Below, in pieces: positions 1-64,000 of a DNA stretch of 64,000 nt (positions within the stretch are counted from its first letter, which is position 1; the number at the start of each line of letters is the position of its first letter). A program made the position numbers and the translations under genes. Source of the stretch: an uncultured virus (IMG/VR IMGVR_UViG_3300020281_001556) (Duplodnaviria; Heunggongvirae; Uroviricota; Caudoviricetes); the IMG/VR virus record IMGVR_UViG_3300020281_001556. One strand, written 5' to 3'. The notes under the pieces were generated by a model. The model did no database searches, was not told the origin of the DNA, and was given only the letters and a program-made list of their open reading frames with translations.

Positions 1-27
1 TCGTGATTTTATCTTATCTATTATCAT
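1..27 (-). CDS. 5' end of a gene running off the left edge (MIIDKIKSR...), product unknown
   Basis: ATG at 27-25 overlaps the gp46 TGA stop (ATGA coupling); the frame stays open to the window edge. Confidence 0.5.
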
Positions 28-1799
28 TCATTATGTATTTCTACATCATTTTCATATGATGTGAATCCGTTTTCCTTAATTACTTTCAATACGTGTGTAA
101 CTCTACCAACAAGCTCATCTTTGTGCGATATCAAATATACATTTTTGTTACGTTCACGCCCCATTTTCTTTAGTATTGCAAGAGAGTTTTCAACTCCTGA
201 AGTATCCATACCCGAATCAACAAGCTCATCAATGAACAGCAGATTAATGTTTTGATACAAGCTCTCCCAGACATCTCTAAAAGCAAAACTCATACCAAGT
301 ATTAATCTGTTACGCTCACCTCTGGAAAGATTATCGAAATCAAGATCCTGACCTAGCTGTGTGATCTCAACACTCAAGTCGTTCATAAACACAACTTGAT
401 GTGGCAGTCCTAGTTTGTCAAGATAATGCGTGAGCCTGTTGTTCAGATATGCCAAGTTTTGATCAATAATCTTCTTACGTATAAAACTATCTTTGTTTGT
501 TAGTAGTTTCAACAAGAACTCTTGATGTTCTTTAAGATCATTGAGTGCATTGACTGTAGTCCAGTCAATTTCTTGGATTCCTGTGTTCTTTAAATCGTCA
601 ATCTGTTCCTGATAAGGATCAGTTTCTTCTTTTGCGTTTGCAAAAGCAGTTTTTAATTGTTCAACATTTTGTTTATGATCGTAAACTTCTTTGATTGTTT
701 CATAAAAAGTTTCTGGTCGTCCATTTATATCACCTATACTTGTAAGTTCCTTGTTTACGACATCAAGTTTATCGTTTATTTCTTTCTGATACGAAACAGC
801 ATCTTCAAGCTCTTTGGTCTTTTTGTTTTCAATTTCAGTTTTTTTATCTTCCTGTAGCTCTTGACCACAAGCATAACAAACAGCGTTGTCAAGTTCCTCT
901 ATGTCCTTTGTAACTTTTTCTACTGATTTGTCTGCTCTCATAAGTGCAGACTCCAAAGTAGATGTTTCTTTTTTCAAATTTGTAATTTTTGTATTAAGTT
1001 CTTCCCAGTTTTGCAACTGTTCGTGTTTTTCAATTTCTGCATCAACATCAAGATGCTCTAGTTCTGCAATTCCTTTTTGTAGTTTATCTATGTTTTTCTT
1101 TTTGTTTGTGTCCCATGCACTTTGTTTTAGTTTTAAACTATCAATAGTTTCTTTTATTCTTTCATTACTTTGTTGTTGTGCATTTAGCTTTGCATTTTCT
1201 TCTGTAATACTATCTCTTGTTTGTCTAATTTTTTCTTTTAACACTTCTGCTTTTTCAGAAAGAATAGTAATACCAAGAAGTTGTTCAATTATATCTTTTT
1301 GATCACCAACCTTCATGCTTAGGAAAGGTTCAGTATAGGTGTTTAGTGCAAGAATATGTTTGAACATATTATGGCTCATGCCTAATAATTCATTTATTGT
1401 TTCTTGTGTTTTACGACTATCACCTTGACTTTCATCTGTCAATTCTTGTTCTTGATCATTGATATAAAATTTTAGTGTGTTCGGACCACGTCCTCTTTCA
1501 ACCTTATAATCAATACCATCTTTTTCAAACGTTAGTGTAACCAACATTCCTTTGTTGTTGGTTTTGTTTATTAAGTTATTTTTTTTGATATTTGTCAAAG
1601 CAACACCATATAGGCCATAACTTAATGCATTTACTATGGTTGTCTTACCAGTACCATTACGTGATCCCATATCGTCACCACCTTGGTCAAGATTTTCTCC
1701 AAGGACTAGTGTTAATTGTTGTTTGTCAAAGTCAACTGCTTGGGTTTGATTACCCACACTCATAAAATTCTTTACTGTTAAGCTCTTAATCTTTATCAT
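24..1799 (-). CDS. gp46: Recombination endonuclease ATPase subunit, T4 gp46 / SbcC / Rad50-like
   Basis: Walker A GSRNGTGKTT, long coiled coil with CYAC zinc hook, signature LSRGE, Walker B LLFIDE, H-loop ISHK; overlaps the gp47 stop. Confidence 0.95.
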   Translation of the reverse strand: MIKIKSLTVKNFMSVGNQTQAVDFDKQQLTLVLGENLDQGGDDMGSRNGTGKTTIVNALSYGLYGVALTNIKKNNLINKTNNKGMLVTLTFEKDGIDYKVERGRGPNTLKFYINDQEQELTDESQGDSRKTQETINELLGMSHNMFKHILALNTYTEPFLSMKVGDQKDIIEQLLGITILSEKAEVLKEKIRQTRDSITEENAKLNAQQQSNERIKETIDSLKLKQSAWDTNKKKNIDKLQKGIAELEHLDVDAEIEKHEQLQNWEELNTKITNLKKETSTLESALMRADKSVEKVTKDIEELDNAVCYACGQELQEDKKTEIENKKTKELEDAVSYQKEINDKLDVVNKELTSIGDINGRPETFYETIKEVYDHKQNVEQLKTAFANAKEETDPYQEQIDDLKNTGIQEIDWTTVNALNDLKEHQEFLLKLLTNKDSFIRKKIIDQNLAYLNNRLTHYLDKLGLPHQVVFMNDLSVEITQLGQDLDFDNLSRGERNRLILGMSFAFRDVWESLYQNINLLFIDELVDSGMDTSGVENSLAILKKMGRERNKNVYLISHKDELVGRVTHVLKVIKENGFTSYENDVEIHNE

Positions 1800-2806
1800 A
1801 GTTCGTCATATATCCTTAACAGTATGTTCTTATCATAATTTTCTGTGTCAATTGCTGTGATCTCCTTGGTTACGATTTGATCAACAGTTTCAAACTGTGT
1901 TATATCAATGTCAGTATGTATTTCTTCATCTTGTTGGCTAGGAATAAGTGTTATTTCTCTACAATCATAATCATTAACAAAAGTTTCTTTGATAAAACTT
2001 GCTTCTTCATAAGATATAGGCAAGTCAAGTGTAACTCGCAAATACATTTTACTTTTTAAAAGTTTTTCTTTGTCTTCAAGAAGTTGCGAGAGTTTTAAAG
2101 TTCTATATTTAGGACAATTATCCCAATCAATATACTCAGGTTCTTTATTATTTTCTTTATCAAGGATCATCATACCACGTTTATCGTCCCATGCATCTGC
2201 ATAGTTGTGTGGAAATGCGTTACCCATATAATGGATTTTTCCTTGAACTTGTCTTTTATGAAAATGTCCTGAAAAGACATATTCTTGATGTTTAAAATGT
2301 TCAGCCTTCAGTTCACCAGTATCTGGCATTTGCACCATTGCATTCATGTAAAAGTTTGGCAATTCAAAATGTCCAAACATATACTTGGCTTTTATTTTAG
2401 AAATGTTTTTCCATTCGTCACCTACTAACCAAGGAACTAGAGCAACATCATCTTCTTCTAATATTTCGTCAACGTAGGTAATACCAGGAATATGTTTTCC
2501 AAACTCTAGTGAATAGATATCACGTTTATCTTTGTAATACAAGTCGTGATTACCTGCAAAAAAATAAAACTTGTCAAATGCCTTGCCAAGTTTTTCTAAA
2601 CATCTTGTTGTGCTATCAAGAGTTTGAACATTAATAGTATTTCTGTTATGATGCCAATCTCCACAGAATATTCCTGTTTCACAACCATTGTCTTTAGCTT
2701 TATCAATAAACCAATCTACAAATTCTTCACAATCCTGAAGATGTACTTTACTATTAGACTTTAATCCTAAATGGATGTCCGTAAAAACTGCCGCTTTTTT
2801 AAACAC
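1796..2806 (-). CDS. gp47: Recombination endonuclease nuclease subunit, T4 gp47 / SbcD / Mre11-like
   Basis: Metallophosphoesterase motifs DIHLG, GDWHH, GNHD, GHFE, SGHFH; GTG start with AGGAAGGA upstream; adjacent to gp46. Confidence 0.95.
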   Translation of the reverse strand: MFKKAAVFTDIHLGLKSNSKVHLQDCEEFVDWFIDKAKDNGCETGIFCGDWHHNRNTINVQTLDSTTRCLEKLGKAFDKFYFFAGNHDLYYKDKRDIYSLEFGKHIPGITYVDEILEEDDVALVPWLVGDEWKNISKIKAKYMFGHFELPNFYMNAMVQMPDTGELKAEHFKHQEYVFSGHFHKRQVQGKIHYMGNAFPHNYADAWDDKRGMMILDKENNKEPEYIDWDNCPKYRTLKLSQLLEDKEKLLKSKMYLRVTLDLPISYEEASFIKETFVNDYDCREITLIPSQQDEEIHTDIDITQFETVDQIVTKEITAIDTENYDKNILLRIYDEL

Positions 2807-2826
2807 TTCGTAATCCTTCCTGTGTC

Positions 2827-2855
2827 AGTATAACTTAAAAAACTATACTTGTCAA
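2827..2855 (-). promoter_or_regulatory. sigma70-type promoter for gp47/gp46
   Basis: Minus strand reads TTGACA-N17-TATACT in the short intergenic gap. Confidence 0.85.
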
Positions 2856-2856
2856 T

Positions 2857-3696
2857 CTATTTTTCAGTTTTTTGGCTAGATACAGCGTGATCTTTAAGTT
2901 GACGTTCCCATTCACCTTGAGATTGTCTTGTATAACTAGGATTCATATGATTCATTTCTAGTATATCATCTCTAATGTTTTGATTACGTTTTTCTATATT
3001 GATTACTCTTACAAATGAGTTTGTTACAGCCGCAGTGTAATATGCAAATGGATTGTTTGATTTTGATTCATCAAACTGTAATCCAATTTGCGAAAGTTGT
3101 AATATTGCTTGTCCTCTCATTTCATCGTTATATGTATAACCTCTAACGTTTCCACGAGTTGCATATCTATCACAAAGTTTCATCCACATCATAGCAAGTT
3201 TATTTGTAGCTTGGCCGTGAGCCTTATTGAAGTATCCATTTTCCATACCACCTTCCCAATGGCTCTTGCCTACACAAACTAATGCTCCATCATCGTTATA
3301 CTTGTAATGTTGAAAAGGAGGAAAGTTCAGTTTCGTTTTTGTGTCTGCAACTGTTTTAGGATTTTTCTTACGTCCTGGCTCGTCGGGTATATGATCATAA
3401 GTCATTATCCTAAATATTACATCTTCTTTTGCTATTTTTCTATAATCTACTTCAAATTCTGCGAGTTTTACTCTTTTGCCTTGTGCTTTTGCATTTTCAA
3501 ATGCTTTTTGTTGTAATCTTTTTGCCTTGTTTCTTTTTGCTTCTGCCACTGTTCTTATATTAATTTTATCAATGCTAGGGAGAATTAAATCATATTGTCC
3601 ATAATCAGGGTCAGTGTAGCTACAAAAAGTATTCTTCGATTTGGCAATTTCTGCCAATATGTCCTTGTTGTTAAGGTAATTTATGCGTTTATTCAT
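2857..3696 (-). CDS. gp55: Late-transcription sigma factor, T4 gp55-like
   Basis: YLNNKD N-terminal motif and GYTYNDEM...FDESKSNNPFAYYT motif typical of gp55; gp55-gp47-gp46 synteny; start set at ATG 3696 with a GGAGA RBS. Confidence 0.85.
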   Translation of the reverse strand: MNKRINYLNNKDILAEIAKSKNTFCSYTDPDYGQYDLILPSIDKINIRTVAEAKRNKAKRLQQKAFENAKAQGKRVKLAEFEVDYRKIAKEDVIFRIMTYDHIPDEPGRKKNPKTVADTKTKLNFPPFQHYKYNDDGALVCVGKSHWEGGMENGYFNKAHGQATNKLAMMWMKLCDRYATRGNVRGYTYNDEMRGQAILQLSQIGLQFDESKSNNPFAYYTAAVTNSFVRVINIEKRNQNIRDDILEMNHMNPSYTRQSQGEWERQLKDHAVSSQKTEK

Positions 3697-3719
3697 GTTA
3701 TCTCCAAAATACATACCAC

Positions 3720-3748
3720 ATTATAATATACTCTGTTAATTTTGTCAA
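3720..3748 (-). promoter_or_regulatory. Perfect-consensus sigma70 promoter for the gp55-like gene
   Basis: Minus strand reads TTGACA-aaattaacagagtatat(17)-TATAAT. Confidence 0.9.
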
Positions 3749-3755
3749 CTAAATA
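3748..3755 (+). promoter_or_regulatory. Putative T4-type late promoter (ACTAAATA) for the baseplate operon
   Basis: TAAATA core ~20 nt upstream of ATG 3776, with an AAGGAG RBS in between. Confidence 0.55.
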
Positions 3756-3775
3756 ATAGTAAGGAGTTAACCAAA

Positions 3776-4696
3776 ATGGCAGATACATATCCAGGTACAA
3801 ATATAAGCAAGACACCACCAACGGGAACAAATGCTGGTGGGCAAAACCAAAGTTCAGGTAATGCACCAGATTTTATTACAAAAGGATGGGATAAAGCCAA
3901 AGAGTACGGACAAAAAGTTTTTGATGGCATAAGTGATGGTGCAGAAAATTTTATGTCCGATATACGTGGACAAAACTTGCCGACTAATTTAGAAGCTAAA
4001 CCACCTGCCCAGCCTTTTTGGGGTGAAACCGAAGTAGAAAGAAAAGATTGGAGAGTCAGTCTTAGTCTCCCGCCAGGTGATGCTTTTCGCACATCAACGT
4101 TACTTGCTCCTCTAAAGGGCACACGATCCAAAATGGTTTTTCCTTACACGCCAACTATTATTTTGAGTCACACAGCGAGTTATAACCAAATAACTCCTAT
4201 ACATAATAATTATCCTTTCTTTGCGTATCAAAACTCACAAGTGGATCAGCTTGTTATCACTGGACAGTTTTATTGCCAAAATGATATTGAAGCAAGATAT
4301 TGGATTGCTTGTTTACATTATCTTAGAGCAGTAACAAAAATGAATTATGGTGCAGGAAGTTTCAAGGACGGATTAGGATCACCACCTCCTATAGTAAAAC
4401 TTAACGGATACGGAGAACACGTATTCAAGGACGTTCCTGTTATTATTACACAGTTTACAGTTGATATGCCTAATGAAGTTGATTATATAGGTACTGGTTT
4501 TGAAAACATGGAAAAAGAAATAGATGTAAGTGATTTTGCTCCACCTTCTAAGATACAAAGAATGGATTACACTTGGGCACCTTCAGAATCGCAATTTTCT
4601 GTAACATGTCAACCAGTTTACAGCAGAGACAAAGTTGAGAAATTTAGTTATACTGATTTCATTAATGGCAACAACTTAAAAGATGGATATATTTAA
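3776..4696 (+). CDS. Baseplate tail-tube initiator/cap-like protein (gp48/gp54-like)
   Basis: FPYTP, GSPPPIVKLNGYG and VPVIITQFTV motifs resembling contractile-system tube-fold proteins; first gene of the baseplate operon. Confidence 0.6.
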   Translation: MADTYPGTNISKTPPTGTNAGGQNQSSGNAPDFITKGWDKAKEYGQKVFDGISDGAENFMSDIRGQNLPTNLEAKPPAQPFWGETEVERKDWRVSLSLPPGDAFRTSTLLAPLKGTRSKMVFPYTPTIILSHTASYNQITPIHNNYPFFAYQNSQVDQLVITGQFYCQNDIEARYWIACLHYLRAVTKMNYGAGSFKDGLGSPPPIVKLNGYGEHVFKDVPVIITQFTVDMPNEVDYIGTGFENMEKEIDVSDFAPPSKIQRMDYTWAPSESQFSVTCQPVYSRDKVEKFSYTDFINGNNLKDGYI

Positions 4697-4986
4697 TGTC
4701 AAGCAGTCCTTACAAAGATACACAATTTAGATCAGATGGTTCACTAGGTATACTTAAAATCAGACAAGTACCAGCTAACAGTGACGATCCGTTATATACT
4801 GTAGAGCCACAATATCATCACAGACCAGATTTATTAGCATATGATTTATATAAGGATCAAAGACTATGGTGGATATTTGCACAAAGGAACATGTCTGTAA
4901 TGGAAGATCCCATTTACGATCTTGAATCAGGAATTCAAATTTACTTACCACAGCCAGCAAAAGTAAAACAGTTGTTAGGAGATTAA
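4696..4986 (+). CDS. Baseplate wedge protein gp53-like (LysM-like)
   Basis: RPDLLAYDLY...LWWIFAQRN...GIQIYLP pattern of gp53/tail X proteins. Confidence 0.8.
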   Translation: MSSSPYKDTQFRSDGSLGILKIRQVPANSDDPLYTVEPQYHHRPDLLAYDLYKDQRLWWIFAQRNMSVMEDPIYDLESGIQIYLPQPAKVKQLLGD

Positions 4987-4987
4987 A

Positions 4988-7783
4988 GTGTCCGATCCAA
5001 CAACGTTAATGAAACAATATGTTGAGAAGAATAAACAACAAATTAATGATGATTCTTTAGAATTTAATGATGGAGAATACGGTGCAACATCTCCAGTTAA
5101 GACAACTCCAGTACAATCTGCATTTGTAAAGCCAGTAATTACCGTAAAAGAACCGAACGGTGCTTTAGCTGACGAAGACGAACAGCTAGAACAAGCTGAA
5201 AGAGAAGAAGACGCACAGAAGGTTAGAGATCAAGCATATATAAAGTCTCTTAATCAATATAAAGCGGCACTTGGTGCAAGATTTCCTTTAGAAAATGAAC
5301 TAGAAAAATTTGCATCTGTAAATCATTTGTTTACATTTGGATGTATATCAAGCGAAGAATTAAATTTTCCTGATTCAACTTATAGAAAAGATGGTTTGAG
5401 AGAACAACAAATTACATTTAGAAGTGGTGGTTCAGCAGGAACAGGTAAACCTAGAACCTATGCAGAACAAATACACAACATAGATGTTGAATATTTTATA
5501 GACAAGGTAGAAATAGAAACTTATGTTGCACCTAATCCTAAAAGTAGAGGCACAAATTTTCATGTGATTAGATTCGAAGTTAGAGAACCTCTAAGTATGG
5601 GATTGCTTTTACAAACTATGCAACTTAATGCCAAGGCCGCAGGTTATGTAAACTACTTGGAAGCACCTTGGGCCTTAATAATGGAAACGGTTGGATTCAC
5701 AGACGGAGCAACTACGCCAACATATGGTCCTAGAAGATTGTTTCCTTTAAAGGTAGTAAACATCAATTTCACTATTGATACAGAAGGAAGTCTCTATTCA
5801 TTTATTTGTTCGCCCTTTAATGATGATGCATTTTCTGACCAAGCACAGAGTATTCCGGCAGATTTCAAAATATCAGGAGCAACTGTAGAACAAATGTTGC
5901 AGAGCGGATTGCAGAGTCTTGCAACCGGCTTAAACACAGCTATGTTAAAATCACGAGAAGAAAATAAAAATAGACAGGAAATAGATGTTGATGAATACAT
6001 GATTATTTTTCCTGATCCAGACAAAGGAAGTGATGACTTCCTAGGTTTTGAAAAAATAGATAGCACTGCATTATCTGGAGATTTAGCATTTAGAGAATTT
6101 GATGTAGATGCCGCGTTTGCTACTGTTGATAATGCAAACGGGCCAACAGGTTACAAAAATTATTACGACCAAGAAGCACACGCTGGAGAATTTTCAAACA
6201 TAACTTCTGCAGATATCAAAAGAAGTTTTGTTGAAGGCAGACTTGGATTCAGTGTCAAACGATCTAATCTTAGTGAAGCATTAAAGAAAAAATTTGCTGG
6301 CAGTAGTGGATATCAAAACTCAGTTGGTAAACAAGCTATCAATCCAGGAGATGATCCCTTAGGACAAGGTAATGTAAACTTTGGAAGACAACAATTTGTT
6401 CACAACAAAAAAACAGGAATAATGACTAGAAAAGGTACACAGATTGATTTAAAACAAAGAACATTTAATTTTAAAGCAGGAACCAAGATACAGAAAATTA
6501 TTGAAGAAATTGTTTTGTTAAGTGATTTTGGAAAAAGGCTTACAAAAGAAGGCGTAACATCTAAAGATGGAATGGTAGAATGGTTTAAGATTGAATCACA
6601 GGTGTACGTGTTAGACAGTCCTGCAACAGAAAAAATCATGGGGCGACCTCCTAGAATCTATGTGTATAAAGTTATACCTTATAGGGTTCATAGATCAATA
6701 TTTCAGATGCCCAATGATCCACCTCCGGGTTATGATGAACTTGAAGCACAAGCTGTGAAACATTACAACTACATGTACACAGGAAAAAATAAAGATATAC
6801 TTGAATTTGAGATTACATTTGATAATGCATTTTATGGATCTATTGCAAAAGATCAAGGAAACAACAGTGGAAACAATCAGCTTTCTGAACAAGGAACAAA
6901 TGTAAGACCACCTGAATATGAAACACAAGGTAATTCTGTAATTAATGGGACAGAAGGTCAAAAAGTTTTAAGTCAAAATGAAATGACAGATGAAATGATA
7001 GTTGCCGCAGGAAACCTTGCGGAGACATCAGAGGCAAAAATTGCAAGACAGTTTAATGATGCACTTATTAACAGTCCAGCAGATTTGATCACAGGTAGGA
7101 TGACCATAATGGGAGATCCTTACTATCTAGCGGATAGTGGCATGGGTAACTTTAACAGCGAAGCAACATCTTTCATGAATTTAAATGCAGATGGAACTAT
7201 GAACCATAGCACAAGCCAAGTTGATATTCTAATCAATTTTAGGACACCGGTTGACATAAGTCCAGAAGGAGTTAAATTTAACGGAGCTTCTATCGGAGTT
7301 AAGGACTTCAGTGGACTATATCAGGTAATTAGTGTTAATAATAGAATAGAAGGAAACGAATTTACGCAAGAACTTGACCTTGTGCGTAGAAGAAATTATG
7401 GATTCAAAGACAAGGCTGAATTCCTAGCACAGAAACGTGCTGAAGAGAAAAAGAAATATGAAAAAGCTGTTGCTACTGCTGAAGAAAGTGGAGACAAATA
7501 TGATATTGCTTTTGCAAAAGCAGACCTTAATGCAGATGGTAAATTGACAGTAAGTGAAGAACGTGCATTCATGCAAATGGATGGCATAACAGATGACGAT
7601 TTGAAAAATGCACAAATTAAAAAGCGTGGTGAAGCAGATGATGCCAGAAAAGCAGACGAAGCCGAGAAAAAGAAAAATCTGGAACTTTCGTTACAAGCAC
7701 AAGATGATGCATATCTAAGGGAGTCTGGTATAAGACAATCTCAAACAACAACCACTAATACAAATGAAACAGGACCAACTTAA
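4988..7783 (+). CDS. Baseplate hub protein (gp27-like) with a charged C-terminal extension
   Basis: Lies between gp53 and gp5; MTIMGDPYYL and FSGLYQVISVNNRI...FTQELDL hub-type motifs; GTG start. Confidence 0.6.
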   Translation: MSDPTTLMKQYVEKNKQQINDDSLEFNDGEYGATSPVKTTPVQSAFVKPVITVKEPNGALADEDEQLEQAEREEDAQKVRDQAYIKSLNQYKAALGARFPLENELEKFASVNHLFTFGCISSEELNFPDSTYRKDGLREQQITFRSGGSAGTGKPRTYAEQIHNIDVEYFIDKVEIETYVAPNPKSRGTNFHVIRFEVREPLSMGLLLQTMQLNAKAAGYVNYLEAPWALIMETVGFTDGATTPTYGPRRLFPLKVVNINFTIDTEGSLYSFICSPFNDDAFSDQAQSIPADFKISGATVEQMLQSGLQSLATGLNTAMLKSREENKNRQEIDVDEYMIIFPDPDKGSDDFLGFEKIDSTALSGDLAFREFDVDAAFATVDNANGPTGYKNYYDQEAHAGEFSNITSADIKRSFVEGRLGFSVKRSNLSEALKKKFAGSSGYQNSVGKQAINPGDDPLGQGNVNFGRQQFVHNKKTGIMTRKGTQIDLKQRTFNFKAGTKIQKIIEEIVLLSDFGKRLTKEGVTSKDGMVEWFKIESQVYVLDSPATEKIMGRPPRIYVYKVIPYRVHRSIFQMPNDPPPGYDELEAQAVKHYNYMYTGKNKDILEFEITFDNAFYGSIAKDQGNNSGNNQLSEQGTNVRPPEYETQGNSVINGTEGQKVLSQNEMTDEMIVAAGNLAETSEAKIARQFNDALINSPADLITGRMTIMGDPYYLADSGMGNFNSEATSFMNLNADGTMNHSTSQVDILINFRTPVDISPEGVKFNGASIGVKDFSGLYQVISVNNRIEGNEFTQELDLVRRRNYGFKDKAEFLAQKRAEEKKKYEKAVATAEESGDKYDIAFAKADLNADGKLTVSEERAFMQMDGITDDDLKNAQIKKRGEADDARKADEAEKKKNLELSLQAQDDAYLRESGIRQSQTTTTNTNETGPT

Positions 7784-10527
7784 TGGCGCAGATTAAAAGA
7801 ACAGTAGGAGTACCCCAAAAGAAAATGCCACCTGGTCCGTTTGTGGCCAAGGTAATAAGTCATCTTGATCCAAGAAGAATGGGAACACTACAGGTACAAC
7901 TTCTCAGTGACATTGTAAGTGGGAATGACAAAGACGAACCTGGACAATTATTTAATGCAAGATACTGCACTCCTTTTTATGGTGTAAACAATGTGCAGAG
8001 CAATGGTAAAAATCAAACATATCAAGAAAGCCAACAGAGTTATGGATTCTGGGCAGTACCACCTGATCCAGGCACAAAGGTGCTTGTAATATTCGCTGAA
8101 GGACAAGCTAATCAGTGTTACTGGATAGGTTGTATTCAAGATGAATACATGAATTACATGGTGCCTGATGGCCGGGCAACAAAAGACGCTTCAAGAATAC
8201 ACCAAGACACTGTGCCTAAGGATTACAAAGGTATGGAACTACCAGTTGGAGAATACAATAAAAAAATTACCACAGCCACTACAGCAAATCCAAGCGACTT
8301 TGAACATCCATACAATCCTAATTTTACAAACAAGTTGGCAACACAAGGTCTATTGGAAGACAAAATTAGAGGGCTTACAACAAGCAGTGCAAGGAGAGAT
8401 ATTCCTAATACAGTGTATGGATGGAATACTCCAGGTCCTTTAGATAAAAGAGATGGCGCACCTAAGGGTACTTATGGACCAGTAGGAGAATCAGTTCAAC
8501 TGCATAGGAGTAGATTAGGAGGATCTAGCATTGTAATGGATGACGGTGATCCAGAAGTGTTTAGAGAACAAGCTCCTTTTGAAGCTCCGTCAAACTATAG
8601 AGACATAGGCACAAATCCCAATGAGCTTGACAAGGTAAATCAAGAGTATCCTTTCAATGAGCTTACACGAATAAGAACAAGGACTGGACATCAAATTCTT
8701 TTACATAACTCTGAAGATTTAATTTACATAGGTAATGGTAGAGGCACTGCTTGGGTAGAATTAACTTCAAATGGTAAAATAGATGTTTACGCAAAGGATA
8801 GTATCAACTTTAGAACTGAAACTGATTTAAACATAAAAGCTGATAGAGATATAAACATAGAATCAGGAAAAGATATTCATATTACAGCTGGAAGAAATTA
8901 CAAATTAAATGTTAATAATGATAGAGATGTTAAAACAGGAAAAAATGAAACAACATTTGTTGGTTCAAACAAAAATGAATGGACAGGAGACAATCATGTT
9001 GTAGCAGTAGGTGGCGATGAAGATATTCAAATCAAAGGCACACAACGTTCTACTATACTTGGAGATTACAATCTACAGGTCAACCAAGATGGACATATTG
9101 CAATAAACGCCAACCTACATAGTAAAGTTGTAGGAGATGTAAGACACACAGTCAATGGTGCTTTTAATTTAAACACAGTAGGTGATAACAAATTGACAAG
9201 TGGTGCAAACACACAAATTAAAAGTGGCACTGACACAAAGATAGATTCAACAAGGAACACATCTGTGTTGTCCGGGGTGGTACACAAAGAAACTGCTTCG
9301 CAGATACATATGAATACTGCGGCTTTTACAGCAGGAACTTCCGATACAGCAGATTCAATAGGCGATACATTTACGAAGTCAGCTACAGACCAAGCTGTAG
9401 ACGATGCAGATCAAATATTAGATAAAGATGGTAATCCCATAGATGGTTTAAAAGTTACAGCCGATGCAAACAGGGCCTTAGTGGCACAAGATGCTTCACG
9501 TCCTAGACGTATACCTAAACATGAACCATGGGAAGGTCACGAAAACTTCAATCCTGCAGGACATTTTCCAAGTGCAACAGCGGCGATTCAGTCGCCAAGC
9601 CCTGAAGTGAGAACACAATCACCTTTACTAGATAAGGATAGTGACATACCTGACTATAGTGAAACATCAGGAATATACAATGCACAAGATCCTTACATTA
9701 CTAATGCTGAAGGACAAAGAGTAAAAGAAGAATTTGATATAAACAAAGTTTCTTCTAAAAATACAGATAACTCAGCTGGTAATCAGCCTGCGGATCCAGT
9801 ACCAGTATCTGATATGAAAAGATATATGTTGGACCAACTAATCAAAGGACTTGGTTTAGATCCTGCAACTTGTTTACAATCAGCCAATCCTGCAGATTTA
9901 CCAGCAGGAGCAACACCGGGTAATGCTCAAGCACTTGCAATGGCACTTGCCCAGGTACAAAAAGAATGTAACTTTGAACCTAGATCCGAGAATATGAATT
10001 ACAGAGTGTCAACACTACAGCGTGTGTGGCCAAACAGATTCGGCGGCGCGGCAGGTAAGAGAAAAGCAGAGGCACTTGTTGCCGCTGGTCCACCAGCTAT
10101 AGCAAATTCAGTTTATGGAAACAGAATGGGCAACGGAGGTCCTGAAACAGGAGATGGATTTAGATATAGAGGTAGAGGATTAATTCAAATTACCGGAACA
10201 TTTAATTATAAGAAATATGGCAAACTTGCAGGAGTTGATATTTACAACAATCCTGATACAGCAAATGATCCAGAAATTGCAACAAAAATTGCAGTTGCAT
10301 ATCTCAAGAGTAAAACAGTAACTTGGACAGATTTTAATTTTGGTTCATTAGGCACACAGTTTCAAAAGGCAGTTGGATATGCCGGCGGACAAGCAAACAC
10401 TAATGACAGGATTGGATTAGGAAAAGGTTTCTACAATCAAATTATTGCAGGAGAACTTACGCCTCTTGCCAGTCTTACTAAAACAGAACCTATCGACGTA
10501 GGTGCTGGGAAATCGCAGGTACAATAA
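7783..10527 (+). CDS. gp5: Baseplate central spike gp5/VgrG-like with C-terminal GH19 lysozyme domain
   Basis: OB-fold (DPRRMG..QV, SYGFWAVPPDPGTKVLVIF), RTRTGHQILL, beta-helix repeats, then GH19 motif GDGFRYRGRGLIQITGTFNY. Confidence 0.88.
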   Translation: MAQIKRTVGVPQKKMPPGPFVAKVISHLDPRRMGTLQVQLLSDIVSGNDKDEPGQLFNARYCTPFYGVNNVQSNGKNQTYQESQQSYGFWAVPPDPGTKVLVIFAEGQANQCYWIGCIQDEYMNYMVPDGRATKDASRIHQDTVPKDYKGMELPVGEYNKKITTATTANPSDFEHPYNPNFTNKLATQGLLEDKIRGLTTSSARRDIPNTVYGWNTPGPLDKRDGAPKGTYGPVGESVQLHRSRLGGSSIVMDDGDPEVFREQAPFEAPSNYRDIGTNPNELDKVNQEYPFNELTRIRTRTGHQILLHNSEDLIYIGNGRGTAWVELTSNGKIDVYAKDSINFRTETDLNIKADRDINIESGKDIHITAGRNYKLNVNNDRDVKTGKNETTFVGSNKNEWTGDNHVVAVGGDEDIQIKGTQRSTILGDYNLQVNQDGHIAINANLHSKVVGDVRHTVNGAFNLNTVGDNKLTSGANTQIKSGTDTKIDSTRNTSVLSGVVHKETASQIHMNTAAFTAGTSDTADSIGDTFTKSATDQAVDDADQILDKDGNPIDGLKVTADANRALVAQDASRPRRIPKHEPWEGHENFNPAGHFPSATAAIQSPSPEVRTQSPLLDKDSDIPDYSETSGIYNAQDPYITNAEGQRVKEEFDINKVSSKNTDNSAGNQPADPVPVSDMKRYMLDQLIKGLGLDPATCLQSANPADLPAGATPGNAQALAMALAQVQKECNFEPRSENMNYRVSTLQRVWPNRFGGAAGKRKAEALVAAGPPAIANSVYGNRMGNGGPETGDGFRYRGRGLIQITGTFNYKKYGKLAGVDIYNNPDTANDPEIATKIAVAYLKSKTVTWTDFNFGSLGTQFQKAVGYAGGQANTNDRIGLGKGFYNQIIAGELTPLASLTKTEPIDVGAGKSQVQ

Positions 10528-10841
10528 TGGCACTTAAAGTTTGTAGAGTAACAGATCCACTAAACACAGGACATGGATGCGATAGTACAACTACTCTTGC
10601 TACTCCAAGTCAATCTACAGTATTTGCTGAAGGTCTGTTGGTTTCTAGAAAAACAGATCCAACTGTTAGCCACGAGATACCTAGTGGTGATGAGTGTGGT
10701 TCACACACTGCACAAGTAAATGTAGGAGATCAAACAGTGTTTACAGTTGGTTTACCTACAGCAAGAGTAACAGATTCTACAGATAGCGGAGCAATGACAG
10801 ATGGTGCTTCCACAGTTTTTGCCCAAGGACCAGCAGGATAA
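10527..10841 (+). CDS. PAAR-like spike tip protein (gp5.4-like)
   Basis: 104 aa with repeated CRVTD/SRKTD/ARVTD units, His/Cys metal ligands (TGHGC, SH) and STVFA; follows gp5. Confidence 0.85.
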   Translation: MALKVCRVTDPLNTGHGCDSTTTLATPSQSTVFAEGLLVSRKTDPTVSHEIPSGDECGSHTAQVNVGDQTVFTVGLPTARVTDSTDSGAMTDGASTVFAQGPAG

Positions 10842-10844
10842 ATA
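10837..10844 (+). promoter_or_regulatory. Putative late promoter GATAAATA
   Basis: 7/8 match to T4 TATAAATA, 5 nt before the gp25 ATG. Confidence 0.55.
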
Positions 10845-10849
10845 TTGAT

Positions 10850-11284
10850 ATGGCAGATAATTTATACAAAGAAGTTTCGATAAAAGCAAAAAAGGAAACA
10901 AAACCTCCTGTAGCACAGCGTTCATATCGTGGCTTTTCAACAGTTAATCCTGAAAGCACAACATTTCAGCTGTTTGATCTTGCACTTATAAAACAGGATC
11001 TCATAAACCATTTCAATATAAGACAGGGCGAAAAGTTAAGTGATCCTACTTTCGGATGTATTATCTGGGACGCTCTTTTTGAACCTTTGACAGTAGATCT
11101 TAGAGATGCCATTACAGCAAATGTTACAAATATAGTTAATTTTGATCCAAGGACAGCGGCTACAGATGTTAAAGTAAGCGAGTTTGAACACGGTTTACAA
11201 ATAGAATGCACTCTTACGTATCTTCAGTACAACATCAGCGAAAACCTACAGCTAAAATTTGACAAAGAAGTCGGTATTCTGTGA
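10850..11284 (+). CDS. gp25: Baseplate wedge protein gp25
   Basis: LIKQDLINHFNIRQGEKLSDPTFGCIIWDALFEP...FDPR is the GPW/gp25 family signature. Confidence 0.92.
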   Translation: MADNLYKEVSIKAKKETKPPVAQRSYRGFSTVNPESTTFQLFDLALIKQDLINHFNIRQGEKLSDPTFGCIIWDALFEPLTVDLRDAITANVTNIVNFDPRTAATDVKVSEFEHGLQIECTLTYLQYNISENLQLKFDKEVGIL

Positions 11285-11313
11285 TAGAATTAACTACTAG
11301 TATAATTTAAAAT

Positions 11314-11321
11314 CATAAATA
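11314..11321 (+). promoter_or_regulatory. Putative late promoter CATAAATA
   Basis: Intergenic, upstream of gp6 and its AAGGA RBS. Confidence 0.6.
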
Positions 11322-11347
11322 CTGTTAGTTTAGTTAAAGGATAAAAC

Positions 11348-14300
11348 ATGTCATCTACTGACAGACAAAATAGATTATTATTAGCAGAAGATTGGTCAAA
11401 GATATACCAAAGTTTTAGAAACGCAGAGTTTCAAAGCTATGATTTTGACACTTTAAGACGTGCTATGATCAATTACCTCAGAAGAAATTATCCTGAGGAT
11501 TTCAACGATTACATCAATACATCAGAATACCTTGCAATGATTGATATGATTGCCTTTTTAGGGCAAAACATTTCATATAGGGTTGATCTAAATGCAAGAG
11601 AAAATTATTTAGAATTAGCAGAGCGTAGAGAATCTGTGCTACGTTTAGCAAGATTACTTTCTTATAACGCAAAACGTAATCAAGCCGCAAATGGTTTATT
11701 GAAATTTGAATCAGTAAGCACTACAGAATCTATAGTTGATAGTAATGGTACAAATCTTGCAGATCAGACAGTAACTTGGAATGATCCTTCTAATTCAAAT
11801 TGGACAGAACAATTTAGAAGAATACTTAATGCCGCTTTACCAGAGAATAATATTATTGGTAAGCCAGGTAAGACAGCCGTGTTAAACGGAGTTCTTAATC
11901 AAACCTATAGATTTACTCAAAGAACATCTGATGTCCCCGTGTTTAGTTTCAGTAAAGGAGTAGGCGGAGTGCCTACTACATTTGAAGTTGTTTCAACTGA
12001 TTTAAATTTAGACAAAAAAATTATACAAGAAGAAATTCCGTTACCTGGAAACCAACTTTCATTTTTATATAGAGAAGATGGAAGAGGAAACGGTAGTAGT
12101 AACACAGGATATTTTGTACATTTCAGACAAGGTAGTTTACAAAATGGAGATTTTTCATTAAACAGCCCATCTGCTAATCAGAGAGTAAACATCGAAGCAG
12201 AAAACATAAATGATTCTGATGTTTGGCTTTACAAATTAGATACCACAGGTAACATTTCTAAAATTTGGACAAAGGTAGATTCTATAGAAGGTAACAATGC
12301 AATCTACAATAGTCTAAACAAAGGCGTGAGAGATTTTTACGTAGTTCAAACTAGAAAGAATGATGAAATAAGTTTAGTATTTGCAGACGGCACATTTGGT
12401 AATATTCCTAATGGTAACTTTAGGTCATTTTATCGTGTGAGTGCAAATAGATCAATGAACATAAAACCTGAAGAACTTACTGATATAAAATTAACAATTG
12501 ATTACACAAGTAAAGCAGGAAAACTTGAAACTCTTACAATGGGTTTAGAGCTTAAAGATGCTGTAACAAATGCAAGTAGATCAGAATCAACACCAAGCAT
12601 TAGACAAAATGCACCACAAACATATTATACACAAAACAGAATGATTACTGCTGAAGATTATAATATTGCTCCGTTGACTTCAAGTCAAGAGATTATAAAA
12701 GTAAAATCATCAAATAGAATAGCAAGTGGTATTAGTAGATATTTTGATTTAAAAGATGTTACTGGAAAATACAGTAGCACAAACCTATATGGTTCTGATG
12801 GTGTATTGTATAGAGAGAGCTATACTGCAAAACAAAATTTTTCTTTTTCAACACAAACAGATATCGAAGGAGCAATTGAAAACCAAGTTATACCTATAAT
12901 ACAAAGTAGAGCAATTAGTAATTTTTACTTTAGCAACTATGCAAAAATTATTGTTAGTGATCTTAATGCTCGTTGGAAACAAAGTACAAAATCAACAAAT
13001 AGATCAACAGGTTTACTACAAAATGTTAGTGACACAGCATATCAAGTTGGCATATTTACAGGCGGTTCATTAAAATATGTTGAAGCAGGAGCATTACTTA
13101 AATTTAAACCACCAGCAGGATTTTATTTTATAGGTAATGGAGAGTTGACAAGTGATGCCACAGCCAAAGGTGCAAGTGCTTACAAATGGGTGAAAGTGAT
13201 CAGTGTTACAGGATCTGGAACAAGTGAAGACACAACTACGGGGGAAGGTCCTATTGTCTTTAATGAAATACTTCCTGCAGACAGTGTGTTAGAGGAAGTA
13301 AAACCTAAACTAGTTAAAGATGTAGCGAGTGATGTTCGTTTACAGATTATTGATCAGGTGTTTGCATACAAAACATTTGGCCTACGTTATGATCAAATAA
13401 ACAGAATTTGGCGTGTGATTATAAATGAAAATCTTAACACAAAGGATGTTTTCAGTAATGGTAAGACTGGTGATGTAACAAACAACCAATTAGATGCAAG
13501 TTGGATTATCCTATTTGAAACAGATGGAGAAAAGTATACTATTACTAATAGAGGACTTCGGTACATATTTGAGAGTGATAAAGAGCTTACATTCTATTAC
13601 GACAGTCAGAACAAAATATATGACTCTGCTACAGGACAACTTGTGAAAGATAAAGTTAGTATTATGAACTTTAACACACAGCCTGACGCACTATCAAATT
13701 TTAACAATGATATTAATTGGGAAATTGTAAAAGAATATAGAAATGCTGATGGTTATATTAACAGTAAAAAAGTAGAAGTAAGTTTCTTTGATTTAAATGA
13801 TGATGGTTCAGTAGATGATCCAGATATTTTCGATGTTGTGGTTGACCCAGTTACAAATACTAATACCAAGTATGTGTTCTTTAAAAAAGAACTTACAAAT
13901 CAAGGATTTAATATTTACAATTATTATGCAGGCGGTTCTGAAATTTTAGTCAAGTCTACAGAAACAGAAATAGGAGCTTACTCGCAATATACAACGGATC
14001 CACAGGTATTTTACATTGTAGATCAAAATAACTTTAAAATTCTTTCTGGAGGTGCTTTAAGTTTATCAAGTGATTATATTGCACACATTGGTAGAGATAA
14101 TTTAAAATTTCATTATGTACACAGTGCAAATGAGTCAAATAGAATTGATCCAAGCGTCAGTAATATAGTTGATGTGTACTTATTAACTAGAACTTATGAT
14201 ACTAATTTTAGAAAATTTTTGGCAGGCAATTTATCAACGAAACCATTGCCGCCAAGTAGTGATGCATTGTTTCAACAGTACGGACAAAATATAAATTTAA

Positions 14301-14938
14301 TAAAATCAATTAGTGATGAAGTAATTTATCATCCTGTTAAGTATAAAGTGTTGTTCGGATCAAATGCTGATGAAAGTTTACAAGCTACGTTCAAGGTAGT
14401 TAAAAATACAGAAAATGTTGTCAATGATAACGATGTTAAAGTTAGGATTATTCAAGCAATTAATCAATATTTTGCATTGACAAATTGGGAGTTTGGCGAA
14501 ACATTTCATTTTACAGAATTAGCAACCTACGTAATGAATACACTTGCACCAGATATTGTTAACTTTATTATTGTACCAAAACAAGGTACACAAAGTTTTG
14601 GAAGTCTTTTTGAAATAAAAAGCGAAAATGATGAAATATTTGTAAGTGATGCAAAAGTGCAAGACGTAGAAGTAATTGATTCAATAACAGCTTCAAGAAT
14701 TCAAGCCGCAGGAAATGTTATTACACAATCATCTACATCTTCTAACGTAGGAATTCAAAGTCAAGCATTGACTGTAACCTCCACATCTGCTACAACAACC
14801 ACAACCTCTACTACAACAAGTTCAACAAGTTCAACCAGTTCAACAAGTAGTAGCAGTGGTTCTTCCGGATCATCAGGTTCAGGTGGTTCTTCCGGATCAG
14901 GAGGGGGTTCTAGCGGCGGTGGAGGCTACGGTTACTAA
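11348..14938 (+). CDS. gp6: Baseplate wedge protein gp6-like (baseplate J family)
   Basis: YDFDTLR...FNDY...E YLELAERRESVLRLARLLSYN; FADGTFGNIP; IRQNAPQTYYTQNRMITAEDY; follows gp25. Confidence 0.88.
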   Translation: MSSTDRQNRLLLAEDWSKIYQSFRNAEFQSYDFDTLRRAMINYLRRNYPEDFNDYINTSEYLAMIDMIAFLGQNISYRVDLNARENYLELAERRESVLRLARLLSYNAKRNQAANGLLKFESVSTTESIVDSNGTNLADQTVTWNDPSNSNWTEQFRRILNAALPENNIIGKPGKTAVLNGVLNQTYRFTQRTSDVPVFSFSKGVGGVPTTFEVVSTDLNLDKKIIQEEIPLPGNQLSFLYREDGRGNGSSNTGYFVHFRQGSLQNGDFSLNSPSANQRVNIEAENINDSDVWLYKLDTTGNISKIWTKVDSIEGNNAIYNSLNKGVRDFYVVQTRKNDEISLVFADGTFGNIPNGNFRSFYRVSANRSMNIKPEELTDIKLTIDYTSKAGKLETLTMGLELKDAVTNASRSESTPSIRQNAPQTYYTQNRMITAEDYNIAPLTSSQEIIKVKSSNRIASGISRYFDLKDVTGKYSSTNLYGSDGVLYRESYTAKQNFSFSTQTDIEGAIENQVIPIIQSRAISNFYFSNYAKIIVSDLNARWKQSTKSTNRSTGLLQNVSDTAYQVGIFTGGSLKYVEAGALLKFKPPAGFYFIGNGELTSDATAKGASAYKWVKVISVTGSGTSEDTTTGEGPIVFNEILPADSVLEEVKPKLVKDVASDVRLQIIDQVFAYKTFGLRYDQINRIWRVIINENLNTKDVFSNGKTGDVTNNQLDASWIILFETDGEKYTITNRGLRYIFESDKELTFYYDSQNKIYDSATGQLVKDKVSIMNFNTQPDALSNFNNDINWEIVKEYRNADGYINSKKVEVSFFDLNDDGSVDDPDIFDVVVDPVTNTNTKYVFFKKELTNQGFNIYNYYAGGSEILVKSTETEIGAYSQYTTDPQVFYIVDQNNFKILSGGALSLSSDYIAHIGRDNLKFHYVHSANESNRIDPSVSNIVDVYLLTRTYDTNFRKFLAGNLSTKPLPPSSDALFQQYGQNINLIKSISDEVIYHPVKYKVLFGSNADESLQATFKVVKNTENVVNDNDVKVRIIQAINQYFALTNWEFGETFHFTELATYVMNTLAPDIVNFIIVPKQGTQSFGSLFEIKSENDEIFVSDAKVQDVEVIDSITASRIQAAGNVITQSSTSSNVGIQSQALTVTSTSATTTTTSTTTSSTSSTSSTSSSSGSSGSSGSGGSSGSGGGSSGGGGYGY
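14770..14935 (+). repeat. Low-complexity Thr/Ser then Ser/Gly coding tract at the gp6 C-terminus
   Basis: TSTSATTTTTSTTTSSTSSTSSTSSSSGSSGSSGSGGSSGSGGGSSGGGGYGY; includes tandem ACAAGTTCA-like units. Confidence 0.9.
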
Positions 14939-17900
14939 TGGCTCAAGACGAAAATCCAATCGAAACTGGTCCTAACGCAAAAAGAAGAACTGCGGACCTA
15001 CTTCCAAGATATTTCCGGACAACTGCGAATAAAAAGTTTTTAAGTAGCACATTAGACCAAATGATGCAACCAGGTGTTGTAGAAAAGGTTGATGGATTCA
15101 TTGGAAGAAGAGATGCCAAGGCATGGACAGCATCTGATAATTATGTAGCTGATGTTTCTAATGATAGAGAAGCATATCAGTTAGAACCTGTTGCAACTGT
15201 AACAGATGATCTAGGAAATATTACATTTTACAAAGATTATAGAGATTATGTCAATAGTTGTAAAATAAGAAATGCAGATGTAACCGATCATAGTAAATTA
15301 TCCAGTCAAGAATATTACGCTTGGGATCCACATATTGATTGGGACAAATTCGTAAACTTTAGAGAGTATTATTGGCTTCCAACAGGACCTACAAGTATTC
15401 CAGTATATGGCTCATCAAGAGAAATACAGAGTACCTTTAGTGTTACAAAACAAAGTAATACAGATAATGATAGTTATCTATTTTCTGATGAAGTAGCAGT
15501 TAGCAATCCTACACTTACATTGTATAGAGGACAATCATACATTTTTGATATTGATGCAGTAGACATGCCGTTTACTATAAGAACAAGTGCTGACAATACA
15601 AGTGATAGTAACATTTACACAAAAGGTGTTTCTAATCAAAACATAGACAGCGGTCAAGTAACTTGGGATATCGATCTTGAAACTCCTGATACTTTATATT
15701 ATGTCAATTCAAATGATATAGAAGCGACTGGTTTAATTGTAATTAAGGATATTCGAGATAACACCTTTATAGATGTAGCACAGGATATACTTGATAAAAA
15801 AACATACAAAATGCAAAATGGATACGAATTATCCAACGGCATGAAGTTAGAATTTTTTGGTAATGTAACTCCAGAAAAATACGGCACAGGAAAATGGTAC
15901 GTAGAAGGTGTAGGAAAATCTATAAAACTTATTAGCGAAGAAGATTTGGTAATTAGTGCATCTTATCTTTCTGACGTTGCTACAAAGTTTGATGCAAATG
16001 ATTTTGATGCTCTACCATTTGACGATGCTATTTCATATTCTAACGTAAAAGATTATATTGTAATTAACAAAGCATCTAAAGATAGAAACCAATGGTCAAG
16101 AAATAATTTATGGACACACAAATCTGTTATAGAAACCACTGCAAAAATTAATGATGTAGAAGTTTCTATAGATCAAAACTTTAGAGCCACTAGGCCTATC
16201 ATAGAATTTGAATCAGGTTTAAAGTTATATAACTTTGGTACAGAAGCAAAACAAAGTGTGGATCTTATCGATACGGTCACGAAAGATGTATTTTCCGAAA
16301 TTGAAGGACAAGCTGGTTATTTTGTAGATGGTATAGAATTAGTATCTGGTATGCGTGTGTTGTTTACAGCAGATCCTGACAGTTTTGTTGCTGGTAAAAT
16401 TTATGAAGTAAACTTTATTACACAAAATAATGTAAGGCAAATTGCTCTTAAGGAAACAACAGATACCACACCATTAACTAATGAAACAATTCTTGTTACA
16501 GCAGGAACAAAAAACAAAGGTAAAATTTTCTGGTATGACGGAAATAGCTGGTTAGCTGGGCAAGATAAATCACAAACTAATCAAGCACCATTGTTTGATT
16601 TGTATAACGACTCTAATACTGCTTTATCAGATCTCTCCTCTAGTACATTTAGGGGTAATAAAGTGTTTAGCTACAAGGTTGGTACAGGTATAGCTGACAC
16701 AGAATTAGGTTTTGCTTTATCTTATAGAACAATCGAGAATAGTGGTGACATAACATTTGACTTTAACCTATTAAGCGATACTTACCAATATGAAGATGTG
16801 GCAGATGTTGTCACTGTCAGTACTGACACAGCATTGCTACGAAGATATCGATCAAGAGAAGTATTTGATAGTGTGTCTGGATGGACAACTGCTAACACAA
16901 AATCTGTTCAGCCAGTGATAAAACAAATTACAACAGGACCGAGAACAAATAATTTTATTATTGATCAATATAGAAACAGTGGCGATTTAAATGATTTAAC
17001 GTGTAAAGTATATGTCAACAATGATAGAAAATATGCCAATATAGATTATGAAATTGATAGAATAAACAACTATGCTTACATTAGATTCTACAATGATCTA
17101 GCTGAAGATCAAAAAGTTGTTTTAAAAACAACAAGTTCAGCTCCAAAGAATAACATAGGTTATTATGAATTTCCTGTTAACTTTGAAAAGAATCCTATGA
17201 ATGAAAATATTACTTCATTTACTTTAGGAGAAGTAAGCGATCACGTTGACAGTATTGTTGATAATCAACCTTCTTTTGCAGGAGTATTTCCAGGAGTCAG
17301 TAATTTACGAGATCTAGGAGATGTTTCTAAATTTGGTTTAAAATTTGTACAACATTCTGGACCAATTAACCTTGCTATTGTAAACTTGACCGATAAAGAT
17401 TACAACATGGTGGAGGCAATAAAATTTGCTGGAGAAGAATACATAAAGTTCAAGAGAGAATTTTTAAGAACAGCAAACGATTTAGGTTTCGAATCATTTG
17501 ATAAGGCTCATGTTGACAAAGTATTGTTAACAATGATGAATGATAAAACAAGTTCCGATCCGTTTTATTTTAGTGATATGGTTCCGTTCGGAGGCGACAC
17601 TGTACAAGAAATAGAAATAGAAGATAGTTCACAAACAATTTTTGCTTTGACTAGAACAATTAATTTCGAAGAATTAAATGAAAAGGCAATTTTAATATAT
17701 TTAGACGATCAACAGCTCATCAAGGATAAAGATTATACAATTAGCACTGACGGATTTATGCAGTTGATCAAAAAGGTAGCAGGTGGAGAAAAACTAAAGA
17801 TTTATGAATTTGAAACAACTGATGGTTGTTGGATAGCTCCTACACCAACTAAACTTGGATTGTATCCAAAGTTCGAACCACAAATTTATTTAGATGATAC

Positions 17901-20900
17901 CTACATCAGTGATGCGGCAGATTCAACAGGTCCATTTAAAATCTATGGAATAGATGAAGAAACTACTAAAGGCTACAAAAATAAATTAGGTTGGTTTTAT
18001 CCTCTGTATACAGAAGAAGTAGCCGCTCAAGGTTATGATAAACAACAAGGTGGTACAGGTTTAGCACATACGCATAAATTTAAAGGCGATAATAGAGTTT
18101 TCTACATGCCAAACTCATCAATGAATCATGCTACATTTGATACAAGTGACTTTCCAGAATGGCCAAGTAACAGAGCTGTAATTCAAGGTCATGATGGATC
18201 TTTATGGAAATGTTTCGGAGACTTTAGAGACAAATTATTGTTAGACTTGGAAAAAAGAATTTATAATAATCTTAAACAAGAATATGCAGAAAACATCGTT
18301 GACATTGCAGATTTTGTCCCTAGTAAAACAAGAGGCACAGGTATATCAAGATATCAAATAGCAAAAACAATAACACCTGAATTTGCTAGATGGTTAGAAA
18401 CAGTTGGGAATCCAGATTATGTAGATAATTCATATTTTAAACGCGGCAACAGTTTTACCTACAATTACAGTTTGACGTTTGGTCCTGATAATGTATCATT
18501 GTCTGGATTTTGGAGATCAATTTATAAAGATGTATACAACACTGATCGTCCTCATAGTCATCCTTGGGAATGTTTAGGACTTAAAATTAAACCAACTTGG
18601 TTTGAAACTACTTATGGTGCGGCACCTTATACAAGTAATAACTTATTGCTATGGGAGGATTTGAGTAAAGGTATAGTAAGAGAACCAAATAAAAAGATTG
18701 TTTATAGAAATAAATTTAAAAATCCAGATATTTACAATTATATTCCTGTTGACAAAAATGGTAACTTGTTAAGTCCATTGGATACAGGATATGCAAGAGG
18801 TGGTATAGATAGTGCATATAGCGATGATTTCAAGTTTGGTGATGAATCTCCTGTAGAAAGTGCATGGAGAAGAAGTTCACATTATCCATTTGCACTTATG
18901 AAATCGTGGGCAATATCTAAACCTGCACAAATTTTTGGCCTTGCTTGGGATAGGAGCAGAATAGTCCGCAACGCGGCAAATCAATTAGTTTACAAAGATA
19001 CTAGTAAGAGAATAGAATTAAAACAAATCAAGTTTCCTAATAGTGCGGCAGATGATAACAGAATTAATACAGCAGGTTTTGTAAATTACATGCAAGGATA
19101 TCTTGCACAGAATGAAACAGTAAGATTTAAAGATTATAAGGAAAAAGTATTTTGGTTAGAAAATAAGATTGGATCCAAGATTGCAGGCTTCAGTCAGAAA
19201 GATAAATTTAAATTAATTTTGGATAGTAGAACTCCTCTAAATGAAGGAAATATTTTTGTACCTGAAGAAAATTATCAACTTACCTTAGTATCAGGTGTAC
19301 CCACAGCAGTTTATTCATATAGTGGTGTAATTGTAGAAAAATTACCAAGAGGCTTTAAGATTTCAGGGTATGATAAATCAAATCCAAACTTTACAATATT
19401 CAATCCTATTAGAAGAGGTTCTGATCAAGTTGTAAACGTAGGTGGAGTCAGTGAGACTTTCTTAACATTTGATACAAATAGATTATACGAGTTAGGACAA
19501 ATAGTTGACTTCAATGGCACATACTATAGAGTAAAAGTTGGACACACTTCGGGAAATAGTTTTGATCCAGACAATTTTCAAAAATTAGCAGAACTTCCTG
19601 TAGAGGGAGGAGCAAATGCAACCTTTGCCGTTAACTTTGAAGAATTTCCAACGAACATTCCATACGGAACAGTGTATACAGAAGTTCAAGACGTGGTAGA
19701 CTTTTTATTAGGATACGGAAAACATTTAGAATTTTTAGGTTTTACTTACAATACTTTTAATAAAGATTTAGAAGAAATAGAAAATTGGAGATTAAGCTGT
19801 AAAGAATTTATGTTCTGGACAACACAAAATTGGGGAGAAGGTGCTGTCCTTACTGTAAGTCCTTCAGCAAGACAGATTGAATTTTTTAAAGATTTTCATG
19901 TAGTTGATGACATCTATAACACGTATTATGATTACAGTTTGTTGAAAGCAGACGGAAAAAGATTGTTGGCTGATTTTGCAACTACTGAAAGAGATAATAC
20001 AAATGCATTTGGTCTTTATGTTAAAAATACACAAGAAGGAATTTATCATTTAAAAATACCTGTTATACAGACTGAACATGCTGTAGTTTTAGATAACGAA
20101 ACTGTCTTTGGTGATAAAATTTATAACAGAGCTCAAGGGTATAGACAAGAAAGAATTAGAGTAAAAGGTTACAGGTCAGATGGCTGGAATGGTTCTTTAA
20201 ATGTTCCAGGATTTATTTTTGATGATGCAAAGATAGAAGAATGGACAGCATGGCAAGATTATGCTATTGGAACTTTAGTAAAATACAAACAGTATTTTTA
20301 TGTTGCAAAAAATAGAGTAGTAGGTAACAGCACATTCCAAGACAAAGATTTTGTGATACTTAATGATAAACCAGTGCCAAGACTGTTAGCAAACTTTGAT
20401 TATAAAGCAAAACAGTTTGCTGATTTTTACGATTTAGATAGTGATAACTTTGATGTTGAGCAACAAAAATTAGCACAACATTTGATAGGATATCAAAAAA
20501 GAAGATACTTGGAAAATATTATTCCGGACGATGTTAGCCAATATAAATTTTTCCAAGGAATGATTCAAGATAAGGGTACAAAAAATTCTTTAACAAAACT
20601 TTTTGATAAGTTAGGAAGTGCTAACAAAGATAGTTTAGAGTTTTATGAAGAATGGGCTATTAGATTAGGTAGATACGGTGCAACAACAGGCAACGATGTA
20701 TTTGAAGTTTTATTGGATGAAGATCAATATAGGTTAGAACCACAAACAGTTGAACTTGTTGATTTTGTCAATCCACAGGACACAAGTTTAATTTATAGAT
20801 TAGACAGAAATAATATCTATGTAAAATCACAAAATTATGATCACAAACCTTTACCAGTAAAATATTACAATGATGACAACATGTTTGTGCCTTCAGCTGG

Positions 20901-23900
20901 ATATGTGAATCCTGCAGATATTTCAACTAGTCTTGCAAATTACAATGATATAGTTAACCAAGATATATCAGCATTACTTGTTGGATCATACGTTTGGACA
21001 GCTAAAGAAAAGAATCAGCTTACTTGGGGTGTGTATAGATATGTAAGTTCAACGTATCAAATTGAATCTATTACCGAATCAACAGATACAAGTTTTGCAG
21101 TTACAGTAAGCGAGTTTACTGATTTTGCAGTAGGCGACATAATTGGGTTGAATGATATAGACGATGCGACTAACGGTTTTTACAAAATTACAAATATTGA
21201 ATTAAACAAACTAACTTGTGAAACTTCTGAACTTGTTCAAGATACTACTGATACATATAACGGAAAAGGTTTTGTTACAAGATTTAGATCATCAAGGGTA
21301 CCTAGATTAGCAGATGCAAATCAAACTATTATAGATACAGGTAGAACAATACCGTTCTCACTTACAGGAGATAATGTTCAAACTGAAACAGTATGGGTAG
21401 ATGACGATGATACTGGTAGATGGACAGTATTAAGAGCAAAACAGGTATATGAACTTAAACCAGATATTATTAACAAAAGTGCAGGAATAATTGATAGTAC
21501 TGAAAAAGATTTTGGTGCAAGTGTTTCTGTAGCAGATAACAACAACTTGATAGCCATTACTGCTCCTAAGGATCTAAATGGTAGTGTTTATGTCTTTAAT
21601 AGACCAAGTGACAATGTTGAACCAAATCTATTACAACAAATTGACGAAGCAACAAATTTATTTGATACAAACGGTGGGTTTGGTACAAGTGCTTCATTAT
21701 CGCCAGACGGAAAATATCTAGCAGTTGGTTCGCCTAATGCAAGTAATGTAAAATCCAAAAGTAGAGGTGATTATGATCCTCTACAAACTTATGCATCTGG
21801 AGATATAGTATTATATAGCGAACAGCTTTGGAGAGCAAAGCGAGTAGTAGAAGCACAAGCTGTACAAACTTTTGAAAACTTTGCATCAAATCAACAAAGT
21901 AAAATTGACGAATACAACACTAACACATCTCAATATCCAGATGTAGTGTACATGATGCGTGGAAATTATTCTATGCCAAATGATGCAACTGATCATATAT
22001 TGATTAGAGCAGAAAAAGAACAATACGAAGGAACAAAGCCGGGTGATATCCTTACGTTGGCTTGGAACAGATACACGTCAACTACTCCAGCTGGTATAAC
22101 ACCTTTTAATAATGATCCTGTGTTAAATGAATCATTTATAAATGGACAACATACTATCGTAGGAAAAGTAGACAGAGTAATAGAAGTTATCAGTTCGTTA
22201 GCAACACCAGATGTTGGCGATGAATTAATTACAAATACAGCTAGATGTACAGTACAATACAGATACATTGACAATGACAACAAATTAATTTTATATTTGA
22301 ATAATATTAATGGTGAATTAACTGATACAGGAAACATCTTCAAAGGTAATATTTTATTAGGAACTTACACAACTATAAACAAGATAGATGATAATTATCA
22401 TGCAGGTTGGTGGTATGTCAATGTTGGAACTAATTTTAACAGCACTAACTTGGAAGAAAAAAATGCAAATCTTGTAGTAAGAAATATTACCTTAGAAAAT
22501 GATATTGTTTCAAATCCAGACTATACAAATATTTTAGATGCAAAACAAAATCAAGACATCGCAACAGAACCAACAAGAGCAAGTTATTACTCAGTGTTAA
22601 GTCATACTCAAGGAGGCACAGAGGTAAGCGTTCTGGATTCAAGATGGATAGTACGAACGGAAGCAACTGCTGGCGCATCAGTGCAAGTAGGAGATAATTT
22701 CAGGCTCTGGGTAAATCAAATTTATGTTAGTGGTGTCAGACAAGATCCTTCAGCTATTAATTTATCATACGATTATCTAAATGATACGAATCATACTGTT
22801 AATGATATTTGGAATGGTTGGACTGATGTTAGGATAACAAATTTTGATAATGCTGGTAATCCTTTTCTTCCAATAGTAGGTGATACTGTTACCTGTGTAG
22901 CTACCGGTGGTACAGGAGAAGTAGCTTTTATTAAAAGAGATTTTGCAGTGGTCAGATTGTTTCTTAAAAATAAAACAGGAACTTGGTCAAAGGGTTCTGA
23001 CTTCAATGAGCCAAGTGATGTTACATTTGTAGAAAATGACTCAACTGTTAGAACCATTGGACCTATCAATTCTACACATGTTGAAAATAGTGTATCAGGA
23101 CCATTGTTAGTAGTAGACAAGGCTGAAACTATTGCTATACCTAGCACTATGTTTATTCAAGATACTGAATATTGGATTTACACGAGTAATACATTGTCTG
23201 GTATTACAGATACAGCAAATCCACCAGGCCCAATTAATTTAGATTGGACTCGTGTATATAATATTCCTGCATTAGCAAGTGGATATAAAACAGGAAATAC
23301 CAATGAAGGTATTTTTGCAATTTATGAAAAACGTGGAAATACATATTTACAAGTAAATTATTATACAGTTCCTAATAGTGCATCTGGTAGAAAATTAGGA
23401 CATCAAATTAAATTAAGACAAACCGGCGAAGATAGTTACAAATTATTTGTACATGCAAAAGGCGATGGAACAGGATATAATGATGGTAGAATTTATATAT
23501 TTGATAAAGACAGTAGTAATGATTGGGCAATAGCAACTGATAATAATTACAGAGGGTTTTATAAAACTAGTGCAGTATATTTTGAAAACGATTTAGTGCG
23601 TGTAGGTAACACCATATACAAAGCAAAAACAAATCTTCTTGCTGGTCCTTTTGATATTACACAATGGACAGAAGTTTCATCTGGAGTTGACTTAATAGGA
23701 TATCTACCAAACGATACATCTTTCAGTTTAACAGACAGTGTATTGGAACAGAATGACTTGGAAGAGTTTGGTGAAAACTTTGATGTAAGCAAAGATGCAT
23801 CTGTTGTAATTGCTACTGCAAAATATATTAATAGAAGTGATAGTAGTTTACCAACAAGGAAAGTTGTAGTATATCGAAAAAATCAAAACCATTATGAATA

Positions 23901-26900
23901 CAGTCAAATACTGGAACCTTTCAATACAACAGAAAATTTTGGAAGCACTATAGCAATAAGCAACGATGGAAAGAAAATTGCCATAGGTGCACCATTCAAT
24001 AGTGATATTACTCCTAATGGAGGTGCTGTTTACATTTATACACAAAATGGATCTACATATAGTTTTTCACAAACAATTAGACCAGTAGATACAACACCAA
24101 ATACAAGATTTGGTTTCAATTTAGACTTTGATGGAAATACGTTAGCAATTACTTCTAAAGGTGGTGACCTTGCTACTAATACAACATTTGATCAAAACTC
24201 AACAAAATTTGATGCAGGAAGCACACCATTTAGGGTCATAGATAATGATAGCGGATTAGTATCTGTATATGAAACTATAAATGATACATTACTATACGGA
24301 CAAGATTTTGCATACGATGAAGACACACAAGAGTTTGGTTCTATAATAACAGTTAAAAACAATCATGTTTATTTAGGATTGCCAAAACAGGCCGTACAAA
24401 TTAACAATAAAACTGATAGAGGAATGGTTGCAGAGTATAGAAAGCCTGCTGGAACAACTACCTGGAATGTATTAAGAAATCCTGTATTGCCTGTAGACAC
24501 AAATAAATTAAAAGGTGTATACCTGTTTAACAAAACTGATAATAATTTAGTTGGTTATGTTGATTACATTGATCCATTGCAAGGAAAAATAGCAGGTCCA
24601 GCCGATCAAGAGATAAGTTTTAAAACAAGTTATGATCCTGCAAAATATACAATTAGCACAGTAACAGGAATAAATGCTAATCCTTTAGATTATACTTCTG
24701 AAAAGTGGATAGGAAAAATTTGGTGGGATATAGGAAGTGCTAAATTTATAAATCATCACCAAGGTGATATTACAGAGTCCACACAGAACTTTAACAAATT
24801 ATTTACAGGTACAAAAGTTGATGTGTACGAATGGGTTGAATCAACACTACTACCTAGTGAATGGGATACGCAAAGTGGAACAGAGGCAGGACTTGCAAAC
24901 GGAATCAGCGGTACATCAAAATACGGAGATAGTGCTTACTCTGTAAGAAGAAAATATGACACGGCGTCTCAAACATTTACAAATTTTTATTATTATTGGG
25001 TTCTAAATAAACTGACAGTTCCTAACATGGAATCAAGAACAATTAGTGCATTTGATGTTAGTAACTACATTTCAGATCCTGCTTCACAGCAATATAGATT
25101 TGTTGCTCCTTTGGGAGCAGATAGATTTGCATTATATAATTGTAAAAATCTTGTAAAAGGTAAAGATGTAGGTATAAGTTGGAACTGGTGGACTATTGAA
25201 AACCAAGAACAAAACACACACAATCAATACCAGCTTGTGTCAGATGGATTAGCAACGAGTCAACCGCATCCAGATATTGAACAAAAATGGTTTGATAGTT
25301 TAGTAGGTTTCGATTCAAATGAAAGACCAGTACCTGATATTGATTTACCTACTAGACAAAAATATGGAAACTTAAATGAACCAAGACAAAGCTGGTTTGT
25401 CAACAGGACAGAAGCAAGAAAACAGTTTGTAGAAAGAGTCAATGATGTTTTATCAAAAGAACTTGTTGTAGATGAAAAAGATCTTTCTGGATTAACAGCT
25501 ATTGATCCGTTACCTACTATAGCAACTGGCAAATTTGATACAACATCTGATTCTTTTGCAGAAATAGGTTTTGTAAGTGTTGCAAGAGTCCAACGTGCTA
25601 GATTAACACTAGAAATAGAAAATGGAAATATAATAAATGTACTGATTACTGAACCGGGTGCAGGATACATTAATCCACCAACCTATGTTATATCAGATAC
25701 CGAAGGTTCAGGAGGAGAATTAAAATTAATCCTAGATGCAAATGGTAGTATTTCTCAAGTAGATATACTGTCACCTGGGCAAAACTATTCTACAAATGCA
25801 AGTATAACAGTTAGAGAATTTAGTGTCCTTGTTACCAATGACGAAACTGTCGGCGGTAAGTGGGCGGTATTTGCCTGGAACGGTACAGAATATCTAAGGA
25901 CACAAACACAATCATTTGATGTTAATAATTATTGGGAATACATTGATTGGTATGCTACAGGATACAGCAAGTTTACAACTATAAATTATCAAATACTAGG
26001 AAGTTATCAATTACCAGCGTTAGAGGATTCAATAGGCGATGTTGTAAAAATTCAAAATGTTGGATCTGGTGGTTGGTTATTATTGAAGAAAAAAGACAAC
26101 CAAGTAGGTGTAGATTATACAGTAAATTATGATACAATCGGCAGACAAAATGGTACAATATCATTGAAACCAGGATTGTATGATAGTTCGAGCGAAAATA
26201 TTGCATATGACGGTGCAAGTTTTGATAAGATATTTTATGATACAGAACCTATTGAAGAATTTAGAAGAATACTAGGAATTCTTAAAAATAAAATTTTGAC
26301 TAATGATTTGCAAATACATTGGAACAATTTGTTTTTTGCAAGTTTGCGATATGTGTTTACAGAACAACCTAATGTTGATTGGGCATTCAAAACAAGTTAT
26401 ATCAAAGCAAAACATAATATTGGTGAACTTAAACAAAAAGTTAATTTCCAAAATGATAATTTATCGAGCTATGAAGATTATGTCAAAGAAGTAAAACCAT
26501 ATAAAACTAAAATTAGAGAATATTTAAGTTCATATGAAAAAATTGATCCTAGTAGTTCTGTTGTGACAGACTTTGATTTACCTCCTGTGTATAATGCAGA
26601 CGCAGGTAAAATTATTCCGCAAAGCGTCCAAATTATAGATAATAAAGTACAAAGTGGCACCACAGATATTCAGAGATATCCAAGCAAACACTGGATTGAC
26701 AATCTTGGTTTTGAACTTACAAGTTTTACAATAGCAGATGCTGGAAGTGGTTATACAGACATTCCTAAAATTAAAATTACCGGCGGTGGCGGAAGCGGTG
26801 CTGAAGCTCAGGCATACATAGGTAACGGTAAGGTTACAAGTGTTGTTGTCACAAAAGCAGGTAGTGGATATCTATCACAACCAACAATTTCAATTGAAGG

Positions 26901-29889
26901 ATCCTTAGAAGACGGAGGAACACCTGCAAGATTAAGTCCTATTTTAGGAAGAGGAAAAGCAAGAAGTTTACATGTGCGTTGTAAATTTGATAGAGTAACT
27001 GGTACATTCCTATTCAGCCAACTTAATGAAACACAAACATTTACAAGCACACTAGATCAACAAATATTTGATTTGAAATGGCCAATGCAATTAAAGTCAA
27101 CACAAATTAAAGTTACAGTAGAAGGTCTAGAATCTTTAAGGAGTGAATATACTTTCACAAATAAAACCGACACTTCAAAAGGTTATACTAGAAGTTATGG
27201 AAGAATAACATTCACTAATCCTTTAGAGTTAGGAAAGACAGTAATTATAAGTTATGAAAAAGCACCGGATTTATTACAAGCACAAGATAGAATAAATCTT
27301 TATTACAATCCAACAACAGGAATGTTTGGAAATGACTTAGGACAGTTATTAGACGGTATTGATTACGGAGGAGTTGAAGTAAGCAGTTACAGTTTTGGAG
27401 CAGGTACTGGATGGGATTCAGATGGTTGGTTTACTACTACATATGATACATTTGATACAACATTTGATGATGAGATATTCCAAATGGACGGCAGTACAGA
27501 AGTATTTAATTTAAGTCAACCTTTAGCAAATGGCATAGTATATAATGTATATTTGAATGGTGTACGTATTGATGATCCAAACTTTGGCACATCTAATCAA
27601 ACAAATGAAAATGCTGTAATGTCAAGTATTACAGGTGATGGTACTACAACCACAGTTACTATAACAAATGATATACAAAAATTCAAAGCAAATGATGTTG
27701 TAGTATTTAGAAAAACAACATCTGATGGTGCATTTTTACCAGATCCTAGATCATATGACACAATATTAAGTGGAGGTGATTTACAATTTTCTACAGCCAA
27801 AGGTATAAATGCAGAAGAAATAATTATCGACGGTGATGGATTTGTTACACCAACCACATCAAAAGGTCCAGAAGAACAAGTTCCAGGACAAGTTTTAGAT
27901 ACGGTGGATATTAAAGTTTTCCATAGACCAAGTCCGGGTGGAAGTATTCTTTCAAGTAATTCTTATAATGCTGATGGCAACACATTTGAATTTGGATTTG
28001 GTGTAACGCCACAAAACAAAGAAGGCTTGTTTGTAAGATTAAACAATATAATACAAAATCAGAATACTTATACTGTAGATTACAGATTGAAAAAAGTAAA
28101 ATTTATCTCAGCACCAGCATCAGGCACCTCAGTAAACATTATAAGTGTTAGTGGTAACGGTGAAAATATTATAGAATTTGATGAATTTATCGCAGATGGA
28201 TCAACAGTTCAATATGTAACTAAAGCAAGATACACAAAAGATGTAGATTATTACGCTACTGTTGACGGTGAAGCTGTTGAATCTGTGCTTATACCTAGTT
28301 CAGATAGTACAGATGAAGATGCTAAATGTGTCATTGTATTTGGATCGCCTCCAAGAGATCAAGGGCTAATAAATTTTGCTGTGTACAGCAAAGTTGATAG
28401 TTTCAGTAAAATTGAAACACAGGAATTCACAGGAGACGGTTCGACAAGAATATTTACTCTTGCTAAAACGCCTTACAGTTCGAAACCAAACAGTCATAAT
28501 GTCATAGTGAAGCAAGGCAACAAAATTTTAAATCCTGGATACAATCAACAGTTTACTGTAACAGCCGGAGTAAGAGAATATTTCTTAGAAATATGGCAAA
28601 CACCTATAGGAAGTTTTGATAATTCTGATGTGCTTGTTCTTTTGAATGGAAATGAATTGAAGATAGCAACTGAATATAATATTAGACCTGCAAACAGTTC
28701 TGTAATATTGGAGCCGGGTATAGGAAATATAGGAGACATCCTAGAAGTTTATATACGGACAGATGGTGAGTATGCTTTTGGAAGCATACAAGTAATTGAT
28801 AATCAAAATCAATGGGTAGATAGTGGAGCTGATTTACAGTTAAATGTAGCTCCTGGTATCGGAGAGAAGTTGACAGTGTTTACATTTAATAAACATGACA
28901 TACAAGATTTTGAAAGAATTAATTATGATGTTGTAGCAAGGTCTACACTCGCTATAGGATCTGAAGATCATATACAATACAATCATTTGAAAGCTGGTTT
29001 AATTGAATTGAGATATCCAGCCATTGATGCACAATTTGTTTGGTTAACTATAAATGGTATATTGCAAACTCCTAGCGTAGATTATTACTTAACAGATGAT
29101 AAAAAATTTATAAAATATGATGGTATTTTAAATGATAATGATGTAGTTGAGTTAATACAGTTTAGTTCACAAGGTCCAACAGAAATAAAATTTGGATTCA
29201 GCCAGTTTAAAGATATTTTAAACAGAAATATTTACAAGAGGCTTGGTGATGTTGCTAGTATGAAGCTTGTAAAAGACTTTGGTATTACAGACAAAGAAAT
29301 ATACGTAGATGATGCAAGTTCAATAAGTGCTCCTGATAAAACTAGTAGAATTCCAGGTATTGTGTTTATTAATGGAGAAAGAATAGAATTTTTGATCAAA
29401 CAAGGTAATGTATTGAAGCAAATTCAAAGAGGCACACTAGGTACAGGTGTTCCTTTAGTACATAAAGCAGGTAGTGATGTGTTGAATCAAGGTATTCAGC
29501 AAACTGCTCCTTATGTAGATAGCACAATAGTTGAAAACTTTACGGGTGATAATTCAACAACAGTATTTGAATTAGGCTTTACGCCGACAAGTGTTAATGA
29601 ATTTGAAGTGTTTGTTGCCGGAAAAAGACTAAGGAAAAATGCAATTCAAGTATTTGATCCTACAAAAGACCAAGATTCACCAGAAGCTGATATAACTGCA
29701 CCAGCAGAATTTTCAGTGACAGGGACCACACCATATGTAACTTTGTTAAATACTCCTGTAAACAATGCAAAAATACAGGTAATTAGACGTCAAGGTAAGC
29801 GTTGGGCTGATCCGGGTGTTTCACTTAATGATGCGGAAAGTTTGGTAGCACGTTTCTTTAAGGCCGAAAAGGTGGAGCTACCCAAATAA
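14938..29889 (+). CDS. Giant (4983 aa) virion structural protein, gp7-like baseplate wedge/adhesin
   Basis: Coupled to gp6 (TAATG); LLPRYFRT N-terminus; FG-GAP-like repeats, short aromatic CBM-like modules, GSGY-P repeats, GDGST repeats. Confidence 0.75.
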   Translation: MAQDENPIETGPNAKRRTADLLPRYFRTTANKKFLSSTLDQMMQPGVVEKVDGFIGRRDAKAWTASDNYVADVSNDREAYQLEPVATVTDDLGNITFYKDYRDYVNSCKIRNADVTDHSKLSSQEYYAWDPHIDWDKFVNFREYYWLPTGPTSIPVYGSSREIQSTFSVTKQSNTDNDSYLFSDEVAVSNPTLTLYRGQSYIFDIDAVDMPFTIRTSADNTSDSNIYTKGVSNQNIDSGQVTWDIDLETPDTLYYVNSNDIEATGLIVIKDIRDNTFIDVAQDILDKKTYKMQNGYELSNGMKLEFFGNVTPEKYGTGKWYVEGVGKSIKLISEEDLVISASYLSDVATKFDANDFDALPFDDAISYSNVKDYIVINKASKDRNQWSRNNLWTHKSVIETTAKINDVEVSIDQNFRATRPIIEFESGLKLYNFGTEAKQSVDLIDTVTKDVFSEIEGQAGYFVDGIELVSGMRVLFTADPDSFVAGKIYEVNFITQNNVRQIALKETTDTTPLTNETILVTAGTKNKGKIFWYDGNSWLAGQDKSQTNQAPLFDLYNDSNTALSDLSSSTFRGNKVFSYKVGTGIADTELGFALSYRTIENSGDITFDFNLLSDTYQYEDVADVVTVSTDTALLRRYRSREVFDSVSGWTTANTKSVQPVIKQITTGPRTNNFIIDQYRNSGDLNDLTCKVYVNNDRKYANIDYEIDRINNYAYIRFYNDLAEDQKVVLKTTSSAPKNNIGYYEFPVNFEKNPMNENITSFTLGEVSDHVDSIVDNQPSFAGVFPGVSNLRDLGDVSKFGLKFVQHSGPINLAIVNLTDKDYNMVEAIKFAGEEYIKFKREFLRTANDLGFESFDKAHVDKVLLTMMNDKTSSDPFYFSDMVPFGGDTVQEIEIEDSSQTIFALTRTINFEELNEKAILIYLDDQQLIKDKDYTISTDGFMQLIKKVAGGEKLKIYEFETTDGCWIAPTPTKLGLYPKFEPQIYLDDTYISDAADSTGPFKIYGIDEETTKGYKNKLGWFYPLYTEEVAAQGYDKQQGGTGLAHTHKFKGDNRVFYMPNSSMNHATFDTSDFPEWPSNRAVIQGHDGSLWKCFGDFRDKLLLDLEKRIYNNLKQEYAENIVDIADFVPSKTRGTGISRYQIAKTITPEFARWLETVGNPDYVDNSYFKRGNSFTYNYSLTFGPDNVSLSGFWRSIYKDVYNTDRPHSHPWECLGLKIKPTWFETTYGAAPYTSNNLLLWEDLSKGIVREPNKKIVYRNKFKNPDIYNYIPVDKNGNLLSPLDTGYARGGIDSAYSDDFKFGDESPVESAWRRSSHYPFALMKSWAISKPAQIFGLAWDRSRIVRNAANQLVYKDTSKRIELKQIKFPNSAADDNRINTAGFVNYMQGYLAQNETVRFKDYKEKVFWLENKIGSKIAGFSQKDKFKLILDSRTPLNEGNIFVPEENYQLTLVSGVPTAVYSYSGVIVEKLPRGFKISGYDKSNPNFTIFNPIRRGSDQVVNVGGVSETFLTFDTNRLYELGQIVDFNGTYYRVKVGHTSGNSFDPDNFQKLAELPVEGGANATFAVNFEEFPTNIPYGTVYTEVQDVVDFLLGYGKHLEFLGFTYNTFNKDLEEIENWRLSCKEFMFWTTQNWGEGAVLTVSPSARQIEFFKDFHVVDDIYNTYYDYSLLKADGKRLLADFATTERDNTNAFGLYVKNTQEGIYHLKIPVIQTEHAVVLDNETVFGDKIYNRAQGYRQERIRVKGYRSDGWNGSLNVPGFIFDDAKIEEWTAWQDYAIGTLVKYKQYFYVAKNRVVGNSTFQDKDFVILNDKPVPRLLANFDYKAKQFADFYDLDSDNFDVEQQKLAQHLIGYQKRRYLENIIPDDVSQYKFFQGMIQDKGTKNSLTKLFDKLGSANKDSLEFYEEWAIRLGRYGATTGNDVFEVLLDEDQYRLEPQTVELVDFVNPQDTSLIYRLDRNNIYVKSQNYDHKPLPVKYYNDDNMFVPSAGYVNPADISTSLANYNDIVNQDISALLVGSYVWTAKEKNQLTWGVYRYVSSTYQIESITESTDTSFAVTVSEFTDFAVGDIIGLNDIDDATNGFYKITNIELNKLTCETSELVQDTTDTYNGKGFVTRFRSSRVPRLADANQTIIDTGRTIPFSLTGDNVQTETVWVDDDDTGRWTVLRAKQVYELKPDIINKSAGIIDSTEKDFGASVSVADNNNLIAITAPKDLNGSVYVFNRPSDNVEPNLLQQIDEATNLFDTNGGFGTSASLSPDGKYLAVGSPNASNVKSKSRGDYDPLQTYASGDIVLYSEQLWRAKRVVEAQAVQTFENFASNQQSKIDEYNTNTSQYPDVVYMMRGNYSMPNDATDHILIRAEKEQYEGTKPGDILTLAWNRYTSTTPAGITPFNNDPVLNESFINGQHTIVGKVDRVIEVISSLATPDVGDELITNTARCTVQYRYIDNDNKLILYLNNINGELTDTGNIFKGNILLGTYTTINKIDDNYHAGWWYVNVGTNFNSTNLEEKNANLVVRNITLENDIVSNPDYTNILDAKQNQDIATEPTRASYYSVLSHTQGGTEVSVLDSRWIVRTEATAGASVQVGDNFRLWVNQIYVSGVRQDPSAINLSYDYLNDTNHTVNDIWNGWTDVRITNFDNAGNPFLPIVGDTVTCVATGGTGEVAFIKRDFAVVRLFLKNKTGTWSKGSDFNEPSDVTFVENDSTVRTIGPINSTHVENSVSGPLLVVDKAETIAIPSTMFIQDTEYWIYTSNTLSGITDTANPPGPINLDWTRVYNIPALASGYKTGNTNEGIFAIYEKRGNTYLQVNYYTVPNSASGRKLGHQIKLRQTGEDSYKLFVHAKGDGTGYNDGRIYIFDKDSSNDWAIATDNNYRGFYKTSAVYFENDLVRVGNTIYKAKTNLLAGPFDITQWTEVSSGVDLIGYLPNDTSFSLTDSVLEQNDLEEFGENFDVSKDASVVIATAKYINRSDSSLPTRKVVVYRKNQNHYEYSQILEPFNTTENFGSTIAISNDGKKIAIGAPFNSDITPNGGAVYIYTQNGSTYSFSQTIRPVDTTPNTRFGFNLDFDGNTLAITSKGGDLATNTTFDQNSTKFDAGSTPFRVIDNDSGLVSVYETINDTLLYGQDFAYDEDTQEFGSIITVKNNHVYLGLPKQAVQINNKTDRGMVAEYRKPAGTTTWNVLRNPVLPVDTNKLKGVYLFNKTDNNLVGYVDYIDPLQGKIAGPADQEISFKTSYDPAKYTISTVTGINANPLDYTSEKWIGKIWWDIGSAKFINHHQGDITESTQNFNKLFTGTKVDVYEWVESTLLPSEWDTQSGTEAGLANGISGTSKYGDSAYSVRRKYDTASQTFTNFYYYWVLNKLTVPNMESRTISAFDVSNYISDPASQQYRFVAPLGADRFALYNCKNLVKGKDVGISWNWWTIENQEQNTHNQYQLVSDGLATSQPHPDIEQKWFDSLVGFDSNERPVPDIDLPTRQKYGNLNEPRQSWFVNRTEARKQFVERVNDVLSKELVVDEKDLSGLTAIDPLPTIATGKFDTTSDSFAEIGFVSVARVQRARLTLEIENGNIINVLITEPGAGYINPPTYVISDTEGSGGELKLILDANGSISQVDILSPGQNYSTNASITVREFSVLVTNDETVGGKWAVFAWNGTEYLRTQTQSFDVNNYWEYIDWYATGYSKFTTINYQILGSYQLPALEDSIGDVVKIQNVGSGGWLLLKKKDNQVGVDYTVNYDTIGRQNGTISLKPGLYDSSSENIAYDGASFDKIFYDTEPIEEFRRILGILKNKILTNDLQIHWNNLFFASLRYVFTEQPNVDWAFKTSYIKAKHNIGELKQKVNFQNDNLSSYEDYVKEVKPYKTKIREYLSSYEKIDPSSSVVTDFDLPPVYNADAGKIIPQSVQIIDNKVQSGTTDIQRYPSKHWIDNLGFELTSFTIADAGSGYTDIPKIKITGGGGSGAEAQAYIGNGKVTSVVVTKAGSGYLSQPTISIEGSLEDGGTPARLSPILGRGKARSLHVRCKFDRVTGTFLFSQLNETQTFTSTLDQQIFDLKWPMQLKSTQIKVTVEGLESLRSEYTFTNKTDTSKGYTRSYGRITFTNPLELGKTVIISYEKAPDLLQAQDRINLYYNPTTGMFGNDLGQLLDGIDYGGVEVSSYSFGAGTGWDSDGWFTTTYDTFDTTFDDEIFQMDGSTEVFNLSQPLANGIVYNVYLNGVRIDDPNFGTSNQTNENAVMSSITGDGTTTTVTITNDIQKFKANDVVVFRKTTSDGAFLPDPRSYDTILSGGDLQFSTAKGINAEEIIIDGDGFVTPTTSKGPEEQVPGQVLDTVDIKVFHRPSPGGSILSSNSYNADGNTFEFGFGVTPQNKEGLFVRLNNIIQNQNTYTVDYRLKKVKFISAPASGTSVNIISVSGNGENIIEFDEFIADGSTVQYVTKARYTKDVDYYATVDGEAVESVLIPSSDSTDEDAKCVIVFGSPPRDQGLINFAVYSKVDSFSKIETQEFTGDGSTRIFTLAKTPYSSKPNSHNVIVKQGNKILNPGYNQQFTVTAGVREYFLEIWQTPIGSFDNSDVLVLLNGNELKIATEYNIRPANSSVILEPGIGNIGDILEVYIRTDGEYAFGSIQVIDNQNQWVDSGADLQLNVAPGIGEKLTVFTFNKHDIQDFERINYDVVARSTLAIGSEDHIQYNHLKAGLIELRYPAIDAQFVWLTINGILQTPSVDYYLTDDKKFIKYDGILNDNDVVELIQFSSQGPTEIKFGFSQFKDILNRNIYKRLGDVASMKLVKDFGITDKEIYVDDASSISAPDKTSRIPGIVFINGERIEFLIKQGNVLKQIQRGTLGTGVPLVHKAGSDVLNQGIQQTAPYVDSTIVENFTGDNSTTVFELGFTPTSVNEFEVFVAGKRLRKNAIQVFDPTKDQDSPEADITAPAEFSVTGTTPYVTLLNTPVNNAKIQVIRRQGKRWADPGVSLNDAESLVARFFKAEKVELPK

Positions 29890-29892
29890 ATA
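29885..29892 (+). promoter_or_regulatory. Putative late promoter AATAAATA
   Basis: Overlaps the stop of the giant gene, upstream of the RBS and ATG 29910. Confidence 0.5.
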
Positions 29893-29909
29893 CAGTATAG
29901 GAAAATGAT

Positions 29910-30521
29910 ATGATAGACAACTTAAAAGAGCAAAATGGAGTATTACTGCAAGGACATATCAAAATCTCTGACCCTGTAAGTGGCGAAATCATTGTAAACA
30001 AAAGAAATGCTATTCATTATGAAAATATGAGTATTTCTTTAGCAGAAAGTTTAGCTAACGCAGGAGAAGGCTTTGTATACCAAATGGCCTTTGGTAATGG
30101 GGGTACAAGTATTGATCCAACAGGAATCATTACATACTTGACTCCAAACTCTACAGGTACAAATGCAAGTTTGTACAATCAAACATTTATTAAAGTAGTA
30201 GATGATCGAAGTGTTAATAACACAGACCCTGCTCGTAATAAGATAGAATCAAGACACGTAAGCGGTACAAATTACACAGACATTCTTGTATCATGCTTGT
30301 TGGATTACGGAGAACCAACAGGACAAGATGCTATAGATAATGCCACTAATGCAGATAGCTTATATGTTTTTGATGAACTAGGACTTGTGAGTTATAGTCC
30401 TTCCGGACAAGGTAGATTACTTACGCATGTTATTTTCCACCCGGTACAGAAAAGTTTAAACAGACTTGTACAGATAGACTATACAGTTAGAGTACAGAGT
30501 CTTTCAGGAATGAATGAATAA
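29910..30521 (+). CDS. Baseplate/fibre attachment protein (gp8-like position)
   Basis: MAFGNGG, FDELGL and HVIFHPVQKS...IDYTVR motifs resembling fibre-attachment N-terminal domains; located between wedge and fibres. Confidence 0.5.
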   Translation: MIDNLKEQNGVLLQGHIKISDPVSGEIIVNKRNAIHYENMSISLAESLANAGEGFVYQMAFGNGGTSIDPTGIITYLTPNSTGTNASLYNQTFIKVVDDRSVNNTDPARNKIESRHVSGTNYTDILVSCLLDYGEPTGQDAIDNATNADSLYVFDELGLVSYSPSGQGRLLTHVIFHPVQKSLNRLVQIDYTVRVQSLSGMNE

Positions 30522-32602
30522 TGGCTTACACGATTAATTACTCCGACAGCAACAAAGGAACTATTTCAATTGAAGATAGTACAATTAATCAGGCGACTAG
30601 CTTGGACATTCCAGGACGTAACACGACAAGTTATGGTTCAGTTATCGCAGAAAGCTTCTTGCATTTACTAGAAAATTTTGCAAATACAAGTGCTCCTAGA
30701 AATCCTATTCAAGGACAGCTATGGTACGATAGTTCAACAGGAGTAAACACTTTAAAGTTATATGACGGCACTGGCTGGATAAATGCTAGTGGATTGAAAA
30801 AAGGAAATACTGCACCAGATGTAGCAAACGCCTTGACAGGTGATCTTTGGTCAGATACTGATAATAATCAATTATATATTTTTACAGGATCAGGTTGGAC
30901 ACTGGTTGGTCCAGAATATAGTGATGGTTTACTTACAGGATCAAAGCCGGTTGTAGTTACAGGTAAAGATGAAATTAATTATACAATACTACAAGTAGAA
31001 GTAGCAGGTAATCCTGTTGCAATTTATTCTACAAAAGAGTTTCAACCGAAGACAACTATTGTAGGATTTACGACTATTAAACCAGGAATAAATTTATCTT
31101 CAATTGATATTGGAGGAACAGGTGTAGGTAAATTTTATGGCACAAGTGAAAAAGCTGAAAACTTACTTGTAAGTGGAGTAACGGTCGCGGCTAATCAATT
31201 TTTAAGAGCTGATGTAACAAGTACATCAAATGAACAAATTGTTATTAGTAACAACAAAGGTATACAAGTAGGTCAAGATGCTATTGTAACTTTTGATGTT
31301 CAAGGGACGTCAGGTGTTATAACAAACTTAACTTCAGGTGCACCAATTGATTTCAAAGTCAATAATTTGGGTACACAAGCAAACGTAATTAGAATTGACT
31401 CTACAGAAAAGGTTGGCATCAATACTTTGTCACCTGCTGAAGCACTAGACGTTTCAGGATCGATACAAACAAGTAATAATCTTATTGTCCAAGGTACAAC
31501 AGATAGTGCAAGTATAGGCACAGGTGCTGTCAAAATTTCCGGCGGTGTTGGTATTGCTAAAAAACTCTGGGTAGGTACAGATTTTAATGTTGCTGGAACT
31601 AGCACAACTGGAACTATACTTCCAAGTGCAACACAAACATATAACTTAGGTACAGCAGAAAATAGATGGTCGAGCGTTAATTCTGTAGAATTTAGAGGAA
31701 ACTTAATAGGAAATGTTACAGGTACAGTCACAGGTGGTGCCGCAAACGCTAATAAATTAACTAGTTCAAGCACATTTGAATTGTCAGGTGATGTAAGTTC
31801 TAATCAGATTACCTTTGATGGGCAAACTGGTGGAACAACAAAAATATTTAATACTGCCATAAGCAATACGTTTATTGCAAATAAAACGTTAGTTACAACT
31901 CCTAATAACGATGATGAAATCATTCTTAATAGAATATCTGGTGATGACACAGGTGTGTTTAAAATTTCTCAACAAGCATTAGTAAGCTCAGTGCCAACTA
32001 TACCAATTGGTACTATTGTGCCATTTGGTGGATTAACTATCCCAGGAGGTTGGTTATTGTGTGACGGAAGTGAAGTATTGATTGCAAATTATCTTACACT
32101 TTTCAATACAATACAATATCAATTTAAAGATCAAAGCCAGGTAACTTCGGGTAGATTTGGTTTACCAGATCTAAGAGGTAGATTTCCACTTGGTGCAGAT
32201 AACATGGGCGGAACAAGTGCAAACAGAGTTACAGATGTAAACGCAGACACTGTAGGATTAGGTTCTGGTTTTGAAGATAGAGTAATTGATGTTAAAAACT
32301 TACCTGAACACGAACACGATTTAAGATCACCTAAAGGTGCTCAGTTTTATGTTATACTTGATGACAGTGGTGTGCCACAAGATGCTGACACTATACAATA
32401 TGATGCTCCTACAGGTACTAACGCAGGACAGGCAAGAACTTCATCAGGAGGTGTGCTTAACAGAAGAAATATTCAGTATAATCAACAAACGGGTGTTGAA
32501 CAATATGAAACATTTGACATTACAGAATTAGGTACGCCATTAAATTTAATGAATCCGTTCTTGTCAATTAACTATATAATTTACACAGGAGTTGGGGGCT
32601 AA
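30521..32602 (+). CDS. Tail fibre protein with C-terminal tail-collar domain
   Basis: PIGTIVPFGG..PGGWLLCDG..LF..LPDLRGRFPLG collar domain; LPEHEH HxH metal motif; VGINT and GNVT repeats. Confidence 0.85.
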   Translation: MAYTINYSDSNKGTISIEDSTINQATSLDIPGRNTTSYGSVIAESFLHLLENFANTSAPRNPIQGQLWYDSSTGVNTLKLYDGTGWINASGLKKGNTAPDVANALTGDLWSDTDNNQLYIFTGSGWTLVGPEYSDGLLTGSKPVVVTGKDEINYTILQVEVAGNPVAIYSTKEFQPKTTIVGFTTIKPGINLSSIDIGGTGVGKFYGTSEKAENLLVSGVTVAANQFLRADVTSTSNEQIVISNNKGIQVGQDAIVTFDVQGTSGVITNLTSGAPIDFKVNNLGTQANVIRIDSTEKVGINTLSPAEALDVSGSIQTSNNLIVQGTTDSASIGTGAVKISGGVGIAKKLWVGTDFNVAGTSTTGTILPSATQTYNLGTAENRWSSVNSVEFRGNLIGNVTGTVTGGAANANKLTSSSTFELSGDVSSNQITFDGQTGGTTKIFNTAISNTFIANKTLVTTPNNDDEIILNRISGDDTGVFKISQQALVSSVPTIPIGTIVPFGGLTIPGGWLLCDGSEVLIANYLTLFNTIQYQFKDQSQVTSGRFGLPDLRGRFPLGADNMGGTSANRVTDVNADTVGLGSGFEDRVIDVKNLPEHEHDLRSPKGAQFYVILDDSGVPQDADTIQYDAPTGTNAGQARTSSGGVLNRRNIQYNQQTGVEQYETFDITELGTPLNLMNPFLSINYIIYTGVGG

Positions 32603-34431
32603 TGGCATATCAAATTAATAAAACAAGTGGAGCACTTTTAGTCAATCTTGCAGACGGTCAAATAGACACAACTTCTACTGATATAACTTTAATAGGAAAA
32701 AATTATTCAGGGTTTGGTGAATCCATAAATGAAAACTTTGTAAAAGTTTTAGAAAATTTTGCTAATTCATCAGCTCCAACAAATCCTTTAGCAGGACAAA
32801 TTTGGTGGGATACTGCTTCATCAAGAATCAAAGTTTATACAGGGACTGCCTGGACTACAGGCGGAGGTCCTATTGTACAACCTACTAGACCTGACATGGT
32901 TGCAGGTGATATGTGGATTAATAATGAATCAAATCAATTATACTTTTTTGATGGAACAGATTTAGAACTTGCAGGTCCTATATACAATGCTTTCCAAGGA
33001 CGTTCAGGGCCACAGGTTGTTACTGTGCTTGATAACACAGGCACAAGCAGAACTATTGTTAAGTATTGGGTTGGAGGAACACTTGTAGGACTTTGGAGCA
33101 AGATTGCATTTACTCCACAAAATATAGATACTATTCCTAGTTTTACTGGTGATGTTGCAAAAGGCTTTAATGTTGTCGACGCAGATTTTGTGTTTGCTGG
33201 TACAGCCACTAGAACAAATTCACTTGTAGATGCCCAAGGTGTTATTAGAACAGCCGCACAGTTTTTAGCAAGTGATTCAGATGACTCCACAAGTGGTGCA
33301 TTATCAGTTAGAAATAATAACGGGATAACAATAGGTCTTACAGACAACAATGTTATTAAAGTAACAAATCTCGGAGTTGTAAGCGAAAACAACGTATCAG
33401 GCGAAAATTACATAATTAGAATGACAACAAGTCTTGGTAAGAGAGATGCTGTTACTATTAAGTCTGCAACTAGCAATGTAGGAATTTACAACGATGATCC
33501 ACAAGCCACTTTAGATGTAGGTGGTGATGTTAGGATCAGTGGTAATCTCGTAGTGAGCGGTACGCAAACAAACATAGACGTTGATACTTTGCGTGTAAAA
33601 GACAAACAAATTGAATTAGCTAGAGGTGAAGATAGCACAATTTTAGATGATTCACAGGTTGACGAAGCAGGTATTGTTGTACAATCCAGTGGCGGCAACA
33701 AAGAATTTATTTGGAGAAACTCAACAAACGCCTGGACAACAAACGTAAGTTTGAACATGACAGGTACTGCAAAATTAAAATACAATGGCGTTGATCTTAT
33801 TGACGGTACAAGTGCTCCGGGTATTACTTCAATTGGTAACTTAACATCAGCAAATATAGGAAACATGAGCTTTAGTGGTATTACTATTGCAACTGGTACT
33901 AGTTCAGGTAGCAATGGTTTATTACTAGATTTAGCTGGCGATATAAGCCTAAATACATCACGTAAGATTAGAAACGTCCAAGATCCTGTATTGGCACAAG
34001 ACGTTGCTACAAAGGCCTATGTAGATAGCAGTATTGATTTAGAAGTTATTCCTTTGACATTAGATATTACGGGATTGGGTGCAGGAGGTACACTAAACAC
34101 CAATATTGCAACAATTATAAACGATATTGCTCCTGCAACTGTAAAAAGAGATGGTACTGAAGCAAGAGTGCATTGTACATCAACTGTGGGTGCAACTGCT
34201 ACTCTTGAAGCCGCGAACTTGAATTCAAGTTTCAACAAAAGTTTAGAAACAGTGCAAAAATTAGATGGAAGTGGTAATGATGACGGTTCAGCTTCTGTAA
34301 TTGGAGACGCAACATTTAACAATGTAACGGGTGCAATTACGTCAACAGTGGCAAGATCACTTAAATTATTTAGAGTAAACAATGGATCCTGGGAGTATGT
34401 GCAAGACTTAACTCCGGGCAATTTAATATAA
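32602..34431 (+). CDS. Tail fibre protein
   Basis: N-terminal domain paralogous to its neighbours; VGIYNDDPQATLDVGG fibre repeat; DPVLAQDVATKAYVD neck motif. Confidence 0.8.
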   Translation: MAYQINKTSGALLVNLADGQIDTTSTDITLIGKNYSGFGESINENFVKVLENFANSSAPTNPLAGQIWWDTASSRIKVYTGTAWTTGGGPIVQPTRPDMVAGDMWINNESNQLYFFDGTDLELAGPIYNAFQGRSGPQVVTVLDNTGTSRTIVKYWVGGTLVGLWSKIAFTPQNIDTIPSFTGDVAKGFNVVDADFVFAGTATRTNSLVDAQGVIRTAAQFLASDSDDSTSGALSVRNNNGITIGLTDNNVIKVTNLGVVSENNVSGENYIIRMTTSLGKRDAVTIKSATSNVGIYNDDPQATLDVGGDVRISGNLVVSGTQTNIDVDTLRVKDKQIELARGEDSTILDDSQVDEAGIVVQSSGGNKEFIWRNSTNAWTTNVSLNMTGTAKLKYNGVDLIDGTSAPGITSIGNLTSANIGNMSFSGITIATGTSSGSNGLLLDLAGDISLNTSRKIRNVQDPVLAQDVATKAYVDSSIDLEVIPLTLDITGLGAGGTLNTNIATIINDIAPATVKRDGTEARVHCTSTVGATATLEAANLNSSFNKSLETVQKLDGSGNDDGSASVIGDATFNNVTGAITSTVARSLKLFRVNNGSWEYVQDLTPGNLI

Positions 34432-34434
34432 ATA
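34427..34434 (+). promoter_or_regulatory. T4 late promoter consensus TATAAATA
   Basis: Exact match upstream of fibre gene 34463. Confidence 0.7.
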
Positions 34435-34462
34435 CATGTAACACATGATTAGGGGTTAATAA

Positions 34463-35944
34463 ATGGCGTACATAATAAACTTAACAAACGGTACACAGTT
34501 AACTTCTGTAGAAGACGGTACCATTGATCAGAGTACAACGCTCAAATTAGTGGGTAAAAACTACGCTGGTTACGGTGAAATACAGAACGAAAACTTTGTG
34601 CATTTGCTAGAAAACTTTTCAAGTGCTAATCAGCCTGCAAGTCCTTTATCAGGACAAATTTGGTTTGATAGTGCAGTTAAAAAATTAAAATTTTACGACG
34701 GAACTAAATTCCGAACAACAGGTGGTGCTGAAGTATCAACTACTCAACCAGTTGGATTAACAACTGGAGACTTTTGGTGGGATACAACTAACAACCAATT
34801 ATATGCACAAGACTCAGCAGGTGGATTTGTCCTAATCGGTCCACAGAGTATAGGTGATACAGTTTCTGCAATGGTTACCGGGCAGGTACGCGATACTGGT
34901 GGTCTAAACAGAACGATTATCAAAGGTACAGTTGAAGATGCTGTAATTTTTGTTATAAGCAGTGCAGAATTTACGATTGATGCAACAGATACAAGTAATA
35001 CTATATCAGGATTTGATACAATCAGGCAAGGTGTTACTTTAAGGAATACAGGATCAGGATCAAACGGTATTACTTCTAGTGCCCATAGATTTTACGGCAC
35101 AGCTACAAACTCTGAAAGATTAAACGGACAACCTGCCAATGCTTATGCACTGGCTGGTAACGCAAATTTCACAAGCGTTGTGCGTTTTGGTGATGACGGA
35201 TACACAGTAGGTAATGCAAATGATTTAAAAATCTTTATCGATAGTACAGGTACAGGTAACGAAGGTGTAATACAAAACACCACAGGACAAAAAATAAGAT
35301 TTAAAGTACAATCATCTGGCGGTGTAGCTACTGAAGTGTTTGAAATACAGGCTGTTGGACTAATACCAACAGTAACAAATACATTTGATATTGGAGATGT
35401 CAATTACAAATGGAGAAATATTTACGCAACATCATTCAATGGGTTGGCAACAAACGCTGTAAACTTACAGGTTGGTTCAAACTATAGAACAGGTGATGTA
35501 AATGCAACAAACAATACTGTTGCAGTAAGAGATTCAAGCGGTAATTTAGCCGCGAATACGTTCAATGGTATATCTACATCAGCCAAATATGCTGACTTGG
35601 CAGAAATGTACGACACAGATCAATCATATCCTGTTGGTACATGTATGGCAATAGGTGGAGACAAAGAAGCTACAGCAATTGACAAAGCAGATAGTGATAT
35701 ATGTATAGGCGTGATAAGTACAAAGCCTGCATATTTAATGAATGCTGAATCAGAAGGACAAGCTATTGCACTTGTAGGAAGAGTACCGGTTAGAATTACT
35801 GGGCCTGTTAAAAAAGGCGAAACAGTATTTGTAGCTAAGAATGGTACAGCAAGTGTTGATGGTGAAGGCCAAAGGGTTGGTATTGCATTAGAAGATAACG
35901 ACAGGCACGAAGAAACATTAGTTGAGTGTATTTTAAAGTTATAA
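34463..35944 (+). CDS. Tail fibre/spike with C-terminal intramolecular chaperone (peptidase G2/IMC-like)
   Basis: AKYADLAEMY...GVISTKPAYLMN...IALVGRVPVRI motif; shares the N-terminal domain with the two upstream fibres. Confidence 0.75.
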   Translation: MAYIINLTNGTQLTSVEDGTIDQSTTLKLVGKNYAGYGEIQNENFVHLLENFSSANQPASPLSGQIWFDSAVKKLKFYDGTKFRTTGGAEVSTTQPVGLTTGDFWWDTTNNQLYAQDSAGGFVLIGPQSIGDTVSAMVTGQVRDTGGLNRTIIKGTVEDAVIFVISSAEFTIDATDTSNTISGFDTIRQGVTLRNTGSGSNGITSSAHRFYGTATNSERLNGQPANAYALAGNANFTSVVRFGDDGYTVGNANDLKIFIDSTGTGNEGVIQNTTGQKIRFKVQSSGGVATEVFEIQAVGLIPTVTNTFDIGDVNYKWRNIYATSFNGLATNAVNLQVGSNYRTGDVNATNNTVAVRDSSGNLAANTFNGISTSAKYADLAEMYDTDQSYPVGTCMAIGGDKEATAIDKADSDICIGVISTKPAYLMNAESEGQAIALVGRVPVRITGPVKKGETVFVAKNGTASVDGEGQRVGIALEDNDRHEETLVECILKL

Positions 35945-35960
35945 AGTATAAGGAAGTATT

Positions 35961-36875
35961 ATGGCAGTAGGCGATATAATTACAGCGGCAAGGTATAACA
36001 TCATACGTGCAAGGATTGCCGCAGTATTAGGTTTAGGATCAGGTGATGAAGGTTACGGACAAGCAGTAACAAGTAAAACTATATCCGCGGGAAAAACTGT
36101 GACAGCAACAGACATGGAAGATTTATATTCTGACATGGTAAAATGTAGAGTGCATCAAACAGGAACCACACCAACAGAAATTGTAGAACCTTTGATAGGA
36201 GATACAATAGAAGATTCTAATACAGTAACCAAAAAAGGTTATGTACAATACGAAACATTAAGCGTAACTTGTCAATCATCAAGATTACTAGCTGATTCGT
36301 CTCAATTAGGTTTACAAGCAGGTACATCAAGTGTTAGAACTGCAAATTGGTCTACAGATATAAACCATATAGTAACTGTAACTTTTGGAGGATACTCTGT
36401 TACAAACGGAGATGGTACAGTAACAACAATAAGTGGTGCAGATCACATGCGTGTGTTTTTCAATGCAGGCGGAACAATCAATTTCAGCGGTACAATTGGT
36501 CCTGGTAGTTCAACAATCAACAATGACTGGAGAAACTTGATGACATCAGTTGGTACTGTAGTATTTGATAGAGATAATACAAGTAACGGCTCAACAGGAA
36601 CATCATACGGTTATGTAAATTTACCTACAAGCTATGTTACACTTTTCAATAAAACTGCAAGTGCATACGGAGCCAATGATTATCTAATTGAAGGTCAGAA
36701 GAATGGCGCTGTGTTAACTTTTAGAATTACATTCAATGAAGACAAAGGACCAAATCCAAACTTTGATGAAGCTGTAACAGCCACAACCACAAGCACAGTT
36801 CAATTAAATCGCCCAAATAATTCAAATTCAGTTAATATTGGGGCACCAGCTTTCGCAACCACCGACAATTTATAA
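35961..36875 (+). CDS. Putative virion structural protein (Thr/Gly/Ser-rich)
   Basis: MAVGDIITAARYN start, FFNAGGTI motif, beta-rich composition; last gene of the fibre block. Confidence 0.55.
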   Translation: MAVGDIITAARYNIIRARIAAVLGLGSGDEGYGQAVTSKTISAGKTVTATDMEDLYSDMVKCRVHQTGTTPTEIVEPLIGDTIEDSNTVTKKGYVQYETLSVTCQSSRLLADSSQLGLQAGTSSVRTANWSTDINHIVTVTFGGYSVTNGDGTVTTISGADHMRVFFNAGGTINFSGTIGPGSSTINNDWRNLMTSVGTVVFDRDNTSNGSTGTSYGYVNLPTSYVTLFNKTASAYGANDYLIEGQKNGAVLTFRITFNEDKGPNPNFDEAVTATTTSTVQLNRPNNSNSVNIGAPAFATTDNL

Positions 36876-36876
36876 G

Positions 36877-36884
36877 GTTAAATA
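36877..36884 (+). promoter_or_regulatory. Putative late promoter GTTAAATA upstream of the modification cluster
   Basis: TAAATA core in the intergenic gap before the AGGAG RBS and ATG 36912. Confidence 0.5.
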
Positions 36885-36911
36885 TACTTACTATTATATA
36901 GGAGTATAATT

Positions 36912-37259
36912 ATGGACGAGTCTTTGGAAAAAGCACTAGAATTTTCCAATTACATGGTTACCTTAAACAATCAAAAAAGGATTCTAAAAGAAGAATACCT
37001 TGAAAGTTTAACAATGTATCAGAATGGTGGAAAGTTTACCATTACCAAAGAATTCTTTTCATTCATCTGTAATCTACATAGCCTTGGAGTAGACAAAAGT
37101 GTAGTGATAGATGATAATGAAAATCCTATTCTAATTGATGACCTTTCAAAATTCATGGAAGACATGAAGATTCAATATGTAGAAGAATCTTACAAGTATT
37201 TAGAAAAGTATAAGAAGATGGTAGACAAAAGAAGTGTGGAAAGTTTAGTTGATGTCTAA
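36912..37259 (+). CDS. Hypothetical protein (115 aa)
   Basis: Strong AGGAG RBS; overlaps the next gene. Confidence 0.8.
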   Translation: MDESLEKALEFSNYMVTLNNQKRILKEEYLESLTMYQNGGKFTITKEFFSFICNLHSLGVDKSVVIDDNENPILIDDLSKFMEDMKIQYVEESYKYLEKYKKMVDKRSVESLVDV

Positions 37260-38088
37260 TGGAGTTTTATGCTTTGCAAATAATAATGGAAAAATTGACT
37301 ATTTAAAACAAGCAATATTCCTTGCAACTAGAATAAAAAAACATTTTAATCTCCCTACGTCATTAGTCACGTCAAGTAAAAGAGATCTTGAACATGTATA
37401 CAAAAAAGATCTTGCTATTTTTGATAAAATAATAGAAGTAGAAGATAATAACGAAAATCAAAAACGATATTATGATGGATCGCTTACGTACAAGCGTTTA
37501 TATTTTAAAAATGCAGGAAGAATTAATAGTTTTGATCTAAGTCCTTATGAAAACACAATGGTTATGGACACGGATTTTGTTGTCTGCAATGATAAATTGT
37601 TAAATGCTTTTAATCTACTACCTGATTTTCAAATTTATCAGAAAGCTGTTGACTTGTGTCCTTGGAGATGTTATCCGGAATTTACATATATTAATGATAC
37701 AGGCATAAAATTTTATTGGGCTACATGTTTTTTCTTTAGAAAGACTAAAGAAACAAAATTATTCTTTAATTTACTAAAAAATTTAAAAGAAAATTGGTTA
37801 CATTACAGCAAAATTTACAATTTAGGAAGTAAAAATTTTAGAAATGATCATGTGTTCAGCATTGCTATTCATATTATGAATGGTTTTACAGAAAGTGACT
37901 GGGCAAAAGAACTTCCAGGAACTATGTATTACACTCTTGATAGAGATCATGTTGTTAGTATGGACAAAGATGACATGAAATTTTTAGTTGAAAAGGAAAA
38001 TTATTCAGGTGAATATACTTTAGCTTCAACAAGAAAATCAAATGTGCATGTAATGAACAAGTTCAGTCTCGAAAGGATCATATCATGA
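37252..38088 (+). CDS. Glycosyltransferase, GT-A fold (GT8-like)
   Basis: SPYENTMVMDTD DxD motif; FRND; start moved to ATG 37252. Confidence 0.7.
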   Translation: MSNGVLCFANNNGKIDYLKQAIFLATRIKKHFNLPTSLVTSSKRDLEHVYKKDLAIFDKIIEVEDNNENQKRYYDGSLTYKRLYFKNAGRINSFDLSPYENTMVMDTDFVVCNDKLLNAFNLLPDFQIYQKAVDLCPWRCYPEFTYINDTGIKFYWATCFFFRKTKETKLFFNLLKNLKENWLHYSKIYNLGSKNFRNDHVFSIAIHIMNGFTESDWAKELPGTMYYTLDRDHVVSMDKDDMKFLVEKENYSGEYTLASTRKSNVHVMNKFSLERIIS

Positions 38089-38918
38089 AAGGATATATGA
38101 TGTTTGCTAGAGGTAAGAACTATGTGCAACAAGCATGTATGTGTGCTATGAGCCTTAAAGCAACACAAGAAATATCTAATGTTAGCATAGTAACTGATGA
38201 CACTATTCCAAGCAAGTATAAAGGACTTTTTGATCATATTTTTAATGTACCTTGGAGAGATGATAATACTTTTTACTGGACCGAACATCGTTGGAAAGTA
38301 TTTCACCTAACACCATACGAAGAAACTGTTGTATTAGATACAGATATGATTTTCTTAAATGATGTAAGCCGTTGGTGGGAATATCTTAAAAATTATGATG
38401 TTTGTTTTACAAAAAATGTTTACACATATAGAAACAATTTAGTAACAAGCGATTATTATAGAAAAGCGTTTACAAAAAATAATCTTCCTTTATTGTATTG
38501 TGCATATCATTACTTTAAAAAGAATGACGTAGGATACAAGTATTATCAAAAGTTAGAACAAGTATGTAAAGAGTACGAAAAATTTTATGAAATATATGTC
38601 AAAAAACACAAACCTGAAACTATAAATGCAAAAGGACAAAAATGGCAACTGTCAAGCATGGATTTGAATCATGCTATTACAGTGATAGATGAGAACATTG
38701 AAAATTACACACATCCTGCATTAAATTTTGTGCATATGAAAAGTAAAGTGCAAGAATGGCATAATCCTAACGAAGACTGGATGTCAATGATTCCTTTTTA
38801 TTTTACAGATAATTTACAGCTGAAAATAGGCAACTACACACAAAAAGATATTTTTCATTACACGGAAAATAAATTTTGTGAAGAAAATATTTCTAAGTTT
38901 GAAAGCAAGGTATTATGA
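38085..38918 (+). CDS. Glycosyltransferase, GT-A fold (GT8-like), paralog of 37252
   Basis: TPYEETVVLDTDM DxD motif, FVHMK, IFHY. Confidence 0.72.
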   Translation: MKGYMMFARGKNYVQQACMCAMSLKATQEISNVSIVTDDTIPSKYKGLFDHIFNVPWRDDNTFYWTEHRWKVFHLTPYEETVVLDTDMIFLNDVSRWWEYLKNYDVCFTKNVYTYRNNLVTSDYYRKAFTKNNLPLLYCAYHYFKKNDVGYKYYQKLEQVCKEYEKFYEIYVKKHKPETINAKGQKWQLSSMDLNHAITVIDENIENYTHPALNFVHMKSKVQEWHNPNEDWMSMIPFYFTDNLQLKIGNYTQKDIFHYTENKFCEENISKFESKVL

Positions 38919-39454
38919 AACACGTAAAGGTTCATACACAACAATATGTTTGTTTTGATAATAAAACAGGACAAATTTTTAGCATTGGTCCATCTATAGA
39001 AGATGGTTATTCCTTTATTGAGGTTACATATTCTGAGATAGAGCCAATTAAAACATTAAAAGAAAAAATGACAGATTATGTTGTAGTGTATAACAGGAAA
39101 GAAAAACAATTCAAGCTAAAGAAAAATATAATATTACAAGAACAAGATTTTTACCAAAAAATAAGTTCTTTTGTTCCAAAACAAGAATATGATGTAATGC
39201 TTACTATTGACAAATCAGCTAAAAAATGTTACATTAATACCGATGAAGAACTGTTAGAAATAATGAAAAAAACAAATGTGGACCTAAGAAAACAAATTAC
39301 TTTTAGTTTTACAAAGAAAGATGATCCACATGTATTATACAATATGAAAACGTTTGATATTGATAGCAGTAAAAAACAAGAATTTAAAATTAAAGAAAAA
39401 TTTGACATATACACAAATAGTGATATGGCAAGATGTGTTTACAAGGAAATATAA
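38915..39454 (+). CDS. Hypothetical protein (179 aa)
   Basis: Coupled to neighbours on both sides (ATGA, TAATG); no recognisable motif. Confidence 0.75.
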   Translation: MKHVKVHTQQYVCFDNKTGQIFSIGPSIEDGYSFIEVTYSEIEPIKTLKEKMTDYVVVYNRKEKQFKLKKNIILQEQDFYQKISSFVPKQEYDVMLTIDKSAKKCYINTDEELLEIMKKTNVDLRKQITFSFTKKDDPHVLYNMKTFDIDSSKKQEFKIKEKFDIYTNSDMARCVYKEI

Positions 39455-40371
39455 TGAAAGTAAAATTAGCAGAATTAGACATAATATACCTAAGCTATGA
39501 TGAACCAAATGCAGAACAAAACTATGCAGACTTATTAACTAAAGTTCCTTGGGCAAAACGTGTTCATGGTATACACGGAAGCGACGCGGCACACAAAGCA
39601 TGTGCTGAACTCAGCACCACAGATAGATTTGTCACTGTGGATGGTGATAACACCATAAGACAAGAATTTATTAATCAAGTTTTAGACTTCGACGAACACA
39701 CTGACTTAGAACATAGTGTAATCAGTTGGTGTGGTAGAAACAGTATAAATGGATTGTTGTACGGCAACGGTGGATTAAAATGTTGGCCTAAACAATTTGT
39801 GCTTGATATGAAGACGCATGAAAATGCAGATCCTGACAATCCTCATGCACAGGTTGATTTTTGTTGGGACATAAATTACATTCAACAAAATAGTTGCTAC
39901 TCAGATGTACATAATAACACCACGCCACAACAGGCATGGCGAGCAGGATTTCGTGAAGGTGTAAAGATGGCACTTGATAGAGGTGTCAAACCAACCAAAG
40001 AAGAATTTTTAAATGGACACTGGAAAAATTTGCATAGGCTTTGGATATGGTTAATGATAGGCTCTGATGTAAAGAATGGTAATTGGGCAATACTAGGTGC
40101 CAGAGAAGGATTAAACATGACAATGCTTTCTGATTGGGATTATGTACAAGTAAGAGACTTTGAATATCTTAATGAGCTTTGGGGAGGTAGAGATTCAATG
40201 CCAGAAGATATACTGCATCAAGAGATATGGAACCAAGGTACAGAACTTATCAATGGTTTAGATATTCCAATATCAGTGCAACCTCTTAATGAAGAACAAA
40301 GTAAATTTTTTAAAACAGTGTATCAAAATCCTTCCAGGAATAGTAATCAACAGTTTATCGATATAGAATGA
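39454..40371 (+). CDS. Putative glycosyltransferase (GT-A, DxD)
   Basis: FVTVDGDN DxD, SYDEPNAE, YGNGGLKCWP, AWRAGFRE; start moved to ATG 39454 (TAATG overlap). Confidence 0.65.
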   Translation: MKVKLAELDIIYLSYDEPNAEQNYADLLTKVPWAKRVHGIHGSDAAHKACAELSTTDRFVTVDGDNTIRQEFINQVLDFDEHTDLEHSVISWCGRNSINGLLYGNGGLKCWPKQFVLDMKTHENADPDNPHAQVDFCWDINYIQQNSCYSDVHNNTTPQQAWRAGFREGVKMALDRGVKPTKEEFLNGHWKNLHRLWIWLMIGSDVKNGNWAILGAREGLNMTMLSDWDYVQVRDFEYLNELWGGRDSMPEDILHQEIWNQGTELINGLDIPISVQPLNEEQSKFFKTVYQNPSRNSNQQFIDIE

Positions 40372-41777
40372 AATATAATAGAAACATAAAAGGCAACGAG
40401 CTTAGAAAAATAAATGGCAAGTACGAGTCAAGGTACCTGCACGATGCTGAATATGTTTTTGATTCTCTAAACAAAGTTAGTAATAGTTTTTGTTTAGCAA
40501 AATGGTATAATGTAAGTATTCATTTGCCTACTGGTAAAACACACAGTTGCTATCATCCTAAAAGTCATCACATACCCTTAGAAGAACTTGAAAAAGATCC
40601 AGGAGCATTGCATAACACAGAACACAAGAAAAAACAACGTAAGTTAATGCTCAACGGAGAACGTCCTAAAGAATGTAGTTTTTGTTGGCAGGTTGAGGAT
40701 CATAGCACACAGTTGAGTGATAGAGCTTACAGAAGTAAAGATGTTTTTAGTGAGGAATTAATTGAAGAAGCAAAGCAACTAGGATTCGAAGGTAACCCTA
40801 ATCCAAGATATGTAGAAGTAAATTTCAATCAAGCATGTAATTTTAAATGTGCATATTGTTCGCCAGTTTTATCTACCGAGTGGAAAAAAGAAATAGATAA
40901 ACACGGTCCGTATGCTTTACAAGATAGAAAACACAATGATATGACATTTATGGATAAGCCTAATAATAGTCCGGATAACCCTTATGTAAAAGCATTCTGG
41001 AAATGGTTTCCTGGGATTTATCCAACACTGCAAACATTTAGAATGACGGGCGGCGAACCTTTAATGGATAAAAATACTTTTAAAATATTTGATTATGTAA
41101 AAGAAAATCCTAAGGAAGATTTACATTTGAGCATAACCAGTAATTGTTGTCCTCCAAAAGGTCAATGGGAAAAATTTATGCAAAGCATGGAACAGATATC
41201 TCAAAACGTAGATCACTTTATGCTATTTTGTAGTTTAGATAGTTGGGGAGAACAAGCTGAATATATTAGAAACGGAATGGATTTCACTACACTTTTAAAC
41301 AACGTAGAAGAATATCTTAAGGTTTGTAACAGGCATAGTCTTACATTTATTATAACTTTTAATGTGTTAAGCTATAGCGGTATATATAATTACATAAAAA
41401 ATATTTTACAATTACGCAGAAAGTATAGTCACGATAGACAAATGATTTGGTTTGATATTCCACAACTTACTAATCCTGATTTTATGAATCCTAAACTTTA
41501 CAGTCAAGGCACAAGTGAATTGACCAAATGTATTGAATTTATGGAGCGTAACAAAGATGGCGAAACTGAAAAAGAGTTTCAAGGATTTTCAGATTTTGAA
41601 ATTAAGAAAGTTCAAAGATTAATTGATTGGATAAATGCACCAACTAAATTTGATAACAAAACTGCAACAAAAAATTTTGTTAAATTTTTTCAAGAGCATG
41701 ATAAGAGAAGAAACACAAATTTTTTAAATACTTTTCCTGAAATGGAAGACTTTTGGATGGACTGTATAAATGGATAG
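40368..41777 (+). CDS. Radical SAM protein 1, N-terminal SPASM/twitch-like domain
   Basis: CNFKCAYC, TGGEP; N-terminal FCLAKW..SCYH..CSFC. Confidence 0.93.
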   Translation: MKYNRNIKGNELRKINGKYESRYLHDAEYVFDSLNKVSNSFCLAKWYNVSIHLPTGKTHSCYHPKSHHIPLEELEKDPGALHNTEHKKKQRKLMLNGERPKECSFCWQVEDHSTQLSDRAYRSKDVFSEELIEEAKQLGFEGNPNPRYVEVNFNQACNFKCAYCSPVLSTEWKKEIDKHGPYALQDRKHNDMTFMDKPNNSPDNPYVKAFWKWFPGIYPTLQTFRMTGGEPLMDKNTFKIFDYVKENPKEDLHLSITSNCCPPKGQWEKFMQSMEQISQNVDHFMLFCSLDSWGEQAEYIRNGMDFTTLLNNVEEYLKVCNRHSLTFIITFNVLSYSGIYNYIKNILQLRRKYSHDRQMIWFDIPQLTNPDFMNPKLYSQGTSELTKCIEFMERNKDGETEKEFQGFSDFEIKKVQRLIDWINAPTKFDNKTATKNFVKFFQEHDKRRNTNFLNTFPEMEDFWMDCING

Positions 41778-43125
41778 AGTTGACCATATTAAAGAAGTAA
41801 GAGATAAACTTAATGATGTAGGTTGTGGTTTCTGTGCAATGAAATGGTTACACGAAACCCTGTATCTACATACGGGTGATAATCATAGTTGCTATCACCC
41901 AAGACCACAGCATATACCTTTAGCAGAAATAAAAGCTGATCCTAGTGCATTACATAACACCAATTGGAAAAAAGAACAGCGTAAAAAAATGTTAGAAGGC
42001 GGACGGCCTGAAGAATGTTACTATTGTTGGAACATAGAAGATCTAAAAGGAGATCATATTTCTGATAGAATGATTCATAGTGCTAGTGACTGGGCAGAGC
42101 CAGAGATTGAAAAAATATCTAAAATGCACTACACAGAAAATATAAATCCAAAGTATTTGGAAGTATCATTTGGTAACGGCTGTAATTACCGCTGTGGCTA
42201 TTGTTGTCCACAAGCAAGTACAATGTGGATGGACGAAATTAAAAAACACGGCAATTATGATTTAACCTACAATCAGTATGGAATAGAATTTTTAGATAAA
42301 GGTAGATATTATGCACCTAAAGACGATAATCCTTACATAGAAGCATTTTGGAAATGGTGGCCCGATCTAAGAAAGGATTTACACACGTTGAGAATAACTG
42401 GCGGCGAACCTTTAATGAATCCGGGTGCTATGCAGTTTTTTGATTTGTTAGAAAAAGAACCTGCACCACAACTTGAAATAAGTTTAAACAGCAACTTGGG
42501 TGTTACAACAGCTAAGATAGATAGATTGTTTGATAGGATACAGAGTCTGCTTGATAAGAAAAAGATTAGGAAGTTTAGTTTGTTCACAAGCATTGAAGGT
42601 TGGGGCGAACAGGCAGAATACATGCGTACTGGATTAAAATGTGATCATTGGGAGAGAAACTTTGTAGAAGCAATAAACAGAGGTTTCAAGGTCAATATCA
42701 TGTGTACCTTTAATGTGTTGTGCGTTGCAACATTTACAAACTTTTTGACAAAGGTTATCGAATGGAGAAAAAAATACGGTGAACAAAGCCTACAGTTTGA
42801 TACTCCTTATCTTAAGGAACCGCCTCATTGGATGATAAACATTTTGCCCAGCCAATTTTTACAAGAGATGGATAATAATTTACAGTTTATAAAAGATAAT
42901 AAAAAATATTTTGATCCTGTTGAATATGAAAAAATGAAAAGGGTTAGAGATTACATGTATCAGAATCCTGTTGATGAAAATAAAATCAAACAAGGTCAGC
43001 GTGATTTTTACAGTTTCTTTACAGAAAATGATAAGCGTTTAGGAACAGACTTGCTAAAGACTTTTCCGATGTATTCAGATTTTTATTATTATTGCCAAGG
43101 AGTGTATGAACAATGGAAAAGCTAA
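41770..43125 (+). CDS. Radical SAM protein 2, N-terminal SPASM/twitch-like domain
   Basis: CNYRCGYC, TGGEP; FCAMKW..SCYH..CYYC. Confidence 0.93.
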   Translation: MDRVDHIKEVRDKLNDVGCGFCAMKWLHETLYLHTGDNHSCYHPRPQHIPLAEIKADPSALHNTNWKKEQRKKMLEGGRPEECYYCWNIEDLKGDHISDRMIHSASDWAEPEIEKISKMHYTENINPKYLEVSFGNGCNYRCGYCCPQASTMWMDEIKKHGNYDLTYNQYGIEFLDKGRYYAPKDDNPYIEAFWKWWPDLRKDLHTLRITGGEPLMNPGAMQFFDLLEKEPAPQLEISLNSNLGVTTAKIDRLFDRIQSLLDKKKIRKFSLFTSIEGWGEQAEYMRTGLKCDHWERNFVEAINRGFKVNIMCTFNVLCVATFTNFLTKVIEWRKKYGEQSLQFDTPYLKEPPHWMINILPSQFLQEMDNNLQFIKDNKKYFDPVEYEKMKRVRDYMYQNPVDENKIKQGQRDFYSFFTENDKRLGTDLLKTFPMYSDFYYYCQGVYEQWKS

Positions 43126-43916
43126 AGGCAGTGATAGTAGGAGGTTGTAGCTATTGTGCCGGCGATGAACTTGCAGGCGAATTATTGGTGCCCGGTTATA
43201 CAGATAAGACATGGCGCCCAGGATTTGAGGATAGAGAATTGTATGAAGTCCTAAGACTACAGATGCGTCCATCACACAAGAAGTTTAGAAAATACTTACA
43301 AACATGCTTGGAAAGATCATGGGTAGGACATCTGGATAAAATGACATCAGTTCCTGTAAAAAATATTTCAAGAGGCGGAGCTTCTAATCAAGAAATTTCC
43401 TATAGATTAATGAAGGATGCTGTGGGCAGATGCAAAAAATCAAAAACATTAAGAGGATATTTGTATATCTGTTCCTTATCGAGTCCGGCAAGACTGGCTA
43501 TTATGAACAGTGATGACAAACACAATATTAGCACAATAAACATTTCAAGAAGTATTAGCGACATGTCTTGGTACATACCAGGCGCAGAAAAGTTTGTTGA
43601 GAAGATGTATTTTGCTCACGACGATGATGATTTTTTATGGTATGCAGTATCAGGTGTTCTTGCTTTACGTGAATATATTACAATGCACGGAGGATACTTT
43701 ATGATTGTTGACACAGGACTTTGGCACAGGTTTGTTAATGAATTAGAAGATAAAAGATTTGCAAAACAATTAGAAAGTTTACTTAATGCTAATTTAAATT
43801 TTTTTGCTGTTGCAAGTACGTTTAGAAATCTATCAGGAGGACATGTTGAAGAAGCGGCTCATAAAAAATTTGCAAATGTAGTAAAAAAGGCCATAGAGAA
43901 GAAATACAATGTATGA
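43113..43916 (+). CDS. SGNH/GDSL hydrolase-like protein
   Basis: GGCSYCAGDE (block I Ser), NISRGGASN (block II), C-terminal GGH..EAAH. Confidence 0.6.
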   Translation: MEKLKAVIVGGCSYCAGDELAGELLVPGYTDKTWRPGFEDRELYEVLRLQMRPSHKKFRKYLQTCLERSWVGHLDKMTSVPVKNISRGGASNQEISYRLMKDAVGRCKKSKTLRGYLYICSLSSPARLAIMNSDDKHNISTINISRSISDMSWYIPGAEKFVEKMYFAHDDDDFLWYAVSGVLALREYITMHGGYFMIVDTGLWHRFVNELEDKRFAKQLESLLNANLNFFAVASTFRNLSGGHVEEAAHKKFANVVKKAIEKKYNV

Positions 43917-44595
43917 TATTGTTTTTATAAGTTATCATGAACCTAATGCAGAAGAAAATTTCAACGACTTGTTTGAAAGGTTTAACAAGGTAACAATGTT
44001 TGGAGATAGGATAAAACGTGTGAAGAATGTAAAAGGAATCCACAACGCACATGTGGAAGCCGCAAAACTCGTAAACACAAGTTATTTCTTTGTGGTCGAC
44101 GGAGACGCAAAAATAGTAGATGATTTTGACTTTGATTATGTAACCGATGAAGAAGATGTTGTGCATGTTTATCGCAGTATGAATCCTATAAACGACCTTG
44201 TATATGGATATGGTGGAGTAAAATTGTTTCCCACAAGATTATCAAGGAACATGGATACAAAAACAAGTGACATGACAACAAGCATATCTAAAAAATTTAA
44301 AGCATTACCACAGATAAGCAACATTACAGAATTCAACACAGATCCTTTCAGCACTTGGAAAAGTGCTTTTAGAGAATGTGCTAAATTAAGCAGTAAAGTA
44401 ATTGACAGACAAAAAACAGGAGAAACAGATGAACGACTTAAAACTTGGACAACCGTGGGACACGATAGACCATATGGCGAATACGCTTTGGCAGGCGCGA
44501 TGGCTGGTATGGAGTTTGGCCTTTCTAGGAGGTCTGATCTTGGGCTAATAAACAACTTTGAATGGTTAAAGGAACAGTTTGATGGAAACACATAA
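43909..44595 (+). CDS. Putative glycosyltransferase, paralog of 39454
   Basis: FFVVDGDA DxD, SYHEPNAE, YGYGGVKLFP, WKSAFRE. Confidence 0.65.
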   Translation: MYDIVFISYHEPNAEENFNDLFERFNKVTMFGDRIKRVKNVKGIHNAHVEAAKLVNTSYFFVVDGDAKIVDDFDFDYVTDEEDVVHVYRSMNPINDLVYGYGGVKLFPTRLSRNMDTKTSDMTTSISKKFKALPQISNITEFNTDPFSTWKSAFRECAKLSSKVIDRQKTGETDERLKTWTTVGHDRPYGEYALAGAMAGMEFGLSRRSDLGLINNFEWLKEQFDGNT

Positions 44596-45424
44596 GATAC
44601 TAGATCGCTTTGAAATGTTGTATCCCTTGAATAGCAAGGTAGCAGATTTACGTAGAGCCTGTATAGATAAAGACTTGCATAGTGTTTTTAGACTGATTGA
44701 CGATGATACAAAAGAAGATTTACGTAAGATTATTTTGGAAGATAATCAGTGGAGTCTTTGGAAAATTTTAGACAGTTATGTTGACACAAGATTTGTGCAA
44801 AGTCTGAAATCTTTTGTTGTAAACGATATTACCTGGGATGAAGACTGTTTTAGCCAAGGTCAAATAAAAAGCAAAATGTGGTTGCTAGAAAAATTAAAAA
44901 AGTTAAAGTTAGATCTTGGCACTGTGTTTTTATGTGCTGGATGGTACGGAACTTTGGCAACTATGCTGTTTGAAAGTAAAATAAAAGTTGATAAAATAAG
45001 AAGTTTTGATATTGATGAATCATGTGTGGAGGTAGCAGAAATATTTAACAAGCCATGGTTTGTTGACGAATGGAAATTTAAATCTATCACTGATGATATA
45101 ATGAACATTAACTATGATAAACATGTATGGCAATTTTGGTCAAATAAAAACAACAGAATGAGCCGTCCTATTACTGATATTCCTGATACAATTATTAACA
45201 CAAGTTGTGAACACATACATGATTTTGAATCATGGTATGATAAAATACCAAATGGAAAATTAATCATATTACAGGGCAACGATTATTTTGAATTAAACGA
45301 ACACGTTAACTGTAGTGCAGATCAAGACAGCTTTTCTGAAAAAGCACCAATGACTGATGTATTGTATTTGGGTACCATAGATTGTGACAAATACAAACGG
45401 TTTATGAAAATAGGATTAAAGTAG
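44582..45424 (+). CDS. Class I SAM-dependent methyltransferase-like protein
   Basis: VFLCAGWYG glycine loop, RSFDID acidic motif II, DTIINTSCEH. Confidence 0.6.
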   Translation: METHKILDRFEMLYPLNSKVADLRRACIDKDLHSVFRLIDDDTKEDLRKIILEDNQWSLWKILDSYVDTRFVQSLKSFVVNDITWDEDCFSQGQIKSKMWLLEKLKKLKLDLGTVFLCAGWYGTLATMLFESKIKVDKIRSFDIDESCVEVAEIFNKPWFVDEWKFKSITDDIMNINYDKHVWQFWSNKNNRMSRPITDIPDTIINTSCEHIHDFESWYDKIPNGKLIILQGNDYFELNEHVNCSADQDSFSEKAPMTDVLYLGTIDCDKYKRFMKIGLK

Positions 45425-45425
45425 C

Positions 45426-46493
45426 ATGTACAATTATCGAGATATACGAACTATACATTTAGAAGTTACACAAAATTGTCAAGCCGCTTGTCCTATGTGT
45501 GACAGAAACATGAATGGAGAAGGAGTCAATCCACATATTAATTTAGATGAATTATCATTAGATGATTGCATAAAAATATTTTCTCCTCAGTTTATTAAAC
45601 AATTAGACACTATGTATATGTGTGGAAATTTAGGTGACCCTATCGTTGCAAAAGATACATTGGACATTTTTAAATACTTTAGAGAGCATAATCCAGATAT
45701 GTGGTTAAGTATGAACACAAACGCAGGAGCAAGAGATGAAACATGGTGGGCAGAATTGGCTAAAACATATGGTCGTATGGGGTGTGTTATTTTTAGTGTG
45801 GATGGTCTCTCCGACACTAATCATCTTTATAGACAAGGTGTAAATTGGAAAAATGTAGAACGAAGTATGGATGCTTTTATAGAAGCAGGGGGTAGAGCTC
45901 GTTGGGATTACTTGATCTTCGAACACAACCAACATCAGGTAGAAGAAGCAAGAGAATTAAGTGTACAAAAAGGATTTGAAAAATTTATAGCAAAAAAAAC
46001 AGGTAGATTTATAACACAGGATAGTAAAAAGAAAGAATCGCATCAAGCAGTAAACCGCAAAGGTAAAGAAACAACCAAGTTGAAAAAACCAGATGCAAAA
46101 TATCAAAATAAAGCATTGAGTAAACAAGATAAAATTATTGAAAAATATGGATCAATGGATGCCTACTATGACGCGGCTCCTATTGTTTGTAAAGTTAAAA
46201 AAGAAAATAGTTTGTTTATCACAGCAGAAGGATTAGCATTACCTTGTTGTTGGACCGCAGGACGAATGTATAAATGGTGGCATAAAGATCCTAAGGTAGA
46301 ACAGATATGGGATTTTATACCCAACAAATCTGCACTCGATTCTCGCAACGGTCTTGATAAAGTTTTTGCTACAGGGATTTTTGAGGATATACAAAATAGT
46401 TGGTCAAAGCCTAGTTGTGCAGATGGTAAATTAAAAGTTTGTAGTATGAAGTGCGGTGCTGAATTCGATCCGTTTGCGGAGCAATTTAAATGA
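45426..46493 (+). CDS. Radical SAM protein 3, C-terminal SPASM/twitch domain
   Basis: CQAACPMC; CGNLGDP; FSVDG; C-terminal C..PCC..CSMKC. Confidence 0.92.
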   Translation: MYNYRDIRTIHLEVTQNCQAACPMCDRNMNGEGVNPHINLDELSLDDCIKIFSPQFIKQLDTMYMCGNLGDPIVAKDTLDIFKYFREHNPDMWLSMNTNAGARDETWWAELAKTYGRMGCVIFSVDGLSDTNHLYRQGVNWKNVERSMDAFIEAGGRARWDYLIFEHNQHQVEEARELSVQKGFEKFIAKKTGRFITQDSKKKESHQAVNRKGKETTKLKKPDAKYQNKALSKQDKIIEKYGSMDAYYDAAPIVCKVKKENSLFITAEGLALPCCWTAGRMYKWWHKDPKVEQIWDFIPNKSALDSRNGLDKVFATGIFEDIQNSWSKPSCADGKLKVCSMKCGAEFDPFAEQFK

Positions 46494-47740
46494 TAGAAAC
46501 AGAATTTTTAAGCAAATGTAACTTTTGTGCATTGCCTTTTATGCAAAACGATATAGAAGTTGACGGAAGTGCAAGACCATGTTGTAAAGCAAGGCCTTTA
46601 GTTGCCCCAGACGGTAAGGAACTTAATATAAAAAACTTTACATTAGATGAAATATGGAATCATCCTACGTATGTAGAATTTAGACAATCATTTTTGAATA
46701 ATGAAAAACATCCTGCATGTGAGAAATGTTGGGTTGAACCTATTAGAGAATTACAATATAGAGTAGAACAAAGTACAAGATCTCATATTGGTGCGTTAGA
46801 TGTTACAAGAGAATTTATGAAGACTGGAACAGTAACAAACCCTACTTTAAAATACTTAGAAATACGTCCAGGCAATGTTTGCAATTTTAAATGTAGAATA
46901 TGTTCGTATGAATACAGCAGTAGTTGGAGCAAAGATAGTTATTTGTTAGAAGATGTAGATATACCGTATAAAGATTCTAAACAATATAAACAAATTGCAA
47001 AATGTGAATGGTTCGATAGTGACGATATTTGGAATAATGTCAAGGGGTTAGAAGATATACAATTTATAAATTTTTTAGGAGGCGAACCTTTAATGGCATC
47101 TAAGCATATTAATCTTCTTGAAAAATTAGTGAATAGTTTAGATCCTCGTAAAGTAAAAATAGGATATAATACAAATGGAAGTAAACGTCCTACACAGCAT
47201 CATATAGATCTATTAAAGAAATTTAAAAATGTTCAATTCATTGTGAGTACAGATGATCTAGGTAAACGTATGGAATATCAACGTAAAGGTGCAGTATGGA
47301 CCGAACACGAATCTAATATAGATTTTTTAATTGCTCAAGGTTTTCATGTAGTAATAGATACAGCAATTAGTATTATGAATACATATTACTGCGATGAATT
47401 TTTTAATTTTTGCGATTCTAAAGGTTGGAATAGTCCACCGACACAAGCACATTGGGTTAGAAGCACAGGATTGGATCATAGAAGTTTAATGCCAGCAGAA
47501 AAACATTTTGTTAGAGAAAAATTAAAAAAAGGAACGCATCCTAAAACGAAAGATGTACTTGCTGATTTAGATAGTGCTGATTTATTTAACGCTACTCATT
47601 ATTATGGAAGATGGAAAAAAATAAAAAAACTTGACGGAATACGCAATGAAAAATTTGAAGATGTCTTTCCCGAACTTTCAGATATTATTATGTTAACAAG
47701 TCCAGACATAATAATGCAAAACCCTGAGGAATATAAGTAG
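46490..47740 (+). CDS. Radical SAM protein 4, N-terminal SPASM/twitch-like domain
   Basis: CNFKCRIC, GGEP; FCALPF..PCC..CEKC. Confidence 0.93.
   Translation: MIETEFLSKCNFCALPFMQNDIEVDGSARPCCKARPLVAPDGKELNIKNFTLDEIWNHPTYVEFRQSFLNNEKHPACEKCWVEPIRELQYRVEQSTRSHIGALDVTREFMKTGTVTNPTLKYLEIRPGNVCNFKCRICSYEYSSSWSKDSYLLEDVDIPYKDSKQYKQIAKCEWFDSDDIWNNVKGLEDIQFINFLGGEPLMASKHINLLEKLVNSLDPRKVKIGYNTNGSKRPTQHHIDLLKKFKNVQFIVSTDDLGKRMEYQRKGAVWTEHESNIDFLIAQGFHVVIDTAISIMNTYYCDEFFNFCDSKGWNSPPTQAHWVRSTGLDHRSLMPAEKHFVREKLKKGTHPKTKDVLADLDSADLFNATHYYGRWKKIKKLDGIRNEKFEDVFPELSDIIMLTSPDIIMQNPEEYK
47732..47739 (+). promoter_or_regulatory. Possible late promoter variant TATAAGTA inside the rSAM cluster
   Basis: 7/8 match to TATAAATA, 5 nt before ATG 47745 (same spacing as at gp25). 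Confidence 0.4.
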
Positions 47741-47744
47741 TAAT

Positions 47745-49145
47745 ATGAGTGATATTTCCCCTACATTTTGTGCTCTACCTTGGTTACATCTAAGCAGTAG
47801 ACCTGACGGTAAGATGAGAACGTGCTGTACATCAAATGCAAGTTCAGTACAAGATCCAGATTCAAATAAAAAAGTTGGAGGTGGCGAAGTTGGAGTTGTT
47901 AAAAATGACGATGGAGTTCCTGCTAATTTTAATCATACTAGTTTAACCGATGCTTGGAATAGTTCTTACATGCGAAACGTAAGAAAAATGATGTTGCGAG
48001 GAGAAAAACCTGCAAGTTGTCTTAAGTGCTACAAAGAAGAAGAAGCAGGACATTTAAGTAAACGTAATTGGGAGACAGAATACTGGGGTCATAGATACGA
48101 TTTAGATCAGCTCGTAGCTGAAACGGATGCTGATGGAAATATACCACCTAAGATAAGATACATTGATTTACGTATGGGAACAAAGTGTCAACTAGCTTGT
48201 GTCATGTGCAGTCCACATGATTCATCAGGTTGGATTAAAGATTGGCAAGCAATCAACCCCCAAATAGTAAATGAAAAATTAGCAAATACTAGTCAATGGG
48301 AAAACAAGGGTAGAAATCACGGAGCAAGTTATAACTGGCACAAGAACAATCCAAGATTTTTTAAGGAACTAATGGAACAGATTCCACACATGTATCAATT
48401 GTATTTCGCAGGTGGAGAAAGTTTAATTATAGATGAACATTATGACTTACTGGAAGAATGTATTAAAAAAGGACATGCAAAAAATATTGAATTAAGATAT
48501 AATTCTAATGCTGTTGAATGGCGTGACGATTTATTTGATCTTTGGGCAGAATTTAAGCGTGTAAGATTTCACTATAGCGTTGATGCATTAGGTGAACAAA
48601 ATGATTACATACGATATCCTAGTCAATGGAAGCATCAGGAAGATGTTTTTTGGCAACTAGATAATACTGCTCCTCAAGTTGAAGTTACGACAGCAACAAC
48701 TATAATGGCACTAAACATTGCATATATTCCTGAATTTATCCAATGGAAAGTAGATCAAGGATTTAAAAAATTAAACAAATGGCCATTAGGTGCAGGCGGT
48801 ATTAACATGCATTTTGCTTATTGGCCTCCACAGCTAAATGTAAAAGTGTTACCTAATCATATTAAAAAACATATCACTGAAAAATATGAAAAAGAGTTTT
48901 ATCCTTGGATTGATGAAAACTGGCAAAAATTTACTGGAGTAAAAGAAGCTGGAATATCTAAAGAACAGTTTTTAAATGCACCATACGGACTAAAACGTTA
49001 CAAAGGTATCATAAACTTTATGAACGCGGAAGATTGGAGTGCAAGGTTACCTGAAACCAAAGAATGGTTACAACTTATAAACAAACAAAGAAATTGGACT
49101 GAAAAGTTTAACAAAACATTTCCTATTTTAAAGGAGTTAGTATGA
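47745..49145 (+). CDS. Radical SAM protein 5, N-terminal SPASM/twitch-like domain
   Basis: CQLACVMC, AGGES; FCALPW..TCC..CLKC. Confidence 0.93.
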   Translation: MSDISPTFCALPWLHLSSRPDGKMRTCCTSNASSVQDPDSNKKVGGGEVGVVKNDDGVPANFNHTSLTDAWNSSYMRNVRKMMLRGEKPASCLKCYKEEEAGHLSKRNWETEYWGHRYDLDQLVAETDADGNIPPKIRYIDLRMGTKCQLACVMCSPHDSSGWIKDWQAINPQIVNEKLANTSQWENKGRNHGASYNWHKNNPRFFKELMEQIPHMYQLYFAGGESLIIDEHYDLLEECIKKGHAKNIELRYNSNAVEWRDDLFDLWAEFKRVRFHYSVDALGEQNDYIRYPSQWKHQEDVFWQLDNTAPQVEVTTATTIMALNIAYIPEFIQWKVDQGFKKLNKWPLGAGGINMHFAYWPPQLNVKVLPNHIKKHITEKYEKEFYPWIDENWQKFTGVKEAGISKEQFLNAPYGLKRYKGIINFMNAEDWSARLPETKEWLQLINKQRNWTEKFNKTFPILKELV

Positions 49146-49813
49146 CAACAGAAAATTGGCAAACAAGAAGATGTGCAAGAGATTTTACTGATGAAGAAGT
49201 AGACTTTAGATTGATACATGATATCATAAACATAATACCGGCTATACCAGCTCAAAATGGATATGTTGATCATTGGTGGGTAGTTTTTGGACCTAAAGAC
49301 TACAAATACAAACAATGGTTAGTTGAAAACATATACCATGCAGTTGAAAAAGTTAAAGAGAAAGAATATTTTACAGGACTTATGACAGCTCCATATCTAT
49401 TTCATAGTTTTAAGATTTATCCAACTATGTCAGTAGCAAATGAACCTGCAAGAAACAATGCCTTTCATGCTGGAGTAATTGTTTCACAAGCAGTCGATAA
49501 GGGATTAGATGCGGCTCCTATTGCATGTAGAGAAGGTTGGGAAGCTAGAGATGGTAAGTTGAAACAACAATATCAAAAAATGATCTGGCAAAGATTCAAA
49601 CCTGCTTTCTTAAAGATTTCGCACACTCACAAAAACGAAGTGTATAGATTTAATCCTGATACCATCAGATCTCCTATGATGAGTGTTGGTATAGGACATG
49701 GCAAACCAGTTTTATCACCGGGAGTAGTAAAGACATACAAAGACGGTATATCTATAATGGGTAAGCCACAAAAGGCAATGGAGAATGTTTCAATATGGAA
49801 CTTATACGAGTAG
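49142..49813 (+). CDS. Nitroreductase-fold flavoprotein (divergent)
   Basis: TRRCARDF FMN-binding-like start, IPAQNG, AVDKGL, SVGIGH. Confidence 0.6.
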   Translation: MTTENWQTRRCARDFTDEEVDFRLIHDIINIIPAIPAQNGYVDHWWVVFGPKDYKYKQWLVENIYHAVEKVKEKEYFTGLMTAPYLFHSFKIYPTMSVANEPARNNAFHAGVIVSQAVDKGLDAAPIACREGWEARDGKLKQQYQKMIWQRFKPAFLKISHTHKNEVYRFNPDTIRSPMMSVGIGHGKPVLSPGVVKTYKDGISIMGKPQKAMENVSIWNLYE

Positions 49814-50766
49814 AACATTCTGCAAAAAAATACAAAAAATGGGTCCGCATAGAATGGAACATGGGGAAACGCTGTAATTTTGATTGCAGTTATTGTGGTG
49901 CAGATTTACACGACAACACAAGCAAACACATGCCTTTAGAAAGTTTTGATTATACAATCAAAACATTGAGAAATTTTTATAAAGACAAACGTATTAGAAT
50001 GAGTTTGACAGGTGGAGAACCTTTTGTCCATCCTCAAATTTTAGAAATACTCTCTTTGTTCAGAAAATACGAAGTAGATGAAACCAGTATAATAAGCAAT
50101 GGCAGTCTGCCATTAGAAAAATACTTAAAGGCTTTAGAATATATTGACAATATTATTTTCAGTTGGCATTTCGAACATCTACGCATAGACCATATGAAAG
50201 AAGTTTTACTAGGCTTGAAGGATAAAGCAAAACACATCCATGTACATCTGATGTATTTGCCTGGCAGGTTAGATGAAGTGAAAGGTGTAGTTGCTTGGTT
50301 AGAAGATAATGACATACAATATGTGATGCGTAGAATACGTCCAATGACAAATAAATTAGGACAGTTCAATCCTCCAGGTGCAAGTGGTATGAAATTTGAT
50401 GGAGTGCAATGGGGCGGTGCTACAGGATATTACAGTGATAAAGAATTAGAATATCTAGACAGTTTCAATAAAGCAGGCACAAATAAAGAAAATTGTGAAC
50501 TATTTACTAAAGAAAAAAGTTGGCTAGATAATGTAAACACGCTTACAAAAAATAAATGGAATTCATTTAAAGGTTGGCAATGTATGGCTGGTTTAGAAAC
50601 TCTAATGATAGATAACGATGGAAGTGTTTATAGAGCAACATGTAAGCAGGGTGGAGTACTAGGAAACATCGAAACTGGCTTTCAGCTACAAGAAGATCCT
50701 ATACTATGTGCTAAACAGTGGTGTAACTGTGCCGCCGACCTAAACACTACAAAGTGGATAGCCTAA
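49795..50766 (+). CDS. Radical SAM protein 6, C-terminal SPASM/twitch domain
   Basis: CNFDCSYC, TGGEP; C-terminal CMAG..ATC..LGNI..CAKQWCNC. Confidence 0.93.
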   Translation: MELIRVEHSAKKYKKWVRIEWNMGKRCNFDCSYCGADLHDNTSKHMPLESFDYTIKTLRNFYKDKRIRMSLTGGEPFVHPQILEILSLFRKYEVDETSIISNGSLPLEKYLKALEYIDNIIFSWHFEHLRIDHMKEVLLGLKDKAKHIHVHLMYLPGRLDEVKGVVAWLEDNDIQYVMRRIRPMTNKLGQFNPPGASGMKFDGVQWGGATGYYSDKELEYLDSFNKAGTNKENCELFTKEKSWLDNVNTLTKNKWNSFKGWQCMAGLETLMIDNDGSVYRATCKQGGVLGNIETGFQLQEDPILCAKQWCNCAADLNTTKWIA

Positions 50767-51878
50767 TGGAAAAATTTTGCGATTCGCCTTGGAATCATAT
50801 GAACATTAATAATCTCGGTAGAATAAAACCTTGCTGTGTATACAGTAAGCCTAAGGAAGATCCGGGTGAAGTGGACATATTCAAATGGTATAAACATGCT
50901 TATAAGGATTTAAAAGCAGAAGGCATTAATCATCCTGGGTGTGTTGCATGTAAAAAAATGGAAGATTCCAATATTGTTAGTAGGAGGCAATACACAAATA
51001 AACCTGGAAAAGGAAACCAGATAGTTTATCTTGATATAAGTTTTGGAAACACATGTAACTTGAAATGTATGATGTGCGAAAGTAGAAACAGCACAAAATG
51101 GATTGCTGATGAAAAGTATCTTGTAGAAAACGGATTTGAACATCTTGAAAGAGGTATAGTGAAACAATACAACATGCCAGAAAGTAGGATAAAACAAATA
51201 GTAAACTATTGTAATAACTTTGAAGGAGAAGAGTTTCATTTAGAAGTTAAAGGTGGAGAACCTTTTGTTACAGATCAATTTTTAAATTTTTTAACAAGGC
51301 TTAATGATAATTTTTTAAAGAGATGTAATCTTTATGTATTTTCAAATGGTACTGGAATCGAAGCCAAATATTTTGAACAACTGAAAAAATTCAAAAGAAT
51401 TAGTTGTAATCTAAGCATAGAAGCTGTTGGTCCTTTATACAAATACATAAGAGGAGGTGCAGATCACAGTCATGAAGATGCAATAGAATTTATGAAAGAA
51501 TTTTCTAAGAACTGTCCTAACAGCAAAATTGGGGTAAGTGTTACAATTACAATGTATAACTTATTCAAACTAAAAGAACTTAAAGCAGAAATAGACAAAT
51601 TTATAAATTATAATCTGCCTGAAAAAGTATTCAGTAGTTTTTCATACTATCCTAAATATCTAAGTCCTGGCATTTTACCACAAACAGTTAAAGATGAATT
51701 GATTGCATACTACCATGAACCTTATTGGCAACCAGTACGTAATTATTTAAAAAACACAGAATCTGACCCTTACATGATGCGTATCTTCAAACAGTTTACC
51801 ACGCTTTTGGACAGAAAAAGAAACACAAGTCTTTATGCCTATGAACCGAAGTTTAAGGAGATACTTGATGCAGTCTAA
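50766..51878 (+). CDS. Radical SAM protein 7, N-terminal SPASM/twitch-like domain
   Basis: CNLKCMMC, GGEP; FCDSPW..PCC..CVAC; start at ATG 50766 (TAATG). Confidence 0.92.
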   Translation: MEKFCDSPWNHMNINNLGRIKPCCVYSKPKEDPGEVDIFKWYKHAYKDLKAEGINHPGCVACKKMEDSNIVSRRQYTNKPGKGNQIVYLDISFGNTCNLKCMMCESRNSTKWIADEKYLVENGFEHLERGIVKQYNMPESRIKQIVNYCNNFEGEEFHLEVKGGEPFVTDQFLNFLTRLNDNFLKRCNLYVFSNGTGIEAKYFEQLKKFKRISCNLSIEAVGPLYKYIRGGADHSHEDAIEFMKEFSKNCPNSKIGVSVTITMYNLFKLKELKAEIDKFINYNLPEKVFSSFSYYPKYLSPGILPQTVKDELIAYYHEPYWQPVRNYLKNTESDPYMMRIFKQFTTLLDRKRNTSLYAYEPKFKEILDAV

Positions 51879-53028
51879 TTTTTGTTTGTTACCTTTTACG
51901 CATCTTAGCACGAGAGTCGACGGCAATGTTGCTCCTTGTTGTAGAAGTTTAGATACGGTGGGAAATGTAAAGGATAATACATTGGAAGAAATATGGAACG
52001 GTCCTAACATGCAAAAATTACGAGAACAATTTATAAACAATGAAAGACCAGAAGGGTGTAGATTGTGCTGGGACATAGAAGATCGTGGTAATTTGAGTAT
52101 GCGCCAAACAAGAAATAAAACAGTTGAAAGTCCAAAAGCTATAAACAAAGTAATGCCATTCTCAATTCCTATCCTTGAATTAAAATTAAGTAATCTGTGT
52201 AACTTTAGATGCAGAACATGTAAACCAGATTTATCAACAACGTGGCTAAAAGATTGGGACACAGTCAAGGACGAGTATGACAAGATAGGAATGAAATATT
52301 CTACCGGTAGGCAGGAAAATTACAATACAGATGATTTGCTTGAAGAACTTACAAAATTAGGTCCTAGCTTTAGGATAATAGAATTTGCAGGTGGCGAACC
52401 ATTGATGGATCCTATGCACTATAAGGTGCTAGACGCACTACAACCCTTTGCTAATAATATACAAGTCAAGTATAGCACTAACTTGTCAAAGCTAACGTAT
52501 GGGCGTTATAATGCGTTACAGGCCTGGAAAAACTTTAAAGGTGTTGACATAAGTCTAAGTGTGGATGGCTATCCTCAATTAAATGAATATATTAGAACTG
52601 AAAGTAATAATGATATTTTAGAAGAAAATTTAAAAAATGTTAGGAAAGAACTTGGAAATAAATTTGACGGCAGGGCCGCACTTTGTTATAGTGCATGGAA
52701 CGTTTTAGGATTAACAGAAAGCTATGAATATTTTATTAACAAATTAGACATGCCTGTTCACGGAAATATAGCATGGTCACCAAGTTTTATAAGTCCTCAA
52801 GTACTACCTTTAGAACTAAAGGCAAAAGCAACAGACAAGTATAAACAGTATCTGTCAAAACAAGATGATAAAAGAGTGCATAGATTTGTTAACACGAATA
52901 TGCAATTTTTAAATGCAAAAGATGAAAGTCATCTTTTTGAACAGTTCATTAGATTTAGCACAAAGTTAGACGTCAGTAGAAAAACTAGTATATATGATGT
53001 CATTCCGGAGTTCAAAGATTATGTCTGA
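51868..53028 (+). CDS. Radical SAM protein 8, N-terminal SPASM/twitch-like domain
   Basis: CNFRCRTC, AGGEP; FCLLPF..PCC..CRLC; AAGGAG RBS before ATG 51868. Confidence 0.93.
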   Translation: MQSNFCLLPFTHLSTRVDGNVAPCCRSLDTVGNVKDNTLEEIWNGPNMQKLREQFINNERPEGCRLCWDIEDRGNLSMRQTRNKTVESPKAINKVMPFSIPILELKLSNLCNFRCRTCKPDLSTTWLKDWDTVKDEYDKIGMKYSTGRQENYNTDDLLEELTKLGPSFRIIEFAGGEPLMDPMHYKVLDALQPFANNIQVKYSTNLSKLTYGRYNALQAWKNFKGVDISLSVDGYPQLNEYIRTESNNDILEENLKNVRKELGNKFDGRAALCYSAWNVLGLTESYEYFINKLDMPVHGNIAWSPSFISPQVLPLELKAKATDKYKQYLSKQDDKRVHRFVNTNMQFLNAKDESHLFEQFIRFSTKLDVSRKTSIYDVIPEFKDYV

Positions 53029-54169
53029 TACTTTTTGCATACTACCTTGGATGCACCTAGCAACAAATGCCAGTGGCAATTTGCGAGTATGTTGCAACAG
53101 CACTCCTGGTAAAAATTTTATACTTAAAGAGGACAATACACCTTACAAATTACACAAAGACGATTTAGAAGAAGCATGGAATAGTCCTGTGTACAAAAAG
53201 ATTAGGGAGCAGATGTTGAATGGGGAACGTCCTGAAATGTGTACTAGATGTTTCCGAGAAGAAGATGCAGGATTAAAAAGTGCTAGGAATGCCTGGAACG
53301 ACAAATGGAAAAAAGATCAAGATTACAAGATAGAAAGCCCTTTTGATATTAGATATGTTGATTTGAGGTTGGGAAATCTATGTAATCTCAAATGTAGAAT
53401 GTGTAATCCTTACGCAAGTAATCAATGGGTAGAAGAATGGAATCTAGTCGAAGAGGCCTTATCAGAAAGCGAGTACAAAAGATTGTCTAAAATGGATTGG
53501 CCAGAAATAGAAAAAACTTGGGAAAATTTATTCAGTATAGCTGGCACTGTGGAAGAAATATACTTGACCGGCGGTGAGCCTACAATAATAAAAGAACAAC
53601 ATAGACTGTTAAATTATTTTATAGACAGAGATACAGCAAAAAATATTAGACTGAAATACAACACTAATCTTACTAATGTACCTAAACATTTACTTGATAA
53701 GTGGACTAAATTTAAAAAAGTTCAACTCAATTGTTCTATTGATGCTGTAGGAGAATTGGATCGGTACATAAGATATCCAAGCAATTGGAAAGCAATTGAA
53801 AAAAATTGGCATACGATTAGACAGTTACCTAACGCAAATATAGAAATACATTGCACTGTACAAATGTATAATATTTTAAAATTGCAAGAATTAATAGAAT
53901 GGGCTTTACCTTTCAACCACAAAATTTATTTTAATATTCTTAATCATCCTGATTATCTTAATATTAGATGTTTACCTAAAAATTTAAAAGAACAAGTTGA
54001 AAATAACCTAAAAAAATATTATGACTTACCAAGAGTCCAAGGAATAGTTGATTACATGTATAAAGAAGATTGGACAAATAAATTAGATAGCTTTTACACT
54101 TATACCGATGAACTAGACAAAAGTAGAAATCAAAATCTATATGAAATTGTTCCGGAGTTGAAAAGATGA
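53021..54169 (+). CDS. Radical SAM protein 9, N-terminal SPASM/twitch-like domain
   Basis: CNLKCRMC, TGGEP; FCILPW..VCC..CTRC. Confidence 0.93.
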   Translation: MSDTFCILPWMHLATNASGNLRVCCNSTPGKNFILKEDNTPYKLHKDDLEEAWNSPVYKKIREQMLNGERPEMCTRCFREEDAGLKSARNAWNDKWKKDQDYKIESPFDIRYVDLRLGNLCNLKCRMCNPYASNQWVEEWNLVEEALSESEYKRLSKMDWPEIEKTWENLFSIAGTVEEIYLTGGEPTIIKEQHRLLNYFIDRDTAKNIRLKYNTNLTNVPKHLLDKWTKFKKVQLNCSIDAVGELDRYIRYPSNWKAIEKNWHTIRQLPNANIEIHCTVQMYNILKLQELIEWALPFNHKIYFNILNHPDYLNIRCLPKNLKEQVENNLKKYYDLPRVQGIVDYMYKEDWTNKLDSFYTYTDELDKSRNQNLYEIVPELKR

Positions 54170-55083
54170 ATTTTTTTATGCTAGGAGGTTGTGAGATACA
54201 TGACACAATAAAATGGTTGAAACAAGGATGTCCTCAGCACAACTTTATAGAACAAGGAATGTCAACTCTTGGCAGTATATATTCTCCACAAGGAAAAATT
54301 GCGGAGCACACTTACAATTGGTATACAAAAAATAATTTAAAAAGCAATCCTATAGCAAGAGCAGTATATAAAGAAATAGTTTCAAAGCCTTGGTTAAAAG
54401 ATGTGAAAGAAAATGTATACGATAAAAAAGACAATTGGATTATCATAAGTTTTGCACTCGAGGGCGAAGCTAGGTATGAAGACGGCCAAGAACATGTTAC
54501 TTTAATAAAGGAACTTGTCAATAAGCCTAATAACAAAAAGTTCGAAAAAATAGTTCAACTTAAATATCCAACCTATTGTATAGACAAATTAAATGATCCT
54601 AATTTTACTATTGGTTGGGAAAATGAATTTGTAGGAAAAAGATATTTAAGGACAAAAGGAGGTGGCTGGATAGATAAATTAGGACAAGATATTCATGATC
54701 ATTTTGAAGATAGAGTTATTTTAATTTACACTCCGCCTGCACGTAAATGGTTCAACAGAAAATTTGGAGTGTATCATCAACTGCCGAAACATGGAGACTG
54801 GTTAAGTTGGAACACAGGATATTGGAAAAATAGAACAAAAGACTATTGGGAAGAGCATAGTTGGGAAAGGACTAACAGAAATTACCAAGGTTTATATAAA
54901 GGATTTCAACGTTACTATCCAAAGAAAACACATTGGATAAAAATGGAATGGGAAAATCTAGTAGGTGACGAACATCATAGATTTGGAAAAAGTCCTTTTC
55001 ATTATGATAATAAAAGCATTAAAAAAATAGGTAACGCAATACAAGGAAAAATAAATGAAATTGAAGCCGCCAAAAGTTCCTAA
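54166..55083 (+). CDS. Hypothetical protein, possibly SGNH-like (DUF6270-like)
   Basis: N-terminal LGGCEIHD and C-terminal HRFGKSPFHY; Trp-rich. Confidence 0.4.
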   Translation: MNFFMLGGCEIHDTIKWLKQGCPQHNFIEQGMSTLGSIYSPQGKIAEHTYNWYTKNNLKSNPIARAVYKEIVSKPWLKDVKENVYDKKDNWIIISFALEGEARYEDGQEHVTLIKELVNKPNNKKFEKIVQLKYPTYCIDKLNDPNFTIGWENEFVGKRYLRTKGGGWIDKLGQDIHDHFEDRVILIYTPPARKWFNRKFGVYHQLPKHGDWLSWNTGYWKNRTKDYWEEHSWERTNRNYQGLYKGFQRYYPKKTHWIKMEWENLVGDEHHRFGKSPFHYDNKSIKKIGNAIQGKINEIEAAKSS

Positions 55084-56299
55084 GATTTGCGTTTTACCTT
55101 GGACACATTTAGCAACCGTGCCTGACGGAAGAGCTATTCCCTGTTGCTTACAATATCATTATCTAGACGATTATGACAACGTAAACATTCAAACGAATAC
55201 TATTGACGAAATAATGAATAGTAGAGGTTACAAAAATTTAAGATTACAAATGTTGAATGGAGAATTTCCAAAAAGTTGCGAAAAGTGTTATTCACGTGAA
55301 AAACTTACAGGTAAGAGTTTGAGGACAGAACAAAATAAAAAACCATGGCACAAAGATGTATTTAGAAATGTAAGACAACTTACCGAAGCGGATGGTACCA
55401 TAAAAGACATAAAAATAAAAATTTGGGATATACGATTTAGCAATTTATGTAATATGGCTTGTATAATGTGTGGACCAGACTTCAGCAGTAAATGGGCAAG
55501 AGAATATCCTGGAGAATATACAAAATTACTGAAAAATTTTAAAGATAACAATACAGTTAAGTTTATAGATGAAAATATTAAACATGTACAGGAAATATAT
55601 TTTGCTGGTGGAGAACCATTAATAATGGATGAACATTATTATATACTAGATAAACTTATGGAACTAGGAAAGACAGATGTTACGTTAAGATATAACACAA
55701 ATTTTTTAAAAACAAATCATAAAGGAAAGGATGCTTTCGATTATTGGAAACAATGGAAAGGACCAATTGAATTAGCACCAAGCATAGATGCAATGGGAAA
55801 GAGAGCAGAGTATATTAGATACGGCACTAAATGGGAAGATGTAGATGCAAACTTAAAAAAGGCTGTTGAACTAGGGTTGAAACCAAGACCTTTGATTACT
55901 GTAGGTGTGTATAACATGTTGCATTTACCTGATTTAGCAAAGTATTTTCATTCGATAGGAATAGACATGTATAACTTAAATATGTTGAATACGCCGATCG
56001 AATATGATTGTGCAATGGCTTCGAATAAATTAAAAGAAGATACATTGTATTTTTTAGAAGAAAACTTCAAGCATATAAAAAGTGAAACAAGTTTGGAAAG
56101 ATTCCGTAACCTAACTTCTGAGCTAGTACATAAGTGTAAGCCTGTAAAGGATGAAAGCTCACTTACATTAAATCACATAAATTTTGTTGAAAAAATTCTT
56201 GATATTGATAAAAAAAGAAACTTGGACTTTTTTAGAACATTTCCTGAACTGTTTGGGTACTACGAAGTATACCATAAATATAGTACATTAGGAGAATAG
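55055..56299 (+). CDS. Radical SAM protein 10, N-terminal SPASM/twitch-like domain
   Basis: CNMACIMC, AGGEP; ICVLPW..PCC..CEKC. Confidence 0.93.
   Translation: MKLKPPKVPKICVLPWTHLATVPDGRAIPCCLQYHYLDDYDNVNIQTNTIDEIMNSRGYKNLRLQMLNGEFPKSCEKCYSREKLTGKSLRTEQNKKPWHKDVFRNVRQLTEADGTIKDIKIKIWDIRFSNLCNMACIMCGPDFSSKWAREYPGEYTKLLKNFKDNNTVKFIDENIKHVQEIYFAGGEPLIMDEHYYILDKLMELGKTDVTLRYNTNFLKTNHKGKDAFDYWKQWKGPIELAPSIDAMGKRAEYIRYGTKWEDVDANLKKAVELGLKPRPLITVGVYNMLHLPDLAKYFHSIGIDMYNLNMLNTPIEYDCAMASNKLKEDTLYFLEENFKHIKSETSLERFRNLTSELVHKCKPVKDESSLTLNHINFVEKILDIDKKRNLDFFRTFPELFGYYEVYHKYSTLGE
56273..56280 (+). promoter_or_regulatory. Putative late promoter CATAAATA inside the cluster
   Basis: Identical to the motif before gp6; followed by an AGGAG RBS and ATG 56301. 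Confidence 0.55.
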
Positions 56300-56300
56300 A

Positions 56301-57059
56301 ATGGATTATAAAAAATATGATAAAGATGGAAATTTGCTTAACCTAATACCATTGGCCAATAGAGCCAAACAAGCAAATTATTATCAAAAGTTACAAGACG
56401 ATCCAGACTGGTTAGAACCTACACCTGAAGATATAAAATGTGAACTACAACTACAAGCACTTAATTTTTGGGAGCCGTTGGCATTTAAAATTGATGTTTC
56501 TCATTTTATGAAAGAAGTAAAAGCATTAGATGGCAGGTGGGTACCCTACTTAAGACGTGAAGGTTTACTTAATGACAGAGAAGGAATATCCTTAATGGGG
56601 TTGCCTGATGCTACAATGGAAGAAGGATTGTCTATGCCTGAAGCATGTAAAAAAGCAGGTAGACGATTGAGTGAAACAGAATTTAACACACCAACTGAAG
56701 CATATGATATGTTGCCTAGCTTACATGAATTGCTAGATTACTTTCAACCATTAGGAAGAACTATGTTGGTCAAAGCTAATGCTGGAGGATTTTTTCCACC
56801 GCATAAAGATCATCCCCATCTGACAAGAGATACATTTAGAGTAGTTGCTTTTCCAAGTTGGAATGTAACCAAAGACGAGTTTGATTGGGAAATGGAAAAT
56901 ACTAAAGTTCCTATCAAACCAGGTGGAGTTTACTATTGTGATACACGTAAGACACACCGAACAGCATGTTGGGTTCCTGATAGTATTCACCTAATAATGA
57001 ATATTCCTAAGACATGGGAAAACGTTATCAAATTAATGAGTATGACCAAGGCATTCTAA
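56301..57059 (+). CDS. Fe(II)/2-oxoglutarate oxygenase-like protein (Asp/Asn beta-hydroxylase-like)
   Basis: GRTMLV..AGGFFPPHKD (HxD), YYCDTRKTH (distal His), IHLIMN. Confidence 0.7.
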   Translation: MDYKKYDKDGNLLNLIPLANRAKQANYYQKLQDDPDWLEPTPEDIKCELQLQALNFWEPLAFKIDVSHFMKEVKALDGRWVPYLRREGLLNDREGISLMGLPDATMEEGLSMPEACKKAGRRLSETEFNTPTEAYDMLPSLHELLDYFQPLGRTMLVKANAGGFFPPHKDHPHLTRDTFRVVAFPSWNVTKDEFDWEMENTKVPIKPGGVYYCDTRKTHRTACWVPDSIHLIMNIPKTWENVIKLMSMTKAF

Positions 57060-58288
57060 TGCTTAAACCTTGCAGTCATTTTTGGACAGATATAAATCTA
57101 AATATTTTTAGAAAAGAAATCGTAAATTGTTGTAAAAGATATCAGCAAAACGAAGTAAAAATTTCTGACTTTGAAAAATACGGCACAGACTTTTGGACTA
57201 AACGTCCTGAAGTTTACGAAGATAAGAAAGTTTTTTTAGAAGGAAAATTTCCCAAAGGATGTAAAAGTTGTGCGTTACAACATCCTAACAGTTTGTATAA
57301 TACTTGGAATTGGTGGAAGGATAAGCCACAGGACTTTTTTGTTGACCTTTTAGATAGAGACGAAACTTATAAAATAGAAATAGCATTAAGCACTACTTGT
57401 AACATGACCTGTCTATATTGTGGACCTAAGGTAAGCAGTAGTTGGGCAGATGTGCTAGGTAAACCTGTTGTTCAAATAGATGACGAATGGAAAAAAGCGG
57501 CACTTGAAAGTCTTTTCAAATACATACAAGAAAAAATGACAAAGAATACAAAGCGAGTTGTTTATACCTTTTTGGGTGGAGAAACTTTTTTGGATTTAAG
57601 TTTTTGGGAAATCTTAGACAGAATAGCTGATATACATGATAACGAAATTGAAATTAATTTTATTTCTAATTTAAATGTAAAACCTAAATTAATTCAAAGG
57701 TTGGTCAATCTTGCAAACGCTAAACCAAATATCAAATGGAGAATAAGTCCGAGTATTGAAGATTTAGGGGAACGGGCAGAAGCAGTCAGAGAAGGTTTAG
57801 ACTTTAAGTTGTTTGAATCAAATTATGATTGGATATTGTCTGAACCTGCAATAGATAAAATAGCAGTGTTGCCTACCATGAACTTATTAACCATTCATAA
57901 ACATACAGAATTTTTAAAATGGGTTCTTTCAAAAAATATAAAAATTCGTGGTGCTAAAAATTTACATAAAACATGGACTGTATCATTAAACAGAGTCACA
58001 GAACCAGACTGGTTAGATCCTGCCATTATGCCAAAAAGCAGTAGGCTTGAAATAGACAGAGCAATAAGTTTTATAAAAAACGAATCAAAAAGATTTGGTG
58101 ATACAAAAAATATAACTGATATGTATTTAGGTAATCTTAGAGATTTGCGTAATGTCATAGGATCTAAGAGAACTCCTAAAATGATCGAAATATTAAAATG
58201 GAAGTTAGATAAAAATACAAAACTTTTTAAAAGAGATTATTACAAAATATTTCCTGAACTAAAGGATATAGTAGATGAGAACAAATGA
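57059..58288 (+). CDS. Radical SAM protein 11, N-terminal SPASM/twitch-like domain
   Basis: CNMTCLYC, LGGET; PCSHFW..NCC..CKSC; start at ATG 57059. Confidence 0.92.
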   Translation: MLKPCSHFWTDINLNIFRKEIVNCCKRYQQNEVKISDFEKYGTDFWTKRPEVYEDKKVFLEGKFPKGCKSCALQHPNSLYNTWNWWKDKPQDFFVDLLDRDETYKIEIALSTTCNMTCLYCGPKVSSSWADVLGKPVVQIDDEWKKAALESLFKYIQEKMTKNTKRVVYTFLGGETFLDLSFWEILDRIADIHDNEIEINFISNLNVKPKLIQRLVNLANAKPNIKWRISPSIEDLGERAEAVREGLDFKLFESNYDWILSEPAIDKIAVLPTMNLLTIHKHTEFLKWVLSKNIKIRGAKNLHKTWTVSLNRVTEPDWLDPAIMPKSSRLEIDRAISFIKNESKRFGDTKNITDMYLGNLRDLRNVIGSKRTPKMIEILKWKLDKNTKLFKRDYYKIFPELKDIVDENK

Positions 58289-58991
58289 ACAAATAAAAAA
58301 AATTAAAGAAACACAGTCAGATCCTGTGCAATATATAAATTTTGTAAAACAAGATAATGTAAGAAAAATAGTAGAGTATTACGAAAATAACAAAGATAAA
58401 GCTGAAGTAAAAACTACTGGACCAACTTGTTTATACATAAAAGAAGGTGACGGTGTTATAGATAACATTGTAAGGAAACTTAGAGATATTTACGGAAATT
58501 TTAAAATACGAAATGCACAGATTTTTGATGTGTCTACACCACATGTAATTCATATCGATGACGGAAAAGATTTACCACAGGCATATAAAGCATTTACTCT
58601 ACCTTTAAAGGTTGAATGGAGCGAACATGCTGAATATAGAAACATGGCTCTTGCAAAATTAATATTTTTTGATCAGCATTATTATGGAGGACCTGTTAAA
58701 TTTTTCAATGGGGAGACTGTTGACGAAAATACAAAAGTTCACTATAATATGCCGCTTACTAATTACAAAGAAGTTGAAGGTACTAACGATGTGGGTATAA
58801 GAGAAGAAGTGCAAAATTATCTTACTCATCTAAGGCCACATTGGTTAGAGGGATTAAGTGTGCAATGTTACTTTCCTTGGGTAGGAGGAAGTTGTATTGC
58901 ATTTGATAGTTTACAATTACACTCAGCAAGTGATTTCAATAAATTAGGTATCACAAGAAAGCTCGGGGTAAGTATTTTTACAACTTTATAG
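58275..58991 (+). CDS. Fe(II)/2OG oxygenase-like (cupin) protein
   Basis: PHVIHIDD (HxD), IAFDSLQLHSAS (distal His), terminal RKLGVSIFT. Confidence 0.6.
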   Translation: MRTNEQIKKIKETQSDPVQYINFVKQDNVRKIVEYYENNKDKAEVKTTGPTCLYIKEGDGVIDNIVRKLRDIYGNFKIRNAQIFDVSTPHVIHIDDGKDLPQAYKAFTLPLKVEWSEHAEYRNMALAKLIFFDQHYYGGPVKFFNGETVDENTKVHYNMPLTNYKEVEGTNDVGIREEVQNYLTHLRPHWLEGLSVQCYFPWVGGSCIAFDSLQLHSASDFNKLGITRKLGVSIFTTL

Positions 58992-58998
58992 GTTTAAC

Positions 58999-60123
58999 AT
59001 GTCTGAAGATTTAAAATGGAGTGCTTATGACTTTTCTAAAATACCTTATCAAGATATTGTTAAGGTGGGACAAAGATCTCTTTTATACAGAGATATTTTT
59101 ACTGTCAGTTGGCTTCTTGGTCGCTTTTGCAACTATCGTTGTAGTTATTGCTGGCCATACGCCAGATCAGATCGCAAAGATCACAGGCCCACACAGCTCT
59201 GTTGTGATACAATCGATGAGATAAAAAGGCAAGCACGTGACAACGGTTTTAATAGTTTCCATTTTTCTTTTAGCGGCGGCGAGCCTACTTTTCACCCTGG
59301 TTACAACGATCTTCTACAGCATCTTGCTAATGATATTGATAATACCAATTATACTTCTATTCATATGACAAGTAATTGTAGTCGGAAGATGAAGTGGTTT
59401 CAAGAGTACACTGAAATAGCAAAAGCATTTCACCGAGCAAGTATTACCGCAAGTCTACACACCGAGCATGTTAATACATCAGAAAAAATGCAAGACTTTG
59501 CTGACAAGTTAATTCACTGCCAAGAAAACGATGTGCAAGTTACAATTAATATGGTAATGGTTCCAGAAATATTTGAGAAAAGTTATGAGAATGCATTGTT
59601 CTTTCATGAGCAAGGCATCAATGTAACTCTAAAGCCTCAAAGTGATCCTACAGCAAGTTTTGTTGTTGACGGTTACACAGAAGCACAAATGAAACTTTTA
59701 CATAACGGCATGCCTCAAAGAGCATACACGGAAGACAAAAGAGTATGGGCTGATAGACCTAAACCAAAATTTAATAAACTACCAGCTACTTCTCCTGATA
59801 CAGGAGAAAAGATACCCCCACATTTTCAAGTTGAATTTGAAGATGTCAAAGGTAAAAAATGGTACATGGATCAAGCTGAAAGATTTAATGCTTTTAATTT
59901 TAACAAGTTCAAGGGTTGGAGATGTAATGCAGGATACCAAGGAATTATTATAAGAGAACCAGACGGAAATATAAAACGCAGTTACAGTTGTAGAGATGAA
60001 CCTTTAGGTAATATCGAAACAGGATTTAAATTATTTAAAGAACCTACACCTTGCATAACAGAAAGTTGTGTAAGTAGTGCAGATTCTAAAATACCAAAGG
60101 TAAAAAATGAAAATTATTTGTAA
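58999..60123 (+). CDS. Radical SAM protein 12, C-terminal SPASM/twitch domain, paralog of rSAM 6
   Basis: CNYRCSYC, SGGEP; FKGWRCNAG..YSC..LGNIETGF..PCITESC. Confidence 0.93.
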   Translation: MSEDLKWSAYDFSKIPYQDIVKVGQRSLLYRDIFTVSWLLGRFCNYRCSYCWPYARSDRKDHRPTQLCCDTIDEIKRQARDNGFNSFHFSFSGGEPTFHPGYNDLLQHLANDIDNTNYTSIHMTSNCSRKMKWFQEYTEIAKAFHRASITASLHTEHVNTSEKMQDFADKLIHCQENDVQVTINMVMVPEIFEKSYENALFFHEQGINVTLKPQSDPTASFVVDGYTEAQMKLLHNGMPQRAYTEDKRVWADRPKPKFNKLPATSPDTGEKIPPHFQVEFEDVKGKKWYMDQAERFNAFNFNKFKGWRCNAGYQGIIIREPDGNIKRSYSCRDEPLGNIETGFKLFKEPTPCITESCVSSADSKIPKVKNENYL

Positions 60124-60274
60124 GCACTTAGGACCTTACTATGAAATACAAAAAATGTTTCCTTGTAGAGCATTTGCAAATGAGTTTATAGGAGAGCTTT
60201 GGGTAGAAATAGATGAAAAATATGAAACACTGATTTATTTAATTTTTGGAGATAGCGTTGCTAGAGGTGATTGA
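60107..60274 (+). CDS. Small 55-aa ORF missing from the ORF track (MKIICKHLGPYYEIQKMFPCRAFANEFIGELWVEIDEKYETLIYLIFGDSVARGD)
   Basis: AAGG RBS-like sequence upstream; overlaps the end of rSAM 12 and the start of the next gene, filling the gap exactly. Confidence 0.65.
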   Translation: MKIICKHLGPYYEIQKMFPCRAFANEFIGELWVEIDEKYETLIYLIFGDSVARGD

Positions 60275-60866
60275 TATATTGCAAGACAGTAAATGGAAGT
60301 CTATATTTTTGGATAAGATAAAAGAAATCCAACATGATAGTCACCATAATAAACACAATTATACAGATTTAGAACAGCGTTTAGATCAATATGATTGCTT
60401 CAATATAGTAGTAGATAATGGCGTCTTAAACGCATTTTCCGGTCTCTACAGCGGTGGAATATATCCTCCGGGTACAGTTAGAGCCCTGGATAGAACATAC
60501 TATTTTAACTGGAAAAATGTTAGAAGTGACATATATCCAGAAAGGCAATATGCAACATTATACATGTGGCCTTATCAAGTAGCTAGAGCCAAAGAGCTTG
60601 GATATAAAGCTGTTTTCTTTAGTATCCAAAATCCAAAAAAACGCAGAATATTTACAAGACAAGCAGGAAGAATGAATCCTAGTCCTACCGTACTTCCTAC
60701 GTTACATAACACCTGTAGGCTCGTAAACGGACAGGTTAATAAGGAACCTTTGTGTTGGCAGAACGTTGCAGTATATAAGATTGATAAAAGTTTTGATTTT
60801 ACTTTGCCTGCGATGGCAATAGAAGATTATAAAGAAAAATACAAAGATATTAAAACAATTCGTTAA
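60267..60866 (+). CDS. Hypothetical protein, possible GNAT-fold acyltransferase
   Basis: AFSGLY..VRALDRTY..QVARAKELGYKAVFFS resembles GNAT motifs A/B; GTG 60267 start assumed. Confidence 0.4.
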   Translation: MIDILQDSKWKSIFLDKIKEIQHDSHHNKHNYTDLEQRLDQYDCFNIVVDNGVLNAFSGLYSGGIYPPGTVRALDRTYYFNWKNVRSDIYPERQYATLYMWPYQVARAKELGYKAVFFSIQNPKKRRIFTRQAGRMNPSPTVLPTLHNTCRLVNGQVNKEPLCWQNVAVYKIDKSFDFTLPAMAIEDYKEKYKDIKTIR

Positions 60867-61753
60867 TATCCAAATTCGTTCATTGCTACATGTTCAAAGA
60901 AAGGTGCAATTTTAAAATCCTGAGTTATCCGTCCTCTACGTTTGCTATCAGGATCTGGAATATCACTATCATCAGGACTCCAATTAGTAATCTTAATCCA
61001 TTGTGTTTTTCTTTTGTTGTTTTCATCTAGCGGAAATAACACATTGTATTTTTCTTTATATCCTTCAACGTTATTCCATGATCTAATATAATCCTCTGAC
61101 TTACCAGTAATCTTTGCAAACTTTGTTATAAGTTGATCCCAGGTATGATTCTGTTCTTTTTCTAATGTATATCTTCCAAGTTGTCCTACATTTCTAAAAC
61201 GCAACACACCAGGATGATTTTTAAGATCTTCTTTAAAAATTTTTAAAAGTCTTTCAGGCACATGATCGTTTACGCCCTTTTGTAATATACAGTTTACATT
61301 TATAAAAAAATTGAATTTAGCAAGATTATGTAATGCCTTAATTTTTCTTTCTGCACAACGTAGTTCGTCCATTATTTCATAAACGTCATCATCATCTGCT
61401 CCATTTAGGCTTATGGTTAAGCTACGAAGCCCTGCGTCCCATAAAGACTTTGTATAGTTCAAGTTGCCTAATTTCAAACCATTAGTGCATAAAGTAGGTC
61501 TGTGTCCAAGCTGTCTTACTTTACTGATTACTTCTGGTAAGTCTTTACGCATTGTAGCTTCGCCTCCCATAAGTCTTATATCAGTTCTTTTAGGTAATCT
61601 GCTCACCACATCATAAAATTTGTCTATATCCATATCAGGTATGTCTCTGTTAGGAATATAACAATTTGCACATTCCATATTGCATTTATGTGTTATATCT
61701 GCAACAACAGATCCAAACGTACTCTTCTCTGGTTCTACTTCATAATAGTTCAT
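60863..61753 (-). CDS. Radical SAM protein 13 (MoaA-like core, no evident auxiliary cluster)
   Basis: CNMECANC, MGGEA, TNG, ISLNG, GVND. Confidence 0.9.
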   Translation of the reverse strand: MNYYEVEPEKSTFGSVVADITHKCNMECANCYIPNRDIPDMDIDKFYDVVSRLPKRTDIRLMGGEATMRKDLPEVISKVRQLGHRPTLCTNGLKLGNLNYTKSLWDAGLRSLTISLNGADDDDVYEIMDELRCAERKIKALHNLAKFNFFINVNCILQKGVNDHVPERLLKIFKEDLKNHPGVLRFRNVGQLGRYTLEKEQNHTWDQLITKFAKITGKSEDYIRSWNNVEGYKEKYNVLFPLDENNKRKTQWIKITNWSPDDSDIPDPDSKRRGRITQDFKIAPFFEHVAMNEFGY

Positions 61754-62520
61754 GTTGACTCTCTAAAAAAAGGTAAAAATAATTTTGCTGGATCATATTT
61801 TCCAAACACGTCACTCTTTGCATTTCTATGATGATTAGCATGATAGCTTTCGCCTCCTGTCAAAAAAGAAGCTATAGGAACATTGGTTGCACTAGAAGAA
61901 CTACCTTCTAATTTTTTTCCAAAGGTATGTGTAAATGCATTTATAAATCCAGTAACATGAAACATCATTACCATTGGCATAGAAATAATATAAAAAGCCC
62001 AATGTCCTAACAAAGTATATCCTAACACTATGTACAAAGTTAACAGTTCAAAATACCATCTGTGTTGAAATTTTACAATAGGATTATTTAATAAATCTTT
62101 TATAAATCTTTGTTCAACAATTTTAGGATTAAAAAAATGAAACCAACTTCTAAAGAATCCTTTCTTTGGACTATGAGGATCTCCATCTTTATCACCAAAT
62201 GCATGATGTTTTCTGTGAATCCCTGCCCACCCAAGTATAGGTCCTAGTCCAGCTATGCTACCTATAAAAAGTAAAATATTTTCTTTTGCTTTACTTGTAT
62301 TGAAAGATTTATGTGTAAAATACCTATGGTACCCTATACTTGTGCCTACTGTAACAATAAAAAGATATAGCACAAAGCCCGTTAGTAAACCAATAGGTTC
62401 AAAGAATAACAAACACCCAAACAATAAAAGAGCATGATTCATTAGGGCAAATATCTTTGTCCATGCATCATAAGAATATTTGTTAAAAGGGCTAAATGGT
62501 TTCATACAGTATTTACTCAC
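61750..62520 (-). CDS. Membrane fatty acid (delta-9/acyl-CoA type) desaturase
   Basis: Three His boxes HRYFTH, HRKHH and HANHH; DPHSP; hydrophobic segments. Confidence 0.9.
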   Translation of the reverse strand: MSKYCMKPFSPFNKYSYDAWTKIFALMNHALLLFGCLLFFEPIGLLTGFVLYLFIVTVGTSIGYHRYFTHKSFNTSKAKENILLFIGSIAGLGPILGWAGIHRKHHAFGDKDGDPHSPKKGFFRSWFHFFNPKIVEQRFIKDLLNNPIVKFQHRWYFELLTLYIVLGYTLLGHWAFYIISMPMVMMFHVTGFINAFTHTFGKKLEGSSSSATNVPIASFLTGGESYHANHHRNAKSDVFGKYDPAKLFLPFFREST

Positions 62521-63223
62521 AAACTATGACTAAATTATCAAAGTCTGGCCTAGGATATACTTCTTCAACTCTGCTTGGTGGAAAAGGAATCTTTTTGCTT
62601 TTATCTATTCTAGGATCATGATATGTATGATGTATGTTTGTTTCTTTTCCATAACCTACACCCATTATAAATCTAAACTCCATAGCTCTTTCGTCATCAA
62701 AGATATTAAATATCTCTCCAGCACGTTGTCTATTTTTTACTATGTTTTGACACATACCTGTTTGTATACCTCTGTTTGCTAAAGCTAACATGATGTAAGC
62801 ACTAAAAATACCTATCTCAATGTTTTCTGTTCTTGTCTGATCTCCGTGTGGATCATTAGTTCTTTCTTGTCCTTTACCGTATCCGTCTAACTTGCCTCTA
62901 TCAGATTCTGTTTCGTATCTACGTTCAAGATCACCTACCCATCTGCTGTTAAAGCCTAGCAACCAAGGAGATAAAACCTGTGGATTGCCGTGGTCTTCTT
63001 CAATAGACATGTGGGCGTTTCGTTGACATATTGTCATTATTTCTTTTCTAATTTCTAGATTGTCGTTTCTTAGTAATCTAACTTGGTATGGAAATTGTAA
63101 ATTTTTACTTGGAATATGAAGATATACTTCTTTAAGTGCATCTACAATTATTTCCTTGTCCGGCACACGGTCTTGCCAGGCAAAGGTTGTATGTCTAGAT
63201 TGTATTAGATCGAGCCAGTCCAT
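62513..63223 (-). CDS. Nitroreductase-family flavoprotein
   Basis: IQSRHTTFAW, IPSKNLQFPY, IMLALANRGIQTG, MGVGY. Confidence 0.78.
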   Translation of the reverse strand: MDWLDLIQSRHTTFAWQDRVPDKEIIVDALKEVYLHIPSKNLQFPYQVRLLRNDNLEIRKEIMTICQRNAHMSIEEDHGNPQVLSPWLLGFNSRWVGDLERRYETESDRGKLDGYGKGQERTNDPHGDQTRTENIEIGIFSAYIMLALANRGIQTGMCQNIVKNRQRAGEIFNIFDDERAMEFRFIMGVGYGKETNIHHTYHDPRIDKSKKIPFPPSRVEEVYPRPDFDNLVIVCE

Positions 63224-63233
63224 TACTTAATCC

Positions 63234-64000
63234 TTAGATTAAGTTAGCCCATGCACCGTTTTCGTAACCTTGGAACTTGTTAAGTGTAGTATTGTAAATG
63301 ATCATTCCATTAGCGGCTGTAAGTGCATCTCTTTCAGTAGTTGTTAAGTTACCCATTAACATTGATCCAGTAACTTTTGCATCACCTGAAACATGCAAAG
63401 TTGCATCTGGTTCAGCGGCGATGTTACCACCAATACCAACTTTACCATTTTTGTATATTCTTACATGCTGAGTATTAGTTGTTACTCCACCTGGTTGAGG
63501 AATGAATACGATTTGATTTTCTGTAACACTTATTGTTGATATTGTTGTTTTGGTTCCGTTATCATTTTTTACGAAAACCAATCTACCAACAGCATCTGTC
63601 AATCCAACTGTTCCTGTAGTGAATCTTTCATATACAACTCTTGATGCATCATCTGTTTTCTGCACATCTACTTGATCTTGAATCTTCATAGGTTTTGTTG
63701 TGCTGATCAAAGTACCACCAGCTTGTCTAGGTGAAATAGTGTTAGTTAAAACAGTATCTGCTTTTGCATTAGTAACAGTTACATCAGTTCCATTTAATGA
63801 TCCGTCAATAGCATCTACCAGTACAGTTGAGTTATCTGAAAACACTGAACCTGTCAATCCACCTACAACATATCCTGTTACATTACCTACGACATCACCA
63901 ACTACAGCACCAGTGTGCGAACCTGCTGTATCACCTGTAAGGTTACCTACAATACCACTGGAAGCAACTACAGTAGTTGTATTAACTGGACCTACTATTT
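63234..64000 (-). CDS. 3' part of a fibre-like structural protein (5' end outside the window)
   Basis: Frame is open to the window edge: GNLTGDTAGSHTGAVVGDVVGNVTG repeats, GKVGIG..PDATLHVSG, and TTTERDALTAANGMIIYNTT..FQGY..W terminal module. Confidence 0.75.
   Translation of the reverse strand, partial: IVGPVNTTTVVASSGIVGNLTGDTAGSHTGAVVGDVVGNVTGYVVGGLTGSVFSDNSTVLVDAIDGSLNGTDVTVTNAKADTVLTNTISPRQAGGTLISTTKPMKIQDQVDVQKTDDASRVVYERFTTGTVGLTDAVGRLVFVKNDNGTKTTISTISVTENQIVFIPQPGGVTTNTQHVRIYKNGKVGIGGNIAAEPDATLHVSGDAKVTGSMLMGNLTTTERDALTAANGMIIYNTTLNKFQGYENGAWANLI

What the first reader, a model, noticed from the sequence alone, without database searches (positions are those of the whole stretch)
36912..63223. 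Phage-encoded ~26 kb cluster of 13 radical SAM enzymes with glycosyltransferases and tailoring enzymes, directly after the tail fibre genes: candidate virion glycosylation/hypermodification system
Seen in sequence: 13 ORFs with CxxxCxxC, 4 DxD glycosyltransferase-like ORFs, a methyltransferase-like ORF, 1-2 SGNH-like ORFs, 2 HxD..H oxygenases, 2 nitroreductase-fold proteins, a desaturase and a possible GNAT. They are packed with overlapping starts and stops between two fibre-encoding regions. Established: radical SAM/SPASM-twitch enzymes perform sugar dehydrogenation/epimerisation (BtrN, NeoN) and peptide/protein modification (anSME, AlbA, PqqE), and characterised phages usually carry only a few rSAMs (NrdG, QueE-type). 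Inference: the glycosyltransferases come first and build a glycan on virion proteins, and the rSAM/oxygenase/methyl/acyl enzymes diversify it, affecting receptor binding, stability or shielding. Alternatives are DNA hypermodification, host-surface remodelling or a small-molecule product. I know of no characterised pathway with this composition.
Basis: partly seen in the sequence, partly recalled or inferred. Interest (0 to 1): 0.95.

Follow-up and report, generated by a model that had tools for sequence, protein, structure and literature searches.

The report
Phage radical-SAM sugar-editing gene island
An uncultured marine giant phage carries, right behind its tail-fibre genes, a real 26-kb block with 13 iron-sulfur "radical SAM" enzymes and sugar-transferase-like proteins that most likely builds and chemically edits a sugar decoration, but what it makes and what it decorates are still unknown.

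Summary
Exactly 13 of the 45 ORFs I took as genes carry CxxxCxxC, and all 13 match Pfam Radical_SAM. Nine are old paralogs of one catalogued but unstudied family, NCBIfam NF033640 (radical SAM with an N-terminal four-Cys twitch domain). Eight score over its cut-off and one scores 162 against 170.

Confirmed by fold or profile: two GT-A-fold transferases, a class I methyltransferase, two nitroreductase-fold proteins and a membrane desaturase. The GT8, HxD..H oxygenase and SGNH calls rest on motifs or weak hits. The GNAT call has no support.

The block is phage DNA, not a chimera. Its first part follows the fibre genes in 8 of 8 informative relatives, in a complete 328-kb relative and in cultured Ralstonia phage RsoM2USA. 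The second part lies about 100 kb away in the complete relative.

In a bacterium the family sits in an O-antigen ABC-transporter locus, fused to Wzt. Other members are fused to sulfo-, methyl- and possibly glycosyl-transferase domains. Sugar editing is therefore the best reading (about 0.7). A virion target is plausible (about 0.4) but unproven.

Arrays like this were noted in print (2017, 2020), and this scan found the same island type on other DNA before. No reaction is known.

The parts
30521..36875 (+). Upstream tail-fibre genes (context): 30521-32602 with a Collar domain, 32602-34431, 34463-35944 with a fibre-type autoproteolytic chaperone domain, 35961-36875
   Evidence: Pfam Collar E 2e-14 and Peptidase_G2 IMC E 1.4e-6. 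Homologs precede the cluster in 8 of 8 informative loci. The only TATAAATA in the window lies 29 nt before 34463.
36912..37259 (+). Part A: small conserved protein (115 aa) of unknown function at the head of the cluster
   Evidence: No family hit. Homologs hold the same position in L004, L079, L080, in G004 and in RsoM2USA ORF354 (36.5% identity).
37249..38918 (+). Part A: two paralogous GT8-like (glycogenin-like) transferase candidates (37249-38088, 38085-38918)
   Evidence: Profile A3 against PDB: glycogenin E 0.09-0.12 over profile positions 5-105. Asp (DxD strand) and C-terminal His invariant. At least 1096 unannotated relatives; none of the 120 listed has a Pfam domain. Fold not tested.
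38915..39454 (+). Part A: 179-aa ORF of unknown function. The position is conserved, the sequence is not.
   Evidence: No BLAST hit in 79 loci. An unmatched ORF of 92-342 aa (one of them on the opposite strand) holds the same slot in all 11 relatives that have the GT8-like genes.
39433..40371 (+). Part A: GT-A-fold transferase, long form (312 aa)
   Evidence: Member of alignment A1 (32% identical to 43909; invariant D64/D66 DxD). The A1 model has a GT-A fold. 45% identical to RsoM2USA ORF350.
40368..43125 (+). Part A: two N-twitch radical SAM enzymes (40368-41777, 41770-43125)
   Evidence: NF033640 at 321.6 and 306.1 bits, cut-off 170. Four-Cys N-terminal motif plus CxxxCxxC plus GGE. 37% and 35% identical to RsoM2USA ORF349.
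43113..43916 (+). Part B: SGNH-like candidate (267 aa)
   Evidence: Motif level only: N-terminal GGCS, central GG, C-terminal His aligned with a GDS-bearing relative. No family hit.
43909..44595 (+). Part B: GT-A-fold transferase, short form (228 aa)
   Evidence: AlphaFold2 pLDDT 91.3, pTM 0.85. Foldseek E 1e-4 to WrtF, RmlT, SunS and the PBCV-1 capsid glycosyltransferase. VIA Z 11.8 to B4GALNT1 and Z 11.0 to IspD. Homologs in 33 loci.
44579..45424 (+). Part B: class I SAM-dependent methyltransferase-fold protein (281 aa)
   Evidence: AlphaFold2 pLDDT 88.3. Foldseek E 5e-8; every listed hit uses SAM (methyltransferases and nicotianamine synthase). Homologs in 29 loci.
45426..46493 (+). Part B: radical SAM enzyme with a C-terminal Cys-rich region (355 aa), not of the N-twitch family
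   Evidence: Pfam Radical_SAM E 1e-7. phrog_21308 E 1.6e-19. Orthologs up to 81% identical, found in 50 loci.
46490..49145 (+). Part B: two N-twitch radical SAM enzymes (46490-47740, 47745-49145)
   Evidence: NF033640 at 282.8 and 416.2 bits. N-terminal SPASM/twitch followed by Radical_SAM. 47745 has orthologs at 85% identity.
49142..49813 (+). Part B: nitroreductase-fold flavoprotein candidate (223 aa)
   Evidence: Profile A5 against PDB nitroreductases E 4e-7.
49795..50766 (+). Part B: short radical SAM enzyme with a C-terminal Cys motif (323 aa), paralog of 58999
   Evidence: Pfam E 2.8e-13. BLASTP to 58999 E 4e-25, 22% identity. Partial match to the STM4011 radical SAM family.
50754..54169 (+). 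Part B: three N-twitch radical SAM enzymes (50754-51878, 51835-53028, 52994-54169)
   Evidence: NF033640 at 203.9, 342.6 and 406.1 bits.
54166..55083 (+). Part B: 305-aa ORF of unknown function with a weak DUF6270 match
   Evidence: DUF6270 E 1.2e-4, 22.5 bits against cut-off 27.5. Lacks the Ser of the GDS block.
55055..56299 (+). Part B: N-twitch radical SAM enzyme
   Evidence: NF033640 at 341 bits.
56301..57059 (+). Part B: HxD..H protein (candidate Fe/2-oxoglutarate oxygenase, beta-hydroxylase-like)
   Evidence: H168, D170 and H219 invariant in 5 sequences. Only a weak PDB match, beta-hydroxylase E 0.15.
57014..58288 (+). Part B: divergent N-twitch radical SAM enzyme
   Evidence: NF033640 at 162.4 bits, just under the cut-off of 170. 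Keeps all seven conserved Cys and GGE.
58275..58991 (+). Part B: second HxD..H protein (candidate oxygenase)
   Evidence: H93, D95 and H216 invariant in 6 sequences. No PDB or Pfam match.
58999..60123 (+). Part B: short radical SAM enzyme with a C-terminal Cys motif (374 aa)
   Evidence: Pfam E 1.4e-12. Orthologs at 79% identity, found in 58 loci.
60246..60866 (+).
   Evidence: No hit in any library. One homolog in 79 loci apart from the L002 duplicate of this DNA.
60863..63223 (-). Part C, opposite strand: MoaA/TrsS-like radical SAM (60863-61753), membrane fatty-acid-desaturase-like protein (61750-62520), nitroreductase-fold protein (62513-63223). Possibly a separate lipid-directed unit.
   Evidence: Radical_SAM E 1e-15 and FA_desaturase E 1.1e-17. 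TrsS 92 bits and MoaA 75 bits, both far under their cut-offs. The desaturase is the only protein of the window with hydrophobic segments. Nitroreductase profile E 4e-7.
63234..63998 (-). Downstream fibre-like ORF (runs off the window)
   Evidence: tblastn E 4e-4 to cyanophage genes annotated as tail fibre, C-terminal 80 residues only.

Best explanation
This is a phage-encoded, cytoplasmic pathway that builds a sugar decoration and edits it by radical chemistry. I read it in three parts.

Part A (36912-43125) holds a small conserved protein, two GT8-like transferases, one GT-A transferase and two N-twitch radical SAM enzymes. It is the unit that travels with the tail-fibre genes.

Part B (43113-60123) holds a second GT-A transferase, a class I methyltransferase, seven more N-twitch radical SAM enzymes, three radical SAM enzymes of two other types, a nitroreductase-fold flavoprotein, two HxD..H proteins and esterase-like ORFs. 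It is a movable tailoring set.

Part C (60863-63223, opposite strand) holds a radical SAM enzyme, a membrane desaturase and a nitroreductase-fold protein. It may be a separate unit.

Proposed mechanism (inferred):
1. The soluble transferases attach sugars from host nucleotide sugars to an acceptor in the cytoplasm.
2. Each N-twitch enzyme cleaves SAM at its CxxxCxxC cluster and abstracts one hydrogen from a particular sugar carbon.
3. Its fully Cys-ligated auxiliary cluster carries the electron.
4. This gives keto, epimerised, deoxy or branched sugars, which the methyltransferase, oxygenase-like and esterase-like proteins finish.

The acceptor is most probably the phage's own fibre or another virion protein, because the genes are packed onto the fibre operon and no membrane, lipid-carrier or export protein is present.

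Shown: gene content, folds, family membership, synteny, and the bacterial context of the family. Inferred: sugar as substrate, the reaction type, the order of steps and the acceptor.
For: 1. Nine paralogs of NF033640 all keep four N-terminal Cys, CxxxCxxC and GGE, so all look active. They are only 21-33% identical to each other, while orthologs in other contigs reach 38-85%. They are therefore old, separately kept enzymes.

2. The family is tied to polysaccharide work in cells. In bacterium G109 four tandem copies lie between RmlC/RmlD, Wzm, a TylF-type and a class I methyltransferase and a WbsX glycosyltransferase. One copy is fused in a single 854-aa ORF to Wzt (ABC_tran + Wzt_C). In G180 a copy lies near a GT2 and a sugar epimerase/dehydratase.

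3. Among the 14 longer homologs found, two are fused to confident sugar-modifying domains (sulfotransferase-TPR-methyltransferase; FkbM methyltransferase-TPR-methyltransferase). A third has a sub-threshold EryCIII-like glycosyltransferase match.

4. The partners in the window are transferases of sugar type: GT-A fold with an invariant DxD, a weak GT8 match and a methyltransferase fold.

5. Related phage islands add sugar-pathway genes. Among 109 neighbour proteins scanned were UDP-glucose/GDP-mannose dehydrogenase, a CMP-sugar-type cytidylyltransferase, GT1, sulfotransferase, carbamoyltransferase, FkbM and TylF-type methyltransferases and an aminotransferase.

6. For a virion acceptor: fibre genes come directly before part A in 8 of 8 loci with upstream sequence (about six independent lineages), in the complete 328-kb G004 and in cultured phage RsoM2USA, ORFs 355-347.

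7. 19 of 23 gene junctions overlap. The only T4-type late-promoter word in the window sits before fibre gene 34463.

8. No protein of parts A or B has a hydrophobic segment.

9. The island is widespread. 78 related loci of at most 21 kb carry 1-12 radical SAM ORFs, median 6. Complete or large relatives carry 6-21 matches.
Against: - No product, substrate or reaction is known for any member of NF033640. All functional evidence is by association.
- The bacterial contexts rest on 2 genomes among 533 sampled (400 of one phylum apart from the centre MAG; 133 of G109's class) and on at most 3 fusion proteins, one of them sub-threshold.
- Those contexts point to lipid-linked cell-surface polysaccharide, which favours the host-envelope rival as much as a virion target.
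- In the complete relative G004, part B lies about 100 kb from the fibres and further arrays lie at 74-106 kb. Most of the radical SAM genes are therefore not bound to structural genes.
- In Vibrio phage K566 the array lies among NAD-salvage genes.
- The GT8 assignment is weak (E 0.09; the hhalign comparison of A3 with A1 is not significant).
- The GT-A fold is shared with nucleotidyltransferases such as IspD (Z 11).
- The nearest solved sequence to the radical SAM core is a peptide-modifying enzyme (8vpo, E 4e-11).
- No nucleotide-sugar synthesis gene lies in the window's cluster.
- Late expression is inferred from layout only.
Confidence: 0.45

Rival explanations
1. The island remodels the host's cell-surface polysaccharide (O-antigen or capsule) during infection. 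The phage transferases and radical SAM enzymes would act on lipid-linked glycans at the cytoplasmic face, and the host's own exporter would deliver them. The effect would be to change the receptors seen by competing phages.
For: The only cellular contexts found for the family are O-antigen-type loci, including a fusion to the exporter ATPase Wzt. The published reading of the glycosyltransferase-rich, fibre-linked variable island of pelagimyophages is host O-chain change to prevent co-infection (PMC7029224, passages read). Related Vibrio phage K566 has a PagP-like lipid A gene near its array (annotation).
Against: There is no membrane protein, flippase, polymerase, priming transferase or ABC exporter in parts A or B. 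The genes are packed onto the fibre operon with no promoter-like signal above chance, which fits late rather than early expression. Known serotype-converting phages use integral-membrane Gtr or Oac proteins (recalled, not tested).
Confidence: 0.22
2. The island hypermodifies the phage DNA, with sugar or other groups placed on bases and then edited, to escape host nucleases.
For: Large phages often modify their DNA, and radical SAM enzymes, transferases and methyltransferases occur in known base-hypermodification pathways (recalled). A weak QueC-like match and ThyX occur near related arrays.
Against: No nucleotide kinase, base-hydroxymethylase, transglycosylase or DNA-binding domain was found in the 29 ORFs. 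The family's cellular contexts and fusions are polysaccharide-type. The island sits in the structural module, not the replication module.
Confidence: 0.08
3. The radical SAM enzymes modify a peptide or protein directly (cross-links, epimerisation, methylation), as SPASM/twitch peptide maturases do. The target would be the fibre proteins or a small precursor.
For: The best solved-structure sequence match of the core is a peptide cyclopropyl synthase (8vpo, E 3.9e-11; identified from PMC10878394, search listing only). Weaker matches include SkfB and YydG. Small conserved ORFs accompany the island: 36912 in the window, and a 74-aa ORF in 24 related loci. Asp/Asn beta-hydroxylase-type genes occur in related islands.
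Against: No peptide-recognition (RRE/PqqD) domain was found by Pfam or NCBIfam. The small ORFs are conserved along their whole length rather than having a variable core, and the 74-aa ORF is absent from the window. Fusions and bacterial neighbours are sugar enzymes, not peptidases, transporters or precursors.
Confidence: 0.1
4. The island makes a free small molecule (for example an aminocyclitol- or aminoglycoside-like compound or a cofactor) that acts on the host or on competitors.
For: The N-terminal domain aligns weakly with the auxiliary-cluster domain of BtrN, an aminoglycoside-pathway dehydrogenase (E 0.0025). Related islands carry carbamoyl- and aminotransferases. Earlier notes of this scan report amidinotransferases too (not checked here).
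Against: The window has no aminotransferase, amidinotransferase, cyclase, exporter or resistance gene. Four transferase-like proteins point to a polymeric or protein-bound product. The link to the fibre genes is unexplained by this reading.
Confidence: 0.1

Closest known systems
NCBIfam NF033640, N_Twi_rSAM (twitch domain-containing radical SAM protein)
   Same: Eight ORFs score 204-416 bits against the cut-off of 170, with full-length matches. All have the N-terminal four-Cys domain followed by the radical SAM core.
   Different: The family is a sequence catalogue entry only. I found no paper on its reaction. ORF 57014 falls just under the cut-off (162 bits).
Fibre-linked variable island ('host recognition cluster') of marine T4-like pelagimyophages and cyanomyophages (Zaragoza-Solas et al. 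2020, PMC7029224; passages read)
   Same: Both are large variable islands next to a giant structural gene and the tail fibres. Both hold glycosyltransferases (GT8 the commonest there) and cassettes of radical SAM genes that differ between close relatives.
   Different: This phage is nearer to jumbo myoviruses (PA5oct, Phosso, Atu_ph07 and RsoM2USA types) by its gp46-like protein and its cluster genes. The paper does not analyse the radical SAM genes, and it reads the transferases as acting on the host O-chain.
T4-like environmental genome with 12 radical SAM genes and Fe-S assembly genes (Nishimura et al. 2017, PMC5332604; passage read; its Table S1E not seen)
   Same: A marine T4-like phage with a double-digit number of radical SAM genes.
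   Different: It was reported as a count in the context of Fe-S metabolism. No family assignment, gene order or function was given in the passage I read.
Ralstonia phage RsoM2USA ORFs 347-355 (cultured, 343.8 kb)
   Same: Same gene order: giant virion protein, fibre-like gene, homolog of 36912 (36.5%), two GT8-like genes (37%, 34%), an unmatched ORF, the long GT-A (45%), one N-twitch radical SAM (37%), the short GT-A (43%), a methyltransferase-like gene (27%).
   Different: Only this one N-twitch radical SAM gene lies in that stretch, so it is a minimal version. All these ORFs are annotated as hypothetical, and the phage's paper does not contain the word 'radical' (PMC8504454, term search).
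Virus-encoded virion glycosylation (chlorovirus PBCV-1 capsid glycosyltransferase; mycobacteriophage virion glycosylation, recalled)
   Same: Soluble virus-encoded GT-A transferases next to structural genes. The PBCV-1 capsid glycosyltransferase is among the fold matches of the 43909 model (E 1.4e-3).
   Different: Those systems have no radical SAM enzymes. Glycosylated virions have not been shown here.
BtrN (2-deoxy-scyllo-inosamine dehydrogenase), the prototype twitch radical SAM enzyme
   Same: A radical SAM core plus a small auxiliary [4Fe-4S] domain. The N-terminal domain of the profile aligns with BtrN residues 187-259 (E 0.0025).
   Different: The auxiliary domain is N-terminal here and C-terminal in BtrN. 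The match is weak, and neither substrate nor reaction has been tested.
ABC-transporter-dependent O-antigen loci (Wzm/Wzt with chain-end modification)
   Same: In bacterium G109 four family members lie in such a locus and one is fused to Wzt with its carbohydrate-binding C-terminal domain.
   Different: The phage island has no Wzm/Wzt, no priming enzyme and no nucleotide-sugar synthesis genes.

Membership tests
Radical SAM superfamily (Pfam PF04055) | CxxxCxxC cluster motif and a match to the family profile | tested here: met
   13 of 13 ORFs carry the motif. 11 of 13 are over the gathering score and 2 are just under (28.5 and 26.7 against 29.5).
Radical SAM superfamily (Pfam PF04055) | SAM-binding GGE motif | tested here: met
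   12 of 13 ORFs; absent in 45426.
NCBIfam NF033640 N_Twi_rSAM | Full-length score at or over the curated cut-off (170 bits) | tested here: met
   Eight ORFs score 203.9-416.2 bits. 57014 scores 162.4 and is not a member by the cut-off. 45426, 49795 and 58999 score 28-42 bits, and NF033640 is not among the hits shown for 60863; these four are not members.
NCBIfam NF033640 N_Twi_rSAM | Auxiliary-cluster (twitch) domain placed N-terminal to the radical SAM core, with conserved Cys ligands | tested here: met
   C15, C34, C83 and C86 are invariant ahead of C130/C134/C137 in all 9 paralogs. Pfam SPASM matches N-terminal residues ~10-95 in 5 of them.
BtrN-type twitch dehydrogenases | C-terminal twitch domain and a sugar or cyclitol alcohol as substrate | tested here: not met
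   The domain is N-terminal. The sequence match to BtrN is weak (E 0.0025). The substrate cannot be tested here.
SPASM/twitch peptide (RiPP) maturases | Peptide-recognition domain (RRE/PqqD) or a nearby precursor peptide with a variable core | tested here: not met
   No RRE/PqqD family in 29 ORFs. The small neighbouring ORFs are conserved throughout. A precursor outside the window is not excluded.
GT-A fold nucleotide-sugar transferases (GT2-like) | GT-A fold | tested here: met
   Model of 43909: pLDDT 91. Foldseek E 1e-4. VIA Z 11.8, rmsd 2.8, 137 residues aligned. The fold is shared with nucleotidyltransferases (IspD, Z 11).
GT-A fold nucleotide-sugar transferases (GT2-like) | DxD metal-binding motif | tested here: met
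   D64 and D66 are invariant in 27 sequences.
GT8 (glycogenin-like retaining glycosyltransferases) | Profile match to GT8, with the DxD motif and a C-terminal His | tested here: inconclusive
   Glycogenin E 0.09 over the N-terminal 100 positions. One Asp and one His are invariant. No Pfam hit in the two window ORFs, and none of the 120 listed relatives has a precomputed Pfam domain.
Class I SAM-dependent methyltransferases | Rossmann-type methyltransferase fold | tested here: met
   Model of 44579: pLDDT 88. At least 500 PDB matches at E <= 0.001, and every one listed uses SAM. Pfam finds no family in 17 members.
Serotype-converting phage O-antigen modification (Gtr/Oac type) | Integral-membrane transferase, flippase or acetylase | tested here: not met
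   No hydrophobic segment in any ORF of parts A and B. Only the desaturase of part C has them.
Virus-encoded virion glycosylation | Soluble transferases encoded beside structural genes | tested here: met
Virus-encoded virion glycosylation | Glycan present on virion proteins | not testable with these tools
   Needs virions or expressed proteins.
Phage DNA hypermodification pathways | Enzymes that handle nucleotides or DNA bases (kinase, hydroxymethylase, transglycosylase) in the cluster | tested here: not met
   None among the 29 ORFs in Pfam, NCBIfam or PHROGs. 14 ORFs have no Pfam family at all, so this is not exhaustive.

The most novel reading that the evidence does not exclude
N-twitch radical SAM enzymes are a new class of enzymes that edit sugars after they have been attached. 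Giant phages keep a swappable set of them to write a variable 'sugar code' on their own tail fibres or other virion proteins. This would change host range, stability or visibility to host defences, and would be a radical-chemistry counterpart of O-antigen diversity carried by the virus particle itself.
Probability: 0.25. Interest if true: 0.85.

Novelty: new variant of a known kind. Interest (0 to 1): 0.62.

Why it matters
Radical SAM enzymes are costly and oxygen-sensitive, yet a phage of the oxic ocean spends about 26 kb on 13 of them, and relatives carry up to about 20. The main family has no known reaction, although its phage relatives are common in metagenome-derived viral contigs.

If the enzymes edit sugars, they would add a large unexplored set of carbohydrate chemistries. 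They would also show that phages, like giant eukaryotic viruses, make their own complex glycans. If the target is the virion, the island bears on host range and on how phages escape recognition. If the target is the host envelope, it bears on competition between phages.

A cultured phage carries a minimal version in the same gene order, so the question can now be tested.

Tried and rejected
Searches that found nothing or little:
- Megablast of the cluster against 50,697 phage records: no match.
- Profile searches of the GT-A-like (A1) and methyltransferase-like (A2) families against PDB sequences: only chance-level hits. Folds were obtained by structure prediction instead.
- Pfam on all 17 members of A2: no methyltransferase family.
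- The protein-atlas look-ups gave only leads: GT2 at 0.87, Methyltransf_31 at 0.95.
- hhalign of the GT8-like family against the GT-A family: it aligned the DxD strands, but at probability 0.6%.
- Profile of the 58275 family against PDB: nothing relevant.
- The bacterial genome scan with window ORF 47745 returned only two MAG contigs that are phage-like (77-83% identical; 11 and 14 family copies in the two MAGs).
- The search of 133 genomes of G109's class found no further carrier.

Signals at chance level:
- Sigma-70-type promoter and terminator scans (81 against 88.6 expected; 7 against 9.3).
- Literature searches for 'N-terminal twitch', twitch plus phage, twitch plus polysaccharide, radical SAM plus O-antigen, and radical SAM plus virion glycan found no functional study.

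Readings rejected:
- Assembly chimera with host DNA. GC is 0.31-0.35 across the island against 0.32-0.39 in the structural genes, with an unbroken positive GC skew. The same fibre-to-cluster junction occurs in 8 other contigs, in a complete phage genome and in an isolate. A second record, L002/G001, holds the same genes at 99-100% identity, but it may come from the same sample, so I do not count it.
- GNAT for 60246: no support.
- 'All 13 radical SAM genes are fibre-linked': rejected after reading the layout of G004.

Full report
WHAT THE WINDOW IS

The window is a fragment of an uncultured marine giant myovirus. On the + strand it encodes a gp5-like hub with a lysozyme region, a PAAR protein, a gp25-like wedge protein, a 1196-aa protein and a 4983-aa protein. 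These are followed by fibre genes with a Collar domain and a fibre-type autoproteolytic chaperone domain. Its gp46-like protein is closest to those of jumbo phages: PA5oct 50.5%, Phosso 46.6%, Atu_ph07 44.2%. The window's own assembly is not held. One IMG/VR record (G001/L002, 32.7 kb) carries the same genes at 99-100% protein identity.

CHECK OF THE OBSERVATION

From the 74 ORFs of at least 80 aa I took 45 non-nested ORFs as genes. Of these, 29 lie between 36912 and 63857.

Radical SAM genes:
- Pfam finds Radical_SAM in 13 of the 29. Eleven are over the gathering score and two just under.
- Exactly these 13 of the 45 ORFs carry CxxxCxxC, and 12 of the 13 also carry GGE.
- NCBIfam places eight of them in NF033640, 'twitch domain-containing radical SAM protein', at 204-416 bits against a cut-off of 170. 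A ninth (57014) scores 162.
- In these nine, a four-Cys domain precedes the radical SAM core. C15, C34, C83, C86, C130, C134, C137 and GGE are invariant.
- The other four are of three kinds. 45426 has a C-terminal Cys-rich region. 49795 and 58999 are paralogs (E 4e-25). 60863, on the opposite strand, is MoaA/TrsS-like.

The remaining ORFs: 14 of the 29 have no Pfam family at E <= 0.01. I built family alignments from related loci and tested them one by one.

| ORF(s) | Result |
|---|---|
| 43909, 39433 | AlphaFold2 pLDDT 91.3; GT-A fold (Foldseek E 1e-4; VIA Z 11.8 to B4GALNT1, Z 11.0 to IspD); DxD invariant in 27 sequences |
| 44579 | Class I methyltransferase fold, pLDDT 88.3, Foldseek E 5e-8 |
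| 49142, 62513 | Match PDB nitroreductases at E 4e-7 |
| 61750 | Fatty-acid-desaturase-like; the only protein with hydrophobic segments |
| 37249, 38085 | Glycogenin at only E 0.09 |
| 56301, 58275 | HxD..H invariant, no solid outside match |
| 43113, 54166 | SGNH call is motif only |
| 60246 | No evidence that it is a GNAT |

Nineteen of the 23 junctions from 36912 to 58999 overlap.

IS IT PHAGE DNA, AND IS IT COMMON?

- GC and GC skew run on unbroken from the structural genes into the island.
- A search of IMG/VR with 52994 gave 106 matching stretches, and the best 80 are held as 79 loci. In the 78 other than the duplicate, radical SAM ORFs number 1-12 per locus of at most 21 kb, median 6.
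- Five larger records carry 6-21 matches to NF033640. The complete 328-kb record G004 (terminal repeats) carries 21, of which 14 are over the cut-off.
- Cultured phages hold distant members. 39 of 50,697 records match 52994, all under 25% identity. They include KVP40-type Vibrio phages, Vibrio phage K566 with five copies, and RsoM2USA.
- Paralogs within the window are 21-33% identical, while orthologs elsewhere reach 38-85%. The set is therefore old, and it varies by gain and loss of cassettes. The nearest relative, L034, differs in several inserted and missing genes.

SYNTENY

Eleven loci contain the GT8-like genes, and eight of them have upstream sequence. In all eight the upstream genes are homologs of the window's fibre genes, and the order is the same: fibre genes, a ~110-aa ORF, two GT8-like genes, a small variable ORF, the long GT-A gene, then N-twitch radical SAM genes. 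Three of the eight are near-identical, so this amounts to about six lineages.

G004 shows the same order at 174-184 kb, behind its gp25, gp6-like and giant genes. There the second half of the window's island (short GT-A, methyltransferase, 45426-type, 47745-type ... 52994-type) lies at 288-296 kb, and more arrays lie at 74-106 kb.

RsoM2USA ORFs 355-347 repeat the window's order from the fibre-like gene to the methyltransferase-like gene, with a single N-twitch enzyme.

I therefore divide the block into three parts:
- Part A (36912-43125): fibre-linked everywhere I could look.
- Part B (43113-60123): movable.
- Part C (60863-63223, opposite strand): perhaps a separate unit.

WHAT THE MAIN FAMILY DOES IN CELLS

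NF033640 is rare in bacteria. In a sample of 401 genomes of one phylum, 3 have a member, and one of the 3 is a MAG with phage contigs. In a class-level set of 133 genomes, only 1 has one.

In G109 four tandem copies lie in an ABC-transporter-type O-antigen locus. The locus contains RmlD, RmlC, Wzm, then Wzt (ABC_tran + Wzt_C) fused to the first copy in one 854-aa ORF. Three more copies follow, then a TylF-type and a class I methyltransferase and a WbsX glycosyltransferase. In G180 a copy lies near a GT2 and a sugar epimerase/dehydratase.

Among the 14 longer homologs found in the protein collection:
- one is sulfotransferase-TPR-methyltransferase-N-twitch;
- one is FkbM-TPR-methyltransferase-N-twitch;
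- one has an EryCIII-like glycosyltransferase region (under the Pfam cut-off) ahead of the N-twitch part;
- three are joined to a B12-binding radical SAM enzyme.

In related phage islands, 109 neighbour proteins scanned include a UDP-glucose/GDP-mannose dehydrogenase, a CMP-sugar-type cytidylyltransferase, a GT1, a sulfotransferase, a carbamoyltransferase, FkbM and TylF-type methyltransferases, an aminotransferase, TauD and Asp/Asn beta-hydroxylase-type oxygenases, and a nucleoside phosphorylase-fold protein.

All of this points to carbohydrate tailoring. None of it is direct evidence.

MECHANISM

I propose that the soluble transferases attach sugars from host nucleotide sugars, since no nucleotide-sugar gene lies in the window's island. 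Each N-twitch enzyme would then abstract a hydrogen from a defined sugar carbon. The four invariant Cys of the auxiliary domain suggest a fully ligated cluster used for electron transfer, as in BtrN and the anaerobic sulfatase maturases (recalled knowledge). The N-terminal domain aligns weakly with BtrN's auxiliary domain (E 0.0025). That would fit oxidation to a keto sugar, epimerisation or deoxygenation. The methyltransferase, the HxD..H proteins and the esterase-like ORFs would come after. The nitroreductase-fold proteins might supply or remove electrons. This paragraph is inference.

THE ACCEPTOR

For a virion protein:
- Part A sits on the fibre operon in every informative relative.
- Gene packing is tight, and no promoter or terminator signal rises above chance inside the island.
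- The sole T4-type late-promoter word lies before fibre gene 34463.
- There are no membrane or export proteins.

For the host envelope:
- The bacterial homologs work in O-antigen loci.
- The published reading of the comparable island of pelagimyophages is host O-chain change (PMC7029224, passages read).

Against a simple virion story, part B and other arrays lie far from structural genes in G004 and in K566.

My odds:

| Reading | Probability |
|---|---|
| Sugar editing of some kind | about 0.7 |
| - virion acceptor | about 0.4-0.45 |
| - host envelope | about 0.2 |
| - other sugar-based product | remainder |
| DNA modification | 0.08 |
| Direct peptide or protein modification | 0.1 |
| Free small molecule | 0.1 |

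WHAT IS KNOWN

- NF033640 catalogues the family without a function.
- Nishimura et al. 2017 reported a T4-like environmental genome with 12 radical SAM genes (PMC5332604, passage read). I did not see its Table S1E, which may list them.
- Zaragoza-Solas et al. 2020 described the fibre-linked variable island with glycosyltransferases and radical SAM cassettes in pelagimyophages (passages read).
- The RsoM2USA paper annotates none of ORFs 347-355, and the term search for 'radical' found nothing in it.
- Seven full-text searches found no study of the reaction or the product. The library misses most subscription journals, so this is not proof of absence.
- This scan has noted the same island type on other DNA several times. 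From those notes I took the RsoM2USA lead, which I checked and confirmed. I also took a Bdellovibrio lead, which I could not check.

VERDICT

The island is a new variant of a known kind (virus-encoded glycan machinery) built around an enzyme family whose chemistry is unknown.

Interest is 0.62. The size of the radical SAM set and the unknown chemistry are striking, and a cultured minimal version makes the question testable. However, the arrays are already noted in print and in this scan, and nothing here fixes the product.

Noticed in passing
window 34427-34434 and the whole window: The T4 late-promoter word TATAAATA occurs once in 64 kb, against 10.55 expected from shuffles (all 100 shuffles had at least one). 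The single copy lies 29 nt before fibre gene 34463. One-mismatch copies lie before 10850, 11348, 29910 and 56301. This looks like selection against stray late promoters.
   Followed up: partly
window 14938-29889 (+): A single 4983-aa ORF with an FG-GAP repeat and a CBM5/12 module. Its homolog in RsoM2USA (ORF361, 2541 aa) was assigned to a virion gel band in that phage's paper, on mass spectrometry and predicted mass (PMC8504454, passage read).
   Followed up: partly
L003:4319-4543 and 23 other related loci: A well-conserved 74-aa ORF (46-66% identity between loci) lies between the methyltransferase-like gene and the 45426-type radical SAM gene in the loci whose gene order I read (L003, L004, L005, L034, L051). 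It is absent from the window: tblastn finds nothing, and 44579 and 45426 abut with a 1-nt gap.
   Followed up: partly
L094 (G109:C19) 8579-11143 (-): A bacterial 854-aa single ORF fuses the O-antigen exporter ATPase Wzt (ABC_tran + Wzt_C) to an N-twitch radical SAM enzyme. It is followed by three more copies, two methyltransferases and a WbsX glycosyltransferase.
   Followed up: partly
L081 and L082 (MAG contigs titled Gammaproteobacteria MED685 and Rickettsiales MED657): Two marine MAGs hold contigs 77-83% identical to the window's 47745 protein. The MAGs carry 11 and 14 N-twitch radical SAM matches, most on one contig in each. These are probably phage contigs binned with cells. They could be a weak host hint or plain contamination.
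   Followed up: no
window 7783-10527 (+): The gp5-like baseplate hub protein carries a C-terminal chitinase-class-I/SLT-type lysozyme region, followed by a PAAR protein and a gp25-like wedge protein.
   Followed up: no
G004 (complete 328-kb relative) 74-106 kb, 116-119 kb, 145-148 kb, 181-184 kb, 288-296 kb: Radical SAM arrays lie in at least five separate places of one genome (21 matches, 14 over the family cut-off). Homologs of the desaturase-like gene lie beside the first array.
   Followed up: partly
P0002-P0004; L019:12305-14158 and 15805-17511: Some relatives fuse, or place side by side, a B12-binding (class B) radical SAM enzyme and an N-twitch enzyme. This hints at radical methylation in the same pathway.
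   Followed up: no
window 63234-63998 (-): The fibre-like ORF has several Asn-x-Thr/Ser triplets in a Gly/Val/Thr-rich repeat region (read by eye from the translation). Whether these are glycan acceptor sites is unknown.
   Followed up: no
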